The notes under the pieces: generated by a model | Database searches by the model: none | What the model was told of the DNA's origin: nothing | The model's input: only the letters and a program-made list of their open reading frames with translations | Translations under genes and position numbers: made by a program | From: a virus | Length of the DNA: 64,000 nucleotides | Direction: 5' to 3' (one strand) | IMG/VR virus record: IMGVR_UViG_3300049169_000021 | Coordinates: 1 to 64,000 of that record | Part shown: in pieces, positions 1-64,000 of the stretch | How the letters are laid out: each line of letters starts with the position of its first letter | Position numbering within the stretch: the stretch's first letter is position 1

Positions 1-68
1 TGCGACGAGTAACCACCTGACCGGCGGCCGGGGGAAGACGGCCGCCGGTCAGGTGGTTACTCGTCGCA
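1..68. repeat. Perfect inverted repeat of at least 30 bp with 8-nt loop (terminator-like hairpin)
   Basis: 1-30 is the exact reverse complement of 39-68; overlaps the stop codon of ORF 57-617. Confidence 0.9.
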
Positions 69-617
69 CGCGAGGAAGGTCTCGTCGTCCGGGAGGGCGT
101 CCAGCGGCCAGGAGGTGAGCAGCTTCACCGGGTGGTATCCGCTGCGGGAGTTCGTGGCCCGGTCGGAGAAGCGGCCCTTGTGTGGGGCGTGCTGGAAGCC
201 CTTGTAGAGCTCGAAGGCGCGGGCGTCGCAGTCGATGAGGTAGCCCCACTCGCACCACACGGAGTCACCCGGCCAGTCCGGGGCATGGGGAGCGTGACCG
301 GCGGCGAGGGTGGCGGCGGGGTCTCCAAACGTGCCGTGGAGGAGTCGGTACCACTCCTCGCCTGGGTCGTCCTTCGAGCCTCCGATGCCGTCGGCCGCGT
401 ACTGGGCGAGGGCCGCCCGCTGCTCGGGGGTGGGCATGACGTCGCTGTCGATGTGGACCAGAGCGGCGGCCTGCTGGCGGACGGCGTCCCAGTCGGTGAC
501 GGTGCGGGCCCACTTGAGGACGTCAGCGCCGAGGGCGCTGGGGTAGGCGTCGTAGTGGACGTAGGTGATGGTTTCGTGCTGGTTGGCGACGAAGCCGAGG
601 AATCCCCTGGTTGACAT
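57..617 (-). CDS. Phage hypothetical protein
   Basis: 186-aa ORF with protein-like composition, purine-rich RBS upstream. Confidence 0.8.
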   Translation of the reverse strand: MSTRGFLGFVANQHETITYVHYDAYPSALGADVLKWARTVTDWDAVRQQAAALVHIDSDVMPTPEQRAALAQYAADGIGGSKDDPGEEWYRLLHGTFGDPAATLAAGHAPHAPDWPGDSVWCEWGYLIDCDARAFELYKGFQHAPHKGRFSDRATNSRSGYHPVKLLTSWPLDALPDDETFLACDE

Positions 618-698
618 GGGGTCGGTCCCTTCTTGGGGCGGTGTGTTCTTCTGGTGGGGCCCCGCCGCATTTCGGGTGCGGCGGGGCGCTTCAGGGGG

Positions 699-851
699 TT
701 AGGGGTGGCGGTCGGCGAGGTTTTGGCCGATCCACACCACAGCCAGCACCAGCGCGCCGACCACACCGGCCCAAGTCAGGGAATGCGTGGCCAGCCACGC
801 GACACCGGACGAACCGGCGCCAAGGCCGACACCGAGGAGGAAGTGAGTCAT
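699..851 (-). CDS. Small membrane protein
   Basis: MTHFLLGVGLG..., two hydrophobic segments, start overlaps upstream stop. Confidence 0.7.
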   Translation of the reverse strand: MTHFLLGVGLGAGSSGVAWLATHSLTWAGVVGALVLAVVWIGQNLADRHP

Positions 852-1069
852 GTGAGGTGTCCGTTCTGCTGGTAGGCGTCGGCCGCTTCTGCGGCCTGCC
901 GGGCGAGGGCTTGTTCGGCGCAGCATTTGTGGGCGGGTTTGCCTTTGCTGTCGCGGAGGTTGGTGAGGCCGGGGCAGTACCTGCACTGCTTGGCCGTCCA
1001 GGACCAGTGCTTGGGGTCCCGCCAGTCCAGAAGCGGCGGCGGGTCGCGGCCCGCGTCCCAGCCGGTCAC
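848..1069 (-). CDS. Small Cys-rich hypothetical protein
   Basis: CRYC...HKCC; GTGA coupling to the WhiB gene. Confidence 0.7.
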   Translation of the reverse strand: MTGWDAGRDPPPLLDWRDPKHWSWTAKQCRYCPGLTNLRDSKGKPAHKCCAEQALARQAAEAADAYQQNGHLT

Positions 1070-1566
1070 GCCGCAGCCTTGGTCGTGCCAGTGCGGCGCA
1101 GCCGGTTGTCGGCGTCCGTGTTCGCCTGACGGCACGGCCCGCAGATCGCCGTCTTCTCCCGCAGGTGCTTCTGATAGCCCGCGCGGGTGCCGCACTTGGC
1201 GGGCTCCGGGCTCTTCCGCTTGGTTTTTTGCCGCGGCTTGGACTGCTGGGCCTGTTCCGCGGCGTGCTTGTTCTTGCGGGCCTGGGCGTACAGGTTGTAG
1301 CGCTGGCTGGTGGTCTTCCCGCCGCGGATCCCGAACCGGTTGGTCTTCGTGCGGCCGCCTTCCTCGGTGAGCGCGTTGTCGAGGCAGGCTTGTCGTACGG
1401 GGCAGGTGGCGCAGACGCGTTTGGCGGCGGCGGTGGCTTCGTGGTCGCCGGGGTTGGGGAACCACAGGTCGCGGTGGCCCTCGTACTGGTCGGTGGCGCA
1501 GACCGCGTCGTCTCGCCAGTCGGGCTTGCGCCGGGTTTCGGGTACGGAGCCGTTGTAGTGGGTCAC
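1066..1566 (-). CDS. WhiB-family transcription factor with C-terminal Zn motif
   Basis: DW...C...WFP...AKRVCATCPVRQAC...FGIRGG; C-terminal CGT...H...CGPC. Confidence 0.9.
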   Translation of the reverse strand: MTHYNGSVPETRRKPDWRDDAVCATDQYEGHRDLWFPNPGDHEATAAAKRVCATCPVRQACLDNALTEEGGRTKTNRFGIRGGKTTSQRYNLYAQARKNKHAAEQAQQSKPRQKTKRKSPEPAKCGTRAGYQKHLREKTAICGPCRQANTDADNRLRRTGTTKAAA

Positions 1567-2012
1567 GACGCGCCTCCGAAGATCGCTTTGAACGCGGCGT
1601 CCACTCGCTTGTTCGCGTCGCGGATCTGCTGGTCCTCCAGGTGCGCCCCCGCAACGCAGTGAGCCATGTCGCAGCCCACGGAGAGACGTCCCTGCGGGTC
1701 GCGGCCGTGGTGCATCCGGAAAGCGATCTGGCGGACGGATAGCCGCTGCTGGCGGAAGTTCAGCCGGGGATGGCCGTTCGTGTCGGTGTGTCCGGTCCAC
1801 CGTTGGTGGCCGCCGTCGATTGCCTCGCTGTTCGAGCGGTAGGCGTCTTCAACGGAGGTGTAGGTGTCGGGCGGCCCGCATCGCGGTGCGGGCATGCCGA
1901 GGGCATCGCGGGTGCGCTGCACGGTCAGGGGAGCGCACCGCAGTTGGCGGCAGATGTAGGACTGGGGGATGCCGGCGCGGAGCAGTTCGGCGATGTCGGC
2001 GCGGATGTTCAC
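1563..2012 (-). CDS. HTH plus degenerate HNH-like protein
   Basis: N-terminal HTH-like segment; HQRWTG...AFRMHHG...CDMAHCVAGAHLED. Confidence 0.65.
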   Translation of the reverse strand: MNIRADIAELLRAGIPQSYICRQLRCAPLTVQRTRDALGMPAPRCGPPDTYTSVEDAYRSNSEAIDGGHQRWTGHTDTNGHPRLNFRQQRLSVRQIAFRMHHGRDPQGRLSVGCDMAHCVAGAHLEDQQIRDANKRVDAAFKAIFGGAS

Positions 2013-2269
2013 CGGTCCTCCTCTCGGTGGTCGCGGAGTGCTTGGCGGAGCCGGTCGAAGCCGGCGGACAGTTGGGGATCGGCGAGGACGTGCGCGTCGA
2101 GGTGCGCGTCGAGCTCTTCGAGGAGGCGGAGGCTGTCCGGACCGACGTCGTGTTCGGTGTCCGCCCACCGCTGGGACCGCTTGTGGGCGCGGCAGATCCA
2201 GCAGAGGGCGATACCGACGGCGAGGAGGGTGATCGCGATGGTCCAGTTCGCGGCGGCTGTGGTGCTCAC
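2009..2269 (-). CDS. Small membrane-anchored protein
   Basis: N-terminal TM helix, coupled start/stop. Confidence 0.7.
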   Translation of the reverse strand: MSTTAAANWTIAITLLAVGIALCWICRAHKRSQRWADTEHDVGPDSLRLLEELDAHLDAHVLADPQLSAGFDRLRQALRDHREEDR

Positions 2270-2703
2270 GAGGCCACCCCCACGAGCGGGTCCTCGCCGA
2301 GCCCCAGCCTGCGGACGACGAGGACGAGCTGACTGCCCGCCCGCTTCTCTCCGAGCCGCATGTCCGGGCCGACGAGCCGGGTGTGGTCGTCGTCGTCCAA
2401 GACCCCGGCATCCACGAGACCGTCGACTGCGGCCTTGAACGACGGGTACCAGTTCGCCGGGTCGGCGCGGCGCGCGCTCGCGGGGTGGAGGACGCCGAGG
2501 ATGTGAGCGCGCTGGAACAGCGGGCCAGGCTTCGCTGCAGCGAGCGCCTGCATGAGCGCGGGGTGGTTGCTGACGGCTTCCATGGCGGCGGCGCGCAGGG
2601 TCTTGGTCCGGTCGTGGCGGACGCGGTGGTGCACGCGCCGGTTCGCGTTCAGCAGCGGGAGACCGGCGGCCAGCGCGATGGTGTAAGACCGGATCTCAGT
2701 CAT
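2266..2703 (-). CDS. RusA-like Holliday junction resolvase
   Basis: RRADPANW..SFKAAVDGLVDAGVLDDDD acidic motif. Confidence 0.75.
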   Translation of the reverse strand: MTEIRSYTIALAAGLPLLNANRRVHHRVRHDRTKTLRAAAMEAVSNHPALMQALAAAKPGPLFQRAHILGVLHPASARRADPANWYPSFKAAVDGLVDAGVLDDDDHTRLVGPDMRLGEKRAGSQLVLVVRRLGLGEDPLVGVAS

Positions 2704-3187
2704 CGGCCACCACCTTTCGGGCGGCCCTCCGCTGGGCGTCTGCCGCACGTCGGCAGGTGCGGCACCTCCGCTTCCCAGTCGGCTCCGTGTGGGTGTTTGC
2801 TTCGCTGAACGGGTGGCCCTGCGGACACGCCGTCTTGGCCGCGTTCGCAGCCCCGAGCGTCACCCCTCGCAGTGTGTTGACGCGGGGCGTCACCGGTTCC
2901 AGGTGGCACGGACGCACACAACCCCGGTTGCGACACAGGTGATCCAGTTGGAGGCCGGGGAGTATCGGACCGACGATGGCCTCGTAGGCGACGCGGTGTG
3001 CCGCTCGCTTCGAGCCGTCGACCCAGATCCGGCCGTAGCCGTTCCCGCTGTTGCCAGCCGTCCATTCCCAGCAACCGTCAGCGGTCTGGTGCACCTTCTC
3101 CCAGAACCGCTCAGGAAGTCGCGCGTCACCGAACGCTGCGTTGTCCGTGGTGGCGGCCGGAACCTCCGGGGTGAACAGGGTGGTCAC
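2696..3187 (-). CDS. HNH endonuclease (HNH_3 type)
   Basis: RFWEKV...CWEW...GYG...AHRVAY...LDHLCRNRGCVRPCHLEPVT; C-terminal CPQGH...CRTC. Confidence 0.9.
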   Translation of the reverse strand: MTTLFTPEVPAATTDNAAFGDARLPERFWEKVHQTADGCWEWTAGNSGNGYGRIWVDGSKRAAHRVAYEAIVGPILPGLQLDHLCRNRGCVRPCHLEPVTPRVNTLRGVTLGAANAAKTACPQGHPFSEANTHTEPTGKRRCRTCRRAADAQRRAARKVVADD

Positions 3188-3369
3188 TGGCTGGCCTCCG
3201 CGTCCCACATGTCCGCGACCTGCCGCAGGACGTACGCCGCGGCCTGCTTGCTCAGGCCCTTGGCGGCGGCCTCGATGGACACGCCGCCCTCGGTCTTGCC
3301 GGGGCGGATGATGACGAAGGCGAGCGCGTCGGTGCCGTCGACGGCGGTGATAGTGGTGTTGTCGCTCAT
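3184..3369 (-). CDS. Phage hypothetical protein
   Basis: MSDNTTITAV..., coupled with both neighbours. Confidence 0.7.
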   Translation of the reverse strand: MSDNTTITAVDGTDALAFVIIRPGKTEGGVSIEAAAKGLSKQAAAYVLRQVADMWDAEASQ

Positions 3370-3587
3370 GACGTGGGATTCCCCTGGCTGGTGTTGGTCT
3401 GGTGGCCTTCCGTGCACAGGAGCGCGGTGCCGTGGACGGTGGCGGCGGTTTCCACCCCGCACACGGGGCAGTGGACGAACCGCGTGGCGACGATGGCCGC
3501 GTGCGGCCGGTGCTGCCCGGTGGGCCAGACGATCTGAGCGGCCCACCTGAGCGGCTGCGGCAACGCGAGGACCTGCTGACGGGTCAC
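3366..3587 (-). CDS. Small Zn-ribbon protein
   Basis: CPVCG...LLCTEGH. Confidence 0.65.
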   Translation of the reverse strand: MTRQQVLALPQPLRWAAQIVWPTGQHRPHAAIVATRFVHCPVCGVETAATVHGTALLCTEGHQTNTSQGNPTS

Positions 3588-3922
3588 GACGCCCCGCTTT
3601 CCGGACGGCGCCGCCAGTCCTCACCCGCAGGGATACCGACATCACCGACGCTGGTCGCGTCGTCGAGCTGCTTCTCCAGATGCTTGATGCGACGGTGGAG
3701 CGCGTCGACGTCCTCACCAGGGGGCACGCGGCGGCGGAGTTCATCGACGCGTCCCGTGAGCCGCTTGTTCGCGGCCTCGGCCTCAGCGAGCCAGCGGGCG
3801 AGGTTGCGCCGCTTGCCCTCGGCCTCGTCGTGCCGGGCCTCGGTGGCGAGGACGCGGCGGCGCAGGCCTTCGATCTCGGCGAGCGCGGCATCGAGGCGGC
3901 GGCGGGTGACGAACCACATCAC
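3584..3922 (-). CDS. Coiled-coil hypothetical protein
   Basis: Heptad pattern, coupled start/stop. Confidence 0.7.
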   Translation of the reverse strand: MMWFVTRRRLDAALAEIEGLRRRVLATEARHDEAEGKRRNLARWLAEAEAANKRLTGRVDELRRRVPPGEDVDALHRRIKHLEKQLDDATSVGDVGIPAGEDWRRRPESGAS

Positions 3923-4671
3923 GCCTCACCTCCGCGCTGCGCCGGGATGAGCGGCCACGATCCGTCGATCACCTTGTTCGGGTCGCCGCCCTGCTCCGCG
4001 GTCGCCTTCGTGCGGAACCGCTTCTGCAGGCCGGCCTGCTGCTCCGCCCGCCACCTCTGCTGCGCAGCGAACAGATGCTCCGGCCCCATGCGGCCGAGGT
4101 CCCTCGCGAACCGCACGAACTGCTCCTCAGCGATGAGCAGCGCGGCCACCGCGTCAGCGTCGGCGGTGTGCCAGTCGTTGAGCGCGACGTTGTACCGCTC
4201 GGCGGTGGGCTTCAGCTTCCGGTTGCCCTGCCCGCGCACGTACTTGAAGAACTCCTTGTCGATGACGTGCGGGTCCACCAGGGGCAGCGGGCCGGGGCCG
4301 ACGCGCTCGGCCATGGTGGGCAGGCCGTTGCGGATCAGGTCGTAGTGGAGGATCGACCAGTCGAAGGACTGGTTGAACGCGATGACCGGCATGCCCTGTC
4401 CGATGGCGTGTGCCAGGTACGTGGCGATCTCTTCGAGCGCGGTCTTCGGGTCCTGGCCATCGGCCTGCACCATGGCGTCGGTGACCTTGTGGACCTCGGT
4501 CGCTTCGGCGGGGATCGGGATGCCGGGGTTGATCAGCCAGTTGAAGGTGCGGTCCTCGGCGCCCGGGGTGCGGACGATGAACGCGGCGGTGACGATGCGG
4601 TCTTCGAGCGGGTTGGGGCCGGTGGTCTCGGTGTCCCATGCGGCTTTGCGGAGTTCGGCGAAGGTGCTCAC
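3919..4671 (-). CDS. DEDDh 3'-5' exonuclease (DnaQ-like)
   Basis: WDTETTG, FNQSFD, HTADAD motifs. Confidence 0.9.
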   Translation of the reverse strand: MSTFAELRKAAWDTETTGPNPLEDRIVTAAFIVRTPGAEDRTFNWLINPGIPIPAEATEVHKVTDAMVQADGQDPKTALEEIATYLAHAIGQGMPVIAFNQSFDWSILHYDLIRNGLPTMAERVGPGPLPLVDPHVIDKEFFKYVRGQGNRKLKPTAERYNVALNDWHTADADAVAALLIAEEQFVRFARDLGRMGPEHLFAAQQRWRAEQQAGLQKRFRTKATAEQGGDPNKVIDGSWPLIPAQRGGEA

Positions 4672-5459
4672 TGGGCACCCCCGGCTGCGCGCTCCTTGCC
4701 GATCCGCACGACCATCGCGCCGATCTGCTCCTCTTCACCTGTCTCGTTCGTGACCAGCGCACCCAACTGGCGAGTGCTCCCCAGCTCGTGGTGGATCTGC
4801 CGCAGACGGCCCGCACTCGTGTGCGGGTTGCAGATCTCGTCGAGGTAGCTGACCGCAGGGCGGATCGGGGTCTCACCGCGCTCGATGTGCGAGGTGTCCG
4901 GGTCCTTGTCGTGCGTCGGCGTCAGACCGCCCGTCAGCAGCAGCACCCGAAGCGCTACGGACTGCGCCTTCGCGGTGCCCTTGTCCGCCGAGTCGAGCGC
5001 CTCACCCCGCGTCTTCAGCAGCATCGGCAGGGCGTCGCCCTTCGGGCCCATGACCATCCACGACACGGTCACGGTGCACTCGCGCATCTTGTTGCCCTTG
5101 GACGTGGTGGTGTCCCGGTGCTCCGCCTCGATGCCGACGGGGAAGATGTTGATGCCGTGTTTCAGCGTGACCGGGCCGAAGGTGTTGACGACGGTGTCGA
5201 CGCCGCGGAAGTTGAAGCGGGTACCGCCGCCGTTGTACTGCTCGCCCTTGGCGATGGCGCGGACTTCCTTGCGAACCCGGAGCCACGCGAGGTGGACGGG
5301 CACCATGTCGGGGTCGCCTTCGCCAGGCTCGTAGCCCGCCATCGGGTCCGGCGCCGGCGCGAACTCCTCGGCCGGCGGCGCGTCGTCGTACGGCCGGTCG
5401 TGTTCCTCGGCGGTCAGGGTGCGGCCAGCAGCCGCGGCTGCGTTTTCGCGCAGTCCCAT
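4668..5459 (-). CDS. ERF-family single-strand annealing protein
   Basis: IAK...FNFRGVDTV...GEALDSADKGTAKAQSVALR. Confidence 0.85.
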   Translation of the reverse strand: MGLRENAAAAAGRTLTAEEHDRPYDDAPPAEEFAPAPDPMAGYEPGEGDPDMVPVHLAWLRVRKEVRAIAKGEQYNGGGTRFNFRGVDTVVNTFGPVTLKHGINIFPVGIEAEHRDTTTSKGNKMRECTVTVSWMVMGPKGDALPMLLKTRGEALDSADKGTAKAQSVALRVLLLTGGLTPTHDKDPDTSHIERGETPIRPAVSYLDEICNPHTSAGRLRQIHHELGSTRQLGALVTNETGEEEQIGAMVVRIGKERAAGGAQ

Positions 5460-5460
5460 G

Positions 5461-6498
5461 TCAGATGCCCCCCTTGTACTGCTTGGCGATGTCGATGCGT
5501 TCGGTCGGATTCGGGGCCACGCAGGCGGTGTAGGCGTCGGGCCAGCGCTCGGCGAGGAGCTCCAGGTCGACCTTCGGAGCTGCGTTGGAGGGCTCCAGGG
5601 AGTAGGCGCGCTCGCCGCCGATCAGGGCGGACTGCGCCGAACCGAGGGCGGCGATCATGCGGGCCTTCGCTGCGGCCTTCGCCTTCTTCGCTGCGGACTC
5701 GGCGCGCTGGTGGCGGCCGTAGTCGAGGAGCGCGTCGAGGGCGTCGTCGTGGCGGTCGACGTCGACCGTTCCGGTGCGGGTGGGGTGGAGGCGGCGGAAC
5801 AGGCGAGTCAAAGCTTCGCCGTCGCCGGTCGGCTCCGGCGGGATCTGTGCCTGCACGTGCTCGAACCAGAACTTGTCGACGGCGGTGGTGATGTCGTCGA
5901 TGACGTCGAGGTAGGCGTCTCGGCGGATCGTGCCCTGGTGGTACTCGTTGCCGCCGATCAAGACGGCGTAGTGCATGTGCTCGTAGCCGTTGACGGCGAT
6001 CTGGTGGAGCACCTGGGCGGTGACGTCGTCGGGGGCCCCGGCGTGCCATTGCGCGGACTTGAAGGCGGAGCGGGTTTTGACCTCCAGCGCGCACGGGGCC
6101 TGTTCGTCTGACGAGAGCGGGCATTCGGTGACGCGCCGGTCGAGGGTCGTCATCCGGTGCGGGTGGTCGACGTGGGCGACGAGCCCGACGCGGCGGATCA
6201 CGCTGCGGTTCTGCATGGCCCACCGTCGGGCGACGGGCTCCTCGTTGACGGTGCCCCAGTAGGCGGCCTCGCCTGCGTCGTCGACGTCGAAGCCGAGCTT
6301 GTCGTAGTAGACCTTCAGCGGCGGGGTGTAGTCGACGAGGCCGAGGATGGCGGGGACGTCGGAGGAGCCGATGCCGGAGCGGCGGGCGGTGAGCCAGTCG
6401 GCGCGGTCGGCGTCGGCGGGGAGGATGAGTCGGCCGGTGGGTGTGACCCGGCGGCCGGCGGCCGGGGCGGGTGCCCCGGCCTGCGCGGTCGTTGTCAC
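5461..6498 (-). CDS. YqaJ / lambda-exonuclease-like recombination nuclease
   Basis: WLTARRSGIGSSD...WG...E...TLDR...LEVKT...AQ. Confidence 0.9.
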   Translation of the reverse strand: MTTTAQAGAPAPAAGRRVTPTGRLILPADADRADWLTARRSGIGSSDVPAILGLVDYTPPLKVYYDKLGFDVDDAGEAAYWGTVNEEPVARRWAMQNRSVIRRVGLVAHVDHPHRMTTLDRRVTECPLSSDEQAPCALEVKTRSAFKSAQWHAGAPDDVTAQVLHQIAVNGYEHMHYAVLIGGNEYHQGTIRRDAYLDVIDDITTAVDKFWFEHVQAQIPPEPTGDGEALTRLFRRLHPTRTGTVDVDRHDDALDALLDYGRHQRAESAAKKAKAAAKARMIAALGSAQSALIGGERAYSLEPSNAAPKVDLELLAERWPDAYTACVAPNPTERIDIAKQYKGGI

Positions 6499-6800
6499 TC
6501 GTCGTCACCGCCGTCGCGTTCGGCCTTGAGGCGGGCGATCTCCTCGCGGGCGGCGGCGAGTTCGTCCTCGGTGGTGCGGCGACGCTCGGCGGCCTCGGCA
6601 ATCCCGTCCCGCCACCGCTGCACCTGAGCGAGCACGCGGTCCGCGACGGCGAGCTGCTTGTCGACGGGCATCCCCGACGGGAACATCATCTGTAGGTCGT
6701 TGGCCGTCGCGGTGTTGCTCGGTCGCAGCGAGAGAGAGGCGATCGGGTACGGGCCCACATCGGCGGTGCCGGTTTCGGTCCAGAAGTCGTAGGCGCGCAT
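6495..6800 (-). CDS. Phage hypothetical protein
   Basis: MRAYDFW..., coupled. Confidence 0.7.
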   Translation of the reverse strand: MRAYDFWTETGTADVGPYPIASLSLRPSNTATANDLQMMFPSGMPVDKQLAVADRVLAQVQRWRDGIAEAAERRRTTEDELAAAREEIARLKAERDGGDDE

Positions 6801-7189
6801 CAGGGCGTCTCCTCGGTGTCGCAGTTGCAGGGGTTGTCGCATTCGCAGGCGAGGGCTGCGAAGCGGGTGTCGGCGTCGTGGTCGAGGTCGTGGCGGTAGG
6901 GGTGGTCGAGCGGGAGGCGTTCGCGTGTCTCGTCGAGGTCGGCCAAGCGCTGCTGGATGACGAGCGCGCGGACCACCTCCTCGGCGCGGTTCATGCCGCG
7001 CCGATAGGCGCCCTTGCCCGCGCTCGGGTTGGCGGTGTCGCGCTCGGTCGCGATCGCGGCTGCGGCTTCGGCGAGGACCTCGGCGCGGTGGGCGTCGAGC
7101 AACTCGGTAGCGCCCGCCTTGGCCTCCTCGTCCGTCCCGCTGGGGACGCTCCACCACAGCAGGTCGGCGATCCTTTGGCGGGCGTTCAT
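6800..7189 (-). CDS. Phage hypothetical protein
   Basis: MNARQRIAD...LLDAHRAEVLAEAA, coupled. Confidence 0.7.
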   Translation of the reverse strand: MNARQRIADLLWWSVPSGTDEEAKAGATELLDAHRAEVLAEAAAAIATERDTANPSAGKGAYRRGMNRAEEVVRALVIQQRLADLDETRERLPLDHPYRHDLDHDADTRFAALACECDNPCNCDTEETP

Positions 7190-7557
7190 GCCGTCCTCCG
7201 CTCGCGCTGCGCCTCGACGGCGGGCGCCGGGGCTGCGGCGTGCAGCCGCTTCGCCAGCCGGGCCAGCGCCTGACCGCGCACCGGCACCTCGTAGCCCACG
7301 CACAGGGCCAGGCGTTCCATGCACAGCCGCTCCGGCTCCCACCCGTCGTGGGCGCGGGAGAGTTGCCGGTCGTCGACGAGTTCCATGAACAGGGCGAACG
7401 CGTCGCCGTCGTCTGCCAACGTGGTGATGACGTGCTCGAAGTACTCCTCCAGGTCGAGGAGGACGCCGTCGGGGACGCGCTGGGTGTAGAAGCGCATCGG
7501 GCTGGTCGGCTTGGGGCGGCGGAACAAGCGCCGGAGGGCGAGACGGATACGGGTCAT
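7186..7557 (-). CDS. Phage hypothetical protein
   Basis: MTRIRLAL..., coupled. Confidence 0.7.
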   Translation of the reverse strand: MTRIRLALRRLFRRPKPTSPMRFYTQRVPDGVLLDLEEYFEHVITTLADDGDAFALFMELVDDRQLSRAHDGWEPERLCMERLALCVGYEVPVRGQALARLAKRLHAAAPAPAVEAQRERRTA

Positions 7558-7790
7558 CGGGTGCTCCCGGTGGTCTTGCGGTGGCGGCCGGAACCGGCCG
7601 GAACGAAGGGGGTGTCGTGCGCCCACGAGGGCGCGAACGGCACAGGCGGCGGCTGCACGGGCCCGGGCTCGGACCGGCGGTCAGACCACACGTGGTGGGC
7701 GAACAGCGCGGCCCGCATCAGGCCGATCAGCAGCGCGAGGTAGATGACGGCGTGGACCGTGCACCAACCGACCAGCACGTGGCCGATCAC
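7554..7790 (-). CDS. Small membrane protein
   Basis: Hydrophobic N-terminus, coupled. Confidence 0.6.
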   Translation of the reverse strand: MIGHVLVGWCTVHAVIYLALLIGLMRAALFAHHVWSDRRSEPGPVQPPPVPFAPSWAHDTPFVPAGSGRHRKTTGSTR

Positions 7791-8728
7791 AGGGCGCCGC
7801 CAGTGCAGCCGGGGTCGTGCTCCGTCACGCACGAGCACTTCGCGCAGCCAACACACCACTTGCTCGGGCCGTCGCCGCACTCGGTACACGCGCCCGGCTC
7901 GTCCTCGCGGAGGGCCTGCACCGGCACGGTCCGCCGCGTGATCCCATCCGCTTCGTCCGGGCCGGGCGCGGTGTTGTGCGCGTGCTGCGCCTCAGCGATC
8001 AGCCGCCACGTGCTACACGTCTTCTCGACCTCAGCGAGAGCGACCTCACTGCTCGCGTGAGTGATCGCCGATGCGGCCAATTCGTCGAGGAAGTCCGACA
8101 CGTCCTCGTGGTCCATCAGCGCGGCCCACGGCAGCGCGGGCGGATAGGACTTGAGCGGCGCGGGCTTCGGCGTAATGCCGTGCCCGTTCTCCGTAGGGTC
8201 CGCGTGGTTCCACCATCCGCCGGTCGGGCTGTCCACCCACCGCACCGGTGCCTCGCAGGCCCGACAGACCATGGCGGTCTGCTGCTCCAGCTCGGCGATC
8301 CGGTCCCGATCCGCACGCAGCGCCTCGGCCGCCTCGGAGAGCGACTCGTTCGTCGAGTGCCGCTCCGCCTCCAACTCGGCGACGCGAGCCCGCAGCGACC
8401 CGTTCTCGGTCACCAACTCATCGGCCCGCTTCACCAGCGCCTTCGTCGCAGGCACTGCCGCACCGTAGATTCCGAAGCGCGCGATCTCAGCCGCGACTTG
8501 CTCCAGCCCCGACGGCTGCGCACCGACCGGCACCGGCAGCACATCCGCCGACCCCGTGATCCCCGACGCCGCCAATTCGGACAGCGGCGTCAGCAGAAAC
8601 CGAGGACACGAACACACCGCCTCCGGCGCATACCAGCCCTTGCCGTCCTCGGACACCGCGCGCAGCGTCCACACGACGCCGCCCTTCGTGTTCACGACCA
8701 GCGGGTCGTGGGTTGTCGGGGCGCTCAC
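7787..8728 (-). CDS. Phage hypothetical protein (coiled coil, Cys-rich C-terminus)
   Basis: 313-aa ORF, coupled. Confidence 0.8.
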   Translation of the reverse strand: MSAPTTHDPLVVNTKGGVVWTLRAVSEDGKGWYAPEAVCSCPRFLLTPLSELAASGITGSADVLPVPVGAQPSGLEQVAAEIARFGIYGAAVPATKALVKRADELVTENGSLRARVAELEAERHSTNESLSEAAEALRADRDRIAELEQQTAMVCRACEAPVRWVDSPTGGWWNHADPTENGHGITPKPAPLKSYPPALPWAALMDHEDVSDFLDELAASAITHASSEVALAEVEKTCSTWRLIAEAQHAHNTAPGPDEADGITRRTVPVQALREDEPGACTECGDGPSKWCVGCAKCSCVTEHDPGCTGGAL

Positions 8729-8979
8729 TGGGCACCGTCCTCAACCGTCGGGACAGCAGCAACCCAGCGCTGCGTCCACGAGAACCGACGGCGGCCCTCA
8801 GCGCGGCTCATCAGCCGCCACTCCTTGCCGGGACGATGCTCAGCCCAGCGCGTCTCAGTGCCCTCCGTGAGGTACTGCTGCTCAGCCCTGAGGCCATCAG
8901 CCTGCGCGTCTTCCAGCGAGGAGGCTGCGGCAGTCGGGTACTGCCCGATCATCACGACGTACGTGGTTTCGGCGCTCAT
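8725..8979 (-). CDS. Phage hypothetical protein
   Basis: 84 aa, coupled. Confidence 0.7.
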   Translation of the reverse strand: MSAETTYVVMIGQYPTAAASSLEDAQADGLRAEQQYLTEGTETRWAEHRPGKEWRLMSRAEGRRRFSWTQRWVAAVPTVEDGAQ

Positions 8980-9410
8980 GCGGACACCTCGTTCGCGTCC
9001 GCAGCCGCCTCCAACACCGCAACCGCCGACTCCGCCGTACGGCCCTCCACGTCACCCCACGAGTCGACGTGCGCCTCCAAGTCGAAGATCCCGCCGAACA
9101 ACGGGCCCTCCCCGTCGACCTCCAGGCGCAGCGCCAGCACGGCGATCGCCTCATCCGCCAGCAGCGACGTCAGGTGCGGGTCACCGGTCGTCGCGCACTT
9201 CAGCGCCGCCACGATCGACATCGGGCGCAGGAAGTGCGGAATGCACATCTCCCGGTCCATGGCGTCCGGGACGAAGTCGCCCTGATACAAGCCGTTCGCC
9301 GCGAGCAGCCGAGCCGCCGCACGAAACACCTGCGGGACAGTCGACGGCCGCGCCTGCGGCGACCGATGCAGCGGCAGAACCCCGCTGCGAGTCTGCGAAA
9401 CTGTGGTCAC
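8976..9410 (-). CDS. DUF6197-like phage protein
   Basis: FRAAARLLAANGLYQGDF...W.D..GRTAESAVAVLEAAA. Confidence 0.65.
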   Translation of the reverse strand: MTTVSQTRSGVLPLHRSPQARPSTVPQVFRAAARLLAANGLYQGDFVPDAMDREMCIPHFLRPMSIVAALKCATTGDPHLTSLLADEAIAVLALRLEVDGEGPLFGGIFDLEAHVDSWGDVEGRTAESAVAVLEAAADANEVSA

Positions 9411-9488
9411 GGTTTCCTCTGCTTCCTGTGTGAGTGGAGGGATCCGAAGGGGTCGTTCCGGGGGCATCCGGGGCGGCCCCGAAGTCGT

Positions 9489-9791
9489 TCAGGGAGCCGC
9501 GAGCGCCGGCTTGCGGGCGGCCGTCGGGCGGCGGCGCTGACGCGGGATCGTCCGGCCCTGGCGCGGGTCGCCGGCGCGGAGCGCGTCGTAGATCGCGGCC
9601 CGGTCCTCGCGGTTGGTGACGATGCGGCGGCCGCTCCGTCCGTGGAGGTGGCGGTTCGCCCGGAGGAAGCGGCGCAGCCACGAGACGCTGCACTTCAGGA
9701 CGTGGGCCGTCTCCTGGACGGTCATGTATTCCTGCTCGGGGTCCTCGGGGGGGATCGGAACTCCGTAGAGTTCGTAGGCCTTGGTGGCCAT
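9489..9791 (-). CDS. Excisionase-like HTH_17 DNA-binding protein
   Basis: YMTVQETAHVLKCSVSWLRR; position next to cro. Confidence 0.75.
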   Translation of the reverse strand: MATKAYELYGVPIPPEDPEQEYMTVQETAHVLKCSVSWLRRFLRANRHLHGRSGRRIVTNREDRAAIYDALRAGDPRQGRTIPRQRRRPTAARKPALAAP

Positions 9792-9795
9792 GGGG

Positions 9796-10053
9796 TTATG
9801 TCCTTTCGGGTGGGTCCTCGGTGGGGCGAGGTGGCTTACGCCGGAGGCGCTCATCAGTCGCTTTGAGGGCGGTGCGGAGCGCGAAGTACGGCGGGCGGCG
9901 CATGTGTCTGCGGGTGCCGTTTTCGAGGTGGCTGATGTAGCGGTCGGTGACCCCGACCAGTTCGGCCAACTCGGCACGGCTAAGCCCCGCTTGCGTGCGC
10001 TCCTCGCGGATCGCGTCCCCGTCGACCGGGATGAGGGTCGGGGGTTGGTGCAT
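9796..10053 (-). CDS. Cro-like XRE regulator
   Basis: IREERTQAGLSRAELAELVGVTDRYISHLENG. Confidence 0.85.
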   Translation of the reverse strand: MHQPPTLIPVDGDAIREERTQAGLSRAELAELVGVTDRYISHLENGTRRHMRRPPYFALRTALKATDERLRRKPPRPTEDPPERT

Positions 10054-10061
10054 GCCTAGAA

Positions 10062-10158
10062 TCTAGCCTTAGTTAGCCCGGCATGTCTAGCCCTAGTTAG
10101 CCGCGCATTGCGCGAGCTCGCTCGGCGGCAGGGGCTCGATTGGCTCTAGTTAGCCTTA
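10062..10158. promoter_or_regulatory. Three operator-like TAGTTAGCC repeats in the cro/repressor intergenic region
   Basis: TCTAGCCTTAGTTAGCC 10062-10078, TCTAGCCCTAGTTAGCC 10086-10102, TCTAGTTAGCC 10145-10155. Confidence 0.75.
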
Positions 10159-10229
10159 CCTCAGTGGAAACCGGCCGTTTACCCCGTCAGAGCTAGCTGG
10201 AACTGGGTTCCCGCTGCCAAGATGTCGAC

Positions 10230-10646
10230 ATGACCACTCGCGATCTCGACCGCCTCGCGAAGTACGTGAGGCTCCACAGGCTGGAGCTGTATCCCTCGCG
10301 CCTCGCGGCAGCCACGGCGGCAGGGATCTCCAAGGACACGTGGGCCCGTGTCGAGAGAGGGCTCGACGTCCAAGAGCCGAAATACACCCAGATCGAAAGG
10401 GCTCTCGGTTGGGCCACCGGCAGCTGTATGGCCATTGCCGAGGGCGGCGAGCCCGTGCTCGTCGACCGTCCGGCCAACGGCACCCCCGCTGCATCGGCGT
10501 CGATCAGCGCAGAGGCGCTGCGGCGGGCGGCGTTCGAGGCGGCGCGGGCGAAGCTGCCTGGCGCGCCGATCGGTGACATCGATGCCTTTAGTGACGAGCT
10601 TGTGGAGGTTCTGCGAAGAGCAGGACAGGTGACGGACGGCACCTGA
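10230..10646 (+). CDS. Immunity repressor (XRE HTH)
   Basis: SRLAAATAAGISKDTWARVERG; divergent from cro, upstream of int. Confidence 0.8.
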   Translation: MTTRDLDRLAKYVRLHRLELYPSRLAAATAAGISKDTWARVERGLDVQEPKYTQIERALGWATGSCMAIAEGGEPVLVDRPANGTPAASASISAEALRRAAFEAARAKLPGAPIGDIDAFSDELVEVLRRAGQVTDGT

Positions 10647-10801
10647 ACTGGCGCGTTGGGCCGTACAACCTTTTCGCCGTGACCTGATTGTTACTTTCTG
10701 GGGAGGATGAGGCCTCAACAACCCCCTCCCGTTCCTGTGTTCGCCATGTAACCCTGAATGTCCACCCGGGGAGGTCCCACAGGCGACACATAGGGGGACC
10801 G

Positions 10802-10999
10802 GTGAGTAATGTCATCAACCTTGATCTTGGGCCGACCATCCTCGGATACCCGACCCAAGTAGCAGGAGAGATGGTGTGCGTCCTGAACTCAAGGACCGCC
10901 GGAGATCGCGCTATTCAGGAGCGCGTGAGGCGATTCATGAAGGCACAGGGCCGAGACTGCAGAAGCTGCGGCGGCTGCCCAGCGGGGCAGGCATCGTAG
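10802..10999 (+). CDS. Small hypothetical protein with C-terminal Cys cluster
   Basis: GTG after GGGGA RBS; CRSCGGCP. Confidence 0.6.
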   Translation: MSNVINLDLGPTILGYPTQVAGEMVCVLNSRTAGDRAIQERVRRFMKAQGRDCRSCGGCPAGQAS

Positions 11000-11081
11000 A
11001 GAAGCAGTCGCAACGGAGGAGTCGGCGGTAGGGGTACCCGCCGGCGCTTCCGAACCAACTCACCTTCATCTGGGGGGATGA

Positions 11082-12443
11082 ATGCCATACGTAGAACGGC
11101 GCGGTAACTCGATCCGCGTGAAGTGGTGGAGCGGCGAGTACCAACTCGACGCCGACGGCAAGCCGACGAAGAAGAAGCGGTACGACTCCGCCTCCGGGCC
11201 CGAAGATGGTGTGCCGTTCCAAGACGAGGACGAGGCGTACAACTTCGGCCTCGATCGTGAGTCCGATGTGCGGAACAAGCGGAACCGGCGCAAGCTTCAG
11301 CCGCTCGGCATGACAGAGTACTGCGACCTGTGGTTCGAGAAGGTCGACCTGCGGATCCGCTCCAACAAGACGTACGCGTCGAGACTCAAGTCCGTGATCA
11401 AGCCGTATTGGACGCAGTGGACGGTGGACGAGATCACGCCCATCGACTACGACGCCTTCCGGGAGTACGTCACCGGCAAGTACTCGGACAACTACAGCAA
11501 GAACGTCCTCGGCATGTTCAAGATGCTGATGGACGACGCGGTGGTGAAGTACAAGCTGCGCGACGAGTCGCCCATCGTGGAACAACGGCGCCGCGGGATC
11601 TACAAGAAGAAGCAGACCCGGCGCGTGAAGCGCAAGCTGTCAACCCAGTCGATCCACCAGCTGGCCGTGAACGCCCACACGCTGTGGGGCTTCACCGGGT
11701 GGGTGTACATCTGGACCATCGCCTTCACAGGCCTTCGGCCGCCGGGGGAGACGTATGGGCTTCAACGCGGCTATGCGTCGCCGTACTGGCCGGCGTCGGA
11801 ACCCGACCCGGATCGTCGCGAGGAAGCGATGGAGCGCTACCAGGCGCTGCATGCTATGCGGGTGCAGTACCAGACGTACAGGGCGGAGGGGCGGCCGGTG
11901 CTCGCGGCGCCGAAGTACGACTCGTGGAGAACACTAGTGATGCCGCCCTTCTTGCATGAGATGCACAGCGCGCTGCTGGCGTCCCACGACAAGGCGTGGA
12001 CGTTCCTGTCGGTGACCGGTAAACCGCTGCTGGGCACGGACTTCGACGACGACTATTGGTACCCCATCCGCGACGGTGCGAAGGAGCGCAGCTCGGGCTC
12101 GCGGTGGGCGAGGCCGGCGATGCCGGAGGTGCCGGAGATGGCGGGTGAGGACATCTACCGGCTCAGGCACTGGCACAAGGCGAAGCTGGATGAGCCGGGG
12201 GACATTCCGCGGGTGGCGGTTGAGGCGCGGATGGGGCATGAGCTGCCGGGGGTGGAGGGGACCTACAGTGAGGTGACGGTCGCGATGGAGGAGCGGATCG
12301 CGGGGTACCTCCAGCGGGTGTGGGAGAAGGAGGTAGTGGGTGCGGGGTTGTGGACGCCGTCTTTTCCCATGCCGCTCCCAGATGATCTCACCGGGACTGT
12401 TCCGCCGCTGCTCAGTGGCCTTCCCGTCCTGGAGTATGAATGA
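11082..12443 (+). CDS. int: Tyrosine integrase (phage A)
   Basis: TGLRP, APK, YRLRH, RMGH, GTY catalytic motifs; N-terminal arm-binding segment. Confidence 0.9.
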   Translation: MPYVERRGNSIRVKWWSGEYQLDADGKPTKKKRYDSASGPEDGVPFQDEDEAYNFGLDRESDVRNKRNRRKLQPLGMTEYCDLWFEKVDLRIRSNKTYASRLKSVIKPYWTQWTVDEITPIDYDAFREYVTGKYSDNYSKNVLGMFKMLMDDAVVKYKLRDESPIVEQRRRGIYKKKQTRRVKRKLSTQSIHQLAVNAHTLWGFTGWVYIWTIAFTGLRPPGETYGLQRGYASPYWPASEPDPDRREEAMERYQALHAMRVQYQTYRAEGRPVLAAPKYDSWRTLVMPPFLHEMHSALLASHDKAWTFLSVTGKPLLGTDFDDDYWYPIRDGAKERSSGSRWARPAMPEVPEMAGEDIYRLRHWHKAKLDEPGDIPRVAVEARMGHELPGVEGTYSEVTVAMEERIAGYLQRVWEKEVVGAGLWTPSFPMPLPDDLTGTVPPLLSGLPVLEYE

Positions 12444-12590
12444 TCCGGCCGATCAATCGTGTCTCCCCCGGGAGGGCAGGTCAGCGGCCCACCTGCGGTG
12501 ATGGGTTTAAAGATACTGGTCCTAGTTGGCCTTAGTTAGCCCAACCTGGCTCCAGTGAGTAAGATCTTTCTCCCATTCGTCTCCCATGGG
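12362..12590. other. Putative att region of phage A (arm-type TCTCCCA-like repeats, TAGTTRGCC repeats)
   Basis: TTTCCCA/GCTCCCA 12363-12379, TCTCCCA x2 12569-12586, TAGTTGGCC-TAGTTAGCC 12523-12541; core not identifiable. Confidence 0.5.
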
Positions 12591-12782
12591 GATGTGAACG
12601 GCCCCCAACGCCACGTGCGCCGGGGGCCGTCCTCATAGACCAGAGTGGGGCTGCCACCCGGGGAGGCGGACTTATAACCCCACCCTGGCCGTCCTGTGTA
12701 ACGCAGCACAGCGCAGGGTTGCGGGCGCATGCGTCACATGGTCGGGCGAGTTTGAACATCATCAGATCGGAGAGGGCTGAGA

Positions 12783-12822
12783 CCGTCCACCCGCCGAGGG
12801 GGTACTCACGGCGGGTGGACGG
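12783..12822. terminator. GC-rich stem-loop
   Basis: CCGTCCACCCGCCG...CGGCGGGTGGACGG. Confidence 0.6.
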
Positions 12823-13033
12823 CCCATCCGGCACGGGGAAACGTCGGCGAGCCCGTGCCGGGCTGTTGAGGGGGGTGGCTATTCCTGTAAGCGCAATGCG
12901 TTAAACATCCATCACTCACTGTTGAGTTCTCAACAACGGGCACAAGGTGACCTGCCACTCATCCGCTGCTTGATCAAAAAATGCGTGGTTTTCCAGGCTG
13001 ACTAATGATCATCAGGGGCAGAGTGTCATTCGG

Positions 13034-13270
13034 GTGCCCCACCTGCCCGATGACGACGCCTGGCTGATCGAACGCCGACGCGCCATCGGCGACCGCATCC
13101 GCGTCGAACGGCACCGCCAGAACCGCACCCAGGAGAGCGTCTTCCTCGCCGCCCGCATAGGCCGCAAGACCTACCAGGACATCGAGGCCGGCAATGTTGA
13201 CGCCCGCATCTCCACGCTGCTGCGGATCGCTCACGTCTTGGGGGTTCATGTTGCTGACCTCCTTCGGTAA
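13034..13270 (+). CDS. Small XRE-family regulator
   Basis: IGDRIRVER...TQE...TYQDIEAG...TLLRIAHVLGV; paralog at 52087. Confidence 0.9.
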   Translation: MPHLPDDDAWLIERRRAIGDRIRVERHRQNRTQESVFLAARIGRKTYQDIEAGNVDARISTLLRIAHVLGVHVADLLR

Positions 13271-13491
13271 GCGCTCGCTGACCCACAGTCAACATCCGTA
13301 CCTGCGGTAACAAAAGATGCGGGTCGCATATATCTGCGCGAGGTTCGTGCCCAGTGTGAAGGTCTCGCCCACCGTCGCGTTCTGGCCAACGATCTCCCGC
13401 CGAGTGGCCCGCCGCCGGCGCCAGGGGAGGCGCTCCAGCGGCGGGCCCGCGGCCACCCGTCACGGGGCGTACGAGGCAGCCGCGCTTCCCG

Positions 13492-13713
13492 CTACCGGTG
13501 CCGGCGCGAACCGGTAGCGGGGGCTTGGGCAGTCTGGGGCGGGGTCTGCTTCCACTCGGTGTGGGCGTAGCGGTCCTTGTGGTCGCCCGAGTGGCCGGGC
13601 TCCCACGTGCAGCGGCCCCTCTGGTGCGGGTTACGCACCCAGCAGTACCCGGCCGCCCGACCGGCCCGGAGGTCGTCGCTCCGCTGAGTGCGGTCCTGCT
13701 GTTTGTCGGTCAC
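13492..13713 (-). CDS. Small Cys/His protein
   Basis: CWVRNPHQRGRCTWEPGHSGDH; GGAG RBS. Confidence 0.65.
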   Translation of the reverse strand: MTDKQQDRTQRSDDLRAGRAAGYCWVRNPHQRGRCTWEPGHSGDHKDRYAHTEWKQTPPQTAQAPATGSRRHR

Positions 13714-14347
13714 CGGCTCTGCTCCTTTGGGGTTCGGGTGGGTTGTCGGCGTCAGGTCCGATGGGCGTGACGCGTGCGTTGAAGAGCCCGCCGCCGGCCA
13801 CAGGGGCGCAACCGGCGGCGGCCCCGGGCCGCCCTCGGGGGGTGGCGGCCGTCATCCCGCCACGGGCCCTGTCCGGCTCGTGGCGGAAGCTGCCTGCGAC
13901 AGGGTGTGCAGGGCCTTGGCTTCCGGGCAGTACTCGTGCGACCGGCAGCGGGGGCATGTGCGTGTGTGGAGCCGGTGCACGCGGTCGGCCTCGCGGCGGG
14001 TGCAGGGGTGGCAGGCGCGTGGTTCCCAGCGGCGCAGGGTGCCCTCGTGGGTGCTGAGCCGCGGGCCGAGGGCGACAGGTGCCGGGTCGCTGCACCAGAC
14101 GCAGGCGGCGCCGCTCGTCTGGGCCGCTGTGAGGGCGGCGTGGCGGGGTACGGCGAGCATCGCGTGCGGGTCGGCGAAGTCGGGGGTCATTGGGCCGGCC
14201 GCTCGTCGTGCGGGACCAGGCGGTACTTCTCGCGGCACGGCGGGCAGGCTGCCGTCGCTACGCCCCCTGGTCGCGGGTCGAGTACGTAGATCACCCGGCT
14301 GTCCTCGGCGGGCCCGCCGTGGTAGCTGCAGTAGCCGTAGGCGGTGG
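13545..14347. repeat. Direct repeat copy 1 (~800 bp)
   Basis: Matches 52409-53211; six mismatches in the first ~110 bp, then appears identical by eye. Confidence 0.95.
13852..14190 (-). CDS. Zn-finger-like hypothetical protein
   Basis: CVWC...CHPC...H..TCPRC...YC. Confidence 0.75.
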   Translation of the reverse strand: MTPDFADPHAMLAVPRHAALTAAQTSGAACVWCSDPAPVALGPRLSTHEGTLRRWEPRACHPCTRREADRVHRLHTRTCPRCRSHEYCPEAKALHTLSQAASATSRTGPVAG

Positions 14348-14372
14348 GGGTCTTCACGGTGTCTGTGGTCAT
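14187..14372 (-). CDS. Small Zn-finger-like protein
   Basis: YCSYH...ACPPCRE. Confidence 0.75.
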   Translation of the reverse strand: MTTDTVKTPTAYGYCSYHGGPAEDSRVIYVLDPRPGGVATAACPPCREKYRLVPHDERPAQ

Positions 14373-14382
14373 CTGCTGTCCC

Positions 14383-14634
14383 TCATGCCGTGGTCGTCGG
14401 TGGTGACTTGGGGGCCGTGACTCCAGCCCACACGCGGAGCTGGCCAGTGCCGTCGCTGCTGCCCCAGAAGTCCGCCGACTGCACGACCTCAAGCAGTGCT
14501 TGCATCGTGTTCTGGTCGGCGGGCGCTGGGACGGATACGCGCAGATGGTTCGGGTACTCCCTGATCTCTGCGGCGCACCCGGTGACGCGCTCCATGTCGG
14601 CGCGCAGTACGACGGCGCGCAGGCGGGCAGGCAT
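14383..14634 (-). CDS. Hypothetical protein divergent from GntR
   Basis: 83-aa ORF heading the Cys-rich operon. Confidence 0.6.
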   Translation of the reverse strand: MPARLRAVVLRADMERVTGCAAEIREYPNHLRVSVPAPADQNTMQALLEVVQSADFWGSSDGTGQLRVWAGVTAPKSPPTTTA

Positions 14635-14649
14635 GACGAAACCCCCGAG

Positions 14650-14716
14650 ACTCTGTGAGGTGAGTCCAACTCATCTCGAAGAGTAGCGCTGAACCTCGTA
14701 CTCTGTCAGGTGCGTC
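14650..14716. promoter_or_regulatory. Operator-like repeats between GntR and the divergent operon
   Basis: ACTCTGTGAGGTGAGTC and ACTCTGTCAGGTGCGTC direct repeats plus an imperfect inverted copy. Confidence 0.55.
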
Positions 14717-14739
14717 ACACCCGAACCACAGGAGGCCTC

Positions 14740-15489
14740 GTGGCAGCCCCGGCGCCCTACCTCGACATCGCCGAGGCCCTACGCGAACGGATCAGCGCAC
14801 TCCCAGCGGGAGCGAAGCTGCCGTCGGTTGCAGAGCTGGGCCGCGAGTTCAACGTCTCGCCGTCCGTCTGCGCCCGCGCGTACTCCGTCCTCGTCCAGGA
14901 CGGCCTTGTCATCTCCCGGCACGGCGCCGGCCACTACGTGCGCGGCGACGAGACGCCGCAGCTGCTGGTGCGCCGCCACCGACGCCGTTCGGAGGATTCG
15001 CCCTTTGCGCAGGGCGCGGCCGAGCAGGGCAGCGCCGGCACATGGCGGCACGAGTCCGTCACCGCGGCCGCCGACACGCGCACGGCCGAGCGGCTGGATA
15101 TCGCCGAAGGCGACCCTGTGATGCGCACCGAGTACGTCTACCTGGCCGACAGTCATCCGGTGCAACTGGCGACATCGTGGGAGCCGATGGCGGTCACGGG
15201 ACAGTCGATGATCGTGCTTCCAGAAGCAGGCCCGTATGCGGGCGTTGGTGTGGCTGCGCGCATGCGCGTGATTGGCATCGAGGTCGGCGAGCCCGTTGAA
15301 CGAGTGCGGGCGCGCGCGACGACCCGGGCGGAGGCCCAGCAGCTCGGCGTGAACCCGGCGGCGCCCGTGCTCGCGATCGAGCGGACCTACTACGACCAGG
15401 GCACCGGGCGGCCCGTGGAGACCGCCGACATCGTGATGCGCGGCGACCGCTGGGTGGCGGTCTACGGGCAGGAGCCCGCCGGGAGCTGA
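14740..15489 (+). CDS. GntR/HutC-family regulator (wHTH + UTRA)
   Basis: KLPSVAELGREFNVS...RAY...G.GHYV; UTRA-type C-terminus; GGAGG RBS. Confidence 0.9.
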   Translation: MAAPAPYLDIAEALRERISALPAGAKLPSVAELGREFNVSPSVCARAYSVLVQDGLVISRHGAGHYVRGDETPQLLVRRHRRRSEDSPFAQGAAEQGSAGTWRHESVTAAADTRTAERLDIAEGDPVMRTEYVYLADSHPVQLATSWEPMAVTGQSMIVLPEAGPYAGVGVAARMRVIGIEVGEPVERVRARATTRAEAQQLGVNPAAPVLAIERTYYDQGTGRPVETADIVMRGDRWVAVYGQEPAGS

Positions 15490-15507
15490 CTCCGGGCATG
15501 ACGAAAT

Positions 15508-15544
15508 GCCCCCTGCACAGCCCGCGTTGGGCCGTGCAGGGGGC
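15508..15544. terminator. Bidirectional terminator between GntR and lysis genes
   Basis: GCCCCCTGCAC...GTGCAGGGGGC between convergent genes. Confidence 0.75.
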
Positions 15545-15551
15545 GCGGTGT

Positions 15552-15815
15552 TCAGCGGGCGAAGAGGGCAATGGCGCCGGTGGCCGCGCCCGCCACACCG
15601 GCGAGGACGCCGATCGTGGGCATCGGCCAGCGGGCGCGCTCGAGGGTGCGAATCCTGAGCTCGTGGTCCTGGAGATCGCCGCGGATGTCCTTGGTCTCCT
15701 GAACGAAGTTGTCCACCTTCGATTCGATGCGGCCGACCGCCTGAGCCAGGTCCCTCACCTCCTGATACATCTGGGCCGTACTGATGTACACCCCGGGGTC
15801 CGGTGCGCTCGTCAC
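15552..15815 (-). CDS. Lysis-cassette coiled-coil protein with C-terminal TM
   Basis: DHELRIRTLERARWP + TM; homolog at 56284. Confidence 0.75.
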   Translation of the reverse strand: MTSAPDPGVYISTAQMYQEVRDLAQAVGRIESKVDNFVQETKDIRGDLQDHELRIRTLERARWPMPTIGVLAGVAGAATGAIALFAR

Positions 15816-15997
15816 GCCTCGGCCTTCTGGTCTCTGTTGGGCACCGCCCAGGTGAAGCCGAGCGCGGCGAGGACGGCGATCAGCGCCGCCCAGCCCTCGG
15901 CAGCGGTCACGGTGTCGTCGGTGACGGCGACGGACAGGGATCCGGCGCCCGCGGCCACGGCGGACACGGCCGCCTTCGCGTACTTGGTGATCTTCAT
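15812..15997 (-). CDS. Putative holin
   Basis: MKITKYAKA..., two TM segments, follows endolysin. Confidence 0.75.
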   Translation of the reverse strand: MKITKYAKAAVSAVAAGAGSLSVAVTDDTVTAAEGWAALIAVLAALGFTWAVPNRDQKAEA

Positions 15998-16014
15998 GGA
16001 TCGTTCCTTCCGGT

Positions 16015-16941
16015 TCAGGCGGCGACGGTGAACCCGTACTTGACGCCGAGCTTGGTGAGGCTGGTCTTGCCGGGGATGCCGTCGGCCGCGCTGCCGGAGT
16101 AGCCGAGGCGGCGCTGCCACTTGGCGTAGGCGTCGACGGTGGCTGTGCCGAAGTGGCCGTCGCTGTAGACCTTGGCGAGGAGTCCAGCGTCGACCAGGGC
16201 GGTCTCGACGATGCGCACGCCTGCGTAGGTGACCGGCGTGCCTGACGCCTTCGGGTTGGAGCGGGCAGCGGCGACCAGCCTGGACAGGTCCACGACCGGC
16301 CGCTTCGGCTTCGGCAGCGCGGGCGCAGCGGGCTTCGGGGCGGGCTTGCTGTCGTCGAGCCGCTTCGCGATCCGGGCACGCATGGACGCCATGGTGAAGC
16401 CGCGCGGGTCGACCTTCCCGGGCTGCCACTCCAGGTGCCCGATCACGGACCGCTCGGTCCAGCCGTGGTGCCGGCAGATCGCTGCGGCCGCCTTCTCGAT
16501 CGCCTCCAGCTGGGCCTCGGGCCACGGGTCTTCGCCGTCGCCGAGGTTCTCGCACTCGAAGCCGTAGAAGTGCCGGTTGCCGTCGGTGTTGGCCTCGTTG
16601 TCCGGCGGCAGCGCCTTCTCGGCGATGACGGCGCGCAGGACGTCGTCGTCGCCGAGGCCGGCGTGATTCGCTCGGCCGTAGCCGACCAGGTGGACACGGC
16701 CGTCCTTGGTGATGACGCCGTGGCACAGCGGGCCGGGCAACTCGGTGTAGCCGTCGCGGCAGATGGCCACCGTGCGGGCGCTGCCCTTGGTGACGGTGTG
16801 GTGGATCATCACGCCGTGCACGGGACCCCAGGGGCCCTTGGTGTTGCGGTTGTGGTCTTCCCAGTCGCCGACCTCGACGACGACCAGGCCCTCGTCGCGT
16901 AGCCGGTCCAGGAACGTGGGGGGCGCCATCGGTGTGGCCAT
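16015..16941 (-). CDS. Endolysin: N-acetylmuramoyl-L-alanine amidase + PG-binding domain
   Basis: IHHT...HAG...GFECEN...IGHLEW...K.DP; DGHFG..T...WQ..LG...ADGIPG. Confidence 0.9.
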   Translation of the reverse strand: MATPMAPPTFLDRLRDEGLVVVEVGDWEDHNRNTKGPWGPVHGVMIHHTVTKGSARTVAICRDGYTELPGPLCHGVITKDGRVHLVGYGRANHAGLGDDDVLRAVIAEKALPPDNEANTDGNRHFYGFECENLGDGEDPWPEAQLEAIEKAAAAICRHHGWTERSVIGHLEWQPGKVDPRGFTMASMRARIAKRLDDSKPAPKPAAPALPKPKRPVVDLSRLVAAARSNPKASGTPVTYAGVRIVETALVDAGLLAKVYSDGHFGTATVDAYAKWQRRLGYSGSAADGIPGKTSLTKLGVKYGFTVAA

Positions 16942-17008
16942 GCGGGCCTCCAGGCATGAGAGAAGCCCCGGGCCGGGCGGCGCGGGGCGAACGGGGTGGC
17001 GGGGCGTC

Positions 17009-17524
17009 TCAGGCGATGCGTTCGACGCGCATGTACGAGCGGCCGGCCACACGCGTGGTACCGGCATTGGAGGTGGTCTGCGCCCACTGCAGCGCGAGGA
17101 CTCCGGCGGACGAGGTGTTGACGTCGCCGGTCTCCCACGCCATCACCTGGCTGGAGCCGTTGCGGGTGCCGTAGCTGGTTTCGGTGGCGAAGGCGTGGAC
17201 ACCCCAGCGGCCGTCGCCCGTGGGGTTGGTGGTGTTGGTGGGGGCGGTGTCGACGCCCCAGCAGGCCCGCAGGCCCGCCGCTCCTGGCGGCACCGACCAG
17301 GCCGTTTTGAAACCGGCGGCAGCCGTTGAGCTGTAGTGGATGTAGAAGGCCACGTGGTAGCTGGCGTTGGCCTCCAGGGCGATCTGCAGGTCGGGGTCGT
17401 CGGTGAGGGTGGTGGTGTTGCTGCGGGTGGTCTCGCTCTCCTTGATGACGTCGAAGGGGAGCATCGACATCAGCAGGTCGTCGGTGACGAACATCCCCGG
17501 AAGGATGAGGGGGTATTGGGGCAC
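17009..17524 (-). CDS. Minor tail protein
   Basis: After the large tail gene; strong homolog at 57891. Confidence 0.8.
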   Translation of the reverse strand: MPQYPLILPGMFVTDDLLMSMLPFDVIKESETTRSNTTTLTDDPDLQIALEANASYHVAFYIHYSSTAAAGFKTAWSVPPGAAGLRACWGVDTAPTNTTNPTGDGRWGVHAFATETSYGTRNGSSQVMAWETGDVNTSSAGVLALQWAQTTSNAGTTRVAGRSYMRVERIA

Positions 17525-17533
17525 GCTGCCTCC

Positions 17534-20500
17534 TTACAGGGCGACCGGGGCGGGGTGGGCTGCGCGTACCTCGGCCCCCGCGGGGTGGGCCTTGGTGACG
17601 TTGTTGATCGACCGCAGGACGGTCATCCGCTGCGGCGTGACGAGACGCAGGTTGTCGAACCGCAGCTGCGGGCTGACGGCGGTGCTGCCCGTGTTGGCGA
17701 AGCTGCGGGTGCCGAGGTTGTCGGCGGCGGTCAGGTCGGAGTCGGTGGCCTCCATGTGCCACACGCTCGGCTCTGTGCTGGAGGCCAGCCACACCTTGGC
17801 CGCCAGCGAGCTGCCCTGCACCCGGAACCGGACCCGGTAGAACGTTCCGGCGAGGTGGGTGAACGGGCTGGTGTAGGTCGTCGCCAGCTGGGACTCGGCG
17901 CCCAGCCGCTTCCGTAGGGTGAGCAGGATGGTGGCCGCCGTGGTGAACTCCAGCCTCGCCATGTACCAGCTGGTGTTGCCGGTGGCGCGGACGATCGGGC
18001 CCGCGAACAGCGACGCTCCCGACGCCAGCACCGACGTGGCGACGTCGACGTACAGGTCGACGTCCGGGCCGGGCGCCGCAACCTGGGTGATGTGCGCGAT
18101 GCCCGTCGTCGGCTGGGCGACCTGCCCGTATCCGGAGCCGACGCTGAAGTCGGCGGTGTTCCCGACGAGGGACCACGTCTGCCCGGTGTCCGCCGCCCCC
18201 CAGGCGCCCGCGACGGTCCGCCCGAACGTGTCGAGGACGGCGGGGGTGTTGGCGGTGGCGCGGACGACTTCGCCGCCCAGGCGCAGGTCGAGGGGGAAGC
18301 CGCGCGCGTACTCGCCTGTGGCGCCGCTGCCGAGGAACACCACGGCGGCGAGCAGCACATGCGAGGCGGGCGGGGTGGCGCCGAGGGTGGGCAACACCCG
18401 GGCGGTCGCCGCACCCACCGGGGCGGTGAAGCCGCCCGTGTACTTCGTCCACTCGTTCGCCACGACCGTGTGGTTGATGTTGCTGGTGGACAGGTAGGTG
18501 CCGCCCGCGTCGTACCAGTTGACGTTCAGATCCACGCCCCGGGCCACGTTGCAGCGCAGCCACCCATACGGGTGGTAGGTGGTTCCCGCGACGACCGGCA
18601 CCGCCCCGGACGAGGCATAGGCCAGGGTCGCGATCCCGTTGGGGGTGATCTGCATGCACCACTGGCCGCCGAACGGCGCGGGCCGCGGCGTGGGCACCCG
18701 CGCGAGCGTCGAGCCGGTGGCCGTCCACCCGGACAGGTCCGTCTCGAAGTCGGGGTTGGTGCTGAGCCGGTCCAGCGACGTGATCCACGGGCGGGGCGCC
18801 TGCGGGCTCGACAGCGGTGTGTGCACCAGCAGCTGGGTGTCGGCAGCCCCGGCGGCCACGGTGAGGGCGGAGCGGCCCGGGCTGGTGTCCACGCGGCCGC
18901 GCTCGCCGTCGCCCACGCGCGCGACCTGCCACGGCTGGCCCGGGCTGCAGTTGAACGTGACCTCCCAGCGCTGCAGGCCGGCCTCGTGGCGGATGCCTTC
19001 GACCATCAGGTCGACGTCGCCGAAGCCGACGAATTTGGGCAGGCCGGTGATGCGGATCAGGTCGCCCTCGCGCAGCGCCAGGACGGCCGGGATCAGGTTC
19101 GGTGCCTTGTGCAGCAGGACCTTGACCTGCGGGTAGCGGGGCCCGTCGAAGGTGCCCAGGTTCAGGCGCCAGTAGGCGATCGGCTCGGTCTGGTCGTCGT
19201 GGTGCAGGGACAGAGTCACGCTGTCGTCGTAGAGGCCGATCCCGTCGGGCGGGTCCTGCACCGACAGCGGGCCTTCCTCGAGGAACGCCCGCCCCTCGCT
19301 GCCGCCGTCGCGGTGGACGGTGCGGTCGTTGCGGGTGGCGGTGTCGTCGTCGACGGGATCCAAAGGTGTGGCCAGGGCCGTCGGGGCGCTGTAGGCCAGG
19401 GTCAGCCCCGGTTCCTGGCTGTACATGCTGGAGCGCTCCCGGTACACCAGCCCGGGCCGGGTCTGGTCTTCCAGGAGCAGGCCGCCGTCGGCGTCCGCGG
19501 CGGCCTGCAGCAGCGTCAGCAGCGTGTCCGGGGTCTGCGCGCCGACCAGCTCCGGCGTCTCGGGGCCGGGGATGCGGGCAAGCGGCAGGTTCTCCTCGGA
19601 GGCCAGGCGCCGCAGCCGCTCCCACGCGGTCTCCCCGGTCCAGGCGTCGATGGCCCGGTCATAGGCGGCGGTGTCGGCGGTCGGCCACACCGAGATGTGC
19701 CCGATGGCCATGCCGTTGAGGTCGGCGGAGAACCCGTTGGGGGGCGAGGCGACGGCGGTCGGCCGGCCTACGGTGCCCGCGACCGAGGCGTTGAAGCTGC
19801 CGGCGTCGCCGCCGACATCGGTCCACACGATCGACCAGTCGATGTTCCCGCCGTTCTGCGTGACGGCGAACTTCACCCGCACCCACTGCCCGAACAGGTC
19901 CAGGCCGGTGGCGATGCCCTGGCTGACCAGCGTGGTGCCGTCGGCGTCGCGGCCCAGGATGGTCGAGCCGTCCGTGCCCGACTGGATGTACCACTCGGCG
20001 ATCGTGCCGGTGGCCAGGATCCGCATGAACGTGCGCCGGACCGCGGGGCCGGTGTCGATGCGGTACACCCACTGCACATGCCAGGCGGTCAGCGCGGCGC
20101 CGGGGGCCGGGACGCGGCCCGACATCAGCGACGGTGACCCGGTGGCGGGCTGGATGACGGGCAGCGGCCCGGAACTGGCCAGCGAATCGGCTTCCGCCCA
20201 GGCCGCCGAGGACAGCGAGAGCGCAGCGACGCCAGCGACGGGACTCGACGCCTGAGTGGCGGACTTGCCTTCCTCCATCGGCCAGTACGCGAGCGGATCG
20301 AAGCTCGGGATGCGGCGGCGCAGGGTGGACTGCAGGGCCTTCTTGCCCTGCCCCATGCGGCGCAGGATGCCGGCGCCCTCGATGGACACCCACGCGTCCG
20401 AGCTGTCGGGGCGCCAGCTCTGCGGCCACTCGGGCACCTCGACGACGATGAGGTCCTCGCGGTCACGGATGGCGGCCGTCCCGGACAGCGTCCAGGTGAG

Positions 20501-21340
20501 TCCCGCACCGTCCACGAACGAGGTAGTGCCCGCCGTCTGGGCGGAGAAGTCCGGGCTCGCGACGACTACGCCGTCGATGCCGTTGCGGACCTCGGCCTTG
20601 TCCACGCGGCCGGCCATGGCGATGCGGGGCGGCGTGGAGTCCGTCTGGCTGGGGGCGATGGTCAGCGGGGCGGTGCTGACGAAGATGCCCCCGGTGAGCG
20701 GGCTGGTGATCGTGACGACGTCGCCGAACTGGGTCCACGGACCGGCCAGGCTCTGGGCCCAGTAGAAGCGGACGAACTCGCCGCCCTGCAGGGTGGCGCG
20801 CACGGCGGCCCGGCGGGGCAGCACGGGCAGCGTCCAGAACGGGGCAGGCCCGACGATGCCGTCGCGCCCGAGGTGCATGACGAGAGTGCCGTTGTCCAGG
20901 CGCAGGTGGTACGAGCGCTGTCCAGCGTCGCCCCACTTGCCGATGAGGACGTGCGTGCCGGGCCCGTACCAGTTGGGCTCGCCCTCCCAGCGCAGGTCAA
21001 GGTCGCCGGTGATGTCCAGCGCGGCCGTGTCCGGGGTGGAGGCGTTGTTGGCTGCGTTGCCGTCCAGTTCCAGGTAGGAGACGGTGCCGGGCACGGACAG
21101 CCGGCCACGGGAGTTGCGGCCGATCAGCCCGAACAGATCCGACTCGGGGTTACGGGGGCTGAAGCGGCCGTCACGGTTGTTGATCGTGATCTGCAGGCTG
21201 CCCGGGTCGGTCTGCGATCCCATGTCCGGGCGGCCGTGCTCGACGACGATGTTGCCGCGCTCATAGGTCGGCACGGGGATCCACACCCCGCCGGCGAGCA
21301 GCTCGAAACGGGCGTCCAGCGGGGTGTCAGGGAACGCCAC
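17534..21340 (-). CDS. Large minor tail / receptor-binding protein with LamG-like and CBM-like modules
   Basis: 1268 aa after tape measure; PLAYWPMEEG; NPDFETDLSGW CBM-like segment. Confidence 0.85.
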   Translation of the reverse strand: MAFPDTPLDARFELLAGGVWIPVPTYERGNIVVEHGRPDMGSQTDPGSLQITINNRDGRFSPRNPESDLFGLIGRNSRGRLSVPGTVSYLELDGNAANNASTPDTAALDITGDLDLRWEGEPNWYGPGTHVLIGKWGDAGQRSYHLRLDNGTLVMHLGRDGIVGPAPFWTLPVLPRRAAVRATLQGGEFVRFYWAQSLAGPWTQFGDVVTITSPLTGGIFVSTAPLTIAPSQTDSTPPRIAMAGRVDKAEVRNGIDGVVVASPDFSAQTAGTTSFVDGAGLTWTLSGTAAIRDREDLIVVEVPEWPQSWRPDSSDAWVSIEGAGILRRMGQGKKALQSTLRRRIPSFDPLAYWPMEEGKSATQASSPVAGVAALSLSSAAWAEADSLASSGPLPVIQPATGSPSLMSGRVPAPGAALTAWHVQWVYRIDTGPAVRRTFMRILATGTIAEWYIQSGTDGSTILGRDADGTTLVSQGIATGLDLFGQWVRVKFAVTQNGGNIDWSIVWTDVGGDAGSFNASVAGTVGRPTAVASPPNGFSADLNGMAIGHISVWPTADTAAYDRAIDAWTGETAWERLRRLASEENLPLARIPGPETPELVGAQTPDTLLTLLQAAADADGGLLLEDQTRPGLVYRERSSMYSQEPGLTLAYSAPTALATPLDPVDDDTATRNDRTVHRDGGSEGRAFLEEGPLSVQDPPDGIGLYDDSVTLSLHHDDQTEPIAYWRLNLGTFDGPRYPQVKVLLHKAPNLIPAVLALREGDLIRITGLPKFVGFGDVDLMVEGIRHEAGLQRWEVTFNCSPGQPWQVARVGDGERGRVDTSPGRSALTVAAGAADTQLLVHTPLSSPQAPRPWITSLDRLSTNPDFETDLSGWTATGSTLARVPTPRPAPFGGQWCMQITPNGIATLAYASSGAVPVVAGTTYHPYGWLRCNVARGVDLNVNWYDAGGTYLSTSNINHTVVANEWTKYTGGFTAPVGAATARVLPTLGATPPASHVLLAAVVFLGSGATGEYARGFPLDLRLGGEVVRATANTPAVLDTFGRTVAGAWGAADTGQTWSLVGNTADFSVGSGYGQVAQPTTGIAHITQVAAPGPDVDLYVDVATSVLASGASLFAGPIVRATGNTSWYMARLEFTTAATILLTLRKRLGAESQLATTYTSPFTHLAGTFYRVRFRVQGSSLAAKVWLASSTEPSVWHMEATDSDLTAADNLGTRSFANTGSTAVSPQLRFDNLRLVTPQRMTVLRSINNVTKAHPAGAEVRAAHPAPVAL

Positions 21341-21351
21341 CAGGGGCCTCC

Positions 21352-23496
21352 TTACTTGGTGCCGAAGGTGTCATCGGTGTCGCCGCCGCGGCCGTTGGTC
21401 TGCACGATGCGGCGGATGAGGCGCTTCATGTCCGCTGGCCCTGCCAGCTCGATGCGCAGCCCGGTCGCCTGGGTGGCGAGCTGGGTGCGGCGGCCGCGGT
21501 TGACGGCGCCCAGGCCGGGCACGTCGACCAGGCCATCGAGGGCGGACTGCACGCCCGGGGCGCCGTCGAGGATCCCCTGCCCGAAGGCGTCGGCGATCGC
21601 GCGGCCGGAGTACAGGGTGTAGCCCTTCCCGGAGAACGGGCCTTCCTTCGCGGGGGAGAACGGGAAGAAGTCTCTGGCTGCGGAGACGACGGAGGACGCG
21701 GCGGATTTGACGGAGCCGAGCATGTTCTTGATGCCGTTGACGAAGCCCCGGATGAGGGCGCGGCCCGCCCCGTACAGCAGGCTGCCGAGGTTGCCGATGG
21801 CGCGCGAGATCCTCCCCGGCAGGCCTTGCACCCAGGAGACGAGGGCGATCGCCCGCGTGACGGCCGCGTTACGGAAGGCCTGGAACGCCGAGGTGGCCCG
21901 CTGCCGGACGACGCCGAGCAGCCCGGACAGGGCCTTTCCGACGCGGCCCGGCAGACCGGCCAGCCACAGGGTCATTTCGACGAACTTGCGGATGGCCCAG
22001 TCCTTGGCCTGCCCGAACCAGTCGGCGATCTTGCCGGGGATCGCGGCGAGGCGCTGGAGGATGCCGAGGGCGCCGGTGACGAAGCCGCGCAGGAACTCGG
22101 TGATCCACGACCACACCTTGAGCGTGGCGGCCTTGATCTCGTCCCAGTAGATGATGATCAGCGCCACCAGGGCGATGACGGCGGCGATGATCCAGCCGAT
22201 CGGGCCCATCGCGATCAGCCACTGCGCGGCCATCGTCGCCGCCCAGATGATCGCCCGTGCGGCCATCATCGCGAACCGCGCGACGGTCACGGCGGCGACC
22301 CGGATCATCGTGGCCAGCCACGTGGCGGTCGCACGCGCGGCCGCGGCCGCCCACGCCCCCGCGGTACGCGCGGCCGTGACGGTCGCCGACGCGGCGATCC
22401 GCAGCCCCGACTTGATGCTCGTCGCCGCGGTGGTCACCCACCGCCGGGCCATCCGCCCGAGGCGGGAGTTGATCAGGGCACTCGCGGTGTCGACCGCCGA
22501 GGACGCGGCACGGAAGGCCTTGAACGCGACGACCGCGCCGAGGATCGCGAACGCCAGCGCCTGCACCACCCCGGGCGGCAGGGCGTTGATCAGCTCGGCG
22601 AGGTGCAGGGCGATGGTGGCCGTGACCCCGATCAGCGGCGCCAGGGCGACAACCAGCTTCAACGCGGTTGTGGCCAGCGTGCCGAGGACCTGGCCGCCCT
22701 GGCGGGCGAGGGCGATGAACTCGGCGAAGCCCTCGCTGTTACTGAGGCCCTGACCCCACTTGGCGAACGCCGCCGTCGACTCCTCGAACCCGCCGGACAT
22801 CGTCGTCGACAGCGGCAGGAACGCCTTGATCACACCGCCGATCCCGACCGCGATGTTCTTCAGCCCGAACAGGAGGCTCTTGAGGTTCTGCCCGGCGACC
22901 TTCGCCATGGAGTCGGCGAACGCCTGCAGCCCCTTGCCCTTCGTGCTGCGGTCGATCTCGTCGACGAACTCCCCGAACGCCTTTGCGCCTTCCTTGACGA
23001 ACGGGGTCAGCATGGGCAGCAGCCGCCGCACGACCTGCAGGCCCTTGGTAAAGACCGGCATCGTGGTGTCGGACAGGCTGTCGGACCACTCGCTGTAGTC
23101 CTTCTTCAGCCCGACGAACTCCTTCGCCATCGCCTGCGTGCTCTTGGGCAGCTGGGCCAGGGCGTCGTTGTAGGCCTGCTGCTTCTCCGCTGCGTCCTCG
23201 GCGCCGGCCGCGGCCGCCTTCTCCGCCTCCTCGGCGAGGGTGGCGACCTCGGCGACGTCCTGCATCTGCGGGCCGACCGCCAGCTGGAACGCTTTCGCCG
23301 CCACGCCCGCCGAGGCGAACGCGGCCGCCATTCCGCCCACACCGGCCGTCACCGCGGCGGCGGCCGGCGCGCCGACGCCGAGCCCGGCGACGGCCTTGCC
23401 GAGGCCGCCCAGGATGCCCTTGGCGCGGTCGGCGCCCTCGCGCAGGGCGTCGGTGTCGATGCCCAGGCGCACCGTCATGGAGGCGAGCGTGGCCAC
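21352..23496 (-). CDS. Tape measure protein
   Basis: Ala-rich helical, GPIGWIIAAVIAL, FFPFSPAKEGP; follows the tail chaperones. Confidence 0.9.
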   Translation of the reverse strand: MATLASMTVRLGIDTDALREGADRAKGILGGLGKAVAGLGVGAPAAAAVTAGVGGMAAAFASAGVAAKAFQLAVGPQMQDVAEVATLAEEAEKAAAAGAEDAAEKQQAYNDALAQLPKSTQAMAKEFVGLKKDYSEWSDSLSDTTMPVFTKGLQVVRRLLPMLTPFVKEGAKAFGEFVDEIDRSTKGKGLQAFADSMAKVAGQNLKSLLFGLKNIAVGIGGVIKAFLPLSTTMSGGFEESTAAFAKWGQGLSNSEGFAEFIALARQGGQVLGTLATTALKLVVALAPLIGVTATIALHLAELINALPPGVVQALAFAILGAVVAFKAFRAASSAVDTASALINSRLGRMARRWVTTAATSIKSGLRIAASATVTAARTAGAWAAAAARATATWLATMIRVAAVTVARFAMMAARAIIWAATMAAQWLIAMGPIGWIIAAVIALVALIIIYWDEIKAATLKVWSWITEFLRGFVTGALGILQRLAAIPGKIADWFGQAKDWAIRKFVEMTLWLAGLPGRVGKALSGLLGVVRQRATSAFQAFRNAAVTRAIALVSWVQGLPGRISRAIGNLGSLLYGAGRALIRGFVNGIKNMLGSVKSAASSVVSAARDFFPFSPAKEGPFSGKGYTLYSGRAIADAFGQGILDGAPGVQSALDGLVDVPGLGAVNRGRRTQLATQATGLRIELAGPADMKRLIRRIVQTNGRGGDTDDTFGTK

Positions 23497-23532
23497 AGGC
23501 CATCACCCCCTTTCAGACGGGACGCCAGTCCC

Positions 23533-23889
23533 CTATGGAGTTGTGGTGTTGAAGCCGCCGCCGAGGGCGGCGTTCGCCATCTGCGCCTGCCGGAACAGTT
23601 CTTCCGGGGTCTTGCGGACCTTGGCCCGGTCCCAGCGCGGCATGAAGTCGGCCACTGTCGGGGCGCGTTGGCCCTTGCCGCGGTTCGCCGCGGCGATCAC
23701 GGAGGCGATCAGCGCGGCCTGGACGTCGCCGCGCGCACCGCCCAGGGGGCCGGTGAGCTTCTCGTATGCCTGCCACTCAGTGAGCTCGGCGGAGCCCATG
23801 TCGGCGAGCATGTGACGCACTGAACGGGCGCCGAGGTGCGCGGCCAGGCGGTAGTAGAACTGCCGCTCTGGCCGCGCTCTCAGTTTCCC
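23533..23889 (-). CDS. Tail assembly chaperone, -1 frameshift extension
   Basis: RPERQFYYRLAAHLG...ELTEWQAYE in the -1 frame after GGGAAAC. Confidence 0.8.
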   Translation of the reverse strand, partial: GKLRARPERQFYYRLAAHLGARSVRHMLADMGSAELTEWQAYEKLTGPLGGARGDVQAALIASVIAAANRGKGQRAPTVADFMPRWDRAKVRKTPEELFRQAQMANAALGGGFNTTTP

Positions 23890-24245
23890 GTCAGCTCCTT
23901 GACGTCCTCCTCGGACATCTTCGACAGGCGCATGGCGGCATCGCACACCCGCTGCAGCGCGCGGGCGGACTTCTCGCCCAGCCGCTTGACCTCGGCGACG
24001 GACCGGAACAGCTTGTTGCCGTCGGCGTCCACGATCGACGCGGCGGCCAGCCGGGCACGGAATCCCTCCAGGCCCTCGGCCCGCACGCTGGCGCCGTCCT
24101 TGCCGACGAACGCCGACTCGAACTTGTCCCGCTCGGTGCCGGGCAGTTCCCGCACCCGCACCGTGCCGCCCCACTCGGGCACGGGGACGTCCTCGTAGCC
24201 GAGGTCGTCGGCGCCCAGGATCTGCTCTGCGGACAGGTACGTCAC
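23880..24245 (-). CDS. Tail assembly chaperone
   Basis: VPVPEWGGTVRVREL...; ends TGN at the slippery site. Confidence 0.85.
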   Translation of the reverse strand: MTYLSAEQILGADDLGYEDVPVPEWGGTVRVRELPGTERDKFESAFVGKDGASVRAEGLEGFRARLAAASIVDADGNKLFRSVAEVKRLGEKSARALQRVCDAAMRLSKMSEEDVKELTGN

Positions 24246-24246
24246 G

Positions 24247-24669
24247 TCACGCTCCCGTGGTGATGGTCGGCTTGCCGGACACCTTGAAGGTGACGGACGC
24301 AGCGAGCTTGTCGTCGTGCGGCGCCTCGGGCTCGAAGTTCGTGAGGATCGCCCCGAACGCCCAGTTGCCCAGGCTGTTGGGCCACACGACCTTGTAGTTG
24401 CGGGGGTTGGGATCGGCGAAGTCGGCGATCAGCGCATCGTGGTCACGCGGGTCGTAGTTGACCTCGATCTCCACCTCCCCGCCGTCCTTCAGACCGCCGA
24501 TGAACTCCCGCCACGCCTCCGGGGAATCGTGGGCGGTGACGTCGTAGGTCTCCCGCTCGATACCCGGCGGGGTGATGTCCGTGACGTTCGCGATCGCCGT
24601 GAAAACTTCCGTGGGGGTGGCACCGTCACCGCGCTGCAGCTGGGTGCCGAAAGCGTCCAGACCAGCCAT
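24247..24669 (-). CDS. Major tail (tube) protein
   Basis: DVTAHDS...REFIGGLKDGGEV...FKVSGKP. Confidence 0.9.
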   Translation of the reverse strand: MAGLDAFGTQLQRGDGATPTEVFTAIANVTDITPPGIERETYDVTAHDSPEAWREFIGGLKDGGEVEIEVNYDPRDHDALIADFADPNPRNYKVVWPNSLGNWAFGAILTNFEPEAPHDDKLAASVTFKVSGKPTITTGA

Positions 24670-24682
24670 GGGCCTGTCTCCT

Positions 24683-25084
24683 TTACGACTTGGTCAGCCA
24701 CACGCGATAGCTGACGTTGATGTGCCTGATGTCGGGGTCGGGGTCGCGCACCTCGGTGTGCAGCTGGTGCGCGATCGACACGTCGGTGAAGCCGGCCACC
24801 GTCAGCGGCTGCCGGTCCAGGGCGGCGTCGAGGGCGGCGAGGATCTCGGCGGCCTCCTTGAAGCCGCGGTACTTCGACCACACGTGCCACACCACGGAGG
24901 CCTCGAGGCCGCGCTGGTTGTGGGCGTCGTCGACGTTCTCGGTGATCGAGCCGAGCGAGACGTAGGGGAACGGGGCGGGATCGGGCACCTCGTCATACAC
25001 GCCGGACACGAGTGCGGTCAGCGGGGCGTGGGCGCGCGCCTTCTGCACGACAGCCACCTGCAGCGGCCACAGCGCGGCCGTCAC
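24683..25084 (-). CDS. Tail terminator (DUF3168-like)
   Basis: VYDEVP...FPYVSLG; synteny. Confidence 0.8.
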   Translation of the reverse strand: MTAALWPLQVAVVQKARAHAPLTALVSGVYDEVPDPAPFPYVSLGSITENVDDAHNQRGLEASVVWHVWSKYRGFKEAAEILAALDAALDRQPLTVAGFTDVSIAHQLHTEVRDPDPDIRHINVSYRVWLTKS

Positions 25085-25278
25085 CCCTGCCGTCCTTCTG
25101 CTGCCGGTCGGTCGTCGAGCAGGCTTTCAATCTCGGCGGCGATCATCCGCAGCAGCTCAGCCTGAGACAGCTGCATCTCTGGTGCCGAGTCCGCGGTGAT
25201 GGTGCCGACTTGCTGTTCTGCGCCGTCGCCGACGCGAATGAATACCGGCAGTGTGACGGTGGCGGCCATGTCACTCAC
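25081..25278 (-). CDS. Small hypothetical protein
   Basis: 65 aa, coupled both sides. Confidence 0.6.
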   Translation of the reverse strand: MSDMAATVTLPVFIRVGDGAEQQVGTITADSAPEMQLSQAELLRMIAAEIESLLDDRPAAEGRQG

Positions 25279-25648
25279 CCCCTCCTAGGTGCCGTCGGAA
25301 CGCGACCCGGTAGGTGCGCGTGACCTGGCGGCGGTGCTCGTTGAACGCGGGTACGAGGTAGGGCTGGTCGGGCATGCTGCTGGTGCCCTTCTCCACGTAC
25401 AGGGCGTACTCCAACTCGGCCGGATCCCACACGCCGACCTCCGCCCGCCCGTACTGCTCGTTGACGCGCTGGTCGAGGGCCTCCCAGAGGTTGCCCTTGT
25501 CGCGGGGCACCTTGTCCTCGGCGGTGTGCTGGACACTGTCTGCCCACTCGTGCAGCGTCTCCTTGCGTGCCTCGTTCATCGCCTCGGGCACCCGCTCGAT
25601 CGCGCGCAGCGCGCGCTGCAAGCCGTCCAGCCTGCTCCGCCTGGCCAC
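25271..25648 (-). CDS. HK97 gp10-like neck protein
   Basis: PRDKGNL...YALYVEKGTSSMPDQPYLVPA. Confidence 0.85.
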   Translation of the reverse strand: MARRSRLDGLQRALRAIERVPEAMNEARKETLHEWADSVQHTAEDKVPRDKGNLWEALDQRVNEQYGRAEVGVWDPAELEYALYVEKGTSSMPDQPYLVPAFNEHRRQVTRTYRVAFRRHLGGGE

Positions 25649-25651
25649 GGG

Positions 25652-25978
25652 TCAGGGCAGCTGCAGGACGGCGACGGTGACCGAAGTGACCGCGCTGTAG
25701 GTGATGCTGGCGCGGCCGGTCGCCGGGTCCCGGAACACAGACTTCAGCGGGATGAACGCCGCCCCGGAGGCGGGGATCACCTGTGATGCGTCGGCCACTG
25801 CCAGGTCGCCGACCGTGCCCGGGGTCGCGATTGTGACCGTCTTGGAGGCGGCGTCGCCGTTGCGGACGTGCAGCACCAGCTTCTCCCCGATCGGGGCTTG
25901 GTCGCCGCCGCCGGCAGCGTTGTCGTAGGTGGGCTGCAGCCCCGACAGGGGCAGCGCCTGTGCGGACAGGATGGCCAT
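25652..25978 (-). CDS. Structural hypothetical protein
   Basis: 108 aa, beta-rich, in the neck region. Confidence 0.75.
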   Translation of the reverse strand: MAILSAQALPLSGLQPTYDNAAGGGDQAPIGEKLVLHVRNGDAASKTVTIATPGTVGDLAVADASQVIPASGAAFIPLKSVFRDPATGRASITYSAVTSVTVAVLQLP

Positions 25979-25987
25979 GGTGATCTC

Positions 25988-26326
25988 CTAGGTGCCGTTG
26001 AGGAGTTGGCGGGTGGTGCAGTCCGCCCGCAGGTAGGTGCCGGGCTCTGACGGCTCGAAGGTGGCGATGACCTCCAGCACCCGCCCGGGCGGCCGCAGTT
26101 CGTCGCCGCGCCGCACGTCCGTGCCGGGGTCGAAGTACCAGGTCTCATCCAGCTGGGCGCCCGCCTGGTCGGCGGCCTGCCGCTCCCGCGCCCTCGGCTG
26201 CGAGCGGCGGGCGCGCGGGGTGGCGATGTGCACCCAGGTGGTTTCCTGGCCGCCCCCGCCGTCGTCGACCGTGCTCGCCCGCCACACGGGCACGGTCGTG
26301 TTCAAGCGGTGCGAGACACGGCTCAC
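25988..26326 (-). CDS. Head-tail adaptor / head closure protein
   Basis: DDGGGGQETTW...DVRRGDEL. Confidence 0.8.
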   Translation of the reverse strand: MSRVSHRLNTTVPVWRASTVDDGGGGQETTWVHIATPRARRSQPRARERQAADQAGAQLDETWYFDPGTDVRRGDELRPPGRVLEVIATFEPSEPGTYLRADCTTRQLLNGT

Positions 26327-26339
26327 AGGGCCACCCCCT

Positions 26340-26912
26340 TTACCGGCTCTCGGGACCGCGGGCGTAGTCCTGCAGCAGGCCCATCTCGTAGTCCGTCAGC
26401 GCGTCCCCGGCGCGGGCCTTGTCCCACGTACCGGACCAGTCCCCGATCGACTCCGACGCCAGGCCCTGGGGATTGACCCAGGCCCGCCCGGCGAGCTGCA
26501 CACACACCTGCTTCACCGCGGCTGGCACCACGGTGTAGCCGTGGCTGTTGACGACGGCGACCTCGGCATCGAGAGGCCAGCAGGCGGCCAGCCGTCCCCG
26601 CCACGTCGGCTCGCCGAGGCGGGTGAGGATGCCGTACCGGTTCCACCGGTAGTCGCTGCCCTCGGTGAGCAGCTCGCCGTCCTGGTGGACGGAGGCGACT
26701 GCGGTGACGGGCATCTCGGGCAGGTTCAGCACACGCCGCCCGTTGCCGACCAGCACGGTGGTGTCGTCGGCAACGGCGTCGATGGTCTGCTGCAGGGCTG
26801 CGCGGATGATGGTCTCGGCGGCGGCGATCGCCACGGCAGCCTGCGCGGCGTCGATGCTGTCGAGCCGGAGGTGCAGCCGCAGGTCCTCCGGCGTGGCCCA
26901 GGGTGACGCCAC
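26340..26912 (-). CDS. Head-tail connector protein
   Basis: WATPEDLR...HGYTVVPAAVK...SESIGDWS. Confidence 0.8.
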   Translation of the reverse strand: MASPWATPEDLRLHLRLDSIDAAQAAVAIAAAETIIRAALQQTIDAVADDTTVLVGNGRRVLNLPEMPVTAVASVHQDGELLTEGSDYRWNRYGILTRLGEPTWRGRLAACWPLDAEVAVVNSHGYTVVPAAVKQVCVQLAGRAWVNPQGLASESIGDWSGTWDKARAGDALTDYEMGLLQDYARGPESR

Positions 26913-26924
26913 GGCTCACCTCCC

Positions 26925-27185
26925 TCACTCGCTGCCGTCGGAGCCCGCTTCACCCGACGGCGCGGGACCGCCGTCGTCGGGCTCCTTGGGCTTCGGGGCG
27001 GCGGTGCGCGGCGCCGGGCGGGTGGCGGTGCGCTTGGCCGCGGCCTTGCCCGACGTGCTGCGGGCATGGCCCGCAGCGACCCACGCGCGGGCCAGATCCT
27101 CGTCGATGTCGACGATCTGGCCCGTGCGGTAGCGGTTGCCCGCCCCGTCCGAGACGGACGGAACGGCGAGGATCTCGATACGCAT
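26925..27185 (-). CDS. Small capsid-associated protein
   Basis: Follows the capsid gene, coupled. Confidence 0.7.
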   Translation of the reverse strand: MRIEILAVPSVSDGAGNRYRTGQIVDIDEDLARAWVAAGHARSTSGKAAAKRTATRPAPRTAAPKPKEPDDGGPAPSGEAGSDGSE

Positions 27186-28387
27186 CAGGCGGCCGGGTGA
27201 GCGAGGATGCGCAGGGCGTCCGGGCGGACGACGTCGCCGCCGACCCGCATCCGGATCTTCCAGCCGATCATGCCGTCCTCGGCATACAGCTGGTCCAGGA
27301 CCTTCACCGTCATGCCCTGCCGGTCGTAGATGCGGTATCCGGCGTTGAAGTCACCGAACGCCACCGACCGGGCGGAGGCGGCCACGGAGGCGATGTCTTC
27401 CTGGTTCTCCAGCATGTAGCCGAGGAACGTGTTCGGACGGCCGGCCTGGTTGGACGGCTGCCACATGTACTGGCCGTTCAGGTCCTTCAGCACGGAGATG
27501 GCCAGCTCGGTGGTGGACGACAGCGCGAAGCGGCCGTTGCGCCGGTACTGCGCGGGCACCGCGTAGATCAGCTTCTTCATGTCGTCGACGGAGATGGCCG
27601 CAGCCGCCGCTGCTGCGACGGTCGACACACCGCCGCCAGCGGTCATGAAGCCGACCGGCTGCTGGCTGGCGTGTCCGGTGCCGATGGTGAACGCGGTGTC
27701 CTCGGCCTCGCCGACAGCGCGGGAGAACGAGTCGCGGACGAACGACTCCAGGTTGACGTCGGTGTCGTCGAGCTCGTCCTCGCCGATCTTCGCCAGACCG
27801 TACAGGTCCTCGACGTAGGTGAACTCTTCCGTCGGGGTGTCGGGCATGGAGTCGGTGAGGGCGGTGCCGGTCTCCAGCTTGCCCCAGCCGACGGTCACCT
27901 CGTCCAGGCTCCGCCTGCGGACCCGGTTGGAGGTGGTGGGGCGGGTGCTGGCCATGCTGCGCACGACGGTCAGCGCGGGCAGGGCCCGGATGATCTCGGT
28001 CTCCAGGTCCTCCGGCACGAGGATCTCGCCGGCCGTGTTCTCCACCAGGGCGCGCTGCTCGGGCGCCATGCGCGGCAGACCGCGGCGCAGAGCCTGGAAG
28101 AACGCGGCCCGGCGTTCCTGGGCGCGCTGCTCGTCGGTGCCGCGATTGCCGTCGTCCGGGCCGTTGCCGCGGCGGATCGGCTCGGCCATCTGCGCGGCCC
28201 GCTGCTCCTCGGCCTCCAGGCGCTGGATGCGCTCGGTCAGCGAGCGGAAATCTTCCTCGTGCCGGTCGTAGGACTGGCGCTCTTCGGCGTTCAGGCTGCG
28301 GTTCTCGCCCTCGGCTCGTTCGGTGATGGACCGCATCGACTCGACGACGCCGGCCCGCTGCTGCCGCAGCTCCACGCTGGTGGGCAT
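27185..28387 (-). CDS. HK97-fold major capsid protein
   Basis: N-terminal coiled-coil delta domain; GEILVPE...LKDLNGQYMWQP...FGDF...R.GG. Confidence 0.95.
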   Translation of the reverse strand: MPTSVELRQQRAGVVESMRSITERAEGENRSLNAEERQSYDRHEEDFRSLTERIQRLEAEEQRAAQMAEPIRRGNGPDDGNRGTDEQRAQERRAAFFQALRRGLPRMAPEQRALVENTAGEILVPEDLETEIIRALPALTVVRSMASTRPTTSNRVRRRSLDEVTVGWGKLETGTALTDSMPDTPTEEFTYVEDLYGLAKIGEDELDDTDVNLESFVRDSFSRAVGEAEDTAFTIGTGHASQQPVGFMTAGGGVSTVAAAAAAAISVDDMKKLIYAVPAQYRRNGRFALSSTTELAISVLKDLNGQYMWQPSNQAGRPNTFLGYMLENQEDIASVAASARSVAFGDFNAGYRIYDRQGMTVKVLDQLYAEDGMIGWKIRMRVGGDVVRPDALRILAHPAA

Positions 28388-28452
28388 GGGGGTCTCCTCA
28401 CAGGGGTGAAGGGTGGGATGGTCCCGGGCCGGACGGCCGGGAAGTGGAGGGG

Positions 28453-29193
28453 TTACAGCTGCGCGAGCAGTTCCATCTCGTGCAGCCGGTGACGGGCCCG
28501 TTCGGCGGGGTAGCCGGGCTCGGGCAGGGAGCGGGCGTCGGCGGCCTCCAGCAGCGCGTCGAGCGCGTCGCGGGCGTCCTGCACCAGCTGCCGGTTCGAG
28601 GCGGACAGGACCTTGCCCGCGCGCATCTCCGCGAGCGCACGCGTGACCTGCTCCGTGTCCGGGGCCTCAAGCGGCCCGAGTTGACGGGCGGCGGCCGAGC
28701 GGAGCTCCGCCGAGGTCGCGGCGAACGCCGGGTACGTCACGACGCTGACGTCGCCGCCGTCCAGGTCGATGCCGAACACCTCGTGGGTGTTGCCCGCCCA
28801 GCCGTCGGCGGTGACCCAGAACCCGAACGACATCTGCGTGATGTCGCCCCGCTCCAGGGACACGGCCAGGTCGCGGGCGTAGGACACGTCCGCCATGTCC
28901 GCCTCGACGAGCACGCCGGCGTCGTCCTCGGCGAGCGTGGCCGTCCCGGCGGCCGTGCGGGCCAGCAGCAGGTTCGGGTCGTGGTTGATCAGGAACCTGA
29001 CGTCCGGATTCGCGGCCAGGGTGCGGGTCGCGGCCCCCGGCACGATCCGTTCGCGCCAGCCGCCCATGTCCTCGGACATCGAGTCGTAGACGATGGCCCG
29101 GCCCCTAAAACGCAGCCGGGCCGCCTCGTCGTCGGCGGCCCGGATCTCAAGGTCCGTCAGCGGGAACGCGCGGACCTCACGTGTGCGCGGCAT
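28453..29193 (-). CDS. HK97-family prohead protease
   Basis: LINHDPN...MSFGF...DVSVVTYPAF. Confidence 0.95.
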   Translation of the reverse strand: MPRTREVRAFPLTDLEIRAADDEAARLRFRGRAIVYDSMSEDMGGWRERIVPGAATRTLAANPDVRFLINHDPNLLLARTAAGTATLAEDDAGVLVEADMADVSYARDLAVSLERGDITQMSFGFWVTADGWAGNTHEVFGIDLDGGDVSVVTYPAFAATSAELRSAAARQLGPLEAPDTEQVTRALAEMRAGKVLSASNRQLVQDARDALDALLEAADARSLPEPGYPAERARHRLHEMELLAQL

Positions 29194-29203
29194 CGCGCCT
29201 CCC

Positions 29204-31129
29204 TTACAGGTTGAACTGCAGACGGCAGGTACACCCGGCGATCTCGTCCACGCCGAGCAGGTAGTCGTGCGGCCAACGGCCCTGATGGGTGCCGATGGTG
29301 AACATCTGCCGCAGGCCGACGGTCTGCCCGTCGGCCTCGGAGTGCGTCGGCCTGGGGTTGGGGTCCCACACCCGCCACGTCTTGGTGCGGGCGCCGGCCT
29401 GCTTGGCTCCCTCGTGGGCGCCGAAGTTGGACAGGTAGTTCACCCGTGCCCGCGCGAGCTGCAGGGCTCGGGCCTGCGTCATCCGCCCGAACATCGCCTG
29501 CACGTCGGCGGGCGCGTTGGAGACGGTGAACTGATGCGCCAGCTCCCGGCGGGTAGTGGCGTTGATGTTCGCGGCGGTGGCCGCCGCACCGGCCGCCAGC
29601 ACGGACAGGGTCTGCTCGGCCGCGAACGCACCGCCGAGCGTGGCGGCCGTCGAGGCGCCGACCTCGGCGACCACGCCGCGGGCGAGCAGCAGCAGGATCG
29701 CGGTCAGTTCCTCGTTCTCCGCGGCCTCGTCGATGATCTCCTCGGCGGTCGCGTCCGGCCGCAAGTTCAGCTCGGCCAGCACCCGCTCGCCCTGCTCGGC
29801 GAAGAACTCGGCGATCTGCTCGTGATGCCGCTGCACCCAGGCGGGCAGCTCCTCCAGCGACGGGGACTCCGCCGTCTCCGCCCGCTGGTGCGGGCGGCGC
29901 GGCAGGGCACGCTGCTCGGCTGGTGCTGGGCTGCCGGCGGGCACCATGTTCAGCGGCTGCAGGTACTCATCCCCGCCCTCGATCGGCGGTTCGTCCTCCT
30001 TGGCGCGGATCTCGTTGACGGACATCCAGCCCCACTGGCGGGCCTGCGCGTAGCCGCTGAAGCGTTGCGGGGTGTCACCCCGCAGCAGCGCGTCCGGGTT
30101 GAACTTCATGTAGACGCTGGGGTCGCCGAGCAGATGCCGGGCGGTGCGCTCCATGCGGGTCAGCCATGGCAGCAGCGAGTAGATGACGTAGCCGAGGGAC
30201 TGCTGCTCGATGCCGGAGCCCCACGACGTGGACCGCTCCACGTCGCCGATCATGTGCGGCGGCACGCCGAAGATTCCCGCGATCTCCGTGCGGGTGAGCT
30301 TGTAGACCTCGAGGAACTGGGCGTCCGCCGGGGACAGCGTGGTCTTGTCCCACTTCGCGCCGCCTTCCATCACGGCCAGGCGGTGGGACTTGTCGAAGCC
30401 TTCGTGCAGGTCCTGCCACTGGCGGGTCAGCCGCTCGTACTGTCTGTCGTCCAGCTTGCCTGGCACCGACACGACGCCACCTGGGGAGGCGTCGCGGGCG
30501 AAGAACCCGCCGATGTAGGAGGTGGCCGCGAAGCCGGTGCCGACCGCCTGGCGGGCCATGCCGATCGGTGACAGGCCCTCGATGCCGCCGATGCCGAAGC
30601 TGCGGAAGTGCAGCAGGTTCTCAGCACGGACCAGGCCGTCCTGCTCCCGGATCGGTGCCCACTCTTCGTCAGCCAGGGTGACCTTGTAGACGAGTTCCCC
30701 GGTGTTCCTCACCCGGCGCGGCTCGACACTCGTCCACGCGATCGGCCACAGGCCGACCGGCTGCCCTCCGCCCGAGCGCTCGATGTAGGCCGCGGCGTTG
30801 CCGCGTAGCAGCATCCATCCCAGGACCTGCGCCCAGAACTCCCCAGCGGGCAACTGCGGGTTGGCCTGGTAGGTCACCAGCGGTGTCACGGGGTGTTCGT
30901 CGAACGGCACACGGGAGTTGCCCTGCCGCTGGAACACGCCGGTCGGCAGCATGCTGCCGGTCTCGGCCAGCAGCCGGATGCACGAGTAGACCGCGGCCAC
31001 CTGCAGCGCACGCTCGGGCGTGACCCTGACGTCCGCAGCCGTGGAGGAACCAGTCAGCGGCGGCAGGCTCTTGCGCCCCCGTTCCTGGCGCCCCGCACGG
31101 CGGTCGCGGAGACGGCGAAGCAGCGGCAT
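29204..31129 (-). CDS. HK97-family portal protein fused to a C-terminal MuF/gp7-like domain
   Basis: VYSCIRLLAE...GLSPI...IAGIFGVPP; C-terminal KTW...RPTH..ADGQ...CTC. Confidence 0.9.
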   Translation of the reverse strand: MPLLRRLRDRRAGRQERGRKSLPPLTGSSTAADVRVTPERALQVAAVYSCIRLLAETGSMLPTGVFQRQGNSRVPFDEHPVTPLVTYQANPQLPAGEFWAQVLGWMLLRGNAAAYIERSGGGQPVGLWPIAWTSVEPRRVRNTGELVYKVTLADEEWAPIREQDGLVRAENLLHFRSFGIGGIEGLSPIGMARQAVGTGFAATSYIGGFFARDASPGGVVSVPGKLDDRQYERLTRQWQDLHEGFDKSHRLAVMEGGAKWDKTTLSPADAQFLEVYKLTRTEIAGIFGVPPHMIGDVERSTSWGSGIEQQSLGYVIYSLLPWLTRMERTARHLLGDPSVYMKFNPDALLRGDTPQRFSGYAQARQWGWMSVNEIRAKEDEPPIEGGDEYLQPLNMVPAGSPAPAEQRALPRRPHQRAETAESPSLEELPAWVQRHHEQIAEFFAEQGERVLAELNLRPDATAEEIIDEAAENEELTAILLLLARGVVAEVGASTAATLGGAFAAEQTLSVLAAGAAATAANINATTRRELAHQFTVSNAPADVQAMFGRMTQARALQLARARVNYLSNFGAHEGAKQAGARTKTWRVWDPNPRPTHSEADGQTVGLRQMFTIGTHQGRWPHDYLLGVDEIAGCTCRLQFNL

Positions 31130-31302
31130 CAGCGATCACCCCCCGTCGTGTTGCCCAGCACCAGCAAGATGGCGGCCACCGGCAGCAGCGCCAGCCCGGC
31201 TCCGAGCACTCCTTCAAGGGACGCCCCCACCAGGACCACGCCGGCCGTTCCTGCGGCCAGGCCGCACAGCTCGCACAGCCACTGCATTCGCCGCTCGTCC
31301 AC
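31129..31302 (-). CDS. Small membrane protein between terL and portal
   Basis: 57-aa hydrophobic ORF with GGAGG RBS (not in ORF track). Confidence 0.65.
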   Translation of the reverse strand: MDERRMQWLCELCGLAAGTAGVVLVGASLEGVLGAGLALLPVAAILLVLGNTTGGDR

Positions 31303-31323
31303 CGCGCACCCCTCCGTCGTTGA

Positions 31324-33126
31324 TCAGGCGCCGATGATGCGGATGCTCGGCTCCGGCACTTCCTCCGGCTCGACCCGCGCCAGATGCATCGCCAGCGCGT
31401 TCAGCCCGGAGGCCACGCCGTCGATGCGCTTACTGCTCGTCTGCCGGTCGGGCTTGACCGGCTTCACATAGCCGTCGGTGTTCGTCTTCAGGCCCACGCA
31501 GTCGATGTGCCAGCGCAGGATCGGATGCCCGCCGTGCGCGATCCGCTGGGACAGCACCAGGCGCTCCAACTGCTGGCACGGCTGGTTCAGCCCCGCGTAG
31601 CCCTGGGACACCTGCTCCATCTCCAGCCCCGCGTCGGCCAGTTCCTTCACCGTCTCCGTGGCGTTCCACCGGTCGTAGCCGACTGCGAGGATCTCGAACC
31701 GCTCCGCCAGGTCCTCGGTGATCAGCTCCCGCACGGCCCGGTAGTCGACCACGTTGCCCTCAGTCAGCCGCAGCGCCGGACCGGCGTGCGCCGCCGTCTC
31801 CGCCCACCGGTCCAGCGGCACCTTGGTACGCCTCGTCAGCTCCTTGATGCGGTCCTCGGGCAGCCAGAAGAACGGCACCCAGATGTGCGGCTCCACCGGA
31901 TCGTCCGTCTCCGGCGGGAACCACAGACTGAAGGACGTCATGTCCGTGGTGCTCGACAGGTCCAGCCCGCCGTAGCACTGCCTTCCCTCGAGGGCCGACA
32001 GCTCTACCGCCACCGGCACGCCCGAGGGGGTGCGCGCGCTGGCGTCCCAGTCCTCCATCCGCAGCCACCGGGTGGTCTGCTTCGTGCGGACGTTCAGGTG
32101 CAGCCGCAGGTACCGGTTCAGCTGCTGCGGCGAACGCTGCGCCTGCGCGGCCTTGCCCGCCAGGTAGTCCGCCAGCACCGTGACCCCGTAGCCCGGGTTG
32201 GCCGTGCGCAGCGTCTCCTCGGCGAACGGGTCGAACTCCTCGGCCGACTCGTCCGCGCCGAACACCACACCCCACACCGTGGGGTCCTCGGCGTGCCCGC
32301 CGGCCAGGGCCTCGATCTCCTCGCGCTTCGTCGCGTAGATCGAGCCGGTCTCCGCGCCGTCGTCCGCCGTGGTGATGAACACGATCAGCGGCTGGGTACG
32401 CGAGCCGGTACCCGTCTCCAGGGCATCGACGACGTCTGGGTTCTTGTGGACGTGGACCTCGTCGATGACGCCGCCGTGCACGTTGAGACCGTGCGCGCGC
32501 AGACCCTCGCTCGACAGGGCCCGGAAGATGGAGTGCGTGACCGGGTGCTCCAGCAGCTTGCGCTGAATGCCCCGACGGCCCAGCTTCCTCTTCAACGGCG
32601 GCGACCCCGACGCCATGTTCGCGGCCGCGCGGAAGACGATGTTCGCCTGGTCGCGGTCACCGGCCGCCGCGTACACCTCCGCGCCGGCCTCCCGGTCCGC
32701 GGCGAACAAGTACAGACCCAGCCCCGAGCAGATCGTGGACTTGCCGTTCTTGCGGGGGATCTCGAACCACACGGTCCGGATCACCCGGTAGCCGTCGGGG
32801 CGCTTCAACCCGAACACCGGCGCGATCAGGTAGCGCACCTGCCAGTCCAGCAGCCGGAACTCACGCCCGGCGTGACGGCCGATCAGCTGCTTCAGCAGCA
32901 GGAAGAACTTCAGGACCCGCTCGACCGCTTCCGGATCGAACCACGTCCCAGGCGGCGCCGGAAGCGGCGTGCACATCAGCGGCCGTCGGCCCTCGGCGAG
33001 CCACTCGGTGCCCTGCACCAGGCCCTCGTCGACCCACCGCGCCACCGCTTCGTCGATCTCGCGCGTCAGCTGCACGCGCCGCGCTGCCTCAGTCGAGGAT
33101 GCCGTCCCCCGGGTCATCGTCGTCAC
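31324..33126 (-). CDS. terL: Terminase large subunit
   Basis: PRKNGKS, IDEVH, ITTA, GLDLS, YDRW, IDG. Confidence 0.95.
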   Translation of the reverse strand: MTTMTRGTASSTEAARRVQLTREIDEAVARWVDEGLVQGTEWLAEGRRPLMCTPLPAPPGTWFDPEAVERVLKFFLLLKQLIGRHAGREFRLLDWQVRYLIAPVFGLKRPDGYRVIRTVWFEIPRKNGKSTICSGLGLYLFAADREAGAEVYAAAGDRDQANIVFRAAANMASGSPPLKRKLGRRGIQRKLLEHPVTHSIFRALSSEGLRAHGLNVHGGVIDEVHVHKNPDVVDALETGTGSRTQPLIVFITTADDGAETGSIYATKREEIEALAGGHAEDPTVWGVVFGADESAEEFDPFAEETLRTANPGYGVTVLADYLAGKAAQAQRSPQQLNRYLRLHLNVRTKQTTRWLRMEDWDASARTPSGVPVAVELSALEGRQCYGGLDLSSTTDMTSFSLWFPPETDDPVEPHIWVPFFWLPEDRIKELTRRTKVPLDRWAETAAHAGPALRLTEGNVVDYRAVRELITEDLAERFEILAVGYDRWNATETVKELADAGLEMEQVSQGYAGLNQPCQQLERLVLSQRIAHGGHPILRWHIDCVGLKTNTDGYVKPVKPDRQTSSKRIDGVASGLNALAMHLARVEPEEVPEPSIRIIGA

Positions 33127-33547
33127 CCTCCGGCTTCACCGAGCGGAGGCGGGCGTTCGGCGTGATGAACAGCTCCTTCGCCAGAGCCGCAACGGTCGTT
33201 GCCGCCTCCCGCCAGATCTGCCAGGCCGGGTTCTTCGCCGGGCCGTTGCCCGCCCGCCGCTCGGCCACCAGGTCGTCGCTCTGCAGCAGCTGCTCGGCCG
33301 CCACGAACTTCGACCAGGCCGAGCAGTACGTAGCCACCGCAGCCCGGTCCACCTTCGCCAGGACGCCCAGCCGGTCGAGGTCGGGCACGATCCGCTCCCA
33401 CTCGGCGCGTGCCTCGTCATCCAGCCAGTCGGGCACGTCCGGCACGCCGGGCGAGGCGGTCACGCGGGCGGGAGCTGGCCGGCCGCCGGGGTTGCCCCGC
33501 AGGGCACGGACGTTGTCGGACTGGCCGACGGGACCACGGGCACCCAT
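33089..33547 (-). CDS. terS: Terminase small subunit (P27 family)
   Basis: LRGNPG...PDWL...EWERI...KNPA...TPNAR. Confidence 0.9.
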   Translation of the reverse strand: MGARGPVGQSDNVRALRGNPGGRPAPARVTASPGVPDVPDWLDDEARAEWERIVPDLDRLGVLAKVDRAAVATYCSAWSKFVAAEQLLQSDDLVAERRAGNGPAKNPAWQIWREAATTVAALAKELFITPNARLRSVKPEGDDDDPGDGILD

Positions 33548-33697
33548 GGCTCACCCCCAGGGCATGTCACGTGATGTGAGCGGCGGTTACAAGATCCTCA
33601 GAAACCCGGCTGAAACTGGCGGTCGCGCGCGCACCGCCCCCGCCTGCGTTCGAAACCCTCCCCGGCGGAAAGATTCACATCCCCCCTGGGGGTGCGA

Positions 33698-34411
33698 TCA
33701 CGTCGCCGGGGTCATCTGGTCTGCGCGGTAGACGCGCCACCAGGACTCGATCGCTTCAATCGTATCGCCTGGCCGGCCATCTCGGCGAGCGCGGCGCACG
33801 CATTCGTCCTCGGGGATGGCGAGGACCACGACGTGCGCTCCGGGGGTGAGCCGCTCGCGGTCTGCCTGCCTGGGGGCGGTGGCGATGACCCAGACCGCGT
33901 TGAGGTTGTGGGCTCGGTCGAGGCGGGCGAGGACGGCGTCTCTCGCTTCGGCGATGAAGGGCCGCAGGGCGGCGGGGTGTTCGTGGCCGTGGGGTGAGCC
34001 GAGAGCCAGGGCGAGCGCGTCCCAGTCGACGACGAGGTCTCCGGGCTCGGCGTGCTCGCGTACCCAGGTGGTCTTGCCGGAGCAGGGTGGCCCGCACACC
34101 AGGGTGATGCGGGCGGTGTGTTGGAGGCGTCGGCCGCCGTCGGCGAAGCCGGTCTCGCGTGCGGTCTTGGCGTCGTGGCAGGGCTTGCACATGGCTTGGA
34201 GGTTGGCCCGGTCGAACGCGAGCTGCTCGTTGCCTCGGTGGGGTCGGATGTGGTCGACGACGGTGGGTGGGCGTCCGCACCCGGCGCGGCAGAGGGCCTC
34301 TTCGGATAGGACCTGGTCGCGAAGGAGGGCCCATCGTGGGTCGTCGTAGACCCAGCGCCAGGCGGCTGCGGTCTGCCTCGCCTTGCGGCGGTGGGCCGGG
34401 GTCGCGCCCAT
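33698..34411 (-). CDS. HNH endonuclease fused to a P-loop NTPase/kinase domain
   Basis: VVDHIRPH...NLQAMCKPCH then LVCGPPCSGKTT...VVDWD. Confidence 0.85.
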   Translation of the reverse strand: MGATPAHRRKARQTAAAWRWVYDDPRWALLRDQVLSEEALCRAGCGRPPTVVDHIRPHRGNEQLAFDRANLQAMCKPCHDAKTARETGFADGGRRLQHTARITLVCGPPCSGKTTWVREHAEPGDLVVDWDALALALGSPHGHEHPAALRPFIAEARDAVLARLDRAHNLNAVWVIATAPRQADRERLTPGAHVVVLAIPEDECVRRARRDGRPGDTIEAIESWWRVYRADQMTPAT

Positions 34412-34421
34412 TCGTGGCCTC

Positions 34422-34585
34422 CTACAGACGCCGGTCTTGCCGCCACAGTCCGACGGTTGCGGCCGTGAGCGCGAGAGCTCCGACGCCGGCGCCGAGGACG
34501 GCGTTGATGGCGGTCGGGTTGCCGGTCAGCACGAGGTCGGTGGTCGCGGCCGCTACGACGAGCCACAGAACGAGTGCAAGGGACG
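34422..34585 (-). pseudogene. 5'-truncated membrane protein gene
   Basis: SLALVLWLVV...LWRQDRRL* with no in-frame start upstream of the hydrophobic segment. Confidence 0.55.
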
Positions 34586-34665
34586 ATGCACACGTCGGAC
34601 TCGGCGAGGATGCGGGCGCGGAGCTTGCGGTAGTCGTAGCTGACGAGGTCGCCGCGTCCGGCCAT
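34582..34665 (-). pseudogene. 3'-truncated HNH gene
   Basis: MAGRGDLVSYDYRKLRARILAESDVCIV, breaking within the first CxxC. Confidence 0.55.
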
Positions 34666-34667
34666 GG

Positions 34668-34877
34668 CTACTGGCGTCCGGGGAACGGGAGTCCTGCGTG
34701 CTGGTAGCCGAGGCGTCCGGCTTCGGTCTTGTCGACGAGCCCGGTGTTGTAGCCGCAGGTGCAGGTGGCCCACCCGTGGCTGGTGGTCTCCTGGCAGGCC
34801 CATCCGTCCTCGGGCGGCAGGGTCTGGACTTGCCGGGCGATGGTGACGTGGTGTGGTGCGGCGTCGAGGGTCAGCAT
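34668..34877 (-). CDS. Small Zn-ribbon protein
   Basis: WATCTCG...H; GGAGG RBS. Confidence 0.65.
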   Translation of the reverse strand: MLTLDAAPHHVTIARQVQTLPPEDGWACQETTSHGWATCTCGYNTGLVDKTEAGRLGYQHAGLPFPGRQ

Positions 34878-34994
34878 GCGTTCTCCCTCCTGGGCATGAC
34901 GAAGGCCCCGCTGGTGGGCGGGGCCTTGGGTGTCTGTGGTGCCGGTTGTGGGCACAGTTGTTCACCGCGATCGTGACACGGCTCTGACCTGCGG

Positions 34995-35195
34995 TCAAGC
35001 GGCGTTGCTGGTGCGTCTCTCGATGACGAGTGCGGCGACGTCCTGCCAGGCGTACCAGGGTTGTCGTGGTGTGCCGCCGGAGCGCTTCAGCCGGCCGCGT
35101 CGGACGAGTTGGCGGACGCCGTCGAGGCTGATGCCGAGCTGCTGGGCGGTCTGGTGGGCGGTGAGGTGGCCGGGCCGGATGTTCTGCGACTCCAT
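34995..35195 (-). CDS. MerR/HTH_17-like DNA-binding protein
   Basis: LTAHQTAQQLGISLDGVRQLVRRGRL. Confidence 0.8.
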   Translation of the reverse strand: MESQNIRPGHLTAHQTAQQLGISLDGVRQLVRRGRLKRSGGTPRQPWYAWQDVAALVIERRTSNAA

Positions 35196-35280
35196 GGCCC
35201 CATGATGCGTCAGTGGTGTCGGCTGCGAGGGGTACTCAGATTGTGAGTACCCCTGGGCTTTGAGGGGATCGCCTGAAGGC

Positions 35281-35372
35281 CCGAAACCCGAAACCTTGCA
35301 GCTCAGCCCCGATATCGGGGGCGAAACCGGTTTCGGGGTGTGGTGAAACCACAGGCGCTTCCCGAAACCGGT
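35281..35372. repeat. Cluster of (C)GAAACC repeats downstream of traB-like gene (candidate clt)
   Basis: GAAACC at 35283, 35290, 35323, 35345, 35364; inverted copy at 35329. Confidence 0.65.
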
Positions 35373-35382
35373 TCGCGGGGGT

Positions 35383-37503
35383 CTATTCGCCGTCCTCGGG
35401 GGCCGGTAGGTCGGCCCATCGGAGGCCCTTGGCGCCGCCGCAGCACTCCCGGATGGTGAGCTGCCGGGTGGCCACCCTGAACGGCTTCAGGGCCGTGCTG
35501 AGGGCGGTGGATGCCTCGCCGACGGCCATCTCGGTCCACGGCTTGTACAGGTCGGGCCGGTAGGCGGCGAGAGCTTCGACGAGGCGGTGGGAGTGGACGG
35601 CCTCGGTGCCGTCGGGCCAGATGGCGCGGACGTGGTCGACGACCGTCTCGACGTCGAGTTCTTCGACCTGGGCGCCGACGGACTGCCCGGACAGTGTGCC
35701 GGCGGCGGTGCGCAGGGCGAGGGCGCGCTTGGCGATGTCCTCGGCTTCGGTCTGCTTGATGAACGCGGCCCGCACGGTGATGCCTTCGCGGCCGCGGGCG
35801 AGGATGCCGGTGCCCTGCTCGTCGATGCTGATGTCGGTGGCGCGCAGGCCGCGGTCGTAGGCGCCGGTGCCGAGGACGTTGTTGTTGGCGCGCCAGTCCA
35901 TGACGGCGAGGCAGAGGCGGGTGCCGACGGAGCTGGAGACGGAGCTGGGCAGGCTCGGGGCGTCGGGGTTCTGGGTGAGGAGGATGAGGATGATGCCGTA
36001 GGCGCGGGCCTTCTTGATGAGGCGGGTGGCGAGGGCTGCGGCCTCTTCCTTGTAGTCGTCGTGGGTGAACAGCTCCTGTACCTCGTCGATGACGATGACC
36101 CGGGGGCCGAGGTTCTGCTCGGGGTACTTCTCGGCGAGGGCGCGGGTGACCTTGCGGCCGTCGGGGACCTCGGAGGCGGGCAGGGAGCGCACGAACGCGG
36201 CGCGGCGCTGGTACTCGGCGATCCCGGATCGCATTCCGGCGAGGGCGGCTTCGAGGTCTTCGTCTTCGTCGCCGGACACGTAGCGGTGGCAGATCGGTTT
36301 GACGGAGTCGAGGTCGCCGGAGCCCTTGAGTTCGTAGATCCACAGTTCGGCGGTGGGGTCGAGGGCGACGCCGAGGACGATGGCGAGCGCGCACGAGGTC
36401 TTGCCGCTGCCGGGGATGCCTCCGACGAGGAGGTTGGAGTACATGAGGGTGATCTCGACGAGGTTGCCGCGCGGGTCGAAGCCGTAGGGCAGCGGCTGGT
36501 AGACGTCGGCCTGGCCGTCCTTCATGAGGGGCCATAGCTTGCGGCCGGCCTTGGCGGGGTCGCGCTGGGCGACCCACAGGACGAGGCGGCCGGGGTGGGC
36601 GGTGCGGTCGGCCTCGGGCCACACGGTGCTGATGGGCCGTCGCATGGCCGCGGCGAGGGCGGCCCGCTTCTCCAGCACGGCGGTGGCCTCGACGCCGGGC
36701 GGGAGGTCGACTTCGGCGCGCCATCCGGGGCCGTCGCGCATGACCTCGGAGGCGAATTCGACGCCGCGGCGGCCCTTCTTGCCTTCGATGCCGATCGCGG
36801 CGAGGGCGTCGAAGACTTCGGTGGAGTCGAGGCGGCGCAGGACGTTGGTGGCGACGTAGCGGGTGATGAGGGGCTTGTCGCCCTTCTTCCCGGCCACGCC
36901 GGCCAGGGCGGCGGCGGCGACGGCCGCAGTGAGGGTCCAGCCGGGCGCCAGGAATGAGCTGACCAGGGCGGTGATACCGGTGGTCGTGGCGACGGCGAGG
37001 GAGGCGATGCGGCGGGGGCGGACGCGGCGGGAGTGCTCGCGCGAGAGGGCGAGCCAGGCATCGATGTCGGCGGAGGCGGCGGCCTTGGCCTCGACGGGCC
37101 GGGCGTCGGTGTCGGCGACCCACTTGCCCCACCGGACGATGAGGCGCCCTGTGCCGCGCGGGGCGCGCAGTAGGAGGCGGCCGAGGTAGACGGGCGCGCG
37201 GAGGGCGTGGAAGCCAGTGAGGTGGGCGTAGTAGGACGCGGCCCAGCGGACGGTGTCCTTGAAGACGGTCCAGCGGCGCAGGGCCGGGGGGACGACGGGC
37301 GGGGCGTCGGCGAGGTATGCCTGCTTCTCGGCGATCCACGTGCCGGCGGGCGGGGCCTGCTCGGGCGGGTCGACAGGACGCGGTTCGGCGTTGGCGACGA
37401 CGTCGATGATGGTCTGGGTGAGGTCTGCGTCATGGGCGTCCTCGGCGTCCTGCGGGGGCGTCCTGGGCGCGTCCTTGTGGAGCTGGACGACGTTGTTCGT
37501 CAT
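35383..37503 (-). CDS. FtsK/SpoIIIE-family TraB-like conjugative DNA translocase
   Basis: N-terminal TM pair, GGIPGSGKT Walker A, IVIDEVQ Walker B, TQ motif, C-terminal wHTH-like domain. Confidence 0.9.
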   Translation of the reverse strand: MTNNVVQLHKDAPRTPPQDAEDAHDADLTQTIIDVVANAEPRPVDPPEQAPPAGTWIAEKQAYLADAPPVVPPALRRWTVFKDTVRWAASYYAHLTGFHALRAPVYLGRLLLRAPRGTGRLIVRWGKWVADTDARPVEAKAAASADIDAWLALSREHSRRVRPRRIASLAVATTTGITALVSSFLAPGWTLTAAVAAAALAGVAGKKGDKPLITRYVATNVLRRLDSTEVFDALAAIGIEGKKGRRGVEFASEVMRDGPGWRAEVDLPPGVEATAVLEKRAALAAAMRRPISTVWPEADRTAHPGRLVLWVAQRDPAKAGRKLWPLMKDGQADVYQPLPYGFDPRGNLVEITLMYSNLLVGGIPGSGKTSCALAIVLGVALDPTAELWIYELKGSGDLDSVKPICHRYVSGDEDEDLEAALAGMRSGIAEYQRRAAFVRSLPASEVPDGRKVTRALAEKYPEQNLGPRVIVIDEVQELFTHDDYKEEAAALATRLIKKARAYGIILILLTQNPDAPSLPSSVSSSVGTRLCLAVMDWRANNNVLGTGAYDRGLRATDISIDEQGTGILARGREGITVRAAFIKQTEAEDIAKRALALRTAAGTLSGQSVGAQVEELDVETVVDHVRAIWPDGTEAVHSHRLVEALAAYRPDLYKPWTEMAVGEASTALSTALKPFRVATRQLTIRECCGGAKGLRWADLPAPEDGE

Positions 37504-37589
37504 GCTGGGGCTTCCTGCCTCTTGCTGGGGTACGGACGCCCGGGGACGGTCGGACACGCTGGCCGCATGTGGCCGTCCCCGGGGCGGTG

Positions 37590-37775
37590 CTAGTTCTTCT
37601 GCTTGCGGCGGCGGGCCGCGTTCTCGATGCGCTCGATGCGCCGCTTGAGGTCGCTGAGGTCGACGCGGCCGGTGCCGTCGTCGGCGAGGCCGCGCTTGGC
37701 CATGCGGGCGGTCAGGACGGCGATGCGGGTCTTCTCGCCGGTGGTGAAGTCCCTGAAGCTGAGGTCGTCGTCCAT
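37590..37775 (-). CDS. Small basic protein (DUF6257-like)
   Basis: FTTGEKTRIAVLTARMAKR...RIERIE. Confidence 0.7.
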   Translation of the reverse strand: MDDDLSFRDFTTGEKTRIAVLTARMAKRGLADDGTGRVDLSDLKRRIERIENAARRRKQKN

Positions 37776-37776
37776 G

Positions 37777-37944
37777 TCAGCGCTGCCCCTTCTTGCTGGC
37801 TTTGGCCTTGTGCTCGCGGCCCATCTGCTCGGCGCGGTGGGCGCTTTCGGTTTGCCAGCCGGTGGCGCCGCAGCTGCACACGTACTCGTACTTGCGGCCG
37901 CCTTGGGCGAGCCTGACGGAGATGTGGTGGCTGTTCCCGAACAC
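37777..37944 (-). CDS. Small Zn-ribbon protein resembling mobile-element transfer proteins
   Basis: YVCSCG...AEQMGREH; AGGAGG RBS. Confidence 0.65.
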   Translation of the reverse strand: MFGNSHHISVRLAQGGRKYEYVCSCGATGWQTESAHRAEQMGREHKAKASKKGQR

Positions 37945-38039
37945 GGTTCCTCCTGGGTGTGGGCCGGGCTGTCCGGCCCCACCGCACCCCCGCAACTGCC
38001 TCCCTCTGGGAGGCGGTTGGCGGAGGACGGAAGGGCAGG

Positions 38040-38369
38040 TCAGCGGCCCTTGAGGTATTCGCGCCACATCGAGCGCAGGACGAGCAGGCAGGCTGTGGCG
38101 CAGGTGCCGCCGATGGCGACTGCCACGGAAGCGAGGGCGAACGCGAGGGCGAGGACGCTGGCCGCGCCGACGCCGACGATGGCGAGGCCGCCGATCGTCA
38201 GCCACTTCTTCGTGTCGAACTGCGGCGGTGCCGCGTGATGGCAGCCCTGGTGTTGCGGCTGCTGTGCCGTCTTGGCCAGCTCGACCGCGGCGAGCGCGAC
38301 CTGTACGGCGGCCGAGTTCACCGCGGCCTCTCTCACTGCGGCCTCGGCTTTGTCGAGGGCGTCGCTCAT
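38040..38369 (-). CDS. SpdD-like membrane protein
   Basis: Long C-terminal hydrophobic stretch ending CLLVLRSMW. Confidence 0.65.
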   Translation of the reverse strand: MSDALDKAEAAVREAAVNSAAVQVALAAVELAKTAQQPQHQGCHHAAPPQFDTKKWLTIGGLAIVGVGAASVLALAFALASVAVAIGGTCATACLLVLRSMWREYLKGR

Positions 38370-38542
38370 GCCGTCCACCTCCGGACGCGGCGGACGATGG
38401 CAGGACGGGCGAGGACGCCGATGGTGAAGGCGAGGACGGCAGGCTGCCCGGCCAGGTAGGCGAGCGTCCCGGCGGTGATCGACAGCGCGGCCGGCCAGAG
38501 CAGAAGGACCCCGAGCAGGGCGCCGAGCAGGATCGCCTTCAT
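38366..38542 (-). CDS. Small membrane protein
   Basis: MKAILLGALLGVLLLWP... 58 aa, coupled both sides. Confidence 0.7.
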   Translation of the reverse strand: MKAILLGALLGVLLLWPAALSITAGTLAYLAGQPAVLAFTIGVLARPAIVRRVRRWTA

Positions 38543-39396
38543 ACGCCCACCCCCACGTGGGGCGCGTTGAGCTGCTCGGGGTGGAAGAGGTTGCGTCCTC
38601 GGGCGTCCTGAGAGTGGACGGGGATGCGTCCTACGGCGACCCAGTTGCGGACGGTGGACGGCTTGATGCCGTAGTGGGCGGCGACGTCGTTGGACGTCAT
38701 CAGCGGCGGCTCAGGACGCGGTCCGTCGTCGGCGTCCTCGCCCGTCCCGGCTTCCAGCTCCGGCGTCCCGTCGGCGTCCTGGGTGTCCTCGCGTTCGAGG
38801 GTCACGGTGGGCTGGGGGCGGGCGACGAGGGGCAGCAGCCGGGCGTCGGCGGGCACGACCTTGGGTGCTGGGCGGACGCTCGGGACGGTCGGGGACGCGG
38901 TGGCGTCCTCGGTGTCCTGCGCGTCCTGGTGTACATGCGGCGGGGTGGCTGCGAGGTGCAGGAGGTGCCCGACGACGGCCGGCGGCACGAGCGAGGTGAC
39001 CGCGATCAGTAGCGGCTGGTCGGCGACGAGGTGTCCGGTGGAGATGAGGTGGGAGACCACCTGGGCGGCCATGGCGAGGCCGAGGGCGAGGCAGGCGCCG
39101 ATGATGGCGGACCAGCGTCCTCGGTCGCCGGGGCGGCGGGTGGAGGCGACGGCGGCCGCGATGCCAGCGTAGGCGGACAGGACGACCGGCATGCCGTAGG
39201 TGAACGGGTCGTCCCATCCGGCGTTGCGGGCGAGGTGGTACTCGCCGGGCGCGCACATGAGGAGGGCGACACCGAGGACGACGGGGCGGCCGCCGGCGGT
39301 GAGGCCGCGCACCCACAGCGGCGCCGCCTGGCGGCGGCCGGGCGCGGTGGTGGGGCGGCGGAACCATCGGGCGAGGACGCTGCGGATCTTCCTCAC
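38539..39396 (-). CDS. DUF2637/Spd-like 4-TM protein with C-terminal HTH
   Basis: Four TM segments, Pro-rich linker, LMTSNDVAAHYGIKPSTVRNWV. Confidence 0.75.
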   Translation of the reverse strand: MRKIRSVLARWFRRPTTAPGRRQAAPLWVRGLTAGGRPVVLGVALLMCAPGEYHLARNAGWDDPFTYGMPVVLSAYAGIAAAVASTRRPGDRGRWSAIIGACLALGLAMAAQVVSHLISTGHLVADQPLLIAVTSLVPPAVVGHLLHLAATPPHVHQDAQDTEDATASPTVPSVRPAPKVVPADARLLPLVARPQPTVTLEREDTQDADGTPELEAGTGEDADDGPRPEPPLMTSNDVAAHYGIKPSTVRNWVAVGRIPVHSQDARGRNLFHPEQLNAPHVGVGV

Positions 39397-39995
39397 AGGT
39401 CCTCACCCCGAGCGCGGTTCTCGGCGTGGCTGAGCTGCGACGGCTTGGTGCGGGGGCCGTCGACCCAGGCGAAGGGGCGCGTGGTGGCCGCGACCTCGAA
39501 GACCTTGATGGCGGCGCCGTCCGGGGCGTCCGGCAGCGGGTACACCCGGCCGCCCTCCAGCGAGGCCAGGAGCCGGGCGCCGTGGTGCTCGCAGCCGTCT
39601 GCGCCAGCGTTCGTGGCGTCCAGTACGGTCACGACGATCGGGCCGGTGCAGGGGGTGAGGTCCTCGACGTGCGCGGCCGGGCACCGGAGTGCGGGCGGCT
39701 CGTCGGTCACCGGGTGGGCGGTCGGCTCGGCGTCGAGGGCACGCAGCAGGAGACGGAGGGCCTCGCGGAGGCTGGGCACCTGGTCGCTGTCGAGCAGCTG
39801 CTGGGCGACGCTGATGGCGACGTCGAGGTCACTCGGCTCGCGCCCCGTGGCGACGTTGTTCGGGTACCGGGTGCCGAGGGAGGCCCGAGCGACCTTGGCG
39901 GCGTTGCTGTTGTAGTCCTGCCTGGCAAGTTGGTGCAGCTCAGCAACGCGTGCGGAACTTGCGGCCCTGTACGGGCGCGCGAAATGATCGGTCAT
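39393..39995 (-). CDS. Hypothetical protein (Cys/His motif)
   Basis: CPAAHVEDLTPC...GCEHHGARLLASL; AGGAG RBS. Confidence 0.75.
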   Translation of the reverse strand: MTDHFARPYRAASSARVAELHQLARQDYNSNAAKVARASLGTRYPNNVATGREPSDLDVAISVAQQLLDSDQVPSLREALRLLLRALDAEPTAHPVTDEPPALRCPAAHVEDLTPCTGPIVVTVLDATNAGADGCEHHGARLLASLEGGRVYPLPDAPDGAAIKVFEVAATTRPFAWVDGPRTKPSQLSHAENRARGEDL

Positions 39996-40095
39996 GCCGA
40001 CTCCTGGTTTGGTCAGGGGTTCGGTGGAGGGTCGGGCGGTGCGATCGCCTCCCGGGTGTTCCAGCACCTGGGAGAGCTGCCGTCCGGCCCTCGTC

Positions 40096-40305
40096 CTATT
40101 CGGTTGTGTGCTTCTTGATCGCCCTTGCTACGGCGGTCCAGCTGAGGCCGATCTCGTGGGCTACGGCGTAGACGCTGCCGAGTTCGTTCTTCCCGTCTTT
40201 CAGGGCGAACGCTCGTCGTCTGAGGGCGGCCTCCGTCTGGGCGGCGAGCTGTTCCAGCAGCTCATCCTCCGTGCGAAGGCGTTCCCTCCAGGGGATCGCT
40301 TCCAT
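40096..40305 (-). CDS. Small HTH regulator heading the transfer operon
   Basis: SVYAVAHEIGLSWTAVARAI. Confidence 0.7.
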   Translation of the reverse strand: MEAIPWRERLRTEDELLEQLAAQTEAALRRRAFALKDGKNELGSVYAVAHEIGLSWTAVARAIKKHTTE

Positions 40306-40315
40306 CCCCACGAAC

Positions 40316-40355
40316 GTATCACACAGAGGGTTATGCACAACAGGGTGTGTGACAC
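40316..40355. promoter_or_regulatory. Palindromic operator/promoter of the transfer operon
   Basis: GTATCACACA...TGTGTGACAC in an AT-richer spacer. Confidence 0.55.
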
Positions 40356-40367
40356 TCGGTGTGTCCG

Positions 40368-40985
40368 TCATGTCGATGTCGGCTGGTAGTGGCGCAGCAG
40401 CAGCAGGTCGGTCTCCGTGCGGTACTCCGTCCCGCACCACCGGCACCGCACCGGTCCACCGGGAAGGCGGGAGAGGACGGCGCCGCACACGGTGCCCTTG
40501 TCGTCCGTCACCGCCACGCACAGGCCCAGCCGCTGCGGGCGTGGTGGCGGGTCCCCGACGATCGTCCGGGCCTGCCCCTCCAGGTCGCGCACCTCGCGGG
40601 CCAAGTCGCCGACCGCCGGGTAGCGGGCGACGATCCAGTCCAGTTCCATGCCGAGCCACCGGCAGGCGGATGCGAGTCCGGCCGGCGGGGGCGGGGTGTG
40701 CTGCGGCCAGCGGACGCGCTGCACGTCCTCCCGCCACGACTCCATGACCGTGACCATGTGGCGGCCCTGCACCAGGTCGAAGACGTCCTCGTTCAACGGG
40801 GACCGTGGCCCGGCGATCGCCGCCGTGACCAGCTCGGCAGGCCCGGTGCGGCGCGGCACCAGATGCACGGTCAGTTCCGCGTACAGCTCGGGGAGCCGGG
40901 CGAGGCGCCCGGCGAGCGCGTGGGTGTCGCGCTCGCACAGGTACGCCTCGCCGGTCTCGTCCTCGCACAGGGTGCAGGCGTTCAC
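40368..40985 (-). CDS. Multi-Zn-finger phage protein
   Basis: CTLC...LC...LGLC...CG...CRWCG. Confidence 0.75.
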   Translation of the reverse strand: MNACTLCEDETGEAYLCERDTHALAGRLARLPELYAELTVHLVPRRTGPAELVTAAIAGPRSPLNEDVFDLVQGRHMVTVMESWREDVQRVRWPQHTPPPPAGLASACRWLGMELDWIVARYPAVGDLAREVRDLEGQARTIVGDPPPRPQRLGLCVAVTDDKGTVCGAVLSRLPGGPVRCRWCGTEYRTETDLLLLRHYQPTST

Positions 40986-41248
40986 GTGGTGCTGTTCTCC
41001 TTGGCCTCGGCGAGACGTGCGCGGACGAACGCGGCCACGGGGTGCTCGGCGGTGTGGTCCCGGACTCGGGTTCGCAGGCCCTCGTCCAGTTCGTCGCACC
41101 AGGCGGTCAGGCGGGCGATGGCGCCCTCGGCCTTCTCCGCGCGGGCCTTCCATTCGTCCCCGCGGCGCCAGCCCCTGTTGGCGTTCTCGTACAGGGCGTC
41201 CAGGGCGTCGTCGGTGATCGTGTCGGCGGTGTAGCGCTCCGGGCTCAT
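40982..41248 (-). CDS. Phage hypothetical protein
   Basis: TADTITDDALDALY; coupled. Confidence 0.75.
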   Translation of the reverse strand: MSPERYTADTITDDALDALYENANRGWRRGDEWKARAEKAEGAIARLTAWCDELDEGLRTRVRDHTAEHPVAAFVRARLAEAKENSTT

Positions 41249-41592
41249 GCGGTCCTCCGCTGGCTGGTGCAGGTGCTGTCGTGGTGGAAACCACAGGACG
41301 TCCACCAGCGCTCGCAGCAGGAGTGCCCGAGCGAGTCCGCAGTTCGCCGGATGTCGCGCTGCTCGGCCTGGGCCCGAAGGCGGGCCGCGCGCTCGGCCCG
41401 TACGGCGGCCGCACGGCGTTCGTCGGCGGCCACGTACTCGCGGGCGAGGGCGACCAGCAGGAGCAGGGAGACGCCGAAGAGGCCGGCGGCGTACCAGAGG
41501 GCGCCGTTGCGGGCGCTGGTGATGCCGCAGTGGGCGGTGAGCAGGGATGCGAGCAGGTAGTGCCACCAGAGGGCACGGGCGGACGGGGTCAC
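41245..41592 (-). CDS. Membrane protein with Cys/His tail
   Basis: Two TM segments; CCERWWTSCGFHHDSTC. Confidence 0.7.
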   Translation of the reverse strand: MTPSARALWWHYLLASLLTAHCGITSARNGALWYAAGLFGVSLLLLVALAREYVAADERRAAAVRAERAARLRAQAEQRDIRRTADSLGHSCCERWWTSCGFHHDSTCTSQRRTA

Positions 41593-41756
41593 AGGTACCT
41601 CCCGGTGAGGGACACGGTGCGGATGGAGTGGCGCTGGCGGGCGGTGAGGCCCTGGCCCCACAGGTCAGCGACCCAGCGGGGGCGGGGGAGTTCGCAGCGG
41701 CAGGTGCCGGTGGCGGCTAGGAAATGGCCACGCGGGCACCTCGGACGGGGGGTCAA
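41589..41756 (-). CDS. Small Cys-rich protein
   Basis: RCPRGHFL...CRC; coupled. Confidence 0.55.
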   Translation of the reverse strand: MTPRPRCPRGHFLAATGTCRCELPRPRWVADLWGQGLTARQRHSIRTVSLTGRYL

Positions 41757-42394
41757 GACTGTGCCTCGTCGCCGGTGAGGCTGTGGCCGGGGCACCAGAT
41801 GCCGGGTCGGTCGGCCCATTCGTGGGCGTCGTGGTAGTCGTCGTGGCCGCACTGCTGGGTGCCGGTCTCGATCTGCGTCTCAGCGGCCGGTACGCGGCGG
41901 CAGGGGCAGTCGGCGCCGCATTCGGGGATGCCAGGGAGCGGGATGCGGCGTGCGGTGTCCGCGTTGAGCATTTCGGCGATCTCGTCGGCGCCGAATCCGT
42001 CGCGGGCGAAGCTGCCGACCATGGGGGCCGCCTCGTCGGCCATGCGGCGCAGCTCGTTAGCGGCGGCGTTCACGTCGTGCATGTGATCGTCCGTGAGGTC
42101 GCGCAGCCGCTCGGACTCGTCGAGTGCGTTGGCAGCCGCGAGCAGGATCACGGCGCGGGTCACGTCCCCGTCCTCGTCGGCCCAGACGATGCGGGTGGCG
42201 CCTCCGTGCCCGTGGACGTGCTCAGCGTCGGCGAGGCGGTCCCAGTGGACCGTGGACGGCCGTTCCCCTATCCAGCGCAGCGACACGGTTCCGTCGGGCC
42301 ACAGGATGCCGTTCGCGACGCGGCCGGTGCCGGACACACCGCTGATGTCGCGGTCGCGCTGGAGGTGGAACAGGCGAGGCAGTGCGTTGCTCAT
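41753..42394 (-). CDS. Phage hypothetical protein
   Basis: FHLQRDRDISGVSGTG...HGHGGATRIVW. Confidence 0.8.
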   Translation of the reverse strand: MSNALPRLFHLQRDRDISGVSGTGRVANGILWPDGTVSLRWIGERPSTVHWDRLADAEHVHGHGGATRIVWADEDGDVTRAVILLAAANALDESERLRDLTDDHMHDVNAAANELRRMADEAAPMVGSFARDGFGADEIAEMLNADTARRIPLPGIPECGADCPCRRVPAAETQIETGTQQCGHDDYHDAHEWADRPGIWCPGHSLTGDEAQS

Positions 42395-42452
42395 GGGTTC
42401 CTCCGTGGTGTGATGGGTGGAGGGCCGGGCCTGGTAGCAACAGGCCCGGCCG

Positions 42453-44063
42453 TCATGCAGCGGCGGGAAGAATCAGCTGGCCGAGCACGCGGCCCACGCG
42501 GTCCTGGTCGATGAGGTCGGCGACATCGCCCGCCGTACTGCCGCGCGGCACATGGATGCCGAGACGCCGGCACAGACCGAGCTGCTTGTCACTGGGCTGG
42601 CTGCGACGCCACCGGGCCTCGCGGGCGACGAACGCCCCCGGGGCCAGCACCTTGGCCTGCTGCTCCAGCCACGCCAGCGCCTCCGGCAGCGGCCGGGCAA
42701 CGTCGTCCTTCGGCGGGTGCACACCGTCCGCCTGCGTCCAGCGGCGCATCCGGTACAGCCGGGTCCCGGGGTCACGGACGAGGAACAGGAACATGGCGCC
42801 GGTCAAGCGGATGAACCACGTACCGTCCTCGGTGCGCAGCCACCGGATCGCGGACTCGCCGAACAGGTTGATCTCCTCGGCGGTCACCTGAGCGGCGAGC
42901 GCGCGCCGCTTCTCGCGGGCGCCGTGCTCTTCGGCGACCTGCCGCAGGCTCTTGCCCTCATCGGCCTCGCCGATCTCCCGCTCAGTGAGGTCGACCATCG
43001 AGGCGAGCTTGTGACGGCTCGCGGCGCCCATGACGTCGAGCAGCAGCGCGTCGCGCTTTCCTGGCGCCGGACGGAGGCCGCGGCCGACCATCTGCACGTA
43101 CAGACCGGGCGACTTGGTCGGGCGAGCGACCACGATGCAGCTGGTGTGCGGAGCGTCGAACCCCTCGGTGAGCACCATGCAGTTGGTGAGCACCTGCACG
43201 TCGCCCGCCACGTACCGGGCCAGGGTGGCGCGTCGCTCGTCGCGGCCCATGTCGCCCCACACCGGGGCCGCGGTGACGCCGACCGCACGCAGCGACTCGG
43301 CGGCGGCCTGCGCCGTCGCCACGGTCGGCGTGAAGACGACGCCGGCCCGGTCCGCTGCGTGGTCGACGTACGCCTTGGCGATCGCGTCCAGCGCGCCGGA
43401 GTCCTCCAACGCCTTGCCGAGCTGGCCGTCGACCAGGTCGCCGCCGCGCGTTTTCACCTTGTTGAGGTCGAGGGTGTCGACGGTGATGGCCTTGCCGCGG
43501 ACGTCGCACAGGTAGCCGTCGCTGATCATGTCGAGGATGTCGAGGCGGAAAACAACGTCTTCCCAGACCTCGGCCAGGCCGCCGTCGGTGCGGGTCATCG
43601 TCGCGGTGAAGCCAGCCGTCGGGACGCCGTCCCAGGCGCCGAAGTGCTGGAGTACCTCCATGTAGGTGCGGGCGGCGGCGTGGTGGCACTCGTCCACGAT
43701 GATCAGGCCGATGTCGCGGATGGCCTCGCGACGGCGGGCGACGGCGAGGGTCTGGACGCTGGCCACGATCACGTCGGCGTCGTGGTGGTCGTCGCGCTGA
43801 GCCTTGACGATCCCGACCCGCAGCATCGGGTCCACGGCCAGGAGCTTGGAAGCCGCCTGCTCGATCAGCTCTTCACGGTGGGCGATGACGAGAGCTCGGC
43901 GTCCGCCGAGGCTGTCGAGCATCTGGTGGGCCAGGTGCGAGAAGACGACAGTCTTACCGGCGCCAGTAGGGAGGACGACGGCCACGCGGTTCTTGCCGTC
44001 GGCCCACCCCTGACGCAGCGCCTCGATGGCGTCGAGCTGGTAGGGGCGAGGGGTGAAGGACAT
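42453..44063 (-). CDS. SF2 DEAD/DEAH-box helicase
   Basis: RPYQ, PTGAGKT, DECHH, TAT, TEGFD, QMVGRGLR. Confidence 0.95.
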   Translation of the reverse strand: MSFTPRPYQLDAIEALRQGWADGKNRVAVVLPTGAGKTVVFSHLAHQMLDSLGGRRALVIAHREELIEQAASKLLAVDPMLRVGIVKAQRDDHHDADVIVASVQTLAVARRREAIRDIGLIIVDECHHAAARTYMEVLQHFGAWDGVPTAGFTATMTRTDGGLAEVWEDVVFRLDILDMISDGYLCDVRGKAITVDTLDLNKVKTRGGDLVDGQLGKALEDSGALDAIAKAYVDHAADRAGVVFTPTVATAQAAAESLRAVGVTAAPVWGDMGRDERRATLARYVAGDVQVLTNCMVLTEGFDAPHTSCIVVARPTKSPGLYVQMVGRGLRPAPGKRDALLLDVMGAASRHKLASMVDLTEREIGEADEGKSLRQVAEEHGAREKRRALAAQVTAEEINLFGESAIRWLRTEDGTWFIRLTGAMFLFLVRDPGTRLYRMRRWTQADGVHPPKDDVARPLPEALAWLEQQAKVLAPGAFVAREARWRRSQPSDKQLGLCRRLGIHVPRGSTAGDVADLIDQDRVGRVLGQLILPAAA

Positions 44064-44089
44064 GGGGCACCTCGATTCGGTGGTGGAGG

Positions 44090-44375
44090 GGGAGTGGTAC
44101 GCGCTGCGTACCGGCTGCGTACCGGCTGCGTACCGGGGTAAAAGCGGCTCTGACCTGCTCTTATGTATCTCTCTAGAGCCAGTGGTACGCAGGTACGCAG
44201 AAACACAGAGGGGTCGATGTGTGCGCACACGCACGCACGCACACGCGCACGCGCCCACGCCTGAGGGGTGCCATTTCCGGGCGACTGCGTACCGCCCCGA
44301 AAGCGGCCGTTTACATGCCGCTGACCTGCGGCGATTCGGTCGCCGCGGTGGTACGCAGTCGGTGCGTACCACCGC
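44090..44375. other. Putative replication origin with CTGCGTACC iterons
   Basis: About nine copies on both strands, three at 11-bp period; AT-richer segment; between primase and helicase genes. Confidence 0.7.
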
Positions 44376-44386
44376 CGTTGCGGCGC

Positions 44387-47227
44387 TCATGCCGCCTCGT
44401 CCTCGTCGCCGAAGCCGATGCCCTCAGGGGTGAAGGCAAGGCACTTGGCGCGGGCGCCGTCGAAGCGGCGGGGCACCAGGTGTGCGGGTCGCTGGCTCTT
44501 CAGCGTCTTCAGATACGAGGCGTCGACCCAGCTGCCGACCACGGCGTCGAGCGAGTAGCCCGCCTCAGCCAGGATCTTGCGGACGCGCTCGGGTAGCAGC
44601 GCCACCTCTACGACGCCGTTCTTGTCGGTCGACAGGACGCCCAGCCATCCGGAGTAAGGCGGCTTGTCGCCCATGGCCGCGCGGGTGGCGGTAAACAGCT
44701 CGTGCGCGTGGCCCGCCACGTACTCCCGCAGGACGTCCAGCGCCATGTCGGGCCGGTTGTCGGTGGGGTTGTGGGCGGTGAACAGGCCGCGCCAGACGTC
44801 GTGGTCGAGCGGCTCGTACGGCAGCAGCCCGGTGCGGCATGCCAGCGTCTCGGCGAGCACCAGGGCGGCGACCATGGGCGCGCGCCGGTTGGTCATGTCG
44901 CCGCCGCCGCGGAACTCGTCCACCAGCGTGCGGTGGTGTTCCTTCAGCTTCTCCCTGCCATTCGGCTGGGCGAGGCCGCTGAGGATGTACCGGATGAACT
45001 CGGGCCCGGCGTGCCCATGGTGGGCGAGCACCCCATCGCGGGCCGCCGCCGCCGCTGGCCCGCCTCCGTCGCCGAACGGGGCGATCGTCGTGCCGAGGAT
45101 GCGGGCCGCGGCGCCCTGGCTGGTCGTGAAGGAGAGGGCGGGCCGCTCGCCGGATGACAGGAGGATGGTCTCCCAGGGCAGCATGTTGCCGAACGCGCCG
45201 CCGCTGCGGGCCTTCCCGTGGTTCATCGGGAGCTGGTACAGCACCTCGTCAATGAGGGTGTCGTCCGTGACGGCCATCGTCTCGTCGAACACCGTGACGA
45301 TGCCGCGGACCAGGTTCAGCCGCTTCTCGATCGCGTAGAGCGTGGTCCTCCAGTTGGACATCGCGCTCGCGTGCTCGGACGGGTCGGCCCACACGCTGAG
45401 CGCGCACTGGAGCGCGGTCGTCTTTCCCTTGGTCGACCGGCTGGAGATGTCGAGGGTGAAGCTGTTCAGGCCCAAGGGCTTGAGCAGGGGAGCGGCGAGC
45501 GCAGCCGCGACGGCGACGCGCGGCACAGGGAAGCCAGCCAGATGGGTGACGGTCTCTCGCCAGCCCTCCAGTGTCCCTTTCCTGGCGTGCGCGCGGGCCG
45601 GGCCGCGCTGCTCTTCGAAGGGGACGTCGACCTTGATGCCGTCCTCGGGTGAGGAGACGAAAGTGCCGTCGTCCTGCCAGCCGAGCCAGCGGGCCAGCTG
45701 CTCGGAAGGGATGCGGCCTACGTTGCGGGCCTCGAACTCGGCGAGCCACTTCTCTACGGCCCGGGCGTCACCTTCGACGGCGGGGAGTCCGGCGCTGCCG
45801 AGGTACTCGATCAGCTTGCGGCCGCGCTTCGCGGTCTCCCGGGAGACGATGCGGGAGATGCGGCGGGGTCGGCCGAGGCTGCGGTCGATCCACGACAGCT
45901 CCACGTACTGGTCGCCCTCGGGGTCCTCGAACGTCGCTGTCACGACCAGCGGCGCGAAGGTCACGCGGCTCCAGGTCTCGCCGCTTTGGCTGAGCACCTC
46001 GACGCCCTGGCCTGTGACTCGATAGCCGTACGGCGTACGGACCGAGCCGGGCAGGCCGAAGGTGGTGTCGTATCCGAACCCCGAGTCGTCGTCGGGATCG
46101 GCGGCTGTGGCCTCGGAAGTCTCGGCAGCGTCCTGCGCGTCCTCTAGCGGAGATTGAGCAGGGGCGCCGGCCGTACCGACCGAGGCGAGGCGACGGGTGC
46201 CGTATCCCTTCAGAGCGAGTTCGCGGGCGGCGGCCTTGTGGTCGCCGCCGTGGTTGAGCAGGGCGTAGGCGCCGAACTTGCTGTACGGAACCTCGGACTG
46301 GAACTCGCTGCCGGTAGCGAAGACGAACAGCCGGTCGTGCTCGTCCTTCCCGGTTGTGGCCTTCACCCCGCCGACGCCGTCGGCCCATCCCCAATAGGTC
46401 TCGCTGCCTCGGGTGTTCAGCGGCCGGAAGACACCACGGAGGATGTCCGCCCAGTCGGCTCGGGCCTCGAAGTCGTCGCCCGGACGAAGAGAGCCGTCGG
46501 GGCGGGGTGGCGCGGGCCGCGGTGCGGTCTTCGGAGCCTCGTTCGTAGGCATCGCATCGAACGCCTGGCAGAGGGCATAGAGCGCATCCATGTCCTCTGC
46601 GCTGAGAACAGGCATGGTGGTGGGTCCGCCAGCGAGCCGGACGTACGGGTTGCCACTGGGATGGGTGGGCCCGTGCGATGGGGCGATGACGACGAATCCG
46701 CCTTCGCCGCGCGTCTCGATCAGAACCTTCACGATCTTCGTGCCTGGCTTCTCAGCGACACGCTGCCGATCTTTCGGCGTGTACTCGTCTTCCCGCGCGA
46801 GCCGCTGCGCCAGTTTCTTGTTCGCGGCGACCGGCCTGCCGTCGACCACGACCTTGTAATGCACGCCACCGGAGGGCGACTGGTCGGCCCAGCCGGTGGT
46901 AACTGCGTGCCAGAGGTCGCCCAGCCCGCTGTCGTTGGCGAGTTCGGTGACCCCGTCCAGGACCCCCTCCCGGACCGCCAGGCCCTCGAACTCGATGAGC
47001 TCGACGTTGCCTGACACGGCACCGGTGACGACACCGATCCCGGTGCGGCGGCCGTCACCGAACCACCGGTCGTGGTCCTCGGGAGTGGAACGGTCGACCT
47101 TGTATTGGATCCAGCTGCGGACGTCCGGAGCCTTGGTGCCATCTGCTCGAACAGGCAGGACGCACAGGCCGGCGTCGTGCAGCTCGCGGGCCGCCGCCCG
47201 GAGGTCCGGGGTCTGTGGGTCGGTCAA
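44387..47227 (-). CDS. Bifunctional primase-polymerase fused to a DUF927-like helicase domain
   Basis: LPV...K.P...W...GIGVVTG...SPSGGVH...ETRGEGGFVVIAPS; STKGKTT, FDE, SSGE. Confidence 0.85.
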   Translation of the reverse strand: MTDPQTPDLRAAARELHDAGLCVLPVRADGTKAPDVRSWIQYKVDRSTPEDHDRWFGDGRRTGIGVVTGAVSGNVELIEFEGLAVREGVLDGVTELANDSGLGDLWHAVTTGWADQSPSGGVHYKVVVDGRPVAANKKLAQRLAREDEYTPKDRQRVAEKPGTKIVKVLIETRGEGGFVVIAPSHGPTHPSGNPYVRLAGGPTTMPVLSAEDMDALYALCQAFDAMPTNEAPKTAPRPAPPRPDGSLRPGDDFEARADWADILRGVFRPLNTRGSETYWGWADGVGGVKATTGKDEHDRLFVFATGSEFQSEVPYSKFGAYALLNHGGDHKAAARELALKGYGTRRLASVGTAGAPAQSPLEDAQDAAETSEATAADPDDDSGFGYDTTFGLPGSVRTPYGYRVTGQGVEVLSQSGETWSRVTFAPLVVTATFEDPEGDQYVELSWIDRSLGRPRRISRIVSRETAKRGRKLIEYLGSAGLPAVEGDARAVEKWLAEFEARNVGRIPSEQLARWLGWQDDGTFVSSPEDGIKVDVPFEEQRGPARAHARKGTLEGWRETVTHLAGFPVPRVAVAAALAAPLLKPLGLNSFTLDISSRSTKGKTTALQCALSVWADPSEHASAMSNWRTTLYAIEKRLNLVRGIVTVFDETMAVTDDTLIDEVLYQLPMNHGKARSGGAFGNMLPWETILLSSGERPALSFTTSQGAAARILGTTIAPFGDGGGPAAAAARDGVLAHHGHAGPEFIRYILSGLAQPNGREKLKEHHRTLVDEFRGGGDMTNRRAPMVAALVLAETLACRTGLLPYEPLDHDVWRGLFTAHNPTDNRPDMALDVLREYVAGHAHELFTATRAAMGDKPPYSGWLGVLSTDKNGVVEVALLPERVRKILAEAGYSLDAVVGSWVDASYLKTLKSQRPAHLVPRRFDGARAKCLAFTPEGIGFGDEDEAA

Positions 47228-47457
47228 CGCTTCTCCCCGTGGTACGCGGCCAGGTGCTGGCCCTTGATCTCGGCGACGAACGCCTGAACCGCGGCCGATC
47301 CGACTACCGGTCCTTCGCGGCGCTGGGGGCAGCCGGGGCGGTAGCACTCGTAGCGAGCGCGGACGTTGTCGGTGTCGATGACCAACAGGCCGTCGAGCTG
47401 CTGGGGGATGGGGGTGCGGGCCGGCGTGTCCCGGGCCCGCGCGGTCGAGGTGGTCAC
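47224..47457 (-). CDS. Small Zn-binding protein
   Basis: YECYRPGC...H...H. Confidence 0.65.
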   Translation of the reverse strand: MTTSTARARDTPARTPIPQQLDGLLVIDTDNVRARYECYRPGCPQRREGPVVGSAAVQAFVAEIKGQHLAAYHGEKR

Positions 47458-47936
47458 TTCGCCGCCTGGTTGGTGCGGGCGTGCCAGGTGTCGACGTCCT
47501 CGACGTGGCCGGCCTTCACGGACGCCTGGAAGTCGACGGCGCGCTGCGCGTCTTCCTGGCGTCGGGCGATCTCTTCGCGCAGCTGGAGGAGAGAGGCGGC
47601 TGGGTCCTGCTTCGGGGGGAGGATGGCGAGCCCCTCGCCGTCGGCGGTCCAGATGATGACCGCGTGGGGCAACTGCTCTTCGTCGGAGGCCCGGGATTCG
47701 TGCAGCTTGATCTGCTGCTGGGCGGCGTACTGCCGCAGGTTCTCGCGCGCGAAGAGGCGGCGAACCCAGGTGAAAACGACCTCCGGCGCCCCGGTGATTC
47801 GGATGAGGTCTCCGATGGCATCGAGGCATTCGGTGACGTCCCGGTCGGCGAGCAGCTTGGCGGCCTCGATGGCGGCCAGGGCACGGGCGGCCTCGGGCGT
47901 GGTGGTCGTCGTTGCGACCGTGGGAAGCTCAGCCAT
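47454..47936 (-). CDS. Phage hypothetical protein
   Basis: MAELPTV..., coupled. Confidence 0.7.
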   Translation of the reverse strand: MAELPTVATTTTTPEAARALAAIEAAKLLADRDVTECLDAIGDLIRITGAPEVVFTWVRRLFARENLRQYAAQQQIKLHESRASDEEQLPHAVIIWTADGEGLAILPPKQDPAASLLQLREEIARRQEDAQRAVDFQASVKAGHVEDVDTWHARTNQAAK

Positions 47937-47950
47937 GAGCGGACCCCGTT

Positions 47951-48274
47951 CTACTTGCTGGCGCGGGTGGATTCGGACTGCTCGGACGGCGCCTCCGGCT
48001 GGACCCCGGGGGCGCCGTTGCTGCTGGTGGCTGCTGCCGACTGGACCTCGGCAGCAGCGATCGGGGGGAGGCCGAGGAAGGTGAGCAGGTCGACCTTCCG
48101 CACGCGCAGGGCGCGGCCGAACTCGACGACCTCGATGGGGAATCCGCCCTCGCGGATCAGCTTGTATCCGGTCCCTTCGGAGACGTTCAGGGCGGCGAAC
48201 GCGTCCTTTACGGGCGGCATGGCCGGGAGGCCCATGACCTGCTCGGGCGTCAGCGCCTCGATCTTGGCGCTCAT
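47951..48274 (-). CDS. Excisionase-like DNA-binding protein
   Basis: AFAALNVSEGTGYKLIREGGFP...GRALRVRKVDL. Confidence 0.8.
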   Translation of the reverse strand: MSAKIEALTPEQVMGLPAMPPVKDAFAALNVSEGTGYKLIREGGFPIEVVEFGRALRVRKVDLLTFLGLPPIAAAEVQSAAATSSNGAPGVQPEAPSEQSESTRASK

Positions 48275-48570
48275 GAGGCCTCCCTCTGCGCCTGGAGCGG
48301 GACGACCGCACGGCCCGCCCGCTCCATCGGTATGAACAACACCAGGAGGTCGACGCCGAGCGCGGCGACGATTGCCTTGGCCTTGTCCTCGGGCACGCTC
48401 CGCTGAGCGCCGGACATGAGGGCGCCGATGGTCCCGTTGGCCACGCCAGCGGCGGCGGCCAGTTCGCGGCTGGTGATGGACTCACCGGTGCCGGTGCGCT
48501 CCATGAGGAGCTTGAGTCGGTCGCCGCTGACGACCGCGTACTTCGTGGGTGGACTTTCGTTCACGTTCAC
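48271..48570 (-). CDS. Cro-like XRE regulator
   Basis: TSRELAAAAGVANGTIGALMSG. Confidence 0.8.
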   Translation of the reverse strand: MNVNESPPTKYAVVSGDRLKLLMERTGTGESITSRELAAAAGVANGTIGALMSGAQRSVPEDKAKAIVAALGVDLLVLFIPMERAGRAVVPLQAQREAS

Positions 48571-48573
48571 CTC

Positions 48574-48736
48574 GCTGGACACTTTGTCCCATGAGTGGGA
48601 CGGCGATGAACGGAGCATCACACAGGCTGAACGCTTTGTCCAGCGAGTGTGACAGACTTAGGGTTGCTTAAGTAATCGGTCAAAAAATCCGCGCGCCCTG
48701 GCGGGATCGTCCAACGTGCTGAACACTTCGTTCAGT
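48574..48736. promoter_or_regulatory. Three palindromic operators GCTGRAC-N5-GTYCAG
   Basis: 48574-48591, 48626-48644, 48718-48736. Confidence 0.7.
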
Positions 48737-48833
48737 GGGTGTGATGAACGCCCTAACTGACCTGCCCGTACGTCTCAATGGACGTCACAGGACCTGAACG
48801 GCCCGATCTCCCTTTGACCACAGGAGTGGCAGG

Positions 48834-49271
48834 ATGACCCCCATGGCCCCCAATGACCCACAGCTACGTGAAGGCGTGCGCAGCCCTGAACAGCGGACCC
48901 AGTTGGCGGACCTCATCCGCAGTCGCCGCGCGGAACTGAACGTGGGCCTCAAGGCATTTGCCGAGAAAGCGATTGATCCAGCCACGGGGACGAGGGTGAC
49001 GCGCGGGTGGATCTACCGTCTGGAGACGGGAGAACCGGTCACGCCACCTGTTTATGAGGAGCTGGTCGCGCTCGCGGAGGCATGCGATTTGCCCGTGGAG
49101 ACGCTCCAGGATGCGGCCGGCAGCCAGTTCCACGGCGTAGATCCGCTCGTCAGCGGCTCATCAGAAGCCAAGGCCTACGTGCATAAACTCGATCAGCTAC
49201 CCGTAGACCAGCGTGAGCGGCTACTGCGACTGATCGACACGCTGGTGCCTCCCGATTCCGACACACGCTGA
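48834..49271 (+). CDS. Immunity repressor (XRE)
   Basis: LADLIRSRRAELNVG...WIYRLETG; divergent from cro. Confidence 0.8.
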   Translation: MTPMAPNDPQLREGVRSPEQRTQLADLIRSRRAELNVGLKAFAEKAIDPATGTRVTRGWIYRLETGEPVTPPVYEELVALAEACDLPVETLQDAAGSQFHGVDPLVSGSSEAKAYVHKLDQLPVDQRERLLRLIDTLVPPDSDTR

Positions 49272-49427
49272 ACGATGCCCTCCCCTTAGCGTTACCCTCC
49301 GTGACCTGTGCGTGCAGCCCGTAGAACTTTGAGGCTGGTGGTGCGATCATGTCGGAACGCCTTTGGAGGAAAGGGTGCTGGTCTAAGGCGAAAGTCGAAC
49401 GCATGATCGAGGGATGGGGGAGACTGC

Positions 49428-49673
49428 ATGGAGTCACCACAGTCACCACGCAGTCCACGAGTCTGGTACTTCTACTCTGACGATCTGCCCGATGACGAGA
49501 TCCTTGTGCCCATCAAGAATGAGCATGGGCTGGCATTCGCAGTGCGCCCCGGTCCGTGGATGAGTCCGGAGATGCTCGACCGACTCAACGAGGCGGCGGA
49601 GCATGTACTGGGCGTGGGGCTCGCGCATCTGGACGTCGGACGCATCGACAAGCCCCCCGACCGGAAGGAGTAG
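49428..49673 (+). CDS. Small hypothetical protein upstream of int
   Basis: 81 aa, GGGAG RBS. Confidence 0.7.
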   Translation: MESPQSPRSPRVWYFYSDDLPDDEILVPIKNEHGLAFAVRPGPWMSPEMLDRLNEAAEHVLGVGLAHLDVGRIDKPPDRKE

Positions 49674-49678
49674 CACTC

Positions 49679-51367
49679 ATGCCGTCAGCACGCCGTGCAG
49701 GAAGCATCTACCGCCGATGCGAGTGCCGCGGTGGGGACGGCAAACTGCTGGGCAACGCCTGCCCACAGCTCAAGAAGAAGTCGCACGGTTCCGTCGCACT
49801 CCGCCAGGAGCTGCCGCCGGACGCCGACGACAAGCGCCGGACCTTCCGGCGTACCGGGTACAAGTCCGTCACGGAGGCCCAGGGCGACCTCTCCCGCCTA
49901 CAGGCCATCCTCGCGCTCCCCGGTGACGACGAAGACGAACAGCGCAGGGTCGGGGATCTGCTCGCAGACATTTCGAAGCGACGCGCCGACATCCCCGAAC
50001 CATCAGAAGTACAGCGCCGCCTCGGCGTCGGCGTCCCCCTCGACGGCAAGGCCACGGTCGGCGAATGGCTCGACCGCTGGATGTCGAACAAGAAGACGCG
50101 CCCCACCACGAACAACGGCTATGCCTCCCACATTCGCGTGCACCTGAAGCCGCGCATCGGACACCTGCGCCTGGACCGGCTCGGCGTCGGGCACGTCCAG
50201 GAGATGTTCGACGCGATCGCCGACGAGAGCGACGTGATCCGGGCAGAGAACGACGCCCGACGCGAGCAGGAAGCGCGCTGCAAGTGGTCGAAGCCTGGGC
50301 GACCGCCGGCCAAGGAACGGCCGAGGCTCGCCGCCGAGCGCGCGAAACTCGCCGAGATGAAGCCATACCGGAAGACGAACACCGTGGCGACGCGGCACGC
50401 GATCCGGCGCACCCTGCGGGCCGCCCTCAACAAGGCGATCGCCGAACAATTGATCACGTTCAACGCGGCCGCCCACGTCGAACTCGGCTCCAGCGCGCGC
50501 CCCAAGGGACTGCTGTGGACCGACGAACGAGTAGCCCGCTGGCGAGAGACGGGCAAGCAGCCGTCGCCCGTCATGGTGTGGACGCCCGTCCAGCTCGGCG
50601 CATTCCTCGACGAGGCCGAGAGCAGCAGGCTGTACGCCGCCTTTCACGTCATCTCGCACCATGGCCTGCGCCGCGGCGAGGCCGTTGGCGCGGACTGGGC
50701 GAACGCGCACCTGGAGGCCGCACAGCCCCGCCTTGACGTCCTCACTGAACTCGTTGTCGACGGCTGGGAGGTCATCGAGACGGCGCCCAAGACGGACTCG
50801 TCGATGTCATCGGTGATGATCGACCGCGGGACCGTGAGGGTCCTCAAGGAGCACCGGGCCCGTCAGATGCAGGAGCGGGACGCGTGGAACGCGATGGCCG
50901 CCGCGGAACGGGCAGCGGGTAAGCAGACAGCAGACTGGACCGACACGGGCAAGATCTTCGCTGCGGAGGATGGGAGCTGGCTCCATCCTGACGTAGTCAG
51001 CAAGGAGTTCAAACGGATCGTCGAGGCCGCGGATCTGCCTCCGATCAACCTCCGGGACCTGCGCCACGGCGCGGCCGCGCTGGTGAAGGCCGGCGGCGGA
51101 GACGTGCATGACGCCAAGGTGAAGCTGCGTCACTCAACCATCACCCTGACCGCAGACACGTACCTCGAACTGTTCACGGAGTACGAGCAGGAGCTGACGG
51201 AGAAGGCGGCCGCCGCAGTGCCGCGTGCTCGCCGCGGGCGTGGAACGGCCCCCGCCCCGGACGCTGTACCGGGGCAGGGGCCGAGCGCAGCGTTGCAGCC
51301 AGCAGACGCTGAAATGGACGCTTCCACGGTACGGGCCAGCACTGACAACGACCCCTCTGCGACGTAG
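49679..51367 (+). CDS. int: Tyrosine integrase (phage B)
   Basis: HGLRRGE, APK, LRDLRH, LRH, DTY motifs. Confidence 0.95.
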   Translation: MPSARRAGSIYRRCECRGGDGKLLGNACPQLKKKSHGSVALRQELPPDADDKRRTFRRTGYKSVTEAQGDLSRLQAILALPGDDEDEQRRVGDLLADISKRRADIPEPSEVQRRLGVGVPLDGKATVGEWLDRWMSNKKTRPTTNNGYASHIRVHLKPRIGHLRLDRLGVGHVQEMFDAIADESDVIRAENDARREQEARCKWSKPGRPPAKERPRLAAERAKLAEMKPYRKTNTVATRHAIRRTLRAALNKAIAEQLITFNAAAHVELGSSARPKGLLWTDERVARWRETGKQPSPVMVWTPVQLGAFLDEAESSRLYAAFHVISHHGLRRGEAVGADWANAHLEAAQPRLDVLTELVVDGWEVIETAPKTDSSMSSVMIDRGTVRVLKEHRARQMQERDAWNAMAAAERAAGKQTADWTDTGKIFAAEDGSWLHPDVVSKEFKRIVEAADLPPINLRDLRHGAAALVKAGGGDVHDAKVKLRHSTITLTADTYLELFTEYEQELTEKAAAAVPRARRGRGTAPAPDAVPGQGPSAALQPADAEMDASTVRASTDNDPSAT

Positions 51368-51586
51368 ACTTGAGGGACAGGCAAAGGGCCTCCGACCTGC
51401 GGGTTGGGGGCCCTTACTGCTGGCCCGGTGCTGGCCCGAACGCCACGTAAGAGCGCGATACGCGGTGGGGTGAGATGGGGTGAAGGCTCGGACCGGAGGG
51501 GAGTCAAACGGCCCCTGAGCTGCACTCCGTGGGGTGCAATGGGGTGAGGCAAAGTCGACGGGTCGTAGTGTCATGGGCACTCATCA

Positions 51587-51631
51587 GACTTTTAATCCAT
51601 TGGTTGTGGGTTCGAGTCCCACACGGCCTAC
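51587..51631 (+). tRNA. 3' half of tRNA-Lys(TTT) (att core, not a full tRNA)
   Basis: CTTTTAA anticodon loop, GTGGG-TTCGAGT-CCCAC T arm, 3' acceptor strand; no D arm or 5' acceptor strand. Confidence 0.85.
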
Positions 51632-51635
51632 ATCG

Positions 51636-51670
51636 GAACCCCAGCTCAGAGCAGAACTGAGCTGGGGTTC
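51636..51670 (+). terminator. Terminator hairpin after tRNA fragment
   Basis: GAACCCCAGCTCAG...CTGAGCTGGGGTTC, 14-bp stem. Confidence 0.8.
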
Positions 51671-52086
51671 TGTCCGTTTTGGTCAGGATCCATGATCGCT
51701 AGCTGGCCCGTAGCTGGCCCGAGGGGCGGATGATCATGCTGAACGCGCGACGGCCCTCAGCTGGGTCGGGATCCCGGTTGAGGGCCGTCCAACTCCCCCC
51801 GGGGTAAAGGGGCGCGGGCGGCCGCCCCACAGGGGGACGACCGCCCTACCCCGCCTCCGGTGTCCTCTCCGGAGTCGCTCGCGAAGAGGCCTGCGAACGG
51901 CTCCAGCACCTTCGGCGGGCTCGGCAGGCCGCTCAGTGGGCTCCCCGTATGAGGGAGCGGGTCACGGCCTCGTCATGTCACTGGCGGCTGGGCGGCGGAT
52001 TCCGCGCGACTCCAGCGGGCGTCAAGATCACACAAATTAGGGTCTACCCTAATCCCTTTTGATCATGTTGTCGGGAGCGTGGACGT

Positions 52087-52323
52087 GTGTCACGTCCCAC
52101 CCCGCCCGACGAACGGGTCCTCGCCCGCCGCCGTCAGGTGGGAGAACAGATCCGCCGTGTCCGCGAGGGGCTGAACCTCACGCAGCCGGACGTTTGCGGC
52201 CGGTCCGGGATTGATATCGCCACGTACAGCCGTATCGAGCAAGGGCACTCGTCCCCGCTGTTGGACACGCTGATCCGCATCGCCGATGCGATGGACGTCG
52301 AGCTCGCTGAACTCGTGCGCTGA
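52087..52323 (+). CDS. Small XRE-family regulator
   Basis: VGEQIRRVRE...TQ...TYSRIEQG; paralog of 13034. Confidence 0.9.
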   Translation: MSRPTPPDERVLARRRQVGEQIRRVREGLNLTQPDVCGRSGIDIATYSRIEQGHSSPLLDTLIRIADAMDVELAELVR

Positions 52324-52363
52324 GCGGCCCCGGTCGGCGACGGGGGGCGCCGACCGGGGCCGC
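52324..52363. terminator. Terminator hairpin between convergent genes
   Basis: GCGGCCCCGGTCGGCG...CGCCGACCGGGGCCGC. Confidence 0.75.
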
Positions 52364-52409
52364 GGGGATGGTCACCGGTGCGATCGGCGCACCGCGCCGG
52401 TGACGGGCT

Positions 52410-52577
52410 CTACTTCCATTCGGTGTGGGCGTAGCGGTCCTTGTGGTTGCCCGAGTGGCCGGGCTCCCACGTGCAGCGGCCCCGCTGGTGCGGGTTGCGC
52501 ACCCAGCAGTACCCGGCTGCCCGACCGGCCCGGAGGTCGTCGCTCCGCTGAGTGCGGTCCTGCTGTTTGTCGGTCAC
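52410..52577 (-). CDS. Small Cys/His protein (55 aa)
   Basis: Copy of 13492-13713 ending HTEWK*. Confidence 0.65.
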   Translation of the reverse strand: MTDKQQDRTQRSDDLRAGRAAGYCWVRNPHQRGRCTWEPGHSGNHKDRYAHTEWK

Positions 52578-52715
52578 CGGCTCTGCTCCTTTGGGGTTCG
52601 GGTGGGTTGTCGGCGTCAGGTCCGATGGGCGTGACGCGTGCGTTGAAGAGCCCGCCGCCGGCCACAGGGGCGCAACCGGCGGCGGCCCCGGGCCGCCCTC
52701 GGGGGGTGGCGGCCG

Positions 52716-53054
52716 TCATCCCGCCACGGGCCCTGTCCGGCTCGTGGCGGAAGCTGCCTGCGACAGGGTGTGCAGGGCCTTGGCTTCCGGGCAGTACTCG
52801 TGCGACCGGCAGCGGGGGCATGTGCGTGTGTGGAGCCGGTGCACGCGGTCGGCCTCGCGGCGGGTGCAGGGGTGGCAGGCGCGTGGTTCCCAGCGGCGCA
52901 GGGTGCCCTCGTGGGTGCTGAGCCGCGGGCCGAGGGCGACAGGTGCCGGGTCGCTGCACCAGACGCAGGCGGCGCCGCTCGTCTGGGCCGCTGTGAGGGC
53001 GGCGTGGCGGGGTACGGCGAGCATCGCGTGCGGGTCGGCGAAGTCGGGGGTCAT
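52716..53054 (-). CDS. Zn-finger-like protein (copy of 13852-14190)
   Basis: Identical translation. Confidence 0.75.
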   Translation of the reverse strand: MTPDFADPHAMLAVPRHAALTAAQTSGAACVWCSDPAPVALGPRLSTHEGTLRRWEPRACHPCTRREADRVHRLHTRTCPRCRSHEYCPEAKALHTLSQAASATSRTGPVAG

Positions 53055-53266
53055 TGGGCCGGCCGCTCGTCGTGCGGGACCAGGCGGTACTTCTCGCGGC
53101 ACGGCGGGCAGGCTGCCGTCGCTACGCCCCCTGGTCGCGGGTCGAGTACGTAGATCACCCGGCTGTCCTCGGCGGGCCCGCCGTGGTAGCTGCAGTAGCC
53201 GTAGGCGGTGGTTGTGGTCTGTGTGCTGCTCGTGTGCTGTGTGGTCGGCTTCTCTGGCCTGGTCAT
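53051..53266 (-). CDS. Small Zn-finger-like protein
   Basis: C-terminus identical to 14187-14372, different N-terminus. Confidence 0.75.
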   Translation of the reverse strand: MTRPEKPTTQHTSSTQTTTTAYGYCSYHGGPAEDSRVIYVLDPRPGGVATAACPPCREKYRLVPHDERPAQ

Positions 53267-53658
53267 CGCCCCTCCCTGAGGTTTTCGTGGTGGTCGCAGA
53301 GGGCGTTGAGGACGCGGGCGAGTTTCCGGGCATAGGTGACCGGGCCGTGCGGGCTCGGCTTGGGCCCGGCCTGGAGTTTGCCTCGGGCCTCGCCGACGCA
53401 GGCCAGCGCGCAGTAGCGGGGGATGCTCTCCCTGCGGAGCCTCTTGGCCGCGCGCTCAACTTCGGGGGCGATCAGCTCCAGGTGCCCGCGCAGAGTGGCG
53501 GTCAGCGTGTCCAGTTCCTCGCCTGCGGGCGCCAGTGGGTAGCCCGGTGCGTCGTCCGGGCCGAGGGTCAGTTGTGCGGTGGCGCGCATCGTGGCGATGT
53601 CCGGTGGCATGGCTCGCTCCGGTGCCGTGGCCTCGGGCTCGGCTGTTCGGTGCGCCAT
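53263..53658 (-). CDS. DUF6415-like protein
   Basis: ELDTLTATLRGHLELIAPEV...ALACVGEARGKL...LARVLNALCDH. Confidence 0.75.
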   Translation of the reverse strand: MAHRTAEPEATAPERAMPPDIATMRATAQLTLGPDDAPGYPLAPAGEELDTLTATLRGHLELIAPEVERAAKRLRRESIPRYCALACVGEARGKLQAGPKPSPHGPVTYARKLARVLNALCDHHENLREGR

Positions 53659-53726
53659 CGCTTCCGCCTCCGCTGTCACGGTGATCCGTCTCACACACGG
53701 AACCGTACGAACGCAGCGCAAGCGGA

Positions 53727-53757
53727 ACGCTCACAAAACTGTGAGCGCTGTGAGCGT
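53727..53757. promoter_or_regulatory. Operator-like palindrome and direct repeat
   Basis: CGCTCACA-AAAC-TGTGAGCG followed by CTGTGAGCG. Confidence 0.55.
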
Positions 53758-53760
53758 CCC

Positions 53761-54945
53761 CTACATGCCAATCCAGGAGGCCATGTAGTTCAGCGTGTCC
53801 GGCGTACGCCGCGACAGATGCACCAGCCCACGAATCGTCTCCCGCGCCCCAGGGTGGTAGCGCGTCTGCTCCGGCGCCACCTTGCGGGCCTCGACGAGAT
53901 GCTCCAGCGCCTTCTCGGTGTACCCCGTCTCCATCTCCGTCCGCGCGCGGTCGATCAAGAAGTGCGCCCGCCGGGACGTTGCCAGCTTGGCGGGGATCCG
54001 CATCTTGCGGGCCTGCTTCAGGGCGTCGTCGTACTGGTTCATCTCCACGGCCGCAGACATGCGGTGCAGTGCAACGTTCGTCGGACCGAAGCTGAGCCAG
54101 TGCACATCGGAGGCGTCGCCGGTCCGCTTCGCGATGGCGCGCGCTTCGGCGATGTGCCGGTCTACGGCTGTCTTGTCGTCGGCGCGAGCGCAGATCACGG
54201 ACGCCCCGAGGTGCAGTTGTCCGGTGACAGCGAGGGCTTCTCGGGTCGTTTCGGCCTGGCCGACGATTCCGTGTCCGGCGGCGACGAGGCGTTGCCCGAT
54301 CGTGTACTCGCCTTCGCGGAAGTAGACGAGTGCGCGCATGTACTGGCGGACCGCACCCAGACAGGGATCGGAGGCGCGCTCTGCTGCCCAGGCCATGCGG
54401 TCCAGGGCGACGGCGGATAGGTCGTAGTAGCCGAGCTTCACGCTGATGTCGTGCGCGGTGCGGTACGTCGAGGCGAGCCCCCGCCACAGCTCCGTGGACG
54501 GCGTGGCCCATGCGGTGTGCGTGAGCTCGGCGATCGCCCCCGGCAGCGATTGCGCCGCGTTCCGCAGGTGCGTGGCCCGCACCTGTTCGCACAGCCGGTC
54601 AGCCTCGGCGACGAGGACGGAGGCCGGCCGGACGGTGATGTCGGGATTCACTCCAAGGTCGTACAGGTCGAGGGCCTCGCGGATGGGGCGGACGAGTTCG
54701 GCGAGTCGGTCGCGCTGCAATTCGGTCACGTAGGGCTGTCCTGTGAGGGTGGTGACGTCGATGTTCAGGGCGTGCGCGATGGCGGCGACGAAATCTGAGG
54801 TGGCCGGGCGTGCGCCGCATTCGACCTGGTTGAGCAAGCTGTATGAGTAGGGGATGCGATTGGCGAGTTCACGTTGGGTGAGCCTGGCCAGTCTGCGTTG
54901 TTCGCGGATGCGGGTCCCGGTGTGGTCGTCGTCGAGTGAGGGCAT
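53761..54945 (-). CDS. XRE-HTH regulator with TPR-like helical C-terminal domain
   Basis: RIREQRRLARLTQRELA...LLNQVECG; helical repeats, FGPTNV motif. Confidence 0.9.
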   Translation of the reverse strand: MPSLDDDHTGTRIREQRRLARLTQRELANRIPYSYSLLNQVECGARPATSDFVAAIAHALNIDVTTLTGQPYVTELQRDRLAELVRPIREALDLYDLGVNPDITVRPASVLVAEADRLCEQVRATHLRNAAQSLPGAIAELTHTAWATPSTELWRGLASTYRTAHDISVKLGYYDLSAVALDRMAWAAERASDPCLGAVRQYMRALVYFREGEYTIGQRLVAAGHGIVGQAETTREALAVTGQLHLGASVICARADDKTAVDRHIAEARAIAKRTGDASDVHWLSFGPTNVALHRMSAAVEMNQYDDALKQARKMRIPAKLATSRRAHFLIDRARTEMETGYTEKALEHLVEARKVAPEQTRYHPGARETIRGLVHLSRRTPDTLNYMASWIGM

Positions 54946-55079
54946 ACTGGTCTCCTCGTTCCTTGCTCCCACTTGGAACGGTACCCGCGTCCGGATGCGT
55001 GGGTCAGGCGTCCGCCCCCGACTCCTCTGGATTCGGGGGCGGTTGCATGTCCGGGCCCGGGCGGGATGGGATGGGGATC

Positions 55080-55628
55080 ATGACCTCTCGAACCCTGTAT
55101 CTGTTCGGCTCGGCCGCTCCTCCGGTCTTCGACGTCGCGCGCGTGATCGAGGATGCTCAGGGGCGGGGCTTCGACGTGTGCCTCGGCCTCACACCGACCG
55201 CCAACCGGTGGCTCGGCGACCAACTGCCGGCACTACAGGAGTTGACCGGACACCCCGTGCGCAGCGAGTACAAGCTGCCCGGTGAGCCGGACGTATGGCC
55301 CAAGGCGGACGTCATCTTGTTCGCGCCGGCCACGTTCAACAGCGTCAACTCGTGGGCGCTCGGTCTCACCCACGATTTTGTCGTCGGGGTTGTCGCGGAG
55401 GGGATAGGGAAGGGCATTCCGATGGTGGCGATGCCGTGTGTGAACGCGGCTTACGTCCGGCATCGGCAGTTCGAGCGGAGCGTTGCCGAGTTGCGGGAGA
55501 TGGGTGTGACGGTGTTGTACGGGGAGGGTGGGTTCGTGCCGAATCAGCCGGGTCAGGGGAAGCCGAGGGAGTATCCGTGGGGTTTGGCGCTGGATGCGGC
55601 TGAGCGGATTGTCGGCGCTGGCTCGTAA
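55080..55628 (+). CDS. Flavoprotein (HFCD / PPC-decarboxylase-like fold)
   Basis: TPTA, ADVILFAPATFNSVNSWALG, MPCVNAA. Confidence 0.85.
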   Translation: MTSRTLYLFGSAAPPVFDVARVIEDAQGRGFDVCLGLTPTANRWLGDQLPALQELTGHPVRSEYKLPGEPDVWPKADVILFAPATFNSVNSWALGLTHDFVVGVVAEGIGKGIPMVAMPCVNAAYVRHRQFERSVAELREMGVTVLYGEGGFVPNQPGQGKPREYPWGLALDAAERIVGAGS

Positions 55629-55637
55629 GCTTGTCTC

Positions 55638-55817
55638 ATGTCCCCCTCTTCTTCGGCTCCTGGCCGCGTGCGGTCTGCTGCCGAGTTGAACTCGGCGATT
55701 CGCGCGCTGTGGTCGCATCCTGCGGTGCCGTTGACGGATGGGCAGCGGGCCGAGTACGAGCGGCTGTGCGCCGAACTCCGGGCCGTCGAACGTGGAGACG
55801 TCGTCGAAGCGGCGTAA
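55638..55817 (+). CDS. Small helical hypothetical protein (59 aa)
   Basis: MSPSSSAPGRVRSAAELNSAIRALW...RAEYERL...VVEAA (below ORF-track cutoff). Confidence 0.7.
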   Translation: MSPSSSAPGRVRSAAELNSAIRALWSHPAVPLTDGQRAEYERLCAELRAVERGDVVEAA

Positions 55818-55820
55818 CGC

Positions 55821-56222
55821 TCAGGAGAAGAGATCGCGCCAGTCCGGCGGGAAGTGCGGTCGCTCGCGCCGGATCTCCTGCCACGCCTCGTCAAGCTCTG
55901 CGGCACGCCTCTCTTCAGCAGCCTGTGCCTTACGGCGGGACTCCTCCAGCGCGTGACGAGCCTCCGGCGTGACCGGGGCGGCGCGGTGCCGGTAGAGGTA
56001 GGCGCCGTCATCGGCGCGACTGGGCCAGCCGCTGCTGTGGATCGGCTCGTACTCCGCCACCGGGATCGTGAGCGCCGCCGGAGCGAGCTCACCAAGATCA
56101 GCGAGGTACTCAGGGAGCGACGGCGGCATGGGGATCAGGTAGATCGGCGGCGGCTGGTCTCCGGAGACCGGGATGGCGCGGCCGTCGGCGGGGCCCCCTA
56201 CGAACCTGATCGTGATGCTCAT
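55821..56222 (-). CDS. Hypothetical protein
   Basis: IRFVGGPADG; GGAGG RBS. Confidence 0.75.
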   Translation of the reverse strand: MSITIRFVGGPADGRAIPVSGDQPPPIYLIPMPPSLPEYLADLGELAPAALTIPVAEYEPIHSSGWPSRADDGAYLYRHRAAPVTPEARHALEESRRKAQAAEERRAAELDEAWQEIRRERPHFPPDWRDLFS

Positions 56223-56283
56223 GCCTCCAGCATGGCAGAGGGCCCCGCCCGCCGAAGCGAACGAAGCCCCGTGCACGCGGCCG

Positions 56284-56541
56284 TCAGCGGCCGGACGCCT
56301 GCCACAACGCCACACCCAGCGACCCCAACGCCACCAGCACCGCCACCGACGGCAACGGCCACCGGTTCTTCTCCAACGCGTCGAGCCGCGCCTCGTGGTC
56401 GTCGAGCTTCTTATCCGTCTGCTCACTGCGCTGGATCAGAAGAGCGAGCTGCCCATCCACCCTGACAAACCCTGCTTCGCAGGTCCCCCTCAGCCGCTCC
56501 AACTCCAGCGCCACATTCACCTGCTGCTCAGGCGGCGTCAC
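56284..56541 (-). CDS. Lysis-cassette coiled-coil/TM protein
   Basis: DHEARLDALEKNRWP + TM. Confidence 0.8.
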   Translation of the reverse strand: MTPPEQQVNVALELERLRGTCEAGFVRVDGQLALLIQRSEQTDKKLDDHEARLDALEKNRWPLPSVAVLVALGSLGVALWQASGR

Positions 56542-56771
56542 TCCCGCACCGCCTCAGCCTCGTCGGTCCGCAGCCAAGACGGCAGCAGCAACTGCACCGA
56601 CGGCAACGCCATCACACGGGCGAACCCACCCGCCACCCCGAGCGCACCCGCCACCCATGGCAACGCGGCCGGCACACCCGACGCATCCACGATGAACGGC
56701 AACGCCACCGCCAGCCCCAGCGCGGTCTGGAGCACGGTCCGCGCCGTCCTCTTCGTTGATTCCTTCGCCAT
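56538..56771 (-). CDS. Putative holin
   Basis: KRTARTVLQT + two TM segments. Confidence 0.8.
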   Translation of the reverse strand: MAKESTKRTARTVLQTALGLAVALPFIVDASGVPAALPWVAGALGVAGGFARVMALPSVQLLLPSWLRTDEAEAVRE

Positions 56772-56773
56772 GA

Positions 56774-57643
56774 TCAGTTCTCCTTCGTGAGTGCGTCGCC
56801 GAGCTTGTCGAGCGCGGCCTGTGCGCCCGCTTCCGCCGCGGCCTGGACCTGAGCCAGCGGCAGGCCGCCGTCCCGGGCGAGCGCCGCGACCGCGGCGGCG
56901 AGCGCGGCGACCTGGGCGGTGAGCGCGGCGGTGGTCTTGTCGACTCTGCGGGCGACGATCTCGACGTTGTTGAGCGCCGTGGCGGGGGCGATGTGGGGGT
57001 TGTTTTTCGCGGTGGCCGGGTTCGGGTTCTTCACGATCCCGTCCATCAGCCACACCTTGCGGACGTCGTCACTGCTGAGCGCCACGTCTTCCTCCTCCTC
57101 GGGGGTGGTGGTCTTGCCGGTCGCGCGGGCGACGATGCCCGGGAACACGACCTCTTTGAACTGCGCGATTCGCGCCTTCCCGGGGCATGCGGTGCCGGAC
57201 GTGGACCACTGCGGGAACATCGAGTGATAGCCGAACCCAGGATCGGCGTGGTGGCGGCAGATCCGCAGCGGAACGTCGTGCCGCTCGTGCAGCCACGCCC
57301 CGATGGCAATCAGGTCTTCGATCTGCTTCGCGTTCCACGGATCCGTGCCCGACGTGTTCGACGCGGTCTCCGCCGACACCGCACCCGTCCCGTCCGCCCG
57401 GCGGTTCGCACCGGCGTTCGCGTCCGCGCGGGTCTCGGTGCCGATGTACTGGCCGACCACACCGTCGTAATCGATACCGAAGTGGCTTTCCAGGCTGGTG
57501 CTGTCACGCCAGTACTCGTAGGTCCGCTTCGCAGTCCACGGGGCGATGATCGAGTGGACGATGAACTGCGTCGGCCGGATCGCGGGCTGCGCGTCCGACT
57601 CCGGCTGCAACTCCATCTTGATGGCGCCCGGATACCAAGCCAT
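56774..57643 (-). CDS. Endolysin (amidase_2 family)
   Basis: IVHS...SHF...SAET...GYH...TACPG. Confidence 0.9.
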   Translation of the reverse strand: MAWYPGAIKMELQPESDAQPAIRPTQFIVHSIIAPWTAKRTYEYWRDSTSLESHFGIDYDGVVGQYIGTETRADANAGANRRADGTGAVSAETASNTSGTDPWNAKQIEDLIAIGAWLHERHDVPLRICRHHADPGFGYHSMFPQWSTSGTACPGKARIAQFKEVVFPGIVARATGKTTTPEEEEDVALSSDDVRKVWLMDGIVKNPNPATAKNNPHIAPATALNNVEIVARRVDKTTAALTAQVAALAAAVAALARDGGLPLAQVQAAAEAGAQAALDKLGDALTKEN

Positions 57644-57656
57644 GATCAGCCGCCCT

Positions 57657-57878
57657 TCAAAGGTTGTTGGTAACGGTGATGTCGTAGGACGACAGGCGCA
57701 CCGTCACGTCCCCGCTGTCACCCGCCAGCAGCCGCTTCAGCTCATCGAGGACGCTCTGCACCGTCATCCCCGGCAGAGGGCCACCCGCCCCCTCGCCGAT
57801 CTTCACTGTGATGGAGAACCCAGTCTCGTTCGGGCCGTCGGCCTGGAATTGGTAGTAGGGATAGGTGAGTTCGGCCAT
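57657..57878 (-). CDS. Small tail-associated protein
   Basis: 73 aa, GGAG RBS. Confidence 0.7.
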   Translation of the reverse strand: MAELTYPYYQFQADGPNETGFSITVKIGEGAGGPLPGMTVQSVLDELKRLLAGDSGDVTVRLSSYDITVTNNL

Positions 57879-57890
57879 CGGTTTTCTCCC

Positions 57891-58406
57891 TTATGCGAGG
57901 CGCTCGATGCGCAGGTACGAGCGTGCGGCCACGCGGGTGCTGCTGGCGTTGGACGTGGTCTGCGCCCACTGCAAGGCGAGCGTTCCGGCGGAGGTAGTGA
58001 CGAGGTCGCCGGTCTCCCAGGCCATGACCTGGTTGGTGCCGTCACGGGTCCCGTAGTTGACGGTGGTTGCGAAGGCGTGGATGCCCCATCGTCCGTCGCC
58101 GGTGGGGTTGCTGGTGCTGGTGGGTGAGATGTCGACACCCCAGCAGGCGCGCAGCCCGGTCGCCCCGGAAGGCACGGTCCACAGGGTTTTGAACCCTGCC
58201 GCCGCAACGCTGCTGTAGTGGATGAGGAACTCCACTCGGTACTGGGCGTTGGCCTCCACGGTGATCGACAGGTCCGGGTCATCCGTGAATGTCGTGGTGG
58301 CGGCACGGTTGGTGTCGGAGACTTTACGGACGAAGAGCGGCAGCATCGAGGACAGCAGCTGTGTGGTGATGCGCTGACCCGCGTAGACCGTCGGGTACTG
58401 GGACAA
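57891..58406 (-). CDS. Minor tail protein
   Basis: Homolog of 17009-17524. Confidence 0.8.
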   Translation of the reverse strand: MSQYPTVYAGQRITTQLLSSMLPLFVRKVSDTNRAATTTFTDDPDLSITVEANAQYRVEFLIHYSSVAAAGFKTLWTVPSGATGLRACWGVDISPTSTSNPTGDGRWGIHAFATTVNYGTRDGTNQVMAWETGDLVTTSAGTLALQWAQTTSNASSTRVAARSYLRIERLA

Positions 58407-58415
58407 CGGGGCCTC

Positions 58416-61400
58416 CTACAGGGCGACGATGGCGGGGTTGGCGAGCGCCACGGCGGCGCCTGCGGTGTGGGTCTTGGACACGCCGTTCTGGGAGCGGACG
58501 ACGGTGTAGGTCTGGGGGTTGACCAGGTCAAAGTTGTCGAAGCGGAGTTCCGCCGAGGCGTTGGTGTTGCCCGTGTTCCGGAACGAGCGGGTGCCGATAT
58601 TCCCGGCTGTGGTGATCGCCGTGTCGGTGGTCTCGATGTGCCAGATCCCCGGCTCATTGTCCGAGGCCAGCCACACCTTGGCCTTCAACGCGGACCCGAA
58701 CACCTGGAGCCGCACCCGGTAGAACGTCCCGGCGACGTGCGTGATCGTGCTGGTGAACGTCGAGCCCAACTGGGTCTCGACGCCAGCCACACGCTTCCGC
58801 ACAGTCAGCACGATCTGGTTGGACGTGTTGAAATCCACCCTGGCCTGGTACAGGTTGTTGTTGTCCGTAGCCCGCACGATCGGCCCCGTGTACAGCGACG
58901 CCCCCGTCGCCAGAGCGGACGCGGCCACATCCACGTACAGGTCCACGTCCGCCGCCGGCGCCGCGATCGTCGTCAGATGAGCAATCCCCGTGCTGGGCTG
59001 GGCTGCGATGGCGTAAGTGCCGTTGACGCTGTAGTCAGCGGCCGTACCGACGACTGACCACGTCTGCCCGGAGCCCGCAGCACCCCAGCCGGAGGCCGCC
59101 GTACGGCCGAACGTGTCATACACCGCGCTGCTCTTGCCCCGCGTCGGGCCGCGCGCCGCCCACACCCACAGCAGGTCCGTCGCCGCCGGCGTGGACCCCA
59201 TCCGCACCCGCCCCTGCGCCCGCGACGCGTTGGCCGGCGCAACGAACTCGGCCTCGAAGTACGTCCACACCGAGCTCGGGATTGCTGCGGCGGTGGCGGA
59301 GACGGTGGAGATGAACACGGCGGCCGAGTCGTACCAGGTGACGGTGGGCCGGATGTCTGACCAGCCGTCCACCGAAAATGCCCAGTAGCCGACCACATAG
59401 GTGGCGCCCGGTGTGATGGACCCGACCGCGGTTATGCCCGCCTGCGCGCCGACGAACGCTGCCCCGCCGCTCGGGGTGATGAGCATGCTGGCGGTGGCGC
59501 GCGGGTGCGGGTGCACGTACGTCGTTGACCTGGACAGGGTCGAGTTCTCGACAGACCAGTCGCTGACGTCGGTCCCGAAGAACGGGTTGGCGTTGATCAG
59601 CGAATGCGGGGCGGTGACGGTCATGACCTCGCCGCCAATCCGCCAGTCGAACGGCATGTCGCGTACGCGTGGCGTCCACAGGCCGCCGCTGGCCGTGTAG
59701 ACGTCCACGGCTGTTTCGGTGCTGGTGAGGTCCTCGGCGAGTTGGGAACCGTCGGTGTCGACCCACTGAAACTCACGGAACGACGAGGCGGTGTCGTCAT
59801 CCCCGGCCCACGTCACATCCCACGACCCGGCAGGCGAACAGTTGTAGTCGATCGTCCACGTGAACTGGTCCAGAACCTCCTGGTAGCCCTGGACGATGAG
59901 GTCGATCGTGTCCGGCGGCAACCAGGAGGGCGGGTTGGTGATGTGCATGCGGTCGCCGATGTCCACGGACGCCGCGTCTTCGATCATGTGGGTGGCGTTC
60001 GCCAGCATGATGCGGACGACGGGGTAGCGGGTTTCATCCCACGTCCCGACGTGCAGGCGCCATCCGGCGTGCTCGCTGGTCTGTGCGTCGGCGTACAGGT
60101 TCTTGGTGACGCTGTCCGTGTAGATGCCCACCCCGTCCGGGGGCACTGCCGTCGACAGCGGCCCCGAGTCGAGGGTGCGGCGCGTGCTGGATCCGCCGGT
60201 GCGCTGCACCGTGATGTCGTTGCGGACGGCCTGGTCGTCGTCGACCGGATCGAGCGGCGTCACCAGCCCATCGGAGCCGGTGTAGTCCAGCACCATCACA
60301 GCCGTCTGGTTGTACAGGGACACGTGGTCGCGGAACCGGAACCCCGGATAGTGCTCCCTGCTCTCGAACAGGATGCCCTCGTCCGCTGTTTCGGCCTCCC
60401 GCATCAGCTCCAGCACCGTGGACAGGCCCTGCACGCCCATCTGCTCGTCGCTGATCGACGCGCCGAAGCACGGCGACAGTTCCTCGACTCCCAGCCGGTA
60501 CAGGCGTGATGACGTCGCCTCGCCGTTCCAGCCGATCATCGCGCCGCCCGTGTCGGCGTACGCGGTGTTGAGGTCAGCGAACGCCAGGTGCCCGATCGCG
60601 GTGCCGTTCAGCAGCCCGCTCTGCCCGATCCTCGCCTCCGTCGCGGCGCCGCACGTGTACCCGGCGAGCGTCCCGGACATGCTGGTCGTCAGCGTGCTCG
60701 AGAGGGTCGATTCGTCGATCCGGAACGTCAGCACATCCCACTCGACGTCCGCGCCGGTCTGCGTCAGCTCGACCGCGATGTGCCGCTGCTTGCCGTTGAT
60801 CTGGAAGACCCCGAACCCGGACGCGAACAGCTGCGTGCCGTCGGTGTCGTACGCGCGGAGGTCGAGGTTCCCCGCCGTGTCCAAGAACAGCGACCACGTG
60901 CGGGCCGTGCCCGTCGTCGTGAACGAGAACAGCCGGTCCGTGCCCGTCACCCCGGCCACCGGGACTTCGACGAACAGACGCGTGAAGATGTAGTTCGTCG
61001 CCGTGTACGCGGGCAGTTGCACCTTCGTCGTACCGAACGAATACGTCGGCAGCGGCGCGGACGCCGCCCACCCCGAGTACGCCGCCGGCGTCACACCCCC
61101 CGTCCCAGGGATAGGCATCGCGGCGTGCCCGTCCATGGCGGACGCGAACGTCGTCGCCTGTGCTTCGTCTTCCATGGGCCAGTAGGCGACGATGTTCGAC
61201 CGGTTGGGGTTTGTGAGCTCGCGGTACATGGGCGACCGCACCGGGGAGGCGCCTTGGGACATGCGGCGTGTGATCCCGGACGCTTCGACGTTGACCACGA
61301 CGTCGTGGCGGGTCTCCCAGCGGACGTTCCACGCGGATATCTCGCCCACGAAGCGGGTCCGCCGGTTGGTGATCTGGGAGTTGTTGTTCGTGGTCCACGT

Positions 61401-62279
61401 CCGCCCTGCGGAGTCGACGAACGAGGCTGCGCCGACGGCCTGCTCGTCGAATCTCGGTTGGGCGACGATCGGCCCCCAGTCGCCGTTGCGGATCTCCGCC
61501 GCGTGGCAACGCCCGAGCGGCAGGGTGCGCGAAAAGCCGGTGGCGTTGCCGATCCGGACCGGGCTCGTGCTGTTGAAGATGGAGGTGACGCCGGACTGGG
61601 TGACGGGGTCGCCGAGCTGCACCCACGGCGCGTCCAAATTCTCGGCGGTGTAGAAGCGGACGACGTTCTGCCCGGAGCCGTTATCGACGTCCAGCCACAC
61701 CCGCACCGCCATCCGGCCCGAGCCGGGAACCACCGGTGGGATCGTCGACGATGCCCCCAGGAGGTTCGTGCCGTCCGCGCTCCATTCGAAGTAGATGCGG
61801 CCGTTGCGGGCGCCCAGGAACCAGGACACGGCGCCGGGCCCGGAGGCTTTCCCGATCCATTCCACCGTCGTCTGCCCGACGAGGATCGGCGGGATCCAGT
61901 TCGCGAGGGTCATGTCAATGCGGAGGTCGAGGTCGCCGACGACGTCGAGGGTGGCATCATCGACGGTCTGCGCGTAGTCGCTGGTGCTGGAGCCGGGCAG
62001 GTCGAGGTACGTCGAGCCGGTCATCACGGACACGCGGCACGGCGTGTTCCTGCCGATGCTGCCGTAGTACGGGCCGGTCGGGTTGCGGGGCGTCATTGCG
62101 CCGTCGTTGTTGTCCAGTGTGAACGCGCAGCGGGACGCGTCGACCTGCTGGCCCCAGTCGGAGCGGCCGCGGCTGATGCGGATCTGCTGTTCCGCCCGCA
62201 CGCGCGAGGTGAAGTCGGTCCATGTGGAGCCGAGCCGCAGCTCGACCTTGAGGGGCAGCGGGGTCTCGGGGAACGCCAT
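58416..62279 (-). CDS. Large minor tail / receptor-binding protein
   Basis: MAFPETPL..., homolog of 17534-21340. Confidence 0.85.
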   Translation of the reverse strand: MAFPETPLPLKVELRLGSTWTDFTSRVRAEQQIRISRGRSDWGQQVDASRCAFTLDNNDGAMTPRNPTGPYYGSIGRNTPCRVSVMTGSTYLDLPGSSTSDYAQTVDDATLDVVGDLDLRIDMTLANWIPPILVGQTTVEWIGKASGPGAVSWFLGARNGRIYFEWSADGTNLLGASSTIPPVVPGSGRMAVRVWLDVDNGSGQNVVRFYTAENLDAPWVQLGDPVTQSGVTSIFNSTSPVRIGNATGFSRTLPLGRCHAAEIRNGDWGPIVAQPRFDEQAVGAASFVDSAGRTWTTNNNSQITNRRTRFVGEISAWNVRWETRHDVVVNVEASGITRRMSQGASPVRSPMYRELTNPNRSNIVAYWPMEDEAQATTFASAMDGHAAMPIPGTGGVTPAAYSGWAASAPLPTYSFGTTKVQLPAYTATNYIFTRLFVEVPVAGVTGTDRLFSFTTTGTARTWSLFLDTAGNLDLRAYDTDGTQLFASGFGVFQINGKQRHIAVELTQTGADVEWDVLTFRIDESTLSSTLTTSMSGTLAGYTCGAATEARIGQSGLLNGTAIGHLAFADLNTAYADTGGAMIGWNGEATSSRLYRLGVEELSPCFGASISDEQMGVQGLSTVLELMREAETADEGILFESREHYPGFRFRDHVSLYNQTAVMVLDYTGSDGLVTPLDPVDDDQAVRNDITVQRTGGSSTRRTLDSGPLSTAVPPDGVGIYTDSVTKNLYADAQTSEHAGWRLHVGTWDETRYPVVRIMLANATHMIEDAASVDIGDRMHITNPPSWLPPDTIDLIVQGYQEVLDQFTWTIDYNCSPAGSWDVTWAGDDDTASSFREFQWVDTDGSQLAEDLTSTETAVDVYTASGGLWTPRVRDMPFDWRIGGEVMTVTAPHSLINANPFFGTDVSDWSVENSTLSRSTTYVHPHPRATASMLITPSGGAAFVGAQAGITAVGSITPGATYVVGYWAFSVDGWSDIRPTVTWYDSAAVFISTVSATAAAIPSSVWTYFEAEFVAPANASRAQGRVRMGSTPAATDLLWVWAARGPTRGKSSAVYDTFGRTAASGWGAAGSGQTWSVVGTAADYSVNGTYAIAAQPSTGIAHLTTIAAPAADVDLYVDVAASALATGASLYTGPIVRATDNNNLYQARVDFNTSNQIVLTVRKRVAGVETQLGSTFTSTITHVAGTFYRVRLQVFGSALKAKVWLASDNEPGIWHIETTDTAITTAGNIGTRSFRNTGNTNASAELRFDNFDLVNPQTYTVVRSQNGVSKTHTAGAAVALANPAIVAL

Positions 62280-64000
62280 CAGCCCGCCCCCTGTCCCAGG
62301 GACCGCTGCACGCTGCCGCCCCGGTTCGCGATCTCCTTGCGCAGCGGATCGAAGATCTGCTGAGCAACGACGCGCCCGTCGAGGGTGATCGTCTGGTGTA
62401 CGACGATCGGCTGCACCACGCCCCCGCCACCAGTGACCGCCCGAGCGCCACCGGTGCCGCTGCGGGGGGTGTTGAGCATCGACGCCCACGGCGCCTGCTG
62501 CTGCATCATGCGGCGGGTGTCCGGCCCGGAGTACACGCGCGACCCGAACGGCAGGCGGACGAGCTCCGGCTCGTGCTCGCCGACCATCGTCCAACCCGAC
62601 CTGAGCCCGCCCGACGCCGCACCGATGATCCCCCCGGACGCCTTCTTCGCAAAGCCCTTCTCCACCAACTTCTCCATCGACGCAGCCAGCTTGTCCATCG
62701 ACCCACTGAGCCTCTTAGTCGTCGTCTCCCACGCTGCGACGAGCCGCTCCTGGCCCTTGATCTGCGCCGCGTACACGGCATCCGCCGTCGTCTGCCCCGC
62801 CGACGCAGCCGCCTTGGTGATCTGCGACTGAAGGCTGTTCATCGACTTGATCTCCGACGATGACGCATTCAGCAGCGCGCCCGCGGTCTCCAGGCCGCCG
62901 CCGTCGATGCTGGCCTCGCCGATCTGCTGGATGAGCGCGCCGGACACGCCGCGCTTCTTCAGGTCGGTGAGGGCCTTGGAGAACGCGCTCGCCTGGTCCC
63001 GGGAGCGGGTCAGGCCGCCCATGACCGTGGCGACGGTGACAGGGCCGTCGCCCTGCGCGCCGCGGGTGATGTTCGCGGAGTTGAGGACGCCCGACTTGAC
63101 GGTCTCTCGCAGCTGGGAGGCTGCTTGGCGCAACTCGTCCAGGCGTGCCTTGGACTTTTCCAGGGAGACGCTCGCTTTGCCCAGCTGCTTTTCCCAGGCC
63201 AGCAGCTTCTTGCCTGCGGAGTCCAGTGCCTTCAGCAGGGTGCGTTCGGTGCCGCCGTGGGTGGCTTTCTGGATGGTGGTGCGCCACTGGTTGAGGGAGT
63301 CGATCAGTGAGCGCATGCTGTCCGGGTTGCCGAGCTGGGATCGGAACTCGGAGCGCTGGTGACCGGCGATGCGGCCGAAGTGGCTGATGGTCAGGTCGCC
63401 GCGTGCGCCCGCCCGGGCTTCCTTCTCCGCCTTCGACAGGCCGCCCTTCGCGAACCCGGTCACCTTCAGCTGACCCTGGTTGAGGGCGTCCATGAAGCGT
63501 TCGCCGTACTTCCGCACCGAGCTGGCGCGCACCACGTACTCGCCTGCGGAGAGCATCGCCGGGATGCTGTCCGACGTCTCCGTACCGGGTCCGACGACGC
63601 GGCCACCCTCGGGGGTGCCGCCTCCCGCGAGCCGACGGATCGGGCCGCCCATCGCCCGGAACGTGGGCGCCGCGTTCGATTCGACGCGGCGCATCTGGAC
63701 GTTGATGTAGCTGGTGCCGAGGACGCGGCCCGCGATGCCGGTGATCGCGCTGCGGAAGGGGTCCGTGTTCGCGCGGACCGTGATCGACCGGTTCCGCACC
63801 GACGCCAACTGCCCCTTGGCCGCAGCCACCTTCCGCTGAAGGTCATCGATCTTCGCGAGCAGCGCCGCCCGCTTTTCCGGCGGCACGCTCTTCAACTGGG
63901 ATTTGGCCGTCGCGATCTGCGACTCCCAGTTGTTGATGTCGAGCTTCAGGCGGCCCTTCTCCAGCCGAGGCAGAGCGTTCTCCTGGAAGCTCTCGGCCGC
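62279..64000 (-). CDS. Tape measure protein, C-terminal part (5' end outside window)
   Basis: GPGTETSDSIPAMLSAGEYV, VGEHEPELV motifs; upstream of the large tail gene. Confidence 0.85.
   Translation of the reverse strand, partial: AAESFQENALPRLEKGRLKLDINNWESQIATAKSQLKSVPPEKRAALLAKIDDLQRKVAAAKGQLASVRNRSITVRANTDPFRSAITGIAGRVLGTSYINVQMRRVESNAAPTFRAMGGPIRRLAGGGTPEGGRVVGPGTETSDSIPAMLSAGEYVVRASSVRKYGERFMDALNQGQLKVTGFAKGGLSKAEKEARAGARGDLTISHFGRIAGHQRSEFRSQLGNPDSMRSLIDSLNQWRTTIQKATHGGTERTLLKALDSAGKKLLAWEKQLGKASVSLEKSKARLDELRQAASQLRETVKSGVLNSANITRGAQGDGPVTVATVMGGLTRSRDQASAFSKALTDLKKRGVSGALIQQIGEASIDGGGLETAGALLNASSSEIKSMNSLQSQITKAAASAGQTTADAVYAAQIKGQERLVAAWETTTKRLSGSMDKLAASMEKLVEKGFAKKASGGIIGAASGGLRSGWTMVGEHEPELVRLPFGSRVYSGPDTRRMMQQQAPWASMLNTPRSGTGGARAVTGGGGVVQPIVVHQTITLDGRVVAQQIFDPLRKEIANRGGSVQRSLGQGAG

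What the first reader, a model, noticed from the sequence alone, without database searches (positions are those of the whole stretch)
13545..53211. One phage-genome-length unit (38,864 bp) bracketed by an ~800-bp direct repeat: possible phage-phage cointegrate
Seen: 13545-14347 matches 52409-53211 (about 690 bp apparently identical), and the DNA between holds one complete phage gene set. Both integrases are followed by phage DNA rather than host DNA. Inference: phage B's circle may have entered phage A by homologous recombination in the shared segment, bypassing its own attB. Alternatives are a tandem polylysogen, a fusion at the 34.58-kb scar, or two induced circles misassembled through the repeat.
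Basis: partly seen in the sequence, partly recalled or inferred. Interest (0 to 1): 0.75.

Follow-up and report, generated by a model that had tools for sequence, protein, structure and literature searches.

The report
Two phage genomes joined through shared repeat
One 96.9-kb soil-metagenome contig holds two complete, different Streptomyces temperate phage genomes joined through an 808-bp module they share. That is the shape of a recombination cointegrate, but a short-read assembler can draw the same shape from two separate phages, and the available data cannot tell which it is.

Summary
The repeat is real: 13540-14347 matches 52404-53211 (808 bp, 7 mismatches in the first 115 bp, then 693 identical bp), 38,864 bp apart.

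The window is the first 64 kb of a 96,862-bp IMG/VR contig with no host DNA. Related proviruses show that its two ends are neighbours in natural genomes, so the contig is a closed path of two units:
- **Phage X (38,864 bp):** integrates at tRNA-Lys, carries TraB and PrimPol.
- **Phage Y (57,998 bp):** has an unrelated integrase and a RecE/Erf recombination pair.

The X/Y joints lie in the repeat, which holds three small Cys-rich genes next to attP. They do not lie at att sites. X's attP is intact. No phage boundary lies at 34.58 kb. The tandem-lysogen and scar-fusion readings are therefore rejected.

Whether the joined molecule exists is unresolved. The run that holds the DNA looks like short reads, and the standard JGI workflow is 2x150 bp with metaSPAdes. 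693 identical bases exceed a read. A k=31 graph collapses the repeat. X and Y have about equal depth (roughly 255 and 220).

I lean to two separate co-resident phages joined by the assembler (0.55) over a real cointegrate (0.35). The scan's only other notes on this repeat are on this same contig.

The parts
1..68 (.). Perfect 30-bp-arm, 8-nt-loop palindrome exactly at the contig start. It overlaps the stop codon of gene 57-617 and is probably a terminator. It is the place where the closed path is broken.
   Evidence: fold energy -69.4 kcal/mol. A related contig, L004, also ends inside the equivalent spot. The Logan contig starts at 39.
57..9791 (-). Phage Y early region, second half. It continues from contig position 96,816 across the contig ends. 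It includes a RecE-like exonuclease (5461-6498), an Erf-like annealing protein (4668-5342) and a DNA polymerase exonuclease-like gene (3919-4671).
   Evidence: GC3 gene calls, PHROGs, and colinearity with the Y-type provirus G004 and about ten other viral contigs.
11082..12443 (+). int1, the integrase of phage Y. It has only a weak Pfam SAM-like hit. It is 68-69% identical to the integrase at the right end of provirus G004.
13034..13270 (+). XRE1, a 78-aa HTH regulator on the left flank of repeat copy 1, on the Y side.
13540..14347 (.). Repeat copy R1. The Y arm lies on its left and the X arm on its right.
13492..14372 (-). Three small Cys-rich genes that fill the repeat: Ra1 13492-13713, Rb 13852-14190, Rc1 14187-14372. 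GC3 is 0.87-0.89. The Rc stop and Rb start overlap (ATGA). The right edge of the repeat lies inside Rc, giving it two different N-termini. The left edge lies at the end of Ra.
   Evidence: No PHROG hit.
14710..15489 (+). GntR/UTRA regulator, the first gene of the X arm to the right of R1.
   Evidence: Pfam.
15552..33445 (-). Phage X late region: lysis (endolysin 16015-16929), tail (17534-21340, tape measure 21352-23496), head (capsid 27185-28387, protease, portal 29204-31000), TerL1 31324-33075 and TerS1 33089-33445.
   Evidence: with homology to annotated genes of L001 and of provirus G010.
33698..34411 (-). HNH endonuclease fused to an AAA domain, next to the terminase. The cos region is probably at 33.45-33.70 kb.
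   Evidence: Pfam, sequence, and an HNH-like match in G010.
35383..48582 (-). Phage X early region: FtsK/TraB-like ATPase 35383-37503, helicase 42453-44063, PrimPol-DUF927 44387-47017.
   Evidence: Pfam. Identity to provirus G010 is 88%, 89% and 64% for these three genes. Identity to L001 is 66% for the helicase and 58% for PrimPol. Relatives L040-L043 and L053 are 81-87% identical in DNA over about 42.39-51.9 kb.
49679..51367 (+). int2, the tyrosine integrase of phage X.
   Evidence: Pfam PF00589. Relatives are 63-94% identical.
51419..51721 (+). Intact attP of phage X. The 37-nt core at 51587-51623 is identical to the 3' part of tRNA-Lys(TTT) from the anticodon loop onward. Paired GCTGGCCCG arm repeats lie on both sides (51419, 51430 and 51702, 51713).
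   Evidence: Sequence, Rfam tRNA 27.3 bits, and comparison with attL of provirus G010 and attP of the circular L001.
52087..52323 (+). XRE2, a 78-aa HTH regulator of phage X on the left flank of repeat copy 2.
   Evidence: Pfam HTH_3. 58% identical to the L001 HTH and 78% to L059, both of which sit beside int2-like genes.
52404..53211 (.). Repeat copy R2, with genes Ra2 52410-52577, Rb 52716-53054 and Rc2 53051-53266 on the minus strand. The X arm lies on its left and the Y arm on its right.
53263..64000 (-). Phage Y late region, which continues beyond the window to about 77.65 kb. It holds a DUF6415-like gene 53263-53610, an XRE-TPR gene 53761-54837, endolysin 56774-57616, tail 58416-62279 and a tape-measure-like gene 62279-65035. 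Outside the window lie capsid, protease, portal and TerL2 (75986-77389), then the Y early region at 78-96.8 kb.
   Evidence: Colinear with provirus G004.

Best explanation
**What the sample holds.** The sample holds two different, complete temperate Streptomyces siphoviruses.
- Phage X is 38,864 bp: attP in tRNA-Lys, XRE2, the repeat R, GntR, lysis, tail, head, TerL/TerS, HNH, TraB, helicase, PrimPol, int2.
- Phage Y is 57,998 bp: R, a DUF6415/XRE-TPR cassette, lysis, tail, head, TerL2, a long early region with a RecE/Erf pair, int1, XRE1.

**What R is.** Both phages carry the same three-gene Cys-rich module R just across attP from the integrase. 693 bp of it are identical, which points to a very recent exchange between two phages that share a host. 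Y's own RecE/Erf-type recombination system may have promoted that exchange (inference).

**How the contig arose (inferred, not shown).** Two circles that share one repeat form a figure of eight in an assembly graph. Y's circle is broken at a very stable hairpin. The graph then looks like a line (Y) with a loop (X) hanging on R. When loop and line have equal depth, a short-read assembler such as metaSPAdes can unroll the loop once and write Y-left, R, X, R, Y-right. That is what this contig is. My account of how the assembler resolves loops is from memory and is untested.

**Consequence.** Most molecules are then separate X and Y genomes with intact attP, either circular or concatemeric. The 96.9-kb record is two genomes, not one.
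For: **Anatomy, shown.**
- The repeat is confirmed.
- The Y-type provirus G004 (55.8 kb, CheckV 100%) is colinear with 53.7-96.8 kb plus 1-12.4 kb. int1 is at its end, and the homologue of 96362-96610 lies next to the homologue of 1066-1566. The contig ends are therefore neighbours and the path is closed.
- The X-type provirus G010 (42.1 kb) runs tRNA-Lys, XRE, Rb-like gene, endolysin, TerL/TerS, TraB, helicase, PrimPol, int.
- The circular 34.5-kb record L001 has the same order of genes.
- Natural genome sizes are 34-44 kb for the X type and 54-64 kb for the Y type.

**Support for an assembly join.**
- The record is a JGI/IMG contig, classed linear with no end repeat.
- The JGI workflow uses 2x150 bp Illumina reads and metaSPAdes with k up to 127.
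- The run that holds 99% of the words gives Logan contigs averaging about 131 nt, which means short reads.
- 693 identical bases exceed a read. In the k=31 graph R is a single contig of depth 381, between flanks of depth 233 and 305.
- X depth is about 255 and Y about 220, the condition under which a loop is unrolled once.
- Chimeric contigs between co-existing viruses with similar regions are a known error, and metaSPAdes makes more of them than MEGAHIT (PMC5610896).
- Neither phage could package a 96.9-kb cos-to-cos unit, so a joined form should be a minority. This last point is inference.
Against: Equal depth of X and Y is also what a physical link predicts, and two independent phages would seldom match this closely. 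If an assembler truly lacks linking information, it usually stops at a repeat and does not pass through it twice. At about 220x depth, a few read pairs with inserts over 700 bp could have supported the written joints. I do not know which assembler was used for this record or whether long reads existed. My account of the loop resolver comes from memory and was not tested.
Confidence: 0.55

Rival explanations
1. The cointegrate is real. X and Y, co-resident in one Streptomyces cell, underwent one reciprocal crossover in the 693-bp identical tract, through host RecA or Y's RecE/Erf pair. This gave a 96.9-kb circular heterodimer that is the main form in the sample, perhaps kept as an episome by X's plasmid-like replication and TraB functions.
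For: The layout is exactly that of a single crossover: each repeat copy has one X arm and one Y arm, both attP sites are unused, and the path is closed. X and Y depths are equal within noise, about 255 and 220. Y encodes a RecE-like exonuclease and an Erf-like annealing protein, and Rad52-like phage recombinases drive exchange between temperate phages (PMC3945230). An X-type relative occurs as a circular 'plasmid' in a complete Streptomyces genome. The assembler did write these joints.
Against: No read or contig available here spans the repeat. The two cos sites would be 96.9 kb apart for either terminase, so the dimer could not be packaged and should resolve quickly through the same repeat. 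No other contig in IMG/VR, JGI metagenomes or GTDB genomes carries the repeat at all, joined or not. Equal depth is also the condition for the assembly artefact.
Confidence: 0.35
2. This is a tandem polylysogen: two prophages integrated side by side at one attB (tRNA-Lys) in a host chromosome, with the contig cut inside phage DNA.
For: A tRNA-Lys 3' fragment lies between two phage gene sets. An earlier first-stage note read it this way.
Against: Both arms of the site at 51.4-51.7 kb are X-type, and int2 and XRE2 are neighbours in X-type relatives and in the circular L001. int1 is unrelated to int2 (26% over 91 aa), and no tRNA-like core lies beside it. There is only one tRNA-Lys fragment and no host gene in the whole 96.9 kb. 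The contig ends are neighbours within Y's early region. The X/Y joints lie in R, about 0.8 kb from the att core.
Confidence: 0.03
3. Two phages are fused at the 34.58-kb scar, or the contig is a single 96.9-kb phage genome with two structural gene sets.
For: A truncated pair of reading frames lies at about 34.42-34.67 kb. CheckV calls the record 100% complete.
Against: Provirus G010 has TerS next to the same TraB gene (88% identical), so 34.58 kb lies inside a natural X-type arrangement. Natural relatives of each half are complete phages of 34-44 kb and 54-64 kb. The contig has two terminases, portals, capsids and integrases of different types.
Confidence: 0.03

Closest known systems
Campbell-type insertion of one circular replicon into another by homologous recombination. 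Examples are heterodimers of circular replicons and int-independent lysogeny of lambda by recombination into a resident prophage (from my own knowledge).
   Same: Two complete circles lie head to tail, the shared homology is duplicated as a direct repeat at both joints, and each copy has one arm from each parent.
   Different: Here the partners are two otherwise unrelated phages that share only 0.8 kb. No host chromosome is involved. The molecule itself has not been shown to exist.
Mosaic module exchange between temperate phages, driven by phage Rad52-like recombinases (De Paepe et al. 2014, PMC3945230).
   Same: A short, nearly identical module sits in otherwise diverged temperate phages. Diverged homology remains at one border (7 mismatches in 115 bp). 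One partner encodes an Erf-like annealing protein and a RecE-like exonuclease.
   Different: That work describes completed exchanges. It does not describe two genomes written as one molecule.
Chimeric contigs in viral metagenome assemblies (Roux et al. 2017, PMC5610896).
   Same: Co-existing viruses with a highly similar region, short reads, and probably a metaSPAdes-type assembler.
   Different: This contig is a complete closed tour of both genomes and not a partial join. Whether it is chimeric was not proven here.
X-type relatives: NZ_CP108372.1, a 34,477-bp circular 'plasmid' of Streptomyces sp. NBC_01335, and IMGVR_UViG_2932893002_000003, a 42.1-kb provirus at tRNA-Lys.
   Same: The gene order is the same: int, attP with a tRNA-Lys core, a 78-aa HTH, small Cys-rich genes, lysis, tail, head, terminase, then replication genes. 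int is 63-75% identical, the helicase 66-89%, and TraB 88% in the provirus.
   Different: The terminase and head module is only distantly related or different. The cassette between the small genes and the lysis genes varies. The NBC_01335 record gave no match to TraB.
Y-type relative: IMGVR_UViG_2795386114_000002, a 55.8-kb provirus from an isolate.
   Same: It is colinear with Y from the XRE-TPR gene to int1. The portal is 86% identical, TerL 59% and int 68%.
   Different: The small Cys-rich genes at its left end show no detectable similarity to R. It has no gene 57-617 and no hairpin.

Membership tests
Cointegrate formed by a single homologous crossover | Two complete replicons lie in head-to-tail order in one closed path. 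| tested here: met
   X (38,864 bp) and Y (57,998 bp) are each colinear with complete natural relatives, and the contig ends are neighbours in Y-type genomes.
Cointegrate formed by a single homologous crossover | The shared homology is present as a direct repeat at both joints, each copy flanked by one arm of each parent. | tested here: met
   R1 has the Y arm (int1, XRE1) on its left and the X arm (GntR, lysis 1) on its right. R2 has the X arm (int2, attP, XRE2) on its left and the Y arm on its right.
Cointegrate formed by a single homologous crossover | Single DNA molecules span the repeat with non-parental flanks. | not testable with these tools
Assembly chimera through a repeat shared between genomes | The repeat is longer than the reads, and probably longer than the insert, of the library. 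| tested here: inconclusive
   The identical tract is 693 bp. The run's Logan contigs average about 131 nt, so the reads are short. The JGI standard is 2x150 bp. The insert size and the assembler of this particular record are unknown.
Assembly chimera through a repeat shared between genomes | The parental joints XRE2-R-GntR and XRE1-R-DUF6415 are the ones present in the reads. | not testable with these tools
   No raw reads were available. No other contig in three collections carries R.
Tandem polylysogen at one attB | Host DNA with attL and attR lies at the ends of the array. | tested here: not met
   There is no host gene and no full tRNA in 96,862 bp, and the contig ends are neighbours within phage Y.
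Tandem polylysogen at one attB | The joint between the two prophages is an att core with arms from two different phages. | tested here: not met
   Both arms of the site at 51.4-51.7 kb are X-type, and the X/Y joints lie in R.
Tyrosine-integrase phage with attP in the tRNA-Lys(TTT) 3' end (phage X) | An integrase with the catalytic domain, an attP core identical to the tRNA 3' part, and arm repeats on both sides. | tested here: met
   PF00589 scores 35.8 bits. The 37-nt core at 51587-51623 is identical to the tRNA-Lys of provirus G010. GCTGGCCCG pairs lie on both sides, as in the circular L001.

The most novel reading that the evidence does not exclude
The 96.9-kb heterodimer is a real, maintained episome. 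X would have captured phage Y by recombination in the shared module. The dimer is too large to be packaged but could spread between hyphae by TraB-mediated transfer of double-stranded DNA. In that case a conjugative phage-plasmid would carry a second phage along without virions.
Probability: 0.08. Interest if true: 0.7.

Novelty: new member of a known kind. Interest (0 to 1): 0.3.

Why it matters
**For the catalogue.** An IMG/VR record rated 100% complete at 96.9 kb is really two phage genomes of 38.9 and 58.0 kb. This distorts genome size, clustering and host links. The case shows how a shared 0.7-kb module plus equal depth can yield a closed double genome.

**For the biology.** Two otherwise unrelated temperate Streptomyces phages share a three-gene module with 693 identical bases next to attP. 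That marks a very recent exchange, and so a shared host. One partner carries a RecE/Erf pair that could drive such exchange.

**If the joined molecule is real.** It would be a natural phage-phage cointegrate caught before resolution. That is a modest but useful example of how modules move between phages.

Tried and rejected
- **Searches for R elsewhere found nothing.** An exact 48-mer from R gave no hit in IMG/VR or JGI metagenome contigs, and a 26-mer gave none in GTDB genomes. A protein search with Rb in IMG/VR found no close relative. An exact protein look-up found R, int1 and int2 only on this one contig. So no independent assembly shows either joint.
- **Read laying could not link flanks across R.** It gave only Logan contigs. 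The many 'joints' listed for run X1 have sides of 20-22 nt, and I treat them as noise.
- **Runs X2-X4 are only relatives.** They hold conserved genes at 90-95% identity (the endolysin at 16.0-16.9 kb and the RecE region). This says nothing about habitat or about R.
- **Megablast found no close relatives.** Against phages and plasmids it found only endolysin and terminase fragments.
- **No family or RNA hits in key regions.** PHROGs gave nothing for the three R genes. Rfam gave nothing credible between int1 and R1, so Y's att core was not located.
- **Hairpin-telomere and linear-plasmid ends were considered and dropped.** The two contig ends are not inverted copies of each other, and the centre of the palindrome is not symmetric.
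- **I first thought XRE1 might belong to X.** It gave a 46% hit to L001. That was an artefact of my gene list: XRE2 is the closer match, at 58%.

Full report
**1.

A self-BLAST of the window gives one strong direct repeat: 13540-14347 against 52404-53211, 808 bp, 99.13% identity, no gaps. The alignment shows seven mismatches, all in the first 115 bp (13544 to 13654), followed by 693 identical bases to a sharp right edge at 14347/53211. Outside both edges identity drops to about one third. The spacing is 38,864 bp. A second, weaker similarity (72% over 1.2 kb, 17013-18232 against 57895-59117) lies in tail genes.

**2. What the record is.**

- The window is the first 64 kb of a single 96,862-bp record.
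- The tools identify it as an IMG/VR virus record, classed linear with no end repeat, with a CheckV completeness of 100.
- Its proteins are on file only from this one JGI/IMG contig.
- It is about 70% G+C and has no tRNA gene.
- All 115 genes I called by third-position G+C look phage-like.
- The nearest DNA matches are Streptomyces phages and plasmids.

**3. Two complete phages.**

Nearly all genes are on the minus strand. The integrases and a few regulators are on the plus strand.

*Unit X (13540 to 52403).* Its parts, in contig order:
- R, then a GntR/UTRA regulator;
- endolysin, tail, tape measure, capsid, protease and portal;
- TerL (31324-33075), TerS (33089-33445) and an HNH-AAA protein;
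- an FtsK/TraB-like ATPase, a helicase and a PrimPol-DUF927 replicase;
- a tyrosine integrase (int2), an att site and a 78-aa HTH protein (XRE2).

Three relatives show this is a natural phage type:
- The 34,477-bp circular 'plasmid' NZ_CP108372.1 of Streptomyces sp. NBC_01335 has the same gene order. Its integrase is 63% identical, its helicase 66%, its PrimPol 58%, its endolysin 56% and its tail protein 50%.
- An isolate provirus of 42.1 kb (G010) runs tRNA-Lys(TTT), HTH, Rb-like gene, endolysin (75%), TerL (39%), TerS, TraB (88%), helicase (89%), PrimPol (64%) and an integrase (75%) at its far end.
- Several metagenome contigs are 81-87% identical in DNA over about 42.4-51.9 kb. Beyond attP they carry an XRE2-like gene, sometimes Rb- and Rc-like genes, and then an endolysin like X's.

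*Unit Y (the rest of the contig).* Its parts:
- R, a DUF6415-like gene and an XRE-TPR regulator;
- endolysin, tail, capsid, protease, portal and TerL2;
- a long early region that runs from about 96.8 kb down to 78 kb and from 9.8 kb down to 57. It includes a RecE-like exonuclease and an Erf-like annealing protein;
- an immunity-type regulator, int1 and XRE1.

The isolate provirus G004 (55.8 kb, CheckV 100%) is colinear with exactly this unit and has the int1 homologue (68%) at its end.

**4. The contig is a closed path.**

In G004 and about ten other related viral contigs, homologues of the genes at the contig's right end (94780-95766, 95848-96231, 96362-96610, 96610-96816) lie directly beside homologues of the genes at its left end (1066-1566, 1563-2012 and onward), in the same order and direction. 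The two contig ends are therefore neighbours in natural Y-type genomes. There is no overlap and no host DNA, and 38,864 + 57,998 = 96,862.

The break sits exactly at the first base of a perfect palindrome with 30-bp arms, an 8-nt loop and a fold energy of -69.4 kcal/mol. The palindrome overlaps the stop codon of gene 57-617. The only relative that carries that gene is a contig from another metagenome, and it also ends inside the equivalent spot. I read the hairpin as a terminator that breaks short-read assemblies. I could not show why.

**5. Where the joints are.**

The att site beside int2 is an intact attP:
- A 37-nt core (51587-51623) is identical to the 3' part of the tRNA-Lys gene that bounds provirus G010.
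- The 5' part is not tRNA. Rfam scores the whole at 27.3 bits, just under the threshold, with a broken D arm and anticodon stem.
- Paired GCTGGCCCG repeats lie on both sides, as they do in the circular L001 record.

XRE2 is closer than XRE1 to the HTH proteins that sit beside int2-type integrases: 58% against 46% to L001, and 78% to L059. So int2, attP and XRE2 form one native X block.

int1 is unrelated to int2 (26% over 91 aa), and nothing tRNA-like lies beside it.

The switch between X-type and Y-type DNA therefore happens inside R at both copies, about 0.8 kb from the att core. This rules out site-specific tandem integration. It also contradicts an earlier first-stage note that read the 51.4-51.7 kb site as a hybrid joint of a double lysogen.

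The '34.58-kb scar' is a pair of truncated reading frames. It lies inside a natural X-type arrangement, because G010 has TerS next to the same TraB gene.

**6. What R is.**

R holds three small Cys-rich genes on the minus strand: Ra (55 or 73 aa), Rb (112 aa) and Rc (61 or 71 aa). Their third-position G+C is 0.85-0.91, which is typical of coding DNA here. The Rc stop and the Rb start overlap.
- The right edge of R lies inside Rc, so Rc has two different N-termini, and both frames stay open.
- The left edge lies at the end of Ra.
- PHROGs gives no hit.
- Weaker homologues of Rb, at 37-52%, sit at the same place in X-type relatives. The Y-type provirus has unrelated small Cys-rich genes there. 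R therefore looks native to the X lineage and recently copied into Y. This is inference.
- Seven mismatches in 115 bp followed by 693 identical bases fit the border of a recent exchange tract, as described for temperate phages with Rad52-like recombinases (PMC3945230).
- One caution: assemblers that pop bubbles may have erased a few real differences between the two copies.

**7. Is the joined molecule real?**

Two circles that share one repeat, and a single-crossover cointegrate of them, contain the same short words. Only molecules that span 13654 to 14348 can tell them apart.
- One public run, a soil metagenome, holds 99% of the sampled words.
- Only its k=31 Logan contigs could be laid. They average about 131 nt over the whole run, so the reads are short. 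They tile 39-20000 without a single difference from the window, apart from the three repeat-copy mismatches noted next.
- R is one contig (13585-14335, depth 381). It carries the copy-2 letters at 13620, 13633 and 13654. It sits between a Y-side contig of depth 233 and an X-side contig of depth 305.
- Length-weighted depth is about 220 for Y (five contigs, range 166-250) and about 255 for X (two contigs). These are equal within noise.
- The standard JGI workflow uses 2x150 bp reads and metaSPAdes with k up to 127.
- Chimeric contigs between co-existing viruses with similar regions are a known error, and metaSPAdes makes more of them than MEGAHIT (PMC5610896).

With Y's circle broken at the hairpin, the graph is a line with a two-edge loop (R and X). 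As far as I recall, SPAdes resolves such loops by coverage and unrolls them once when loop and flanks have equal depth. That would write exactly this contig with no spanning read. This step rests on my memory of the software and is untested.

Against this reading:
- Equal depth is also what a physical link predicts.
- A few long-insert pairs at about 220x depth could have guided the path.

On the biology side:
- A 96.9-kb dimer has its like cos sites too far apart to be packaged and should resolve through the same repeat.
- Y's RecE/Erf pair would make such dimers form readily whenever both phages replicate in one cell (inference).

I put 0.55 on two separate genomes joined by the assembler, 0.35 on a cointegrate that is a major form, and the rest on other readings.

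**8. Comparison with what is known, and verdict.**

The contig's shape is a Campbell-type cointegrate, and the module sharing is ordinary phage mosaicism. Neither is new in kind.

The finding matters in two ways. It warns that this '100% complete' record is two genomes. It also documents a very recent module exchange between two unrelated Streptomyces temperate phages.

Interest is 0.3. It would rise if long reads showed the dimer to be real and maintained.

Noticed in passing
window 1-68, and L004 10540-10565: The contig starts exactly at the first base of a perfect palindrome with 30-bp arms and an 8-nt loop (-69.4 kcal/mol). The palindrome overlaps the stop codon of gene 57-617. The only related contig with that gene, from another metagenome, also ends 7 nt after the stop. 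The hairpin seems to break short-read assemblies, but the cause was not shown.
   Followed up: partly
window 10055-10160 and 12520-12545: Copies of a TAGTTAGCC-like motif lie in a cluster between the divergent regulators upstream of int1, and again just downstream of int1. They could be operator or arm-type sites of phage Y.
   Followed up: no
window 12440-12455: The Logan contigs of run X1 break right after the int1 stop codon. This is the same place where the Y-type provirus G004 ends. A branch in the graph here could mark Y's att core, with an integrated form also present in the sample.
   Followed up: no
window 34420-34670: A reading frame that starts like an HTH protein runs into the frame of a small membrane protein that lacks its own start. 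It looks like a deletion scar inside phage X. It is not a boundary between the two phages.
   Followed up: partly
window 35281-40355: The FtsK/TraB-like ATPase is 88% identical in an X-type provirus integrated at tRNA-Lys, so the transfer-type operon is native to this phage lineage.
   Followed up: partly
window 53263-54837; L053 13032-13355; L042 14123-15169; G004 618-1631: The DUF6415-like and XRE-TPR genes to the right of R2 have homologues in both X-type and Y-type relatives. The regulator cassette between the small Cys-rich genes and the lysis genes therefore moves between lineages.
   Followed up: partly
window 17013-18232 against 57895-59117, and 19131-19399 against 60022-60290: The tail genes of X and Y are 69-72% identical in DNA although their heads and terminases differ. 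This fits a shared host.
   Followed up: no
window 4668-6498: Phage Y carries a RecE-like exonuclease and an Erf-like annealing protein side by side, a complete phage recombination pair.
   Followed up: partly

What the first reader, a model, noticed from the sequence alone, without database searches (positions are those of the whole stretch)
35281..40355. Tailed phage carrying a plasmid/AICE-type conjugative transfer operon (TraB + Spd-like genes)
Seen: inside an otherwise intact siphovirus lies a co-directional operon with its own palindromic operator. It encodes a small HTH, a Cys/His protein, a 4-TM DUF2637-like protein, a small TM protein, an SpdD-like protein, a Zn-ribbon protein, a basic protein and an intact FtsK/TraB ATPase. 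Established: Streptomyces plasmids and AICEs (pSAM2, pSVH1, pIJ101) transfer dsDNA with a single TraB plus Spd proteins. Inference: the excised phage circle could spread by TraB-mediated conjugation or cross-wall passage as well as by virions, making it a dual-mode phage/AICE hybrid.
Basis: partly seen in the sequence, partly recalled or inferred. Interest (0 to 1): 0.85.

Follow-up and report, generated by a model that had tools for sequence, protein, structure and literature searches.

The report
Phage-borne TraB DNA-transfer module
A 39-kb temperate tailed phage of Streptomyces carries the DNA pump (TraB), its likely docking repeats and membrane helper genes that Streptomyces plasmids use to push double-stranded DNA between hyphae, and about a hundred related phages keep the same pump and repeats, so these phages probably have a second, particle-free way to spread, which has not been tested.

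Summary
On the minus strand, 40367 to 35281, there is a promoter with a palindrome, then eight genes: a small HTH, a 200-aa protein, a 4-segment membrane protein with an HTH_17 tail, two small membrane proteins, a 55-aa Cys/His protein, DUF6257 and an intact 706-aa FtsK-type ATPase. A GGTTTCG repeat array follows. The block lies between the replication and packaging genes of a siphovirus.

The ATPase groups with plasmid and AICE TraB (pSVH1, pSG5), not with chromosomal FtsK or the FtsK-like protein of a lytic phage. DUF6257 and a membrane gene sit in the same order in AICE transfer operons.

The repeat array follows the stop codon in about 90 of 94 related loci, including those only 52-65% identical. 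pSVH1's known clt lies at the same place.

This is not a one-off hybrid. Orthologues at 70-94% identity lie upstream of terminase genes in 48 loci, amid otherwise mosaic phage genomes. The sister group, at 36-44% identity, was a classical AICE in all 16 sampled cases.

Function is inferred only. Known precedents are the plasmid-phage pZL12 and the SpdB2 homologues of phiC31 and VWB. This scan has already noted the same kind of module on other DNA (56 notes). I rate it a new variant of a known kind, interest 0.66.

The parts
40306..40367 (-). Promoter-like region (TTGTGC, about 17 nt, GATACGTT) overlapped by the palindrome GTGTCACACA..TGTGTGATAC; candidate operator of the operon
   Evidence: Sequence. 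In 25 relatives the same 50-70 nt gap between the upstream gene's stop and the HTH gene holds a -35/-10-like pair with a lineage-specific palindrome. The consensus sigma-70 scan found nothing.
40096..40305 (-). 69-aa HTH protein, first gene; candidate autoregulator
   Evidence: Weak Pfam HTH_Tnp_ISL3 hit, 0.0039. The start at MEAIPW is set by alignment with relatives. Homologues were found upstream of the ATPase in 29 of 79 loci.
39393..39995 (-). 200-aa protein of unknown function (3 Cys, 7 His)
   Evidence: No Pfam, PHROG, NCBIfam or PADLOC hit. Homologues in 34 of 79 loci.
38539..39396 (-). 285-aa integral membrane protein with C-terminal HTH_17/MerR-like DNA-binding domain; SpdB-position protein
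   Evidence: HTH_17 2.8e-6; phrog_16651 9e-11. Hydrophobic segments. phmmer 6e-8 and BLASTP 3e-5 (48 aa) to the DUF2637 protein of pPaSha2. Pfam DUF2637 not hit.
38366..38542 (-). 58-aa membrane protein; start and stop overlap the neighbouring genes
   Evidence: Hydropathy. Overlapping start/stop codons.
38040..38378 (-). 112-aa membrane protein, homologous to a gene of an AICE transfer operon
   Evidence: phmmer 3.8e-10 to the gene between RRQRL and DUF6257 in the excised AICE NZ_CP108827.1. Homologues in 33 of 79 loci.
37777..37944 (-). 55-aa basic CxC/His protein; it occupies the position of the RRQRL zinc-binding protein of AICEs but has no detectable similarity to it
   Evidence: AGGAGG upstream of the GTG start. 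No family hit. phmmer found no match to RRQRL proteins.
37590..37775 (-). 61-aa DUF6257 protein, directly upstream of the translocase as in plasmids and AICEs
   Evidence: Pfam DUF6257 7.1e-22. DUF6257 genes lie directly upstream of FtsK/TraB in NZ_CP107886.1 and NZ_CP108827.1. phmmer 1.5e-9 and 2.9e-10.
35383..37503 (-). 706-aa TraB-type FtsK/SpoIIIE dsDNA translocase: N-terminal helical region with two moderately hydrophobic helices, alpha/beta motor, C-terminal winged-helix-like domain
   Evidence: PF01580 30.4 bits against a cut-off of 24. phmmer to TraB of pSG5 2e-41 and of pSVH1 9e-37. Tree. Foldseek FtsK motor 6t8o 4.5e-13. Walker motifs invariant.
35282..35369 (-). clt-like array: GGTTTCG, N13, GGTTTCA, N10, CGAAACCGGTTTCG, CCCCGATATCG, CTGAGCTGCAA, GGTTTCGGGTTTCG
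   Evidence: Five of the window's 12 GGTTTCG sites lie here. It is the only cluster in the 96.9-kb contig. The same architecture follows the stop codon in about 90 of 94 loci, against a background of 0.17 sites per kb. pSVH1 positive control.
35229..35253 (-). Inverted repeat GGGGTACTCA-caatc-TGAGTACCCC between the array and the next gene; terminator or operator
   Evidence: Sequence. Not examined in relatives.
34995..35195 (-). 66-aa MerR/excisionase-like HTH protein following the module
   Evidence: phrog_2474 2.3e-11; HTH_17 3.5e-4. A homologue lies within 1.5 kb downstream of the ATPase in 52 of 95 loci.
31324..34411 (-). Packaging genes just downstream: HNH endonuclease, small terminase, large terminase
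   Evidence: PHROG hits: HNH/phrog_4581 3e-53, phrog_83 2e-35, phrog_9 6e-141.
42453..47347 (-). Replication genes just upstream: SNF2/DEAD helicase and PrimPol-DUF927 primase
   Evidence: Pfam ResIII 1e-28, DUF927 5.5e-34, Prim-Pol 3.6e-9.
49556..51722 (+). Tyrosine integrase and attP-like site (tRNA-Lys 3' fragment 51572-51630, flanked on both sides by GCTGGCCCG pairs)
   Evidence: Pfam Phage_integrase 8.5e-9. Sequence and repeats. No second copy of the core in the contig.
14710..15489 (+). GntR-UTRA regulator at the lysis end of the phage; a possible Kor-type partner of the translocase (speculative)
   Evidence: Pfam GntR 3e-13, UTRA 1e-19. Homologues lie about 5 kb upstream of the ATPase, divergently, in only 2 loci.

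Best explanation
The block is a genuine TraB-clt DNA-translocation module of the Streptomyces plasmid/AICE type. It is carried as a regular part of the genome of a roughly 38.9-kb temperate siphovirus.

Most likely mechanism (inferred):
- The phage genome becomes a circular double-stranded replicon, either after excision or on infection.
- The operon is switched on from its own operator-controlled promoter.
- The membrane-associated TraB hexamer docks through its C-terminal winged-helix-like domain on the GGTTTCG array just behind its gene.
- TraB then pumps the phage DNA through the membrane, with the small membrane proteins acting as Spd-like helpers. The DNA moves across hyphal cross-walls (intramycelial spread), and perhaps into neighbouring mycelium (conjugation), without virions.

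Shown here: homology of the pump to TraB, synteny with AICE transfer operons, and family-wide conservation of pump plus repeat array in phage genomes.

Inferred: DNA binding, membrane pore formation, timing, and any transfer.
For: 1. Kinship of the ATPase.
- phmmer gives 2e-41 to TraB of pSG5 and 9e-37 to TraB of pSVH1.
- The tree places the window clade inside the plasmid/AICE translocases (SH-aLRT 89). Its sisters are an excised AICE and two phage-like Pseudonocardia replicons (97).
- It is apart from chromosomal FtsK, two other host paralogues and the lytic-phage FtsK-like protein.
- The fold is that of the FtsK motor (6t8o, E 4.5e-13), followed by the conjugative coupling protein TcpA.

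2. Synteny.
- DUF6257 lies directly upstream of the pump, as in NZ_CP107886.1 and NZ_CP108827.1.
- The 112-aa membrane gene is homologous to the gene at the matching place in NZ_CP108827.1.
- A multi-pass membrane protein heads the block, as spdB2 does in pSVH1.

3. Cis site.
- There are 5 direct and 1 inverted GGTTTC(G) within 88 nt after the stop codon. This is the only such cluster in 96.9 kb.
- The same architecture is kept in about 90 of 94 loci, down to 52% protein identity and in three other genera, while the spacers vary.
- The same analysis recovers the published pSVH1 repeats GACCCGGA x5. It also finds a private repeat array behind other plasmid/AICE traB genes in six of the seven further replicons checked (pPaSha2 showed none; in NZ_CP107886.1 the top word occurs only 3 times); five of these replicons, and pSVH1, also carry a shared CTGAnCTGC word, which is present here too.
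- Literature: clt loci are 7-9-bp direct and inverted repeats beside the 3' end of tra, and are bound by TraB/TraA (PMC3583192, PMC4447253).

4. It is part of the phage.
- In 48 of 60 loci tested (chosen for having a large ORF downstream) the first large ORF downstream is a large terminase.
- Four of the loci without a terminase have convergent tape-measure genes.
- The pump is 83-93% identical across relatives whose terminase and portal are only 23-40% identical to the window's.

5. The phage has its own integrase, an excisionase-like HTH and a PrimPol replicase. It therefore has what an AICE needs to be a transferable circle.
Against: - No experiment. No transfer, binding or expression data exist for any member.
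- The NCBIfam plasmid_TraB equivalog model is missed by far (18 bits against a cut-off of 800).
- The membrane anchor of the pump is weak by hydropathy.
- The winged-helix assignment of the C-terminus is below noise (best Z 6.3).
- Pfam DUF2637 is not hit. None of the accessory genes is shown to be an Spd protein, and their presence varies among relatives (14-47 of 79 loci).
- No adjacent GntR Kil-Kor repressor.
- The module sits in the early/middle lytic gene string, so it could serve a purely intracellular phage function.
Confidence: 0.6

Rival explanations
1. The pump serves an intracellular phage need rather than transfer. It would be loaded at the repeat array, much as FtsK is directed by KOPS. 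There it would resolve or segregate replicated or dimeric phage circles, or drive prophage or plasmid-form copies into spore compartments.
For: The fold and motifs are those of FtsK, which does exactly this for chromosomes. The module lies between the replication and packaging genes. The accessory membrane genes are variable while the pump plus array is invariant.
Against: The nearest relatives with known function are conjugative TraBs, not FtsK. The module keeps plasmid-type partners (DUF6257, membrane proteins) and the sister group is AICEs. A single clustered array resembles clt. KOPS-type guidance uses dispersed, oriented words, and no other cluster exists in the contig.
Confidence: 0.2
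2. The module is a moron that acts on other DNA or on the host. It could give superinfection or conjugation exclusion, act as anti-phage defence, or interfere with host septation and FtsK.
For: PHROG files the ATPase under 'moron/host takeover' (phrog_1358, 1e-28). There are weak PADLOC P-loop hits to mad8 (2.6e-13) and SspH. One relative has a NUDIX gene just upstream, like pSAM2 pif, which blocks redundant transfer.
Against: The PADLOC hits are generic FtsK/HerA P-loop similarity and far weaker than the TraB matches. A conserved cis array beside the gene, on the phage's own DNA, points to action on the phage genome.
Confidence: 0.1
3. The block is a separate AICE, or an AICE remnant, nested in or abutting the prophage. 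It would not be part of the phage.
For: By the Int + Prim-Pol + FtsK/SpoIIIE criteria of Ghinet et al. 2011 (PMC3218068) the right half of the element scores as an AICE. Some basal relatives (Nocardiopsis, L033/L041) have a DUF3987-type gene instead of a terminase downstream.
Against: There is one integrase and one att-like site for the whole 38.9-kb unit. No repeats or second recombinase bracket the block. The same position upstream of HNH and terminase recurs in 48 loci with diverse terminases. Without this region the phage would have no replication genes.
Confidence: 0.04

Closest known systems
tra-spd-clt region of Streptomyces conjugative plasmids pSVH1 and pSG5 (TraB, SpdB2, clt; Thoma et al. 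2015, PMC4447253; Vogelmann et al. 2011 as cited in PMC3583192)
   Same: FtsK-type pump of about 700-770 aa, homologous at 9e-37 and 2e-41. A multi-pass membrane protein and small genes lie upstream in one operon with overlapping stops and starts. An array of short direct repeats lies right behind the pump gene.
   Different: Only about 30% identity, confined to the motor. The repeat word is different (GGTTTCG against GACCCGGA). There is no recognisable SpdB2, SpdB3 or Spd79 and no adjacent GntR TraR. The carrier is a virion-encoding phage, not a plasmid.
L001-type AICEs (excised form NZ_CP107792.1, 18.4 kb: GntR-HD-NUDIX-XRE, DUF2637-RRQRL-FtsK, PrimPol-YfjI-xis-int)
   Same: This is the closest non-phage pump (41-43% identity over 84-95% of the length). 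It has a membrane protein plus small genes before the pump, a repeat array after it, and a PrimPol replicase with a tyrosine integrase. The family is present in about a quarter of 301 Streptomyces species genomes, and all 16 sampled were this AICE type.
   Different: The AICEs have no virion, lysis or terminase genes and are 10-20 kb. Their repeat word is GCTATCGATAGC. They carry RRQRL and Pfam-recognisable DUF2637 proteins, which the window lacks.
Streptomyces plasmid-phage pZL12 / phiZL12 (Zhong et al. 2010, J Bacteriol 192:3747; known to me and cited in PMC3583192 and PMC4487206; the paper itself is not held)
   Same: One Streptomyces element that both makes phage particles and has a conjugal transfer locus with a major tra gene. 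It is the experimental precedent for dual-mode spread.
   Different: pZL12 is a 90-kb autonomous plasmid with ParAB and RepA, and needs tra plus two adjacent genes. The window's phage is a 39-kb integrase-bearing siphovirus. I could not compare the sequences directly.
SpdB2 homologues of temperate phages phiC31 and VWB (noted in Thoma et al. 2015, PMC4447253)
   Same: [quoted passage not shown]
   Different: Those phages are reported to carry only an SpdB2-like gene. No INPHARED phage record has a relative of this pump apart from a 24% match in Gilgamesh. The pump and its cis site are what is added here.
Pseudonocardia circular replicons pPaSha2 (CP052773.1, 41.9 kb) and P. broussonetiae unnamed3 (NZ_CP053567.1, 27.4 kb)
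   Same: These are deposited as plasmids but encode terminase, and pPaSha2 also encodes portal, protease, capsid and holin. Each has a DUF2637-FtsK pair whose pump is 34-39% identical to the window's and falls in its sister group.
   Different: A different genus. They are extrachromosomal as sequenced. pPaSha2 has no repeat array behind the pump, and unnamed3 uses ACCTGACC.

Membership tests
Streptomyces TraB / clt conjugative translocase system | FtsK/SpoIIIE motor domain with intact Walker A and B | tested here: met
   PF01580 30.4 bits (cut-off 24). GSGKTS and VIDE are invariant in 26 orthologues. Foldseek FtsK motor 6t8o E 4.5e-13 over about 417 columns.
Streptomyces TraB / clt conjugative translocase system | Closer to characterised plasmid TraB than to chromosomal FtsK or other FtsK-like paralogues | tested here: met
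   phmmer 2e-41 (pSG5) and 9e-37 (pSVH1). In the quick IQ-TREE the window clade is nested among plasmid/AICE translocases (SH-aLRT 89 and 97). FtsK, two host paralogues and Gilgamesh gp10 fall outside. Branches are long and the careful search did not finish.
Streptomyces TraB / clt conjugative translocase system | Reaches the NCBIfam equivalog model NF041214 plasmid_TraB | tested here: not met
   18.4 bits over 89 residues against a cut-off of 800. It is not an equivalog of the modelled TraB subfamily.
Streptomyces TraB / clt conjugative translocase system | Array of short (7-9 bp) direct and inverted repeats (clt) at or just beyond the 3' end of the tra gene | tested here: met
   5 direct and 1 inverted GGTTTC(G) at 35282-35369. 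Conserved in about 90 of 94 loci. The same method recovers pSVH1 GACCCGGA x5.
Streptomyces TraB / clt conjugative translocase system | C-terminal winged-helix domain that reads the repeats | tested here: inconclusive
   The model of the last 107 aa (core pLDDT about 90) shows H-b-H-H-H-b-b. No Foldseek hit is better than 0.08. VIA best Z is 6.3 and the list is mostly winged-helix domains but within the noise range.
Streptomyces TraB / clt conjugative translocase system | N-terminal membrane anchor | tested here: inconclusive
   Two helices around residues 168-207 are only moderately hydrophobic and fall below the Kyte-Doolittle 1.6 threshold.
Streptomyces TraB / clt conjugative translocase system | GntR-type TraR/KorA repressor next to the tra operon (Kil-Kor pair) | tested here: not met
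   The operon is headed by a 69-aa HTH instead. The only GntR-UTRA gene is 20 kb away at 14710-15489. It is near the pump in only 2 relatives.
Streptomyces TraB / clt conjugative translocase system | TraB binds the repeats and moves dsDNA between hyphae | not testable with these tools
   Needs EMSA or footprinting and mating or pock assays.
AICE (criteria of Ghinet et al. 2011, PMC3218068) | Int + Rep (RepSA, RepAM or Prim-Pol) + FtsK/SpoIIIE Tra in one element, with int at one end | tested here: met
   Phage_integrase 8.5e-9 at 49556-51367, Prim-Pol 3.6e-9 at 44387-47347 and PF01580 at 35383-37503.
AICE (criteria of Ghinet et al. 2011, PMC3218068) | Small element without virion, packaging or lysis genes | tested here: not met
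   The unit is 38.9 kb with TerS, TerL, portal, protease, capsid, tape measure, tail and endolysin.
SpdB2 / DUF2637 spread proteins | Match to Pfam DUF2637, or to SpdB2 of pSVH1 or spdB of an AICE | tested here: not met
   No DUF2637 hit for the protein or 8 homologues at E<=1. No phmmer hit to pSVH1 SpdB2 or to spdB of NZ_CP108827.1. Profile-profile probability 3.5%. Only a 48-aa local match to the pPaSha2 DUF2637 protein.
SpdB2 / DUF2637 spread proteins | Oligomeric four-helix integral membrane protein encoded upstream of traB | tested here: inconclusive
   Two strong hydrophobic segments (95-119, 128-148) and two weaker ones (about 36-55 and 66-86). The position upstream of the pump is as in pSVH1.
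DUF6257 | Pfam PF19771 above gathering score | tested here: met
   77.4 bits (cut-off 26.2), E 7.1e-22.
FtsK-like proteins of lytic Streptomyces phages (e.g. Gilgamesh gp10) | Sequence kinship | tested here: not met
   This is the only INPHARED hit: 24% identity over 46% of the query. It lies outside the TraB-type clade in the tree. The broad family phrog_1358 is hit at 1e-28.
Plasmid-phage of pZL12 type | Autonomous plasmid maintenance (RepA, ParAB) together with virion genes and a tra locus | not tested
   Neither the pZL12 sequence nor the paper was available by reference. The window's phage has an integrase and an attP-like site, and no partition gene was noticed among the genes scanned.

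The most novel reading that the evidence does not exclude
A large, so far undescribed family of temperate Streptomycetaceae, Actinomadura and Nocardiopsis siphophages uses a captured AICE-type TraB-clt machine as a 'movement system'. It would pass the phage genome from compartment to compartment and from hypha to hypha as naked circular dsDNA. Lysogeny or infection would then spread through a multicellular mycelium without particles, and the prophage would in effect also be a conjugative element able to mobilise host DNA. These phages were found in about 2-3% of the species genomes sampled.
Probability: 0.4. Interest if true: 0.85.

Novelty: new variant of a known kind. Interest (0 to 1): 0.66.

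Why it matters
Streptomyces conjugation by a single TraB pump is well studied in plasmids and AICEs. Phages are thought to spread only as particles.

If this module works as its relatives do, a whole family of temperate phages has a virion-independent route through the mycelium. That would be a bacterial analogue of viral cell-to-cell movement. It would blur the line between prophage and AICE. It would also change how lysogeny is thought to establish in a multinucleate, compartmented host. And it would add a route for chromosome mobilisation in antibiotic producers.

The idea is directly testable. The pump and a roughly 90-bp array are the invariant core, so two small deletions in one inducible lysogen would decide it.

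For genome annotation, elements that score as AICEs by Int + Rep + Tra may in fact be full phages. Several 'plasmids' in databases are phages of this kind.

Tried and rejected
1. Direct repeat as att sites: rejected. I first took the long direct repeat (13540-13853 / 52404-52717) for attL/attR. Self-BLAST shows an 808-bp block, 99% identical, of shared genes between two phages. The tRNA-Lys core near the integrase has no second copy.

2. Loci without a terminase as non-phage (AICE) contexts of near-identical pumps: largely rejected. Four have convergent tape-measure genes and others have tail or lysis genes. A few basal ones remain unresolved.

3. DUF2637 membership: Pfam missed at E<=1. hhalign of the protein's family against DUF2637/SpdB proteins gave probability 3.5%.

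4. Defence reading: PADLOC gave only generic P-loop hits.

5. C-terminal domain: neither Foldseek nor VIA-align gave a significant match.

6. Consensus sigma-70 scan: no promoter found in 34400-41000. The promoter call rests on comparison only.

7. Reads:
- The source is a soil metagenome held as contigs.
- Laying four runs showed 85-95% relatives of the pump in other soil metagenomes.
- It also showed them in contigs of one metatranscriptome library. That cannot prove transcription, and I draw nothing from it.

8. Literature: the pZL12 paper (PMC2897331) is not held. Six full-text searches found no description of TraB plus clt in integrated Streptomyces prophages. Absence from this library is not proof.

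9. Tree: the careful IQ-TREE run did not finish in time, so the quick tree is what I cite.

Full report
**What is there**

The window is 70% G+C, so I called genes by third-position GC. Every gene of the finding lies on the minus strand. The unit therefore reads from 40367 down to 35281.

It begins with a 62-nt gap behind the stop of a conserved upstream gene (40368-40985). The gap holds a -35/-10-like pair overlapped by the palindrome GTGTCACACA..TGTGTGATAC. In 25 relatives the same gap holds a similar promoter-like pair with a different palindrome in each lineage. The HTH gene then starts at the equivalent of MEAIPW, that is at 40305 and not 40371. That is the behaviour of a repressor-operator pair.

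Eight genes follow, several with overlapping stop and start codons:
- a 69-aa HTH protein;
- a 200-aa protein without relatives in Pfam, PHROGs, NCBIfam or PADLOC;
- a 285-aa membrane protein with a C-terminal HTH_17 domain;
- a 58-aa membrane protein;
- a 112-aa membrane protein;
- a 55-aa CxC/His protein;
- a 61-aa DUF6257 protein (E 7e-22);
- a 706-aa FtsK/SpoIIIE ATPase.

The ATPase is intact. Its start (MTNNVVQLHK), Walker A (GSGKTS) and Walker B (VIDE) are conserved in 26 orthologues.

**The setting**

The ATPase is followed by a 66-aa MerR/excisionase-like HTH gene. Next come an HNH endonuclease, small and large terminase, portal, protease, major capsid protein, tape measure, a 1268-aa tail protein and endolysin.

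Upstream of the operon lie four small genes, an SNF2-type helicase and a PrimPol-DUF927 primase. Beyond them are an HTH_17 (excisionase-like) and an HTH_3 gene, and a tyrosine integrase at 49556-51367. So the block sits between the replication and packaging modules of a temperate siphovirus.

The source record is a 96,862-bp 'virus record' from a soil metagenome. It holds at least two phages. An 808-bp block (13540-14347 and 52404-53211, 99% identical, 38,864 bp apart) is shared gene content and not an att site.

The integrase is followed by a tRNA-Lys 3' fragment (51572-51630) with GCTGGCCCG pairs on both sides. No second copy of that core exists anywhere in the contig. The simplest reading is that phage A is a 38,864-bp genome (13540-52403) with an intact attP, joined to a second phage through the shared block. 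The join could be recombination or an assembly artefact. I could not decide this.

**Is the ATPase a TraB?**

- tblastn against 50,697 phage records finds only a 24% match in the lytic phage Gilgamesh.
- Among plasmids it finds 73 records, mostly Streptomyces. The best is an 18.4-kb excised AICE (NZ_CP107792.1, 41% over 84%). Next is pPaSha2 of Pseudonocardia alni (39%), which on inspection is a phage with terminase, portal, protease, capsid and holin.
- phmmer gives 2e-41 to TraB of pSG5 and 9e-37 to TraB of pSVH1.
- In a quick IQ-TREE the window clade is nested among the plasmid/AICE translocases (SH-aLRT 89). It has the AICE and the two Pseudonocardia replicons as sisters (97).
- The chromosomal FtsK, two 540-aa paralogues of a host genome and Gilgamesh gp10 fall outside. 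Branches are long and the careful search did not finish, so this is good but not final.
- An AlphaFold model (pLDDT 62.7 overall, 75-89 in the motor) matches the FtsK motor (6t8o, 4.5e-13) and then the conjugative coupling protein TcpA.
- The last 107 residues fold with confidence into helix-strand-three helices-hairpin. The best structural neighbours are mostly winged-helix domains, but the scores lie within noise.
- The NCBIfam plasmid_TraB equivalog is not reached.

I therefore call it a TraB-type translocase of a distinct subfamily, not an equivalog of pSVH1 TraB.

**Synteny with transfer operons**

In the excised AICE NZ_CP108827.1 the order is DUF6284, spdB, RRQRL zinc-binding protein, two small genes, DUF6257, FtsK. 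In NZ_CP107886.1 it is GntR (divergent), sigma-like gene, 378-aa protein, small genes, DUF6257, FtsK, RRQRL. In pSVH1 it is spdB2, small gene, traB.

The window's DUF6257 gene and its 112-aa membrane gene are homologous to the genes at the matching places (phmmer 1.5e-9 to 3.8e-10). The 285-aa membrane protein shows only a short similarity to the DUF2637 protein of pPaSha2. It fails the Pfam DUF2637 model, as do eight homologues. The 55-aa protein shows no similarity to RRQRL proteins.

**The cis site**

- Five of the window's twelve GGTTTCG sites are here. It is the only cluster in the whole contig.
- The same architecture follows the stop codon in about 90 of 94 related loci. These include loci at 52-65% protein identity and in Nocardiopsis and Actinomadura. 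The spacers differ between loci. The background is 0.17 sites per kb over 1.87 Mb.
- As a control, the same script recovers the published pSVH1 repeats (GACCCGGA x5). It also finds a private array behind other plasmid/AICE traB genes, in six of the seven further replicons checked: GCTATCGATAGC, ACCTGACC, CCTCCCCA, AACCGTCT and CCCGGACG. pPaSha2 showed none.
- Most of those arrays also carry a CTGAnCTGC word, which the window has too.
- This fits the literature description of clt. pWTY27 has four 7-bp repeats in 175 bp overlapping the end of traA, bound by TraA. pSVH1 has 8-bp repeats read by helix alpha-3 of the winged helix (PMC3583192, PMC4447253).

**How common, and is it part of the phage?**

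Pattern scans found 60 loci in species genomes (Streptomyces, Actinacidiphila, Actinomadura, Spirillospora, Nocardiopsis). They also found 44 IMG/VR contigs of mostly 34-42 kb, with pumps 52-94% identical.

- In 48 of 60 loci tested (chosen for having a large ORF downstream), the first large downstream ORF is a large terminase, of several different types.
- Four loci without it have a convergent tape-measure gene, and others have tail or lysis genes.
- The pump is 83-93% identical where terminase and portal are 23-40% identical to the window's. It is the best conserved gene of these mosaic genomes.
- On a tree of 90 pumps the two arrangements are interleaved, needing at least 8 changes.
- The accessory genes come and go, being detected in 14-47 of 79 loci.
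- In a sample of 301 Streptomyces species genomes, 6 have an orthologue at 85% or more and 2 have one near 55%. A further 76 have a 36-44% relative.
- All 16 of the latter that I fetched are AICEs of the NZ_CP107792.1 type, with no hit to any terminase or structural protein.

The phage pumps are thus a subclade of a widespread AICE TraB family. This suggests capture of an AICE transfer module by a phage lineage. The direction of capture is inferred.

**Mechanism and rivals**

The best-supported reading is that the phage circle is a substrate of its own TraB. The pump would load at the array and export the double-stranded genome through the membrane, with the small membrane proteins helping passage across cross-walls. 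This is what TraB and the Spd proteins do for pSVH1 (PMC4447253).

- Rival 1, intracellular segregation or resolution: this is the serious rival, and I give it 0.2.
- Rival 2, a moron or defence role: the evidence is weak.
- Rival 3, a nested AICE: the single integrase, the recurrent position and the phage's dependence on this region for replication speak against it.

**Comparison with what is known**

Thoma et al. [quoted passage not shown] The plasmid-phage pZL12 is a laboratory example of an element with both virions and a tra locus (cited in PMC3583192 and PMC4487206; the paper itself is not held).

The FtsK-like genes noted in lytic Streptomyces phages are a different lineage. I found no paper describing a TraB plus clt core conserved across integrated siphophages.

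This scan has noted the same kind of module on other DNA many times: 56 notes in at least 49 genomes. Those notes agree with the present reading but are not independent evidence.

**Verdict**

This is a new variant of a known kind. Function is untested.

Noticed in passing
window 13540-14347 and 52404-53211; 51419-51722; whole contig: The 96.9-kb record looks like two phage genomes joined through an 808-bp shared block that is 99% identical. These are A (13540-52403, 38,864 bp) and B (52404-96862 plus 1-13539, about 58 kb). Phage A's attP (a tRNA-Lys 3' fragment with arm repeats on both sides) is intact. No host gene or complete tRNA is present. The record could be a cointegrate or an assembly join rather than tandem prophages.
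   Followed up: partly
window 40306-40367 and the matching gaps in L004-L102: Each lineage of the family has a different palindrome inside a similar -35/-10-like pair in front of the small HTH gene. This is a natural series of repressor-operator specificities.
   Followed up: partly
window 35298-35306; L115, L116, L119, L120, L122 downstream of traB: A word CTGAnCTGC(A/G)A recurs next to the private repeat arrays of otherwise unrelated clt regions (pSVH1, pSG5, three other plasmids/AICEs) and here. It may be a common feature of clt loci. I do not know whether it has been described.
   Followed up: no
L002 (CP052773.1) and L118 (NZ_CP053567.1): Two Pseudonocardia 'plasmids' are phage-like circular replicons with a DUF2637-FtsK pair. 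pPaSha2 has terminase, portal, protease, capsid, holin and Bet; the other has a terminase. They are likely phage-plasmids or excised phages of the same functional kind in another family.
   Followed up: partly
L015 9406-9837: One close relative (pump 90% identical) has a NUDIX gene immediately upstream of the pump. pif, the NUDIX gene of pSAM2-type AICEs, limits redundant transfer between donors.
   Followed up: no
window 14710-15489: A GntR-UTRA regulator sits at the lysis end of phage A, 20 kb from the pump. In two relatives (L018, L052) its homologue lies about 5 kb upstream of the pump and divergent from it, which is the Kil-Kor arrangement of plasmids.
   Followed up: partly
L008, L015, L017, L037, 12-21 kb: In these prophages the pump operon converges on a 1443-1499-aa tape-measure gene only about 4 kb away. 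Plus-strand DUF6879 and HTH-DUF5753 genes lie between them, and no distal tail or lysis genes do. These are either rearranged or decayed prophages that still keep pump and array intact.
   Followed up: partly
window 17013-18232 and 57895-59117: The tail genes of phages A and B share a 1.2-kb stretch at 73% DNA identity. Both large tail proteins match phrog_5313 with a phosphodiesterase-like C-terminus.
   Followed up: no
window 1-68: The contig starts with a 68-nt near-perfect hairpin (88% self-complementary).
   Followed up: no
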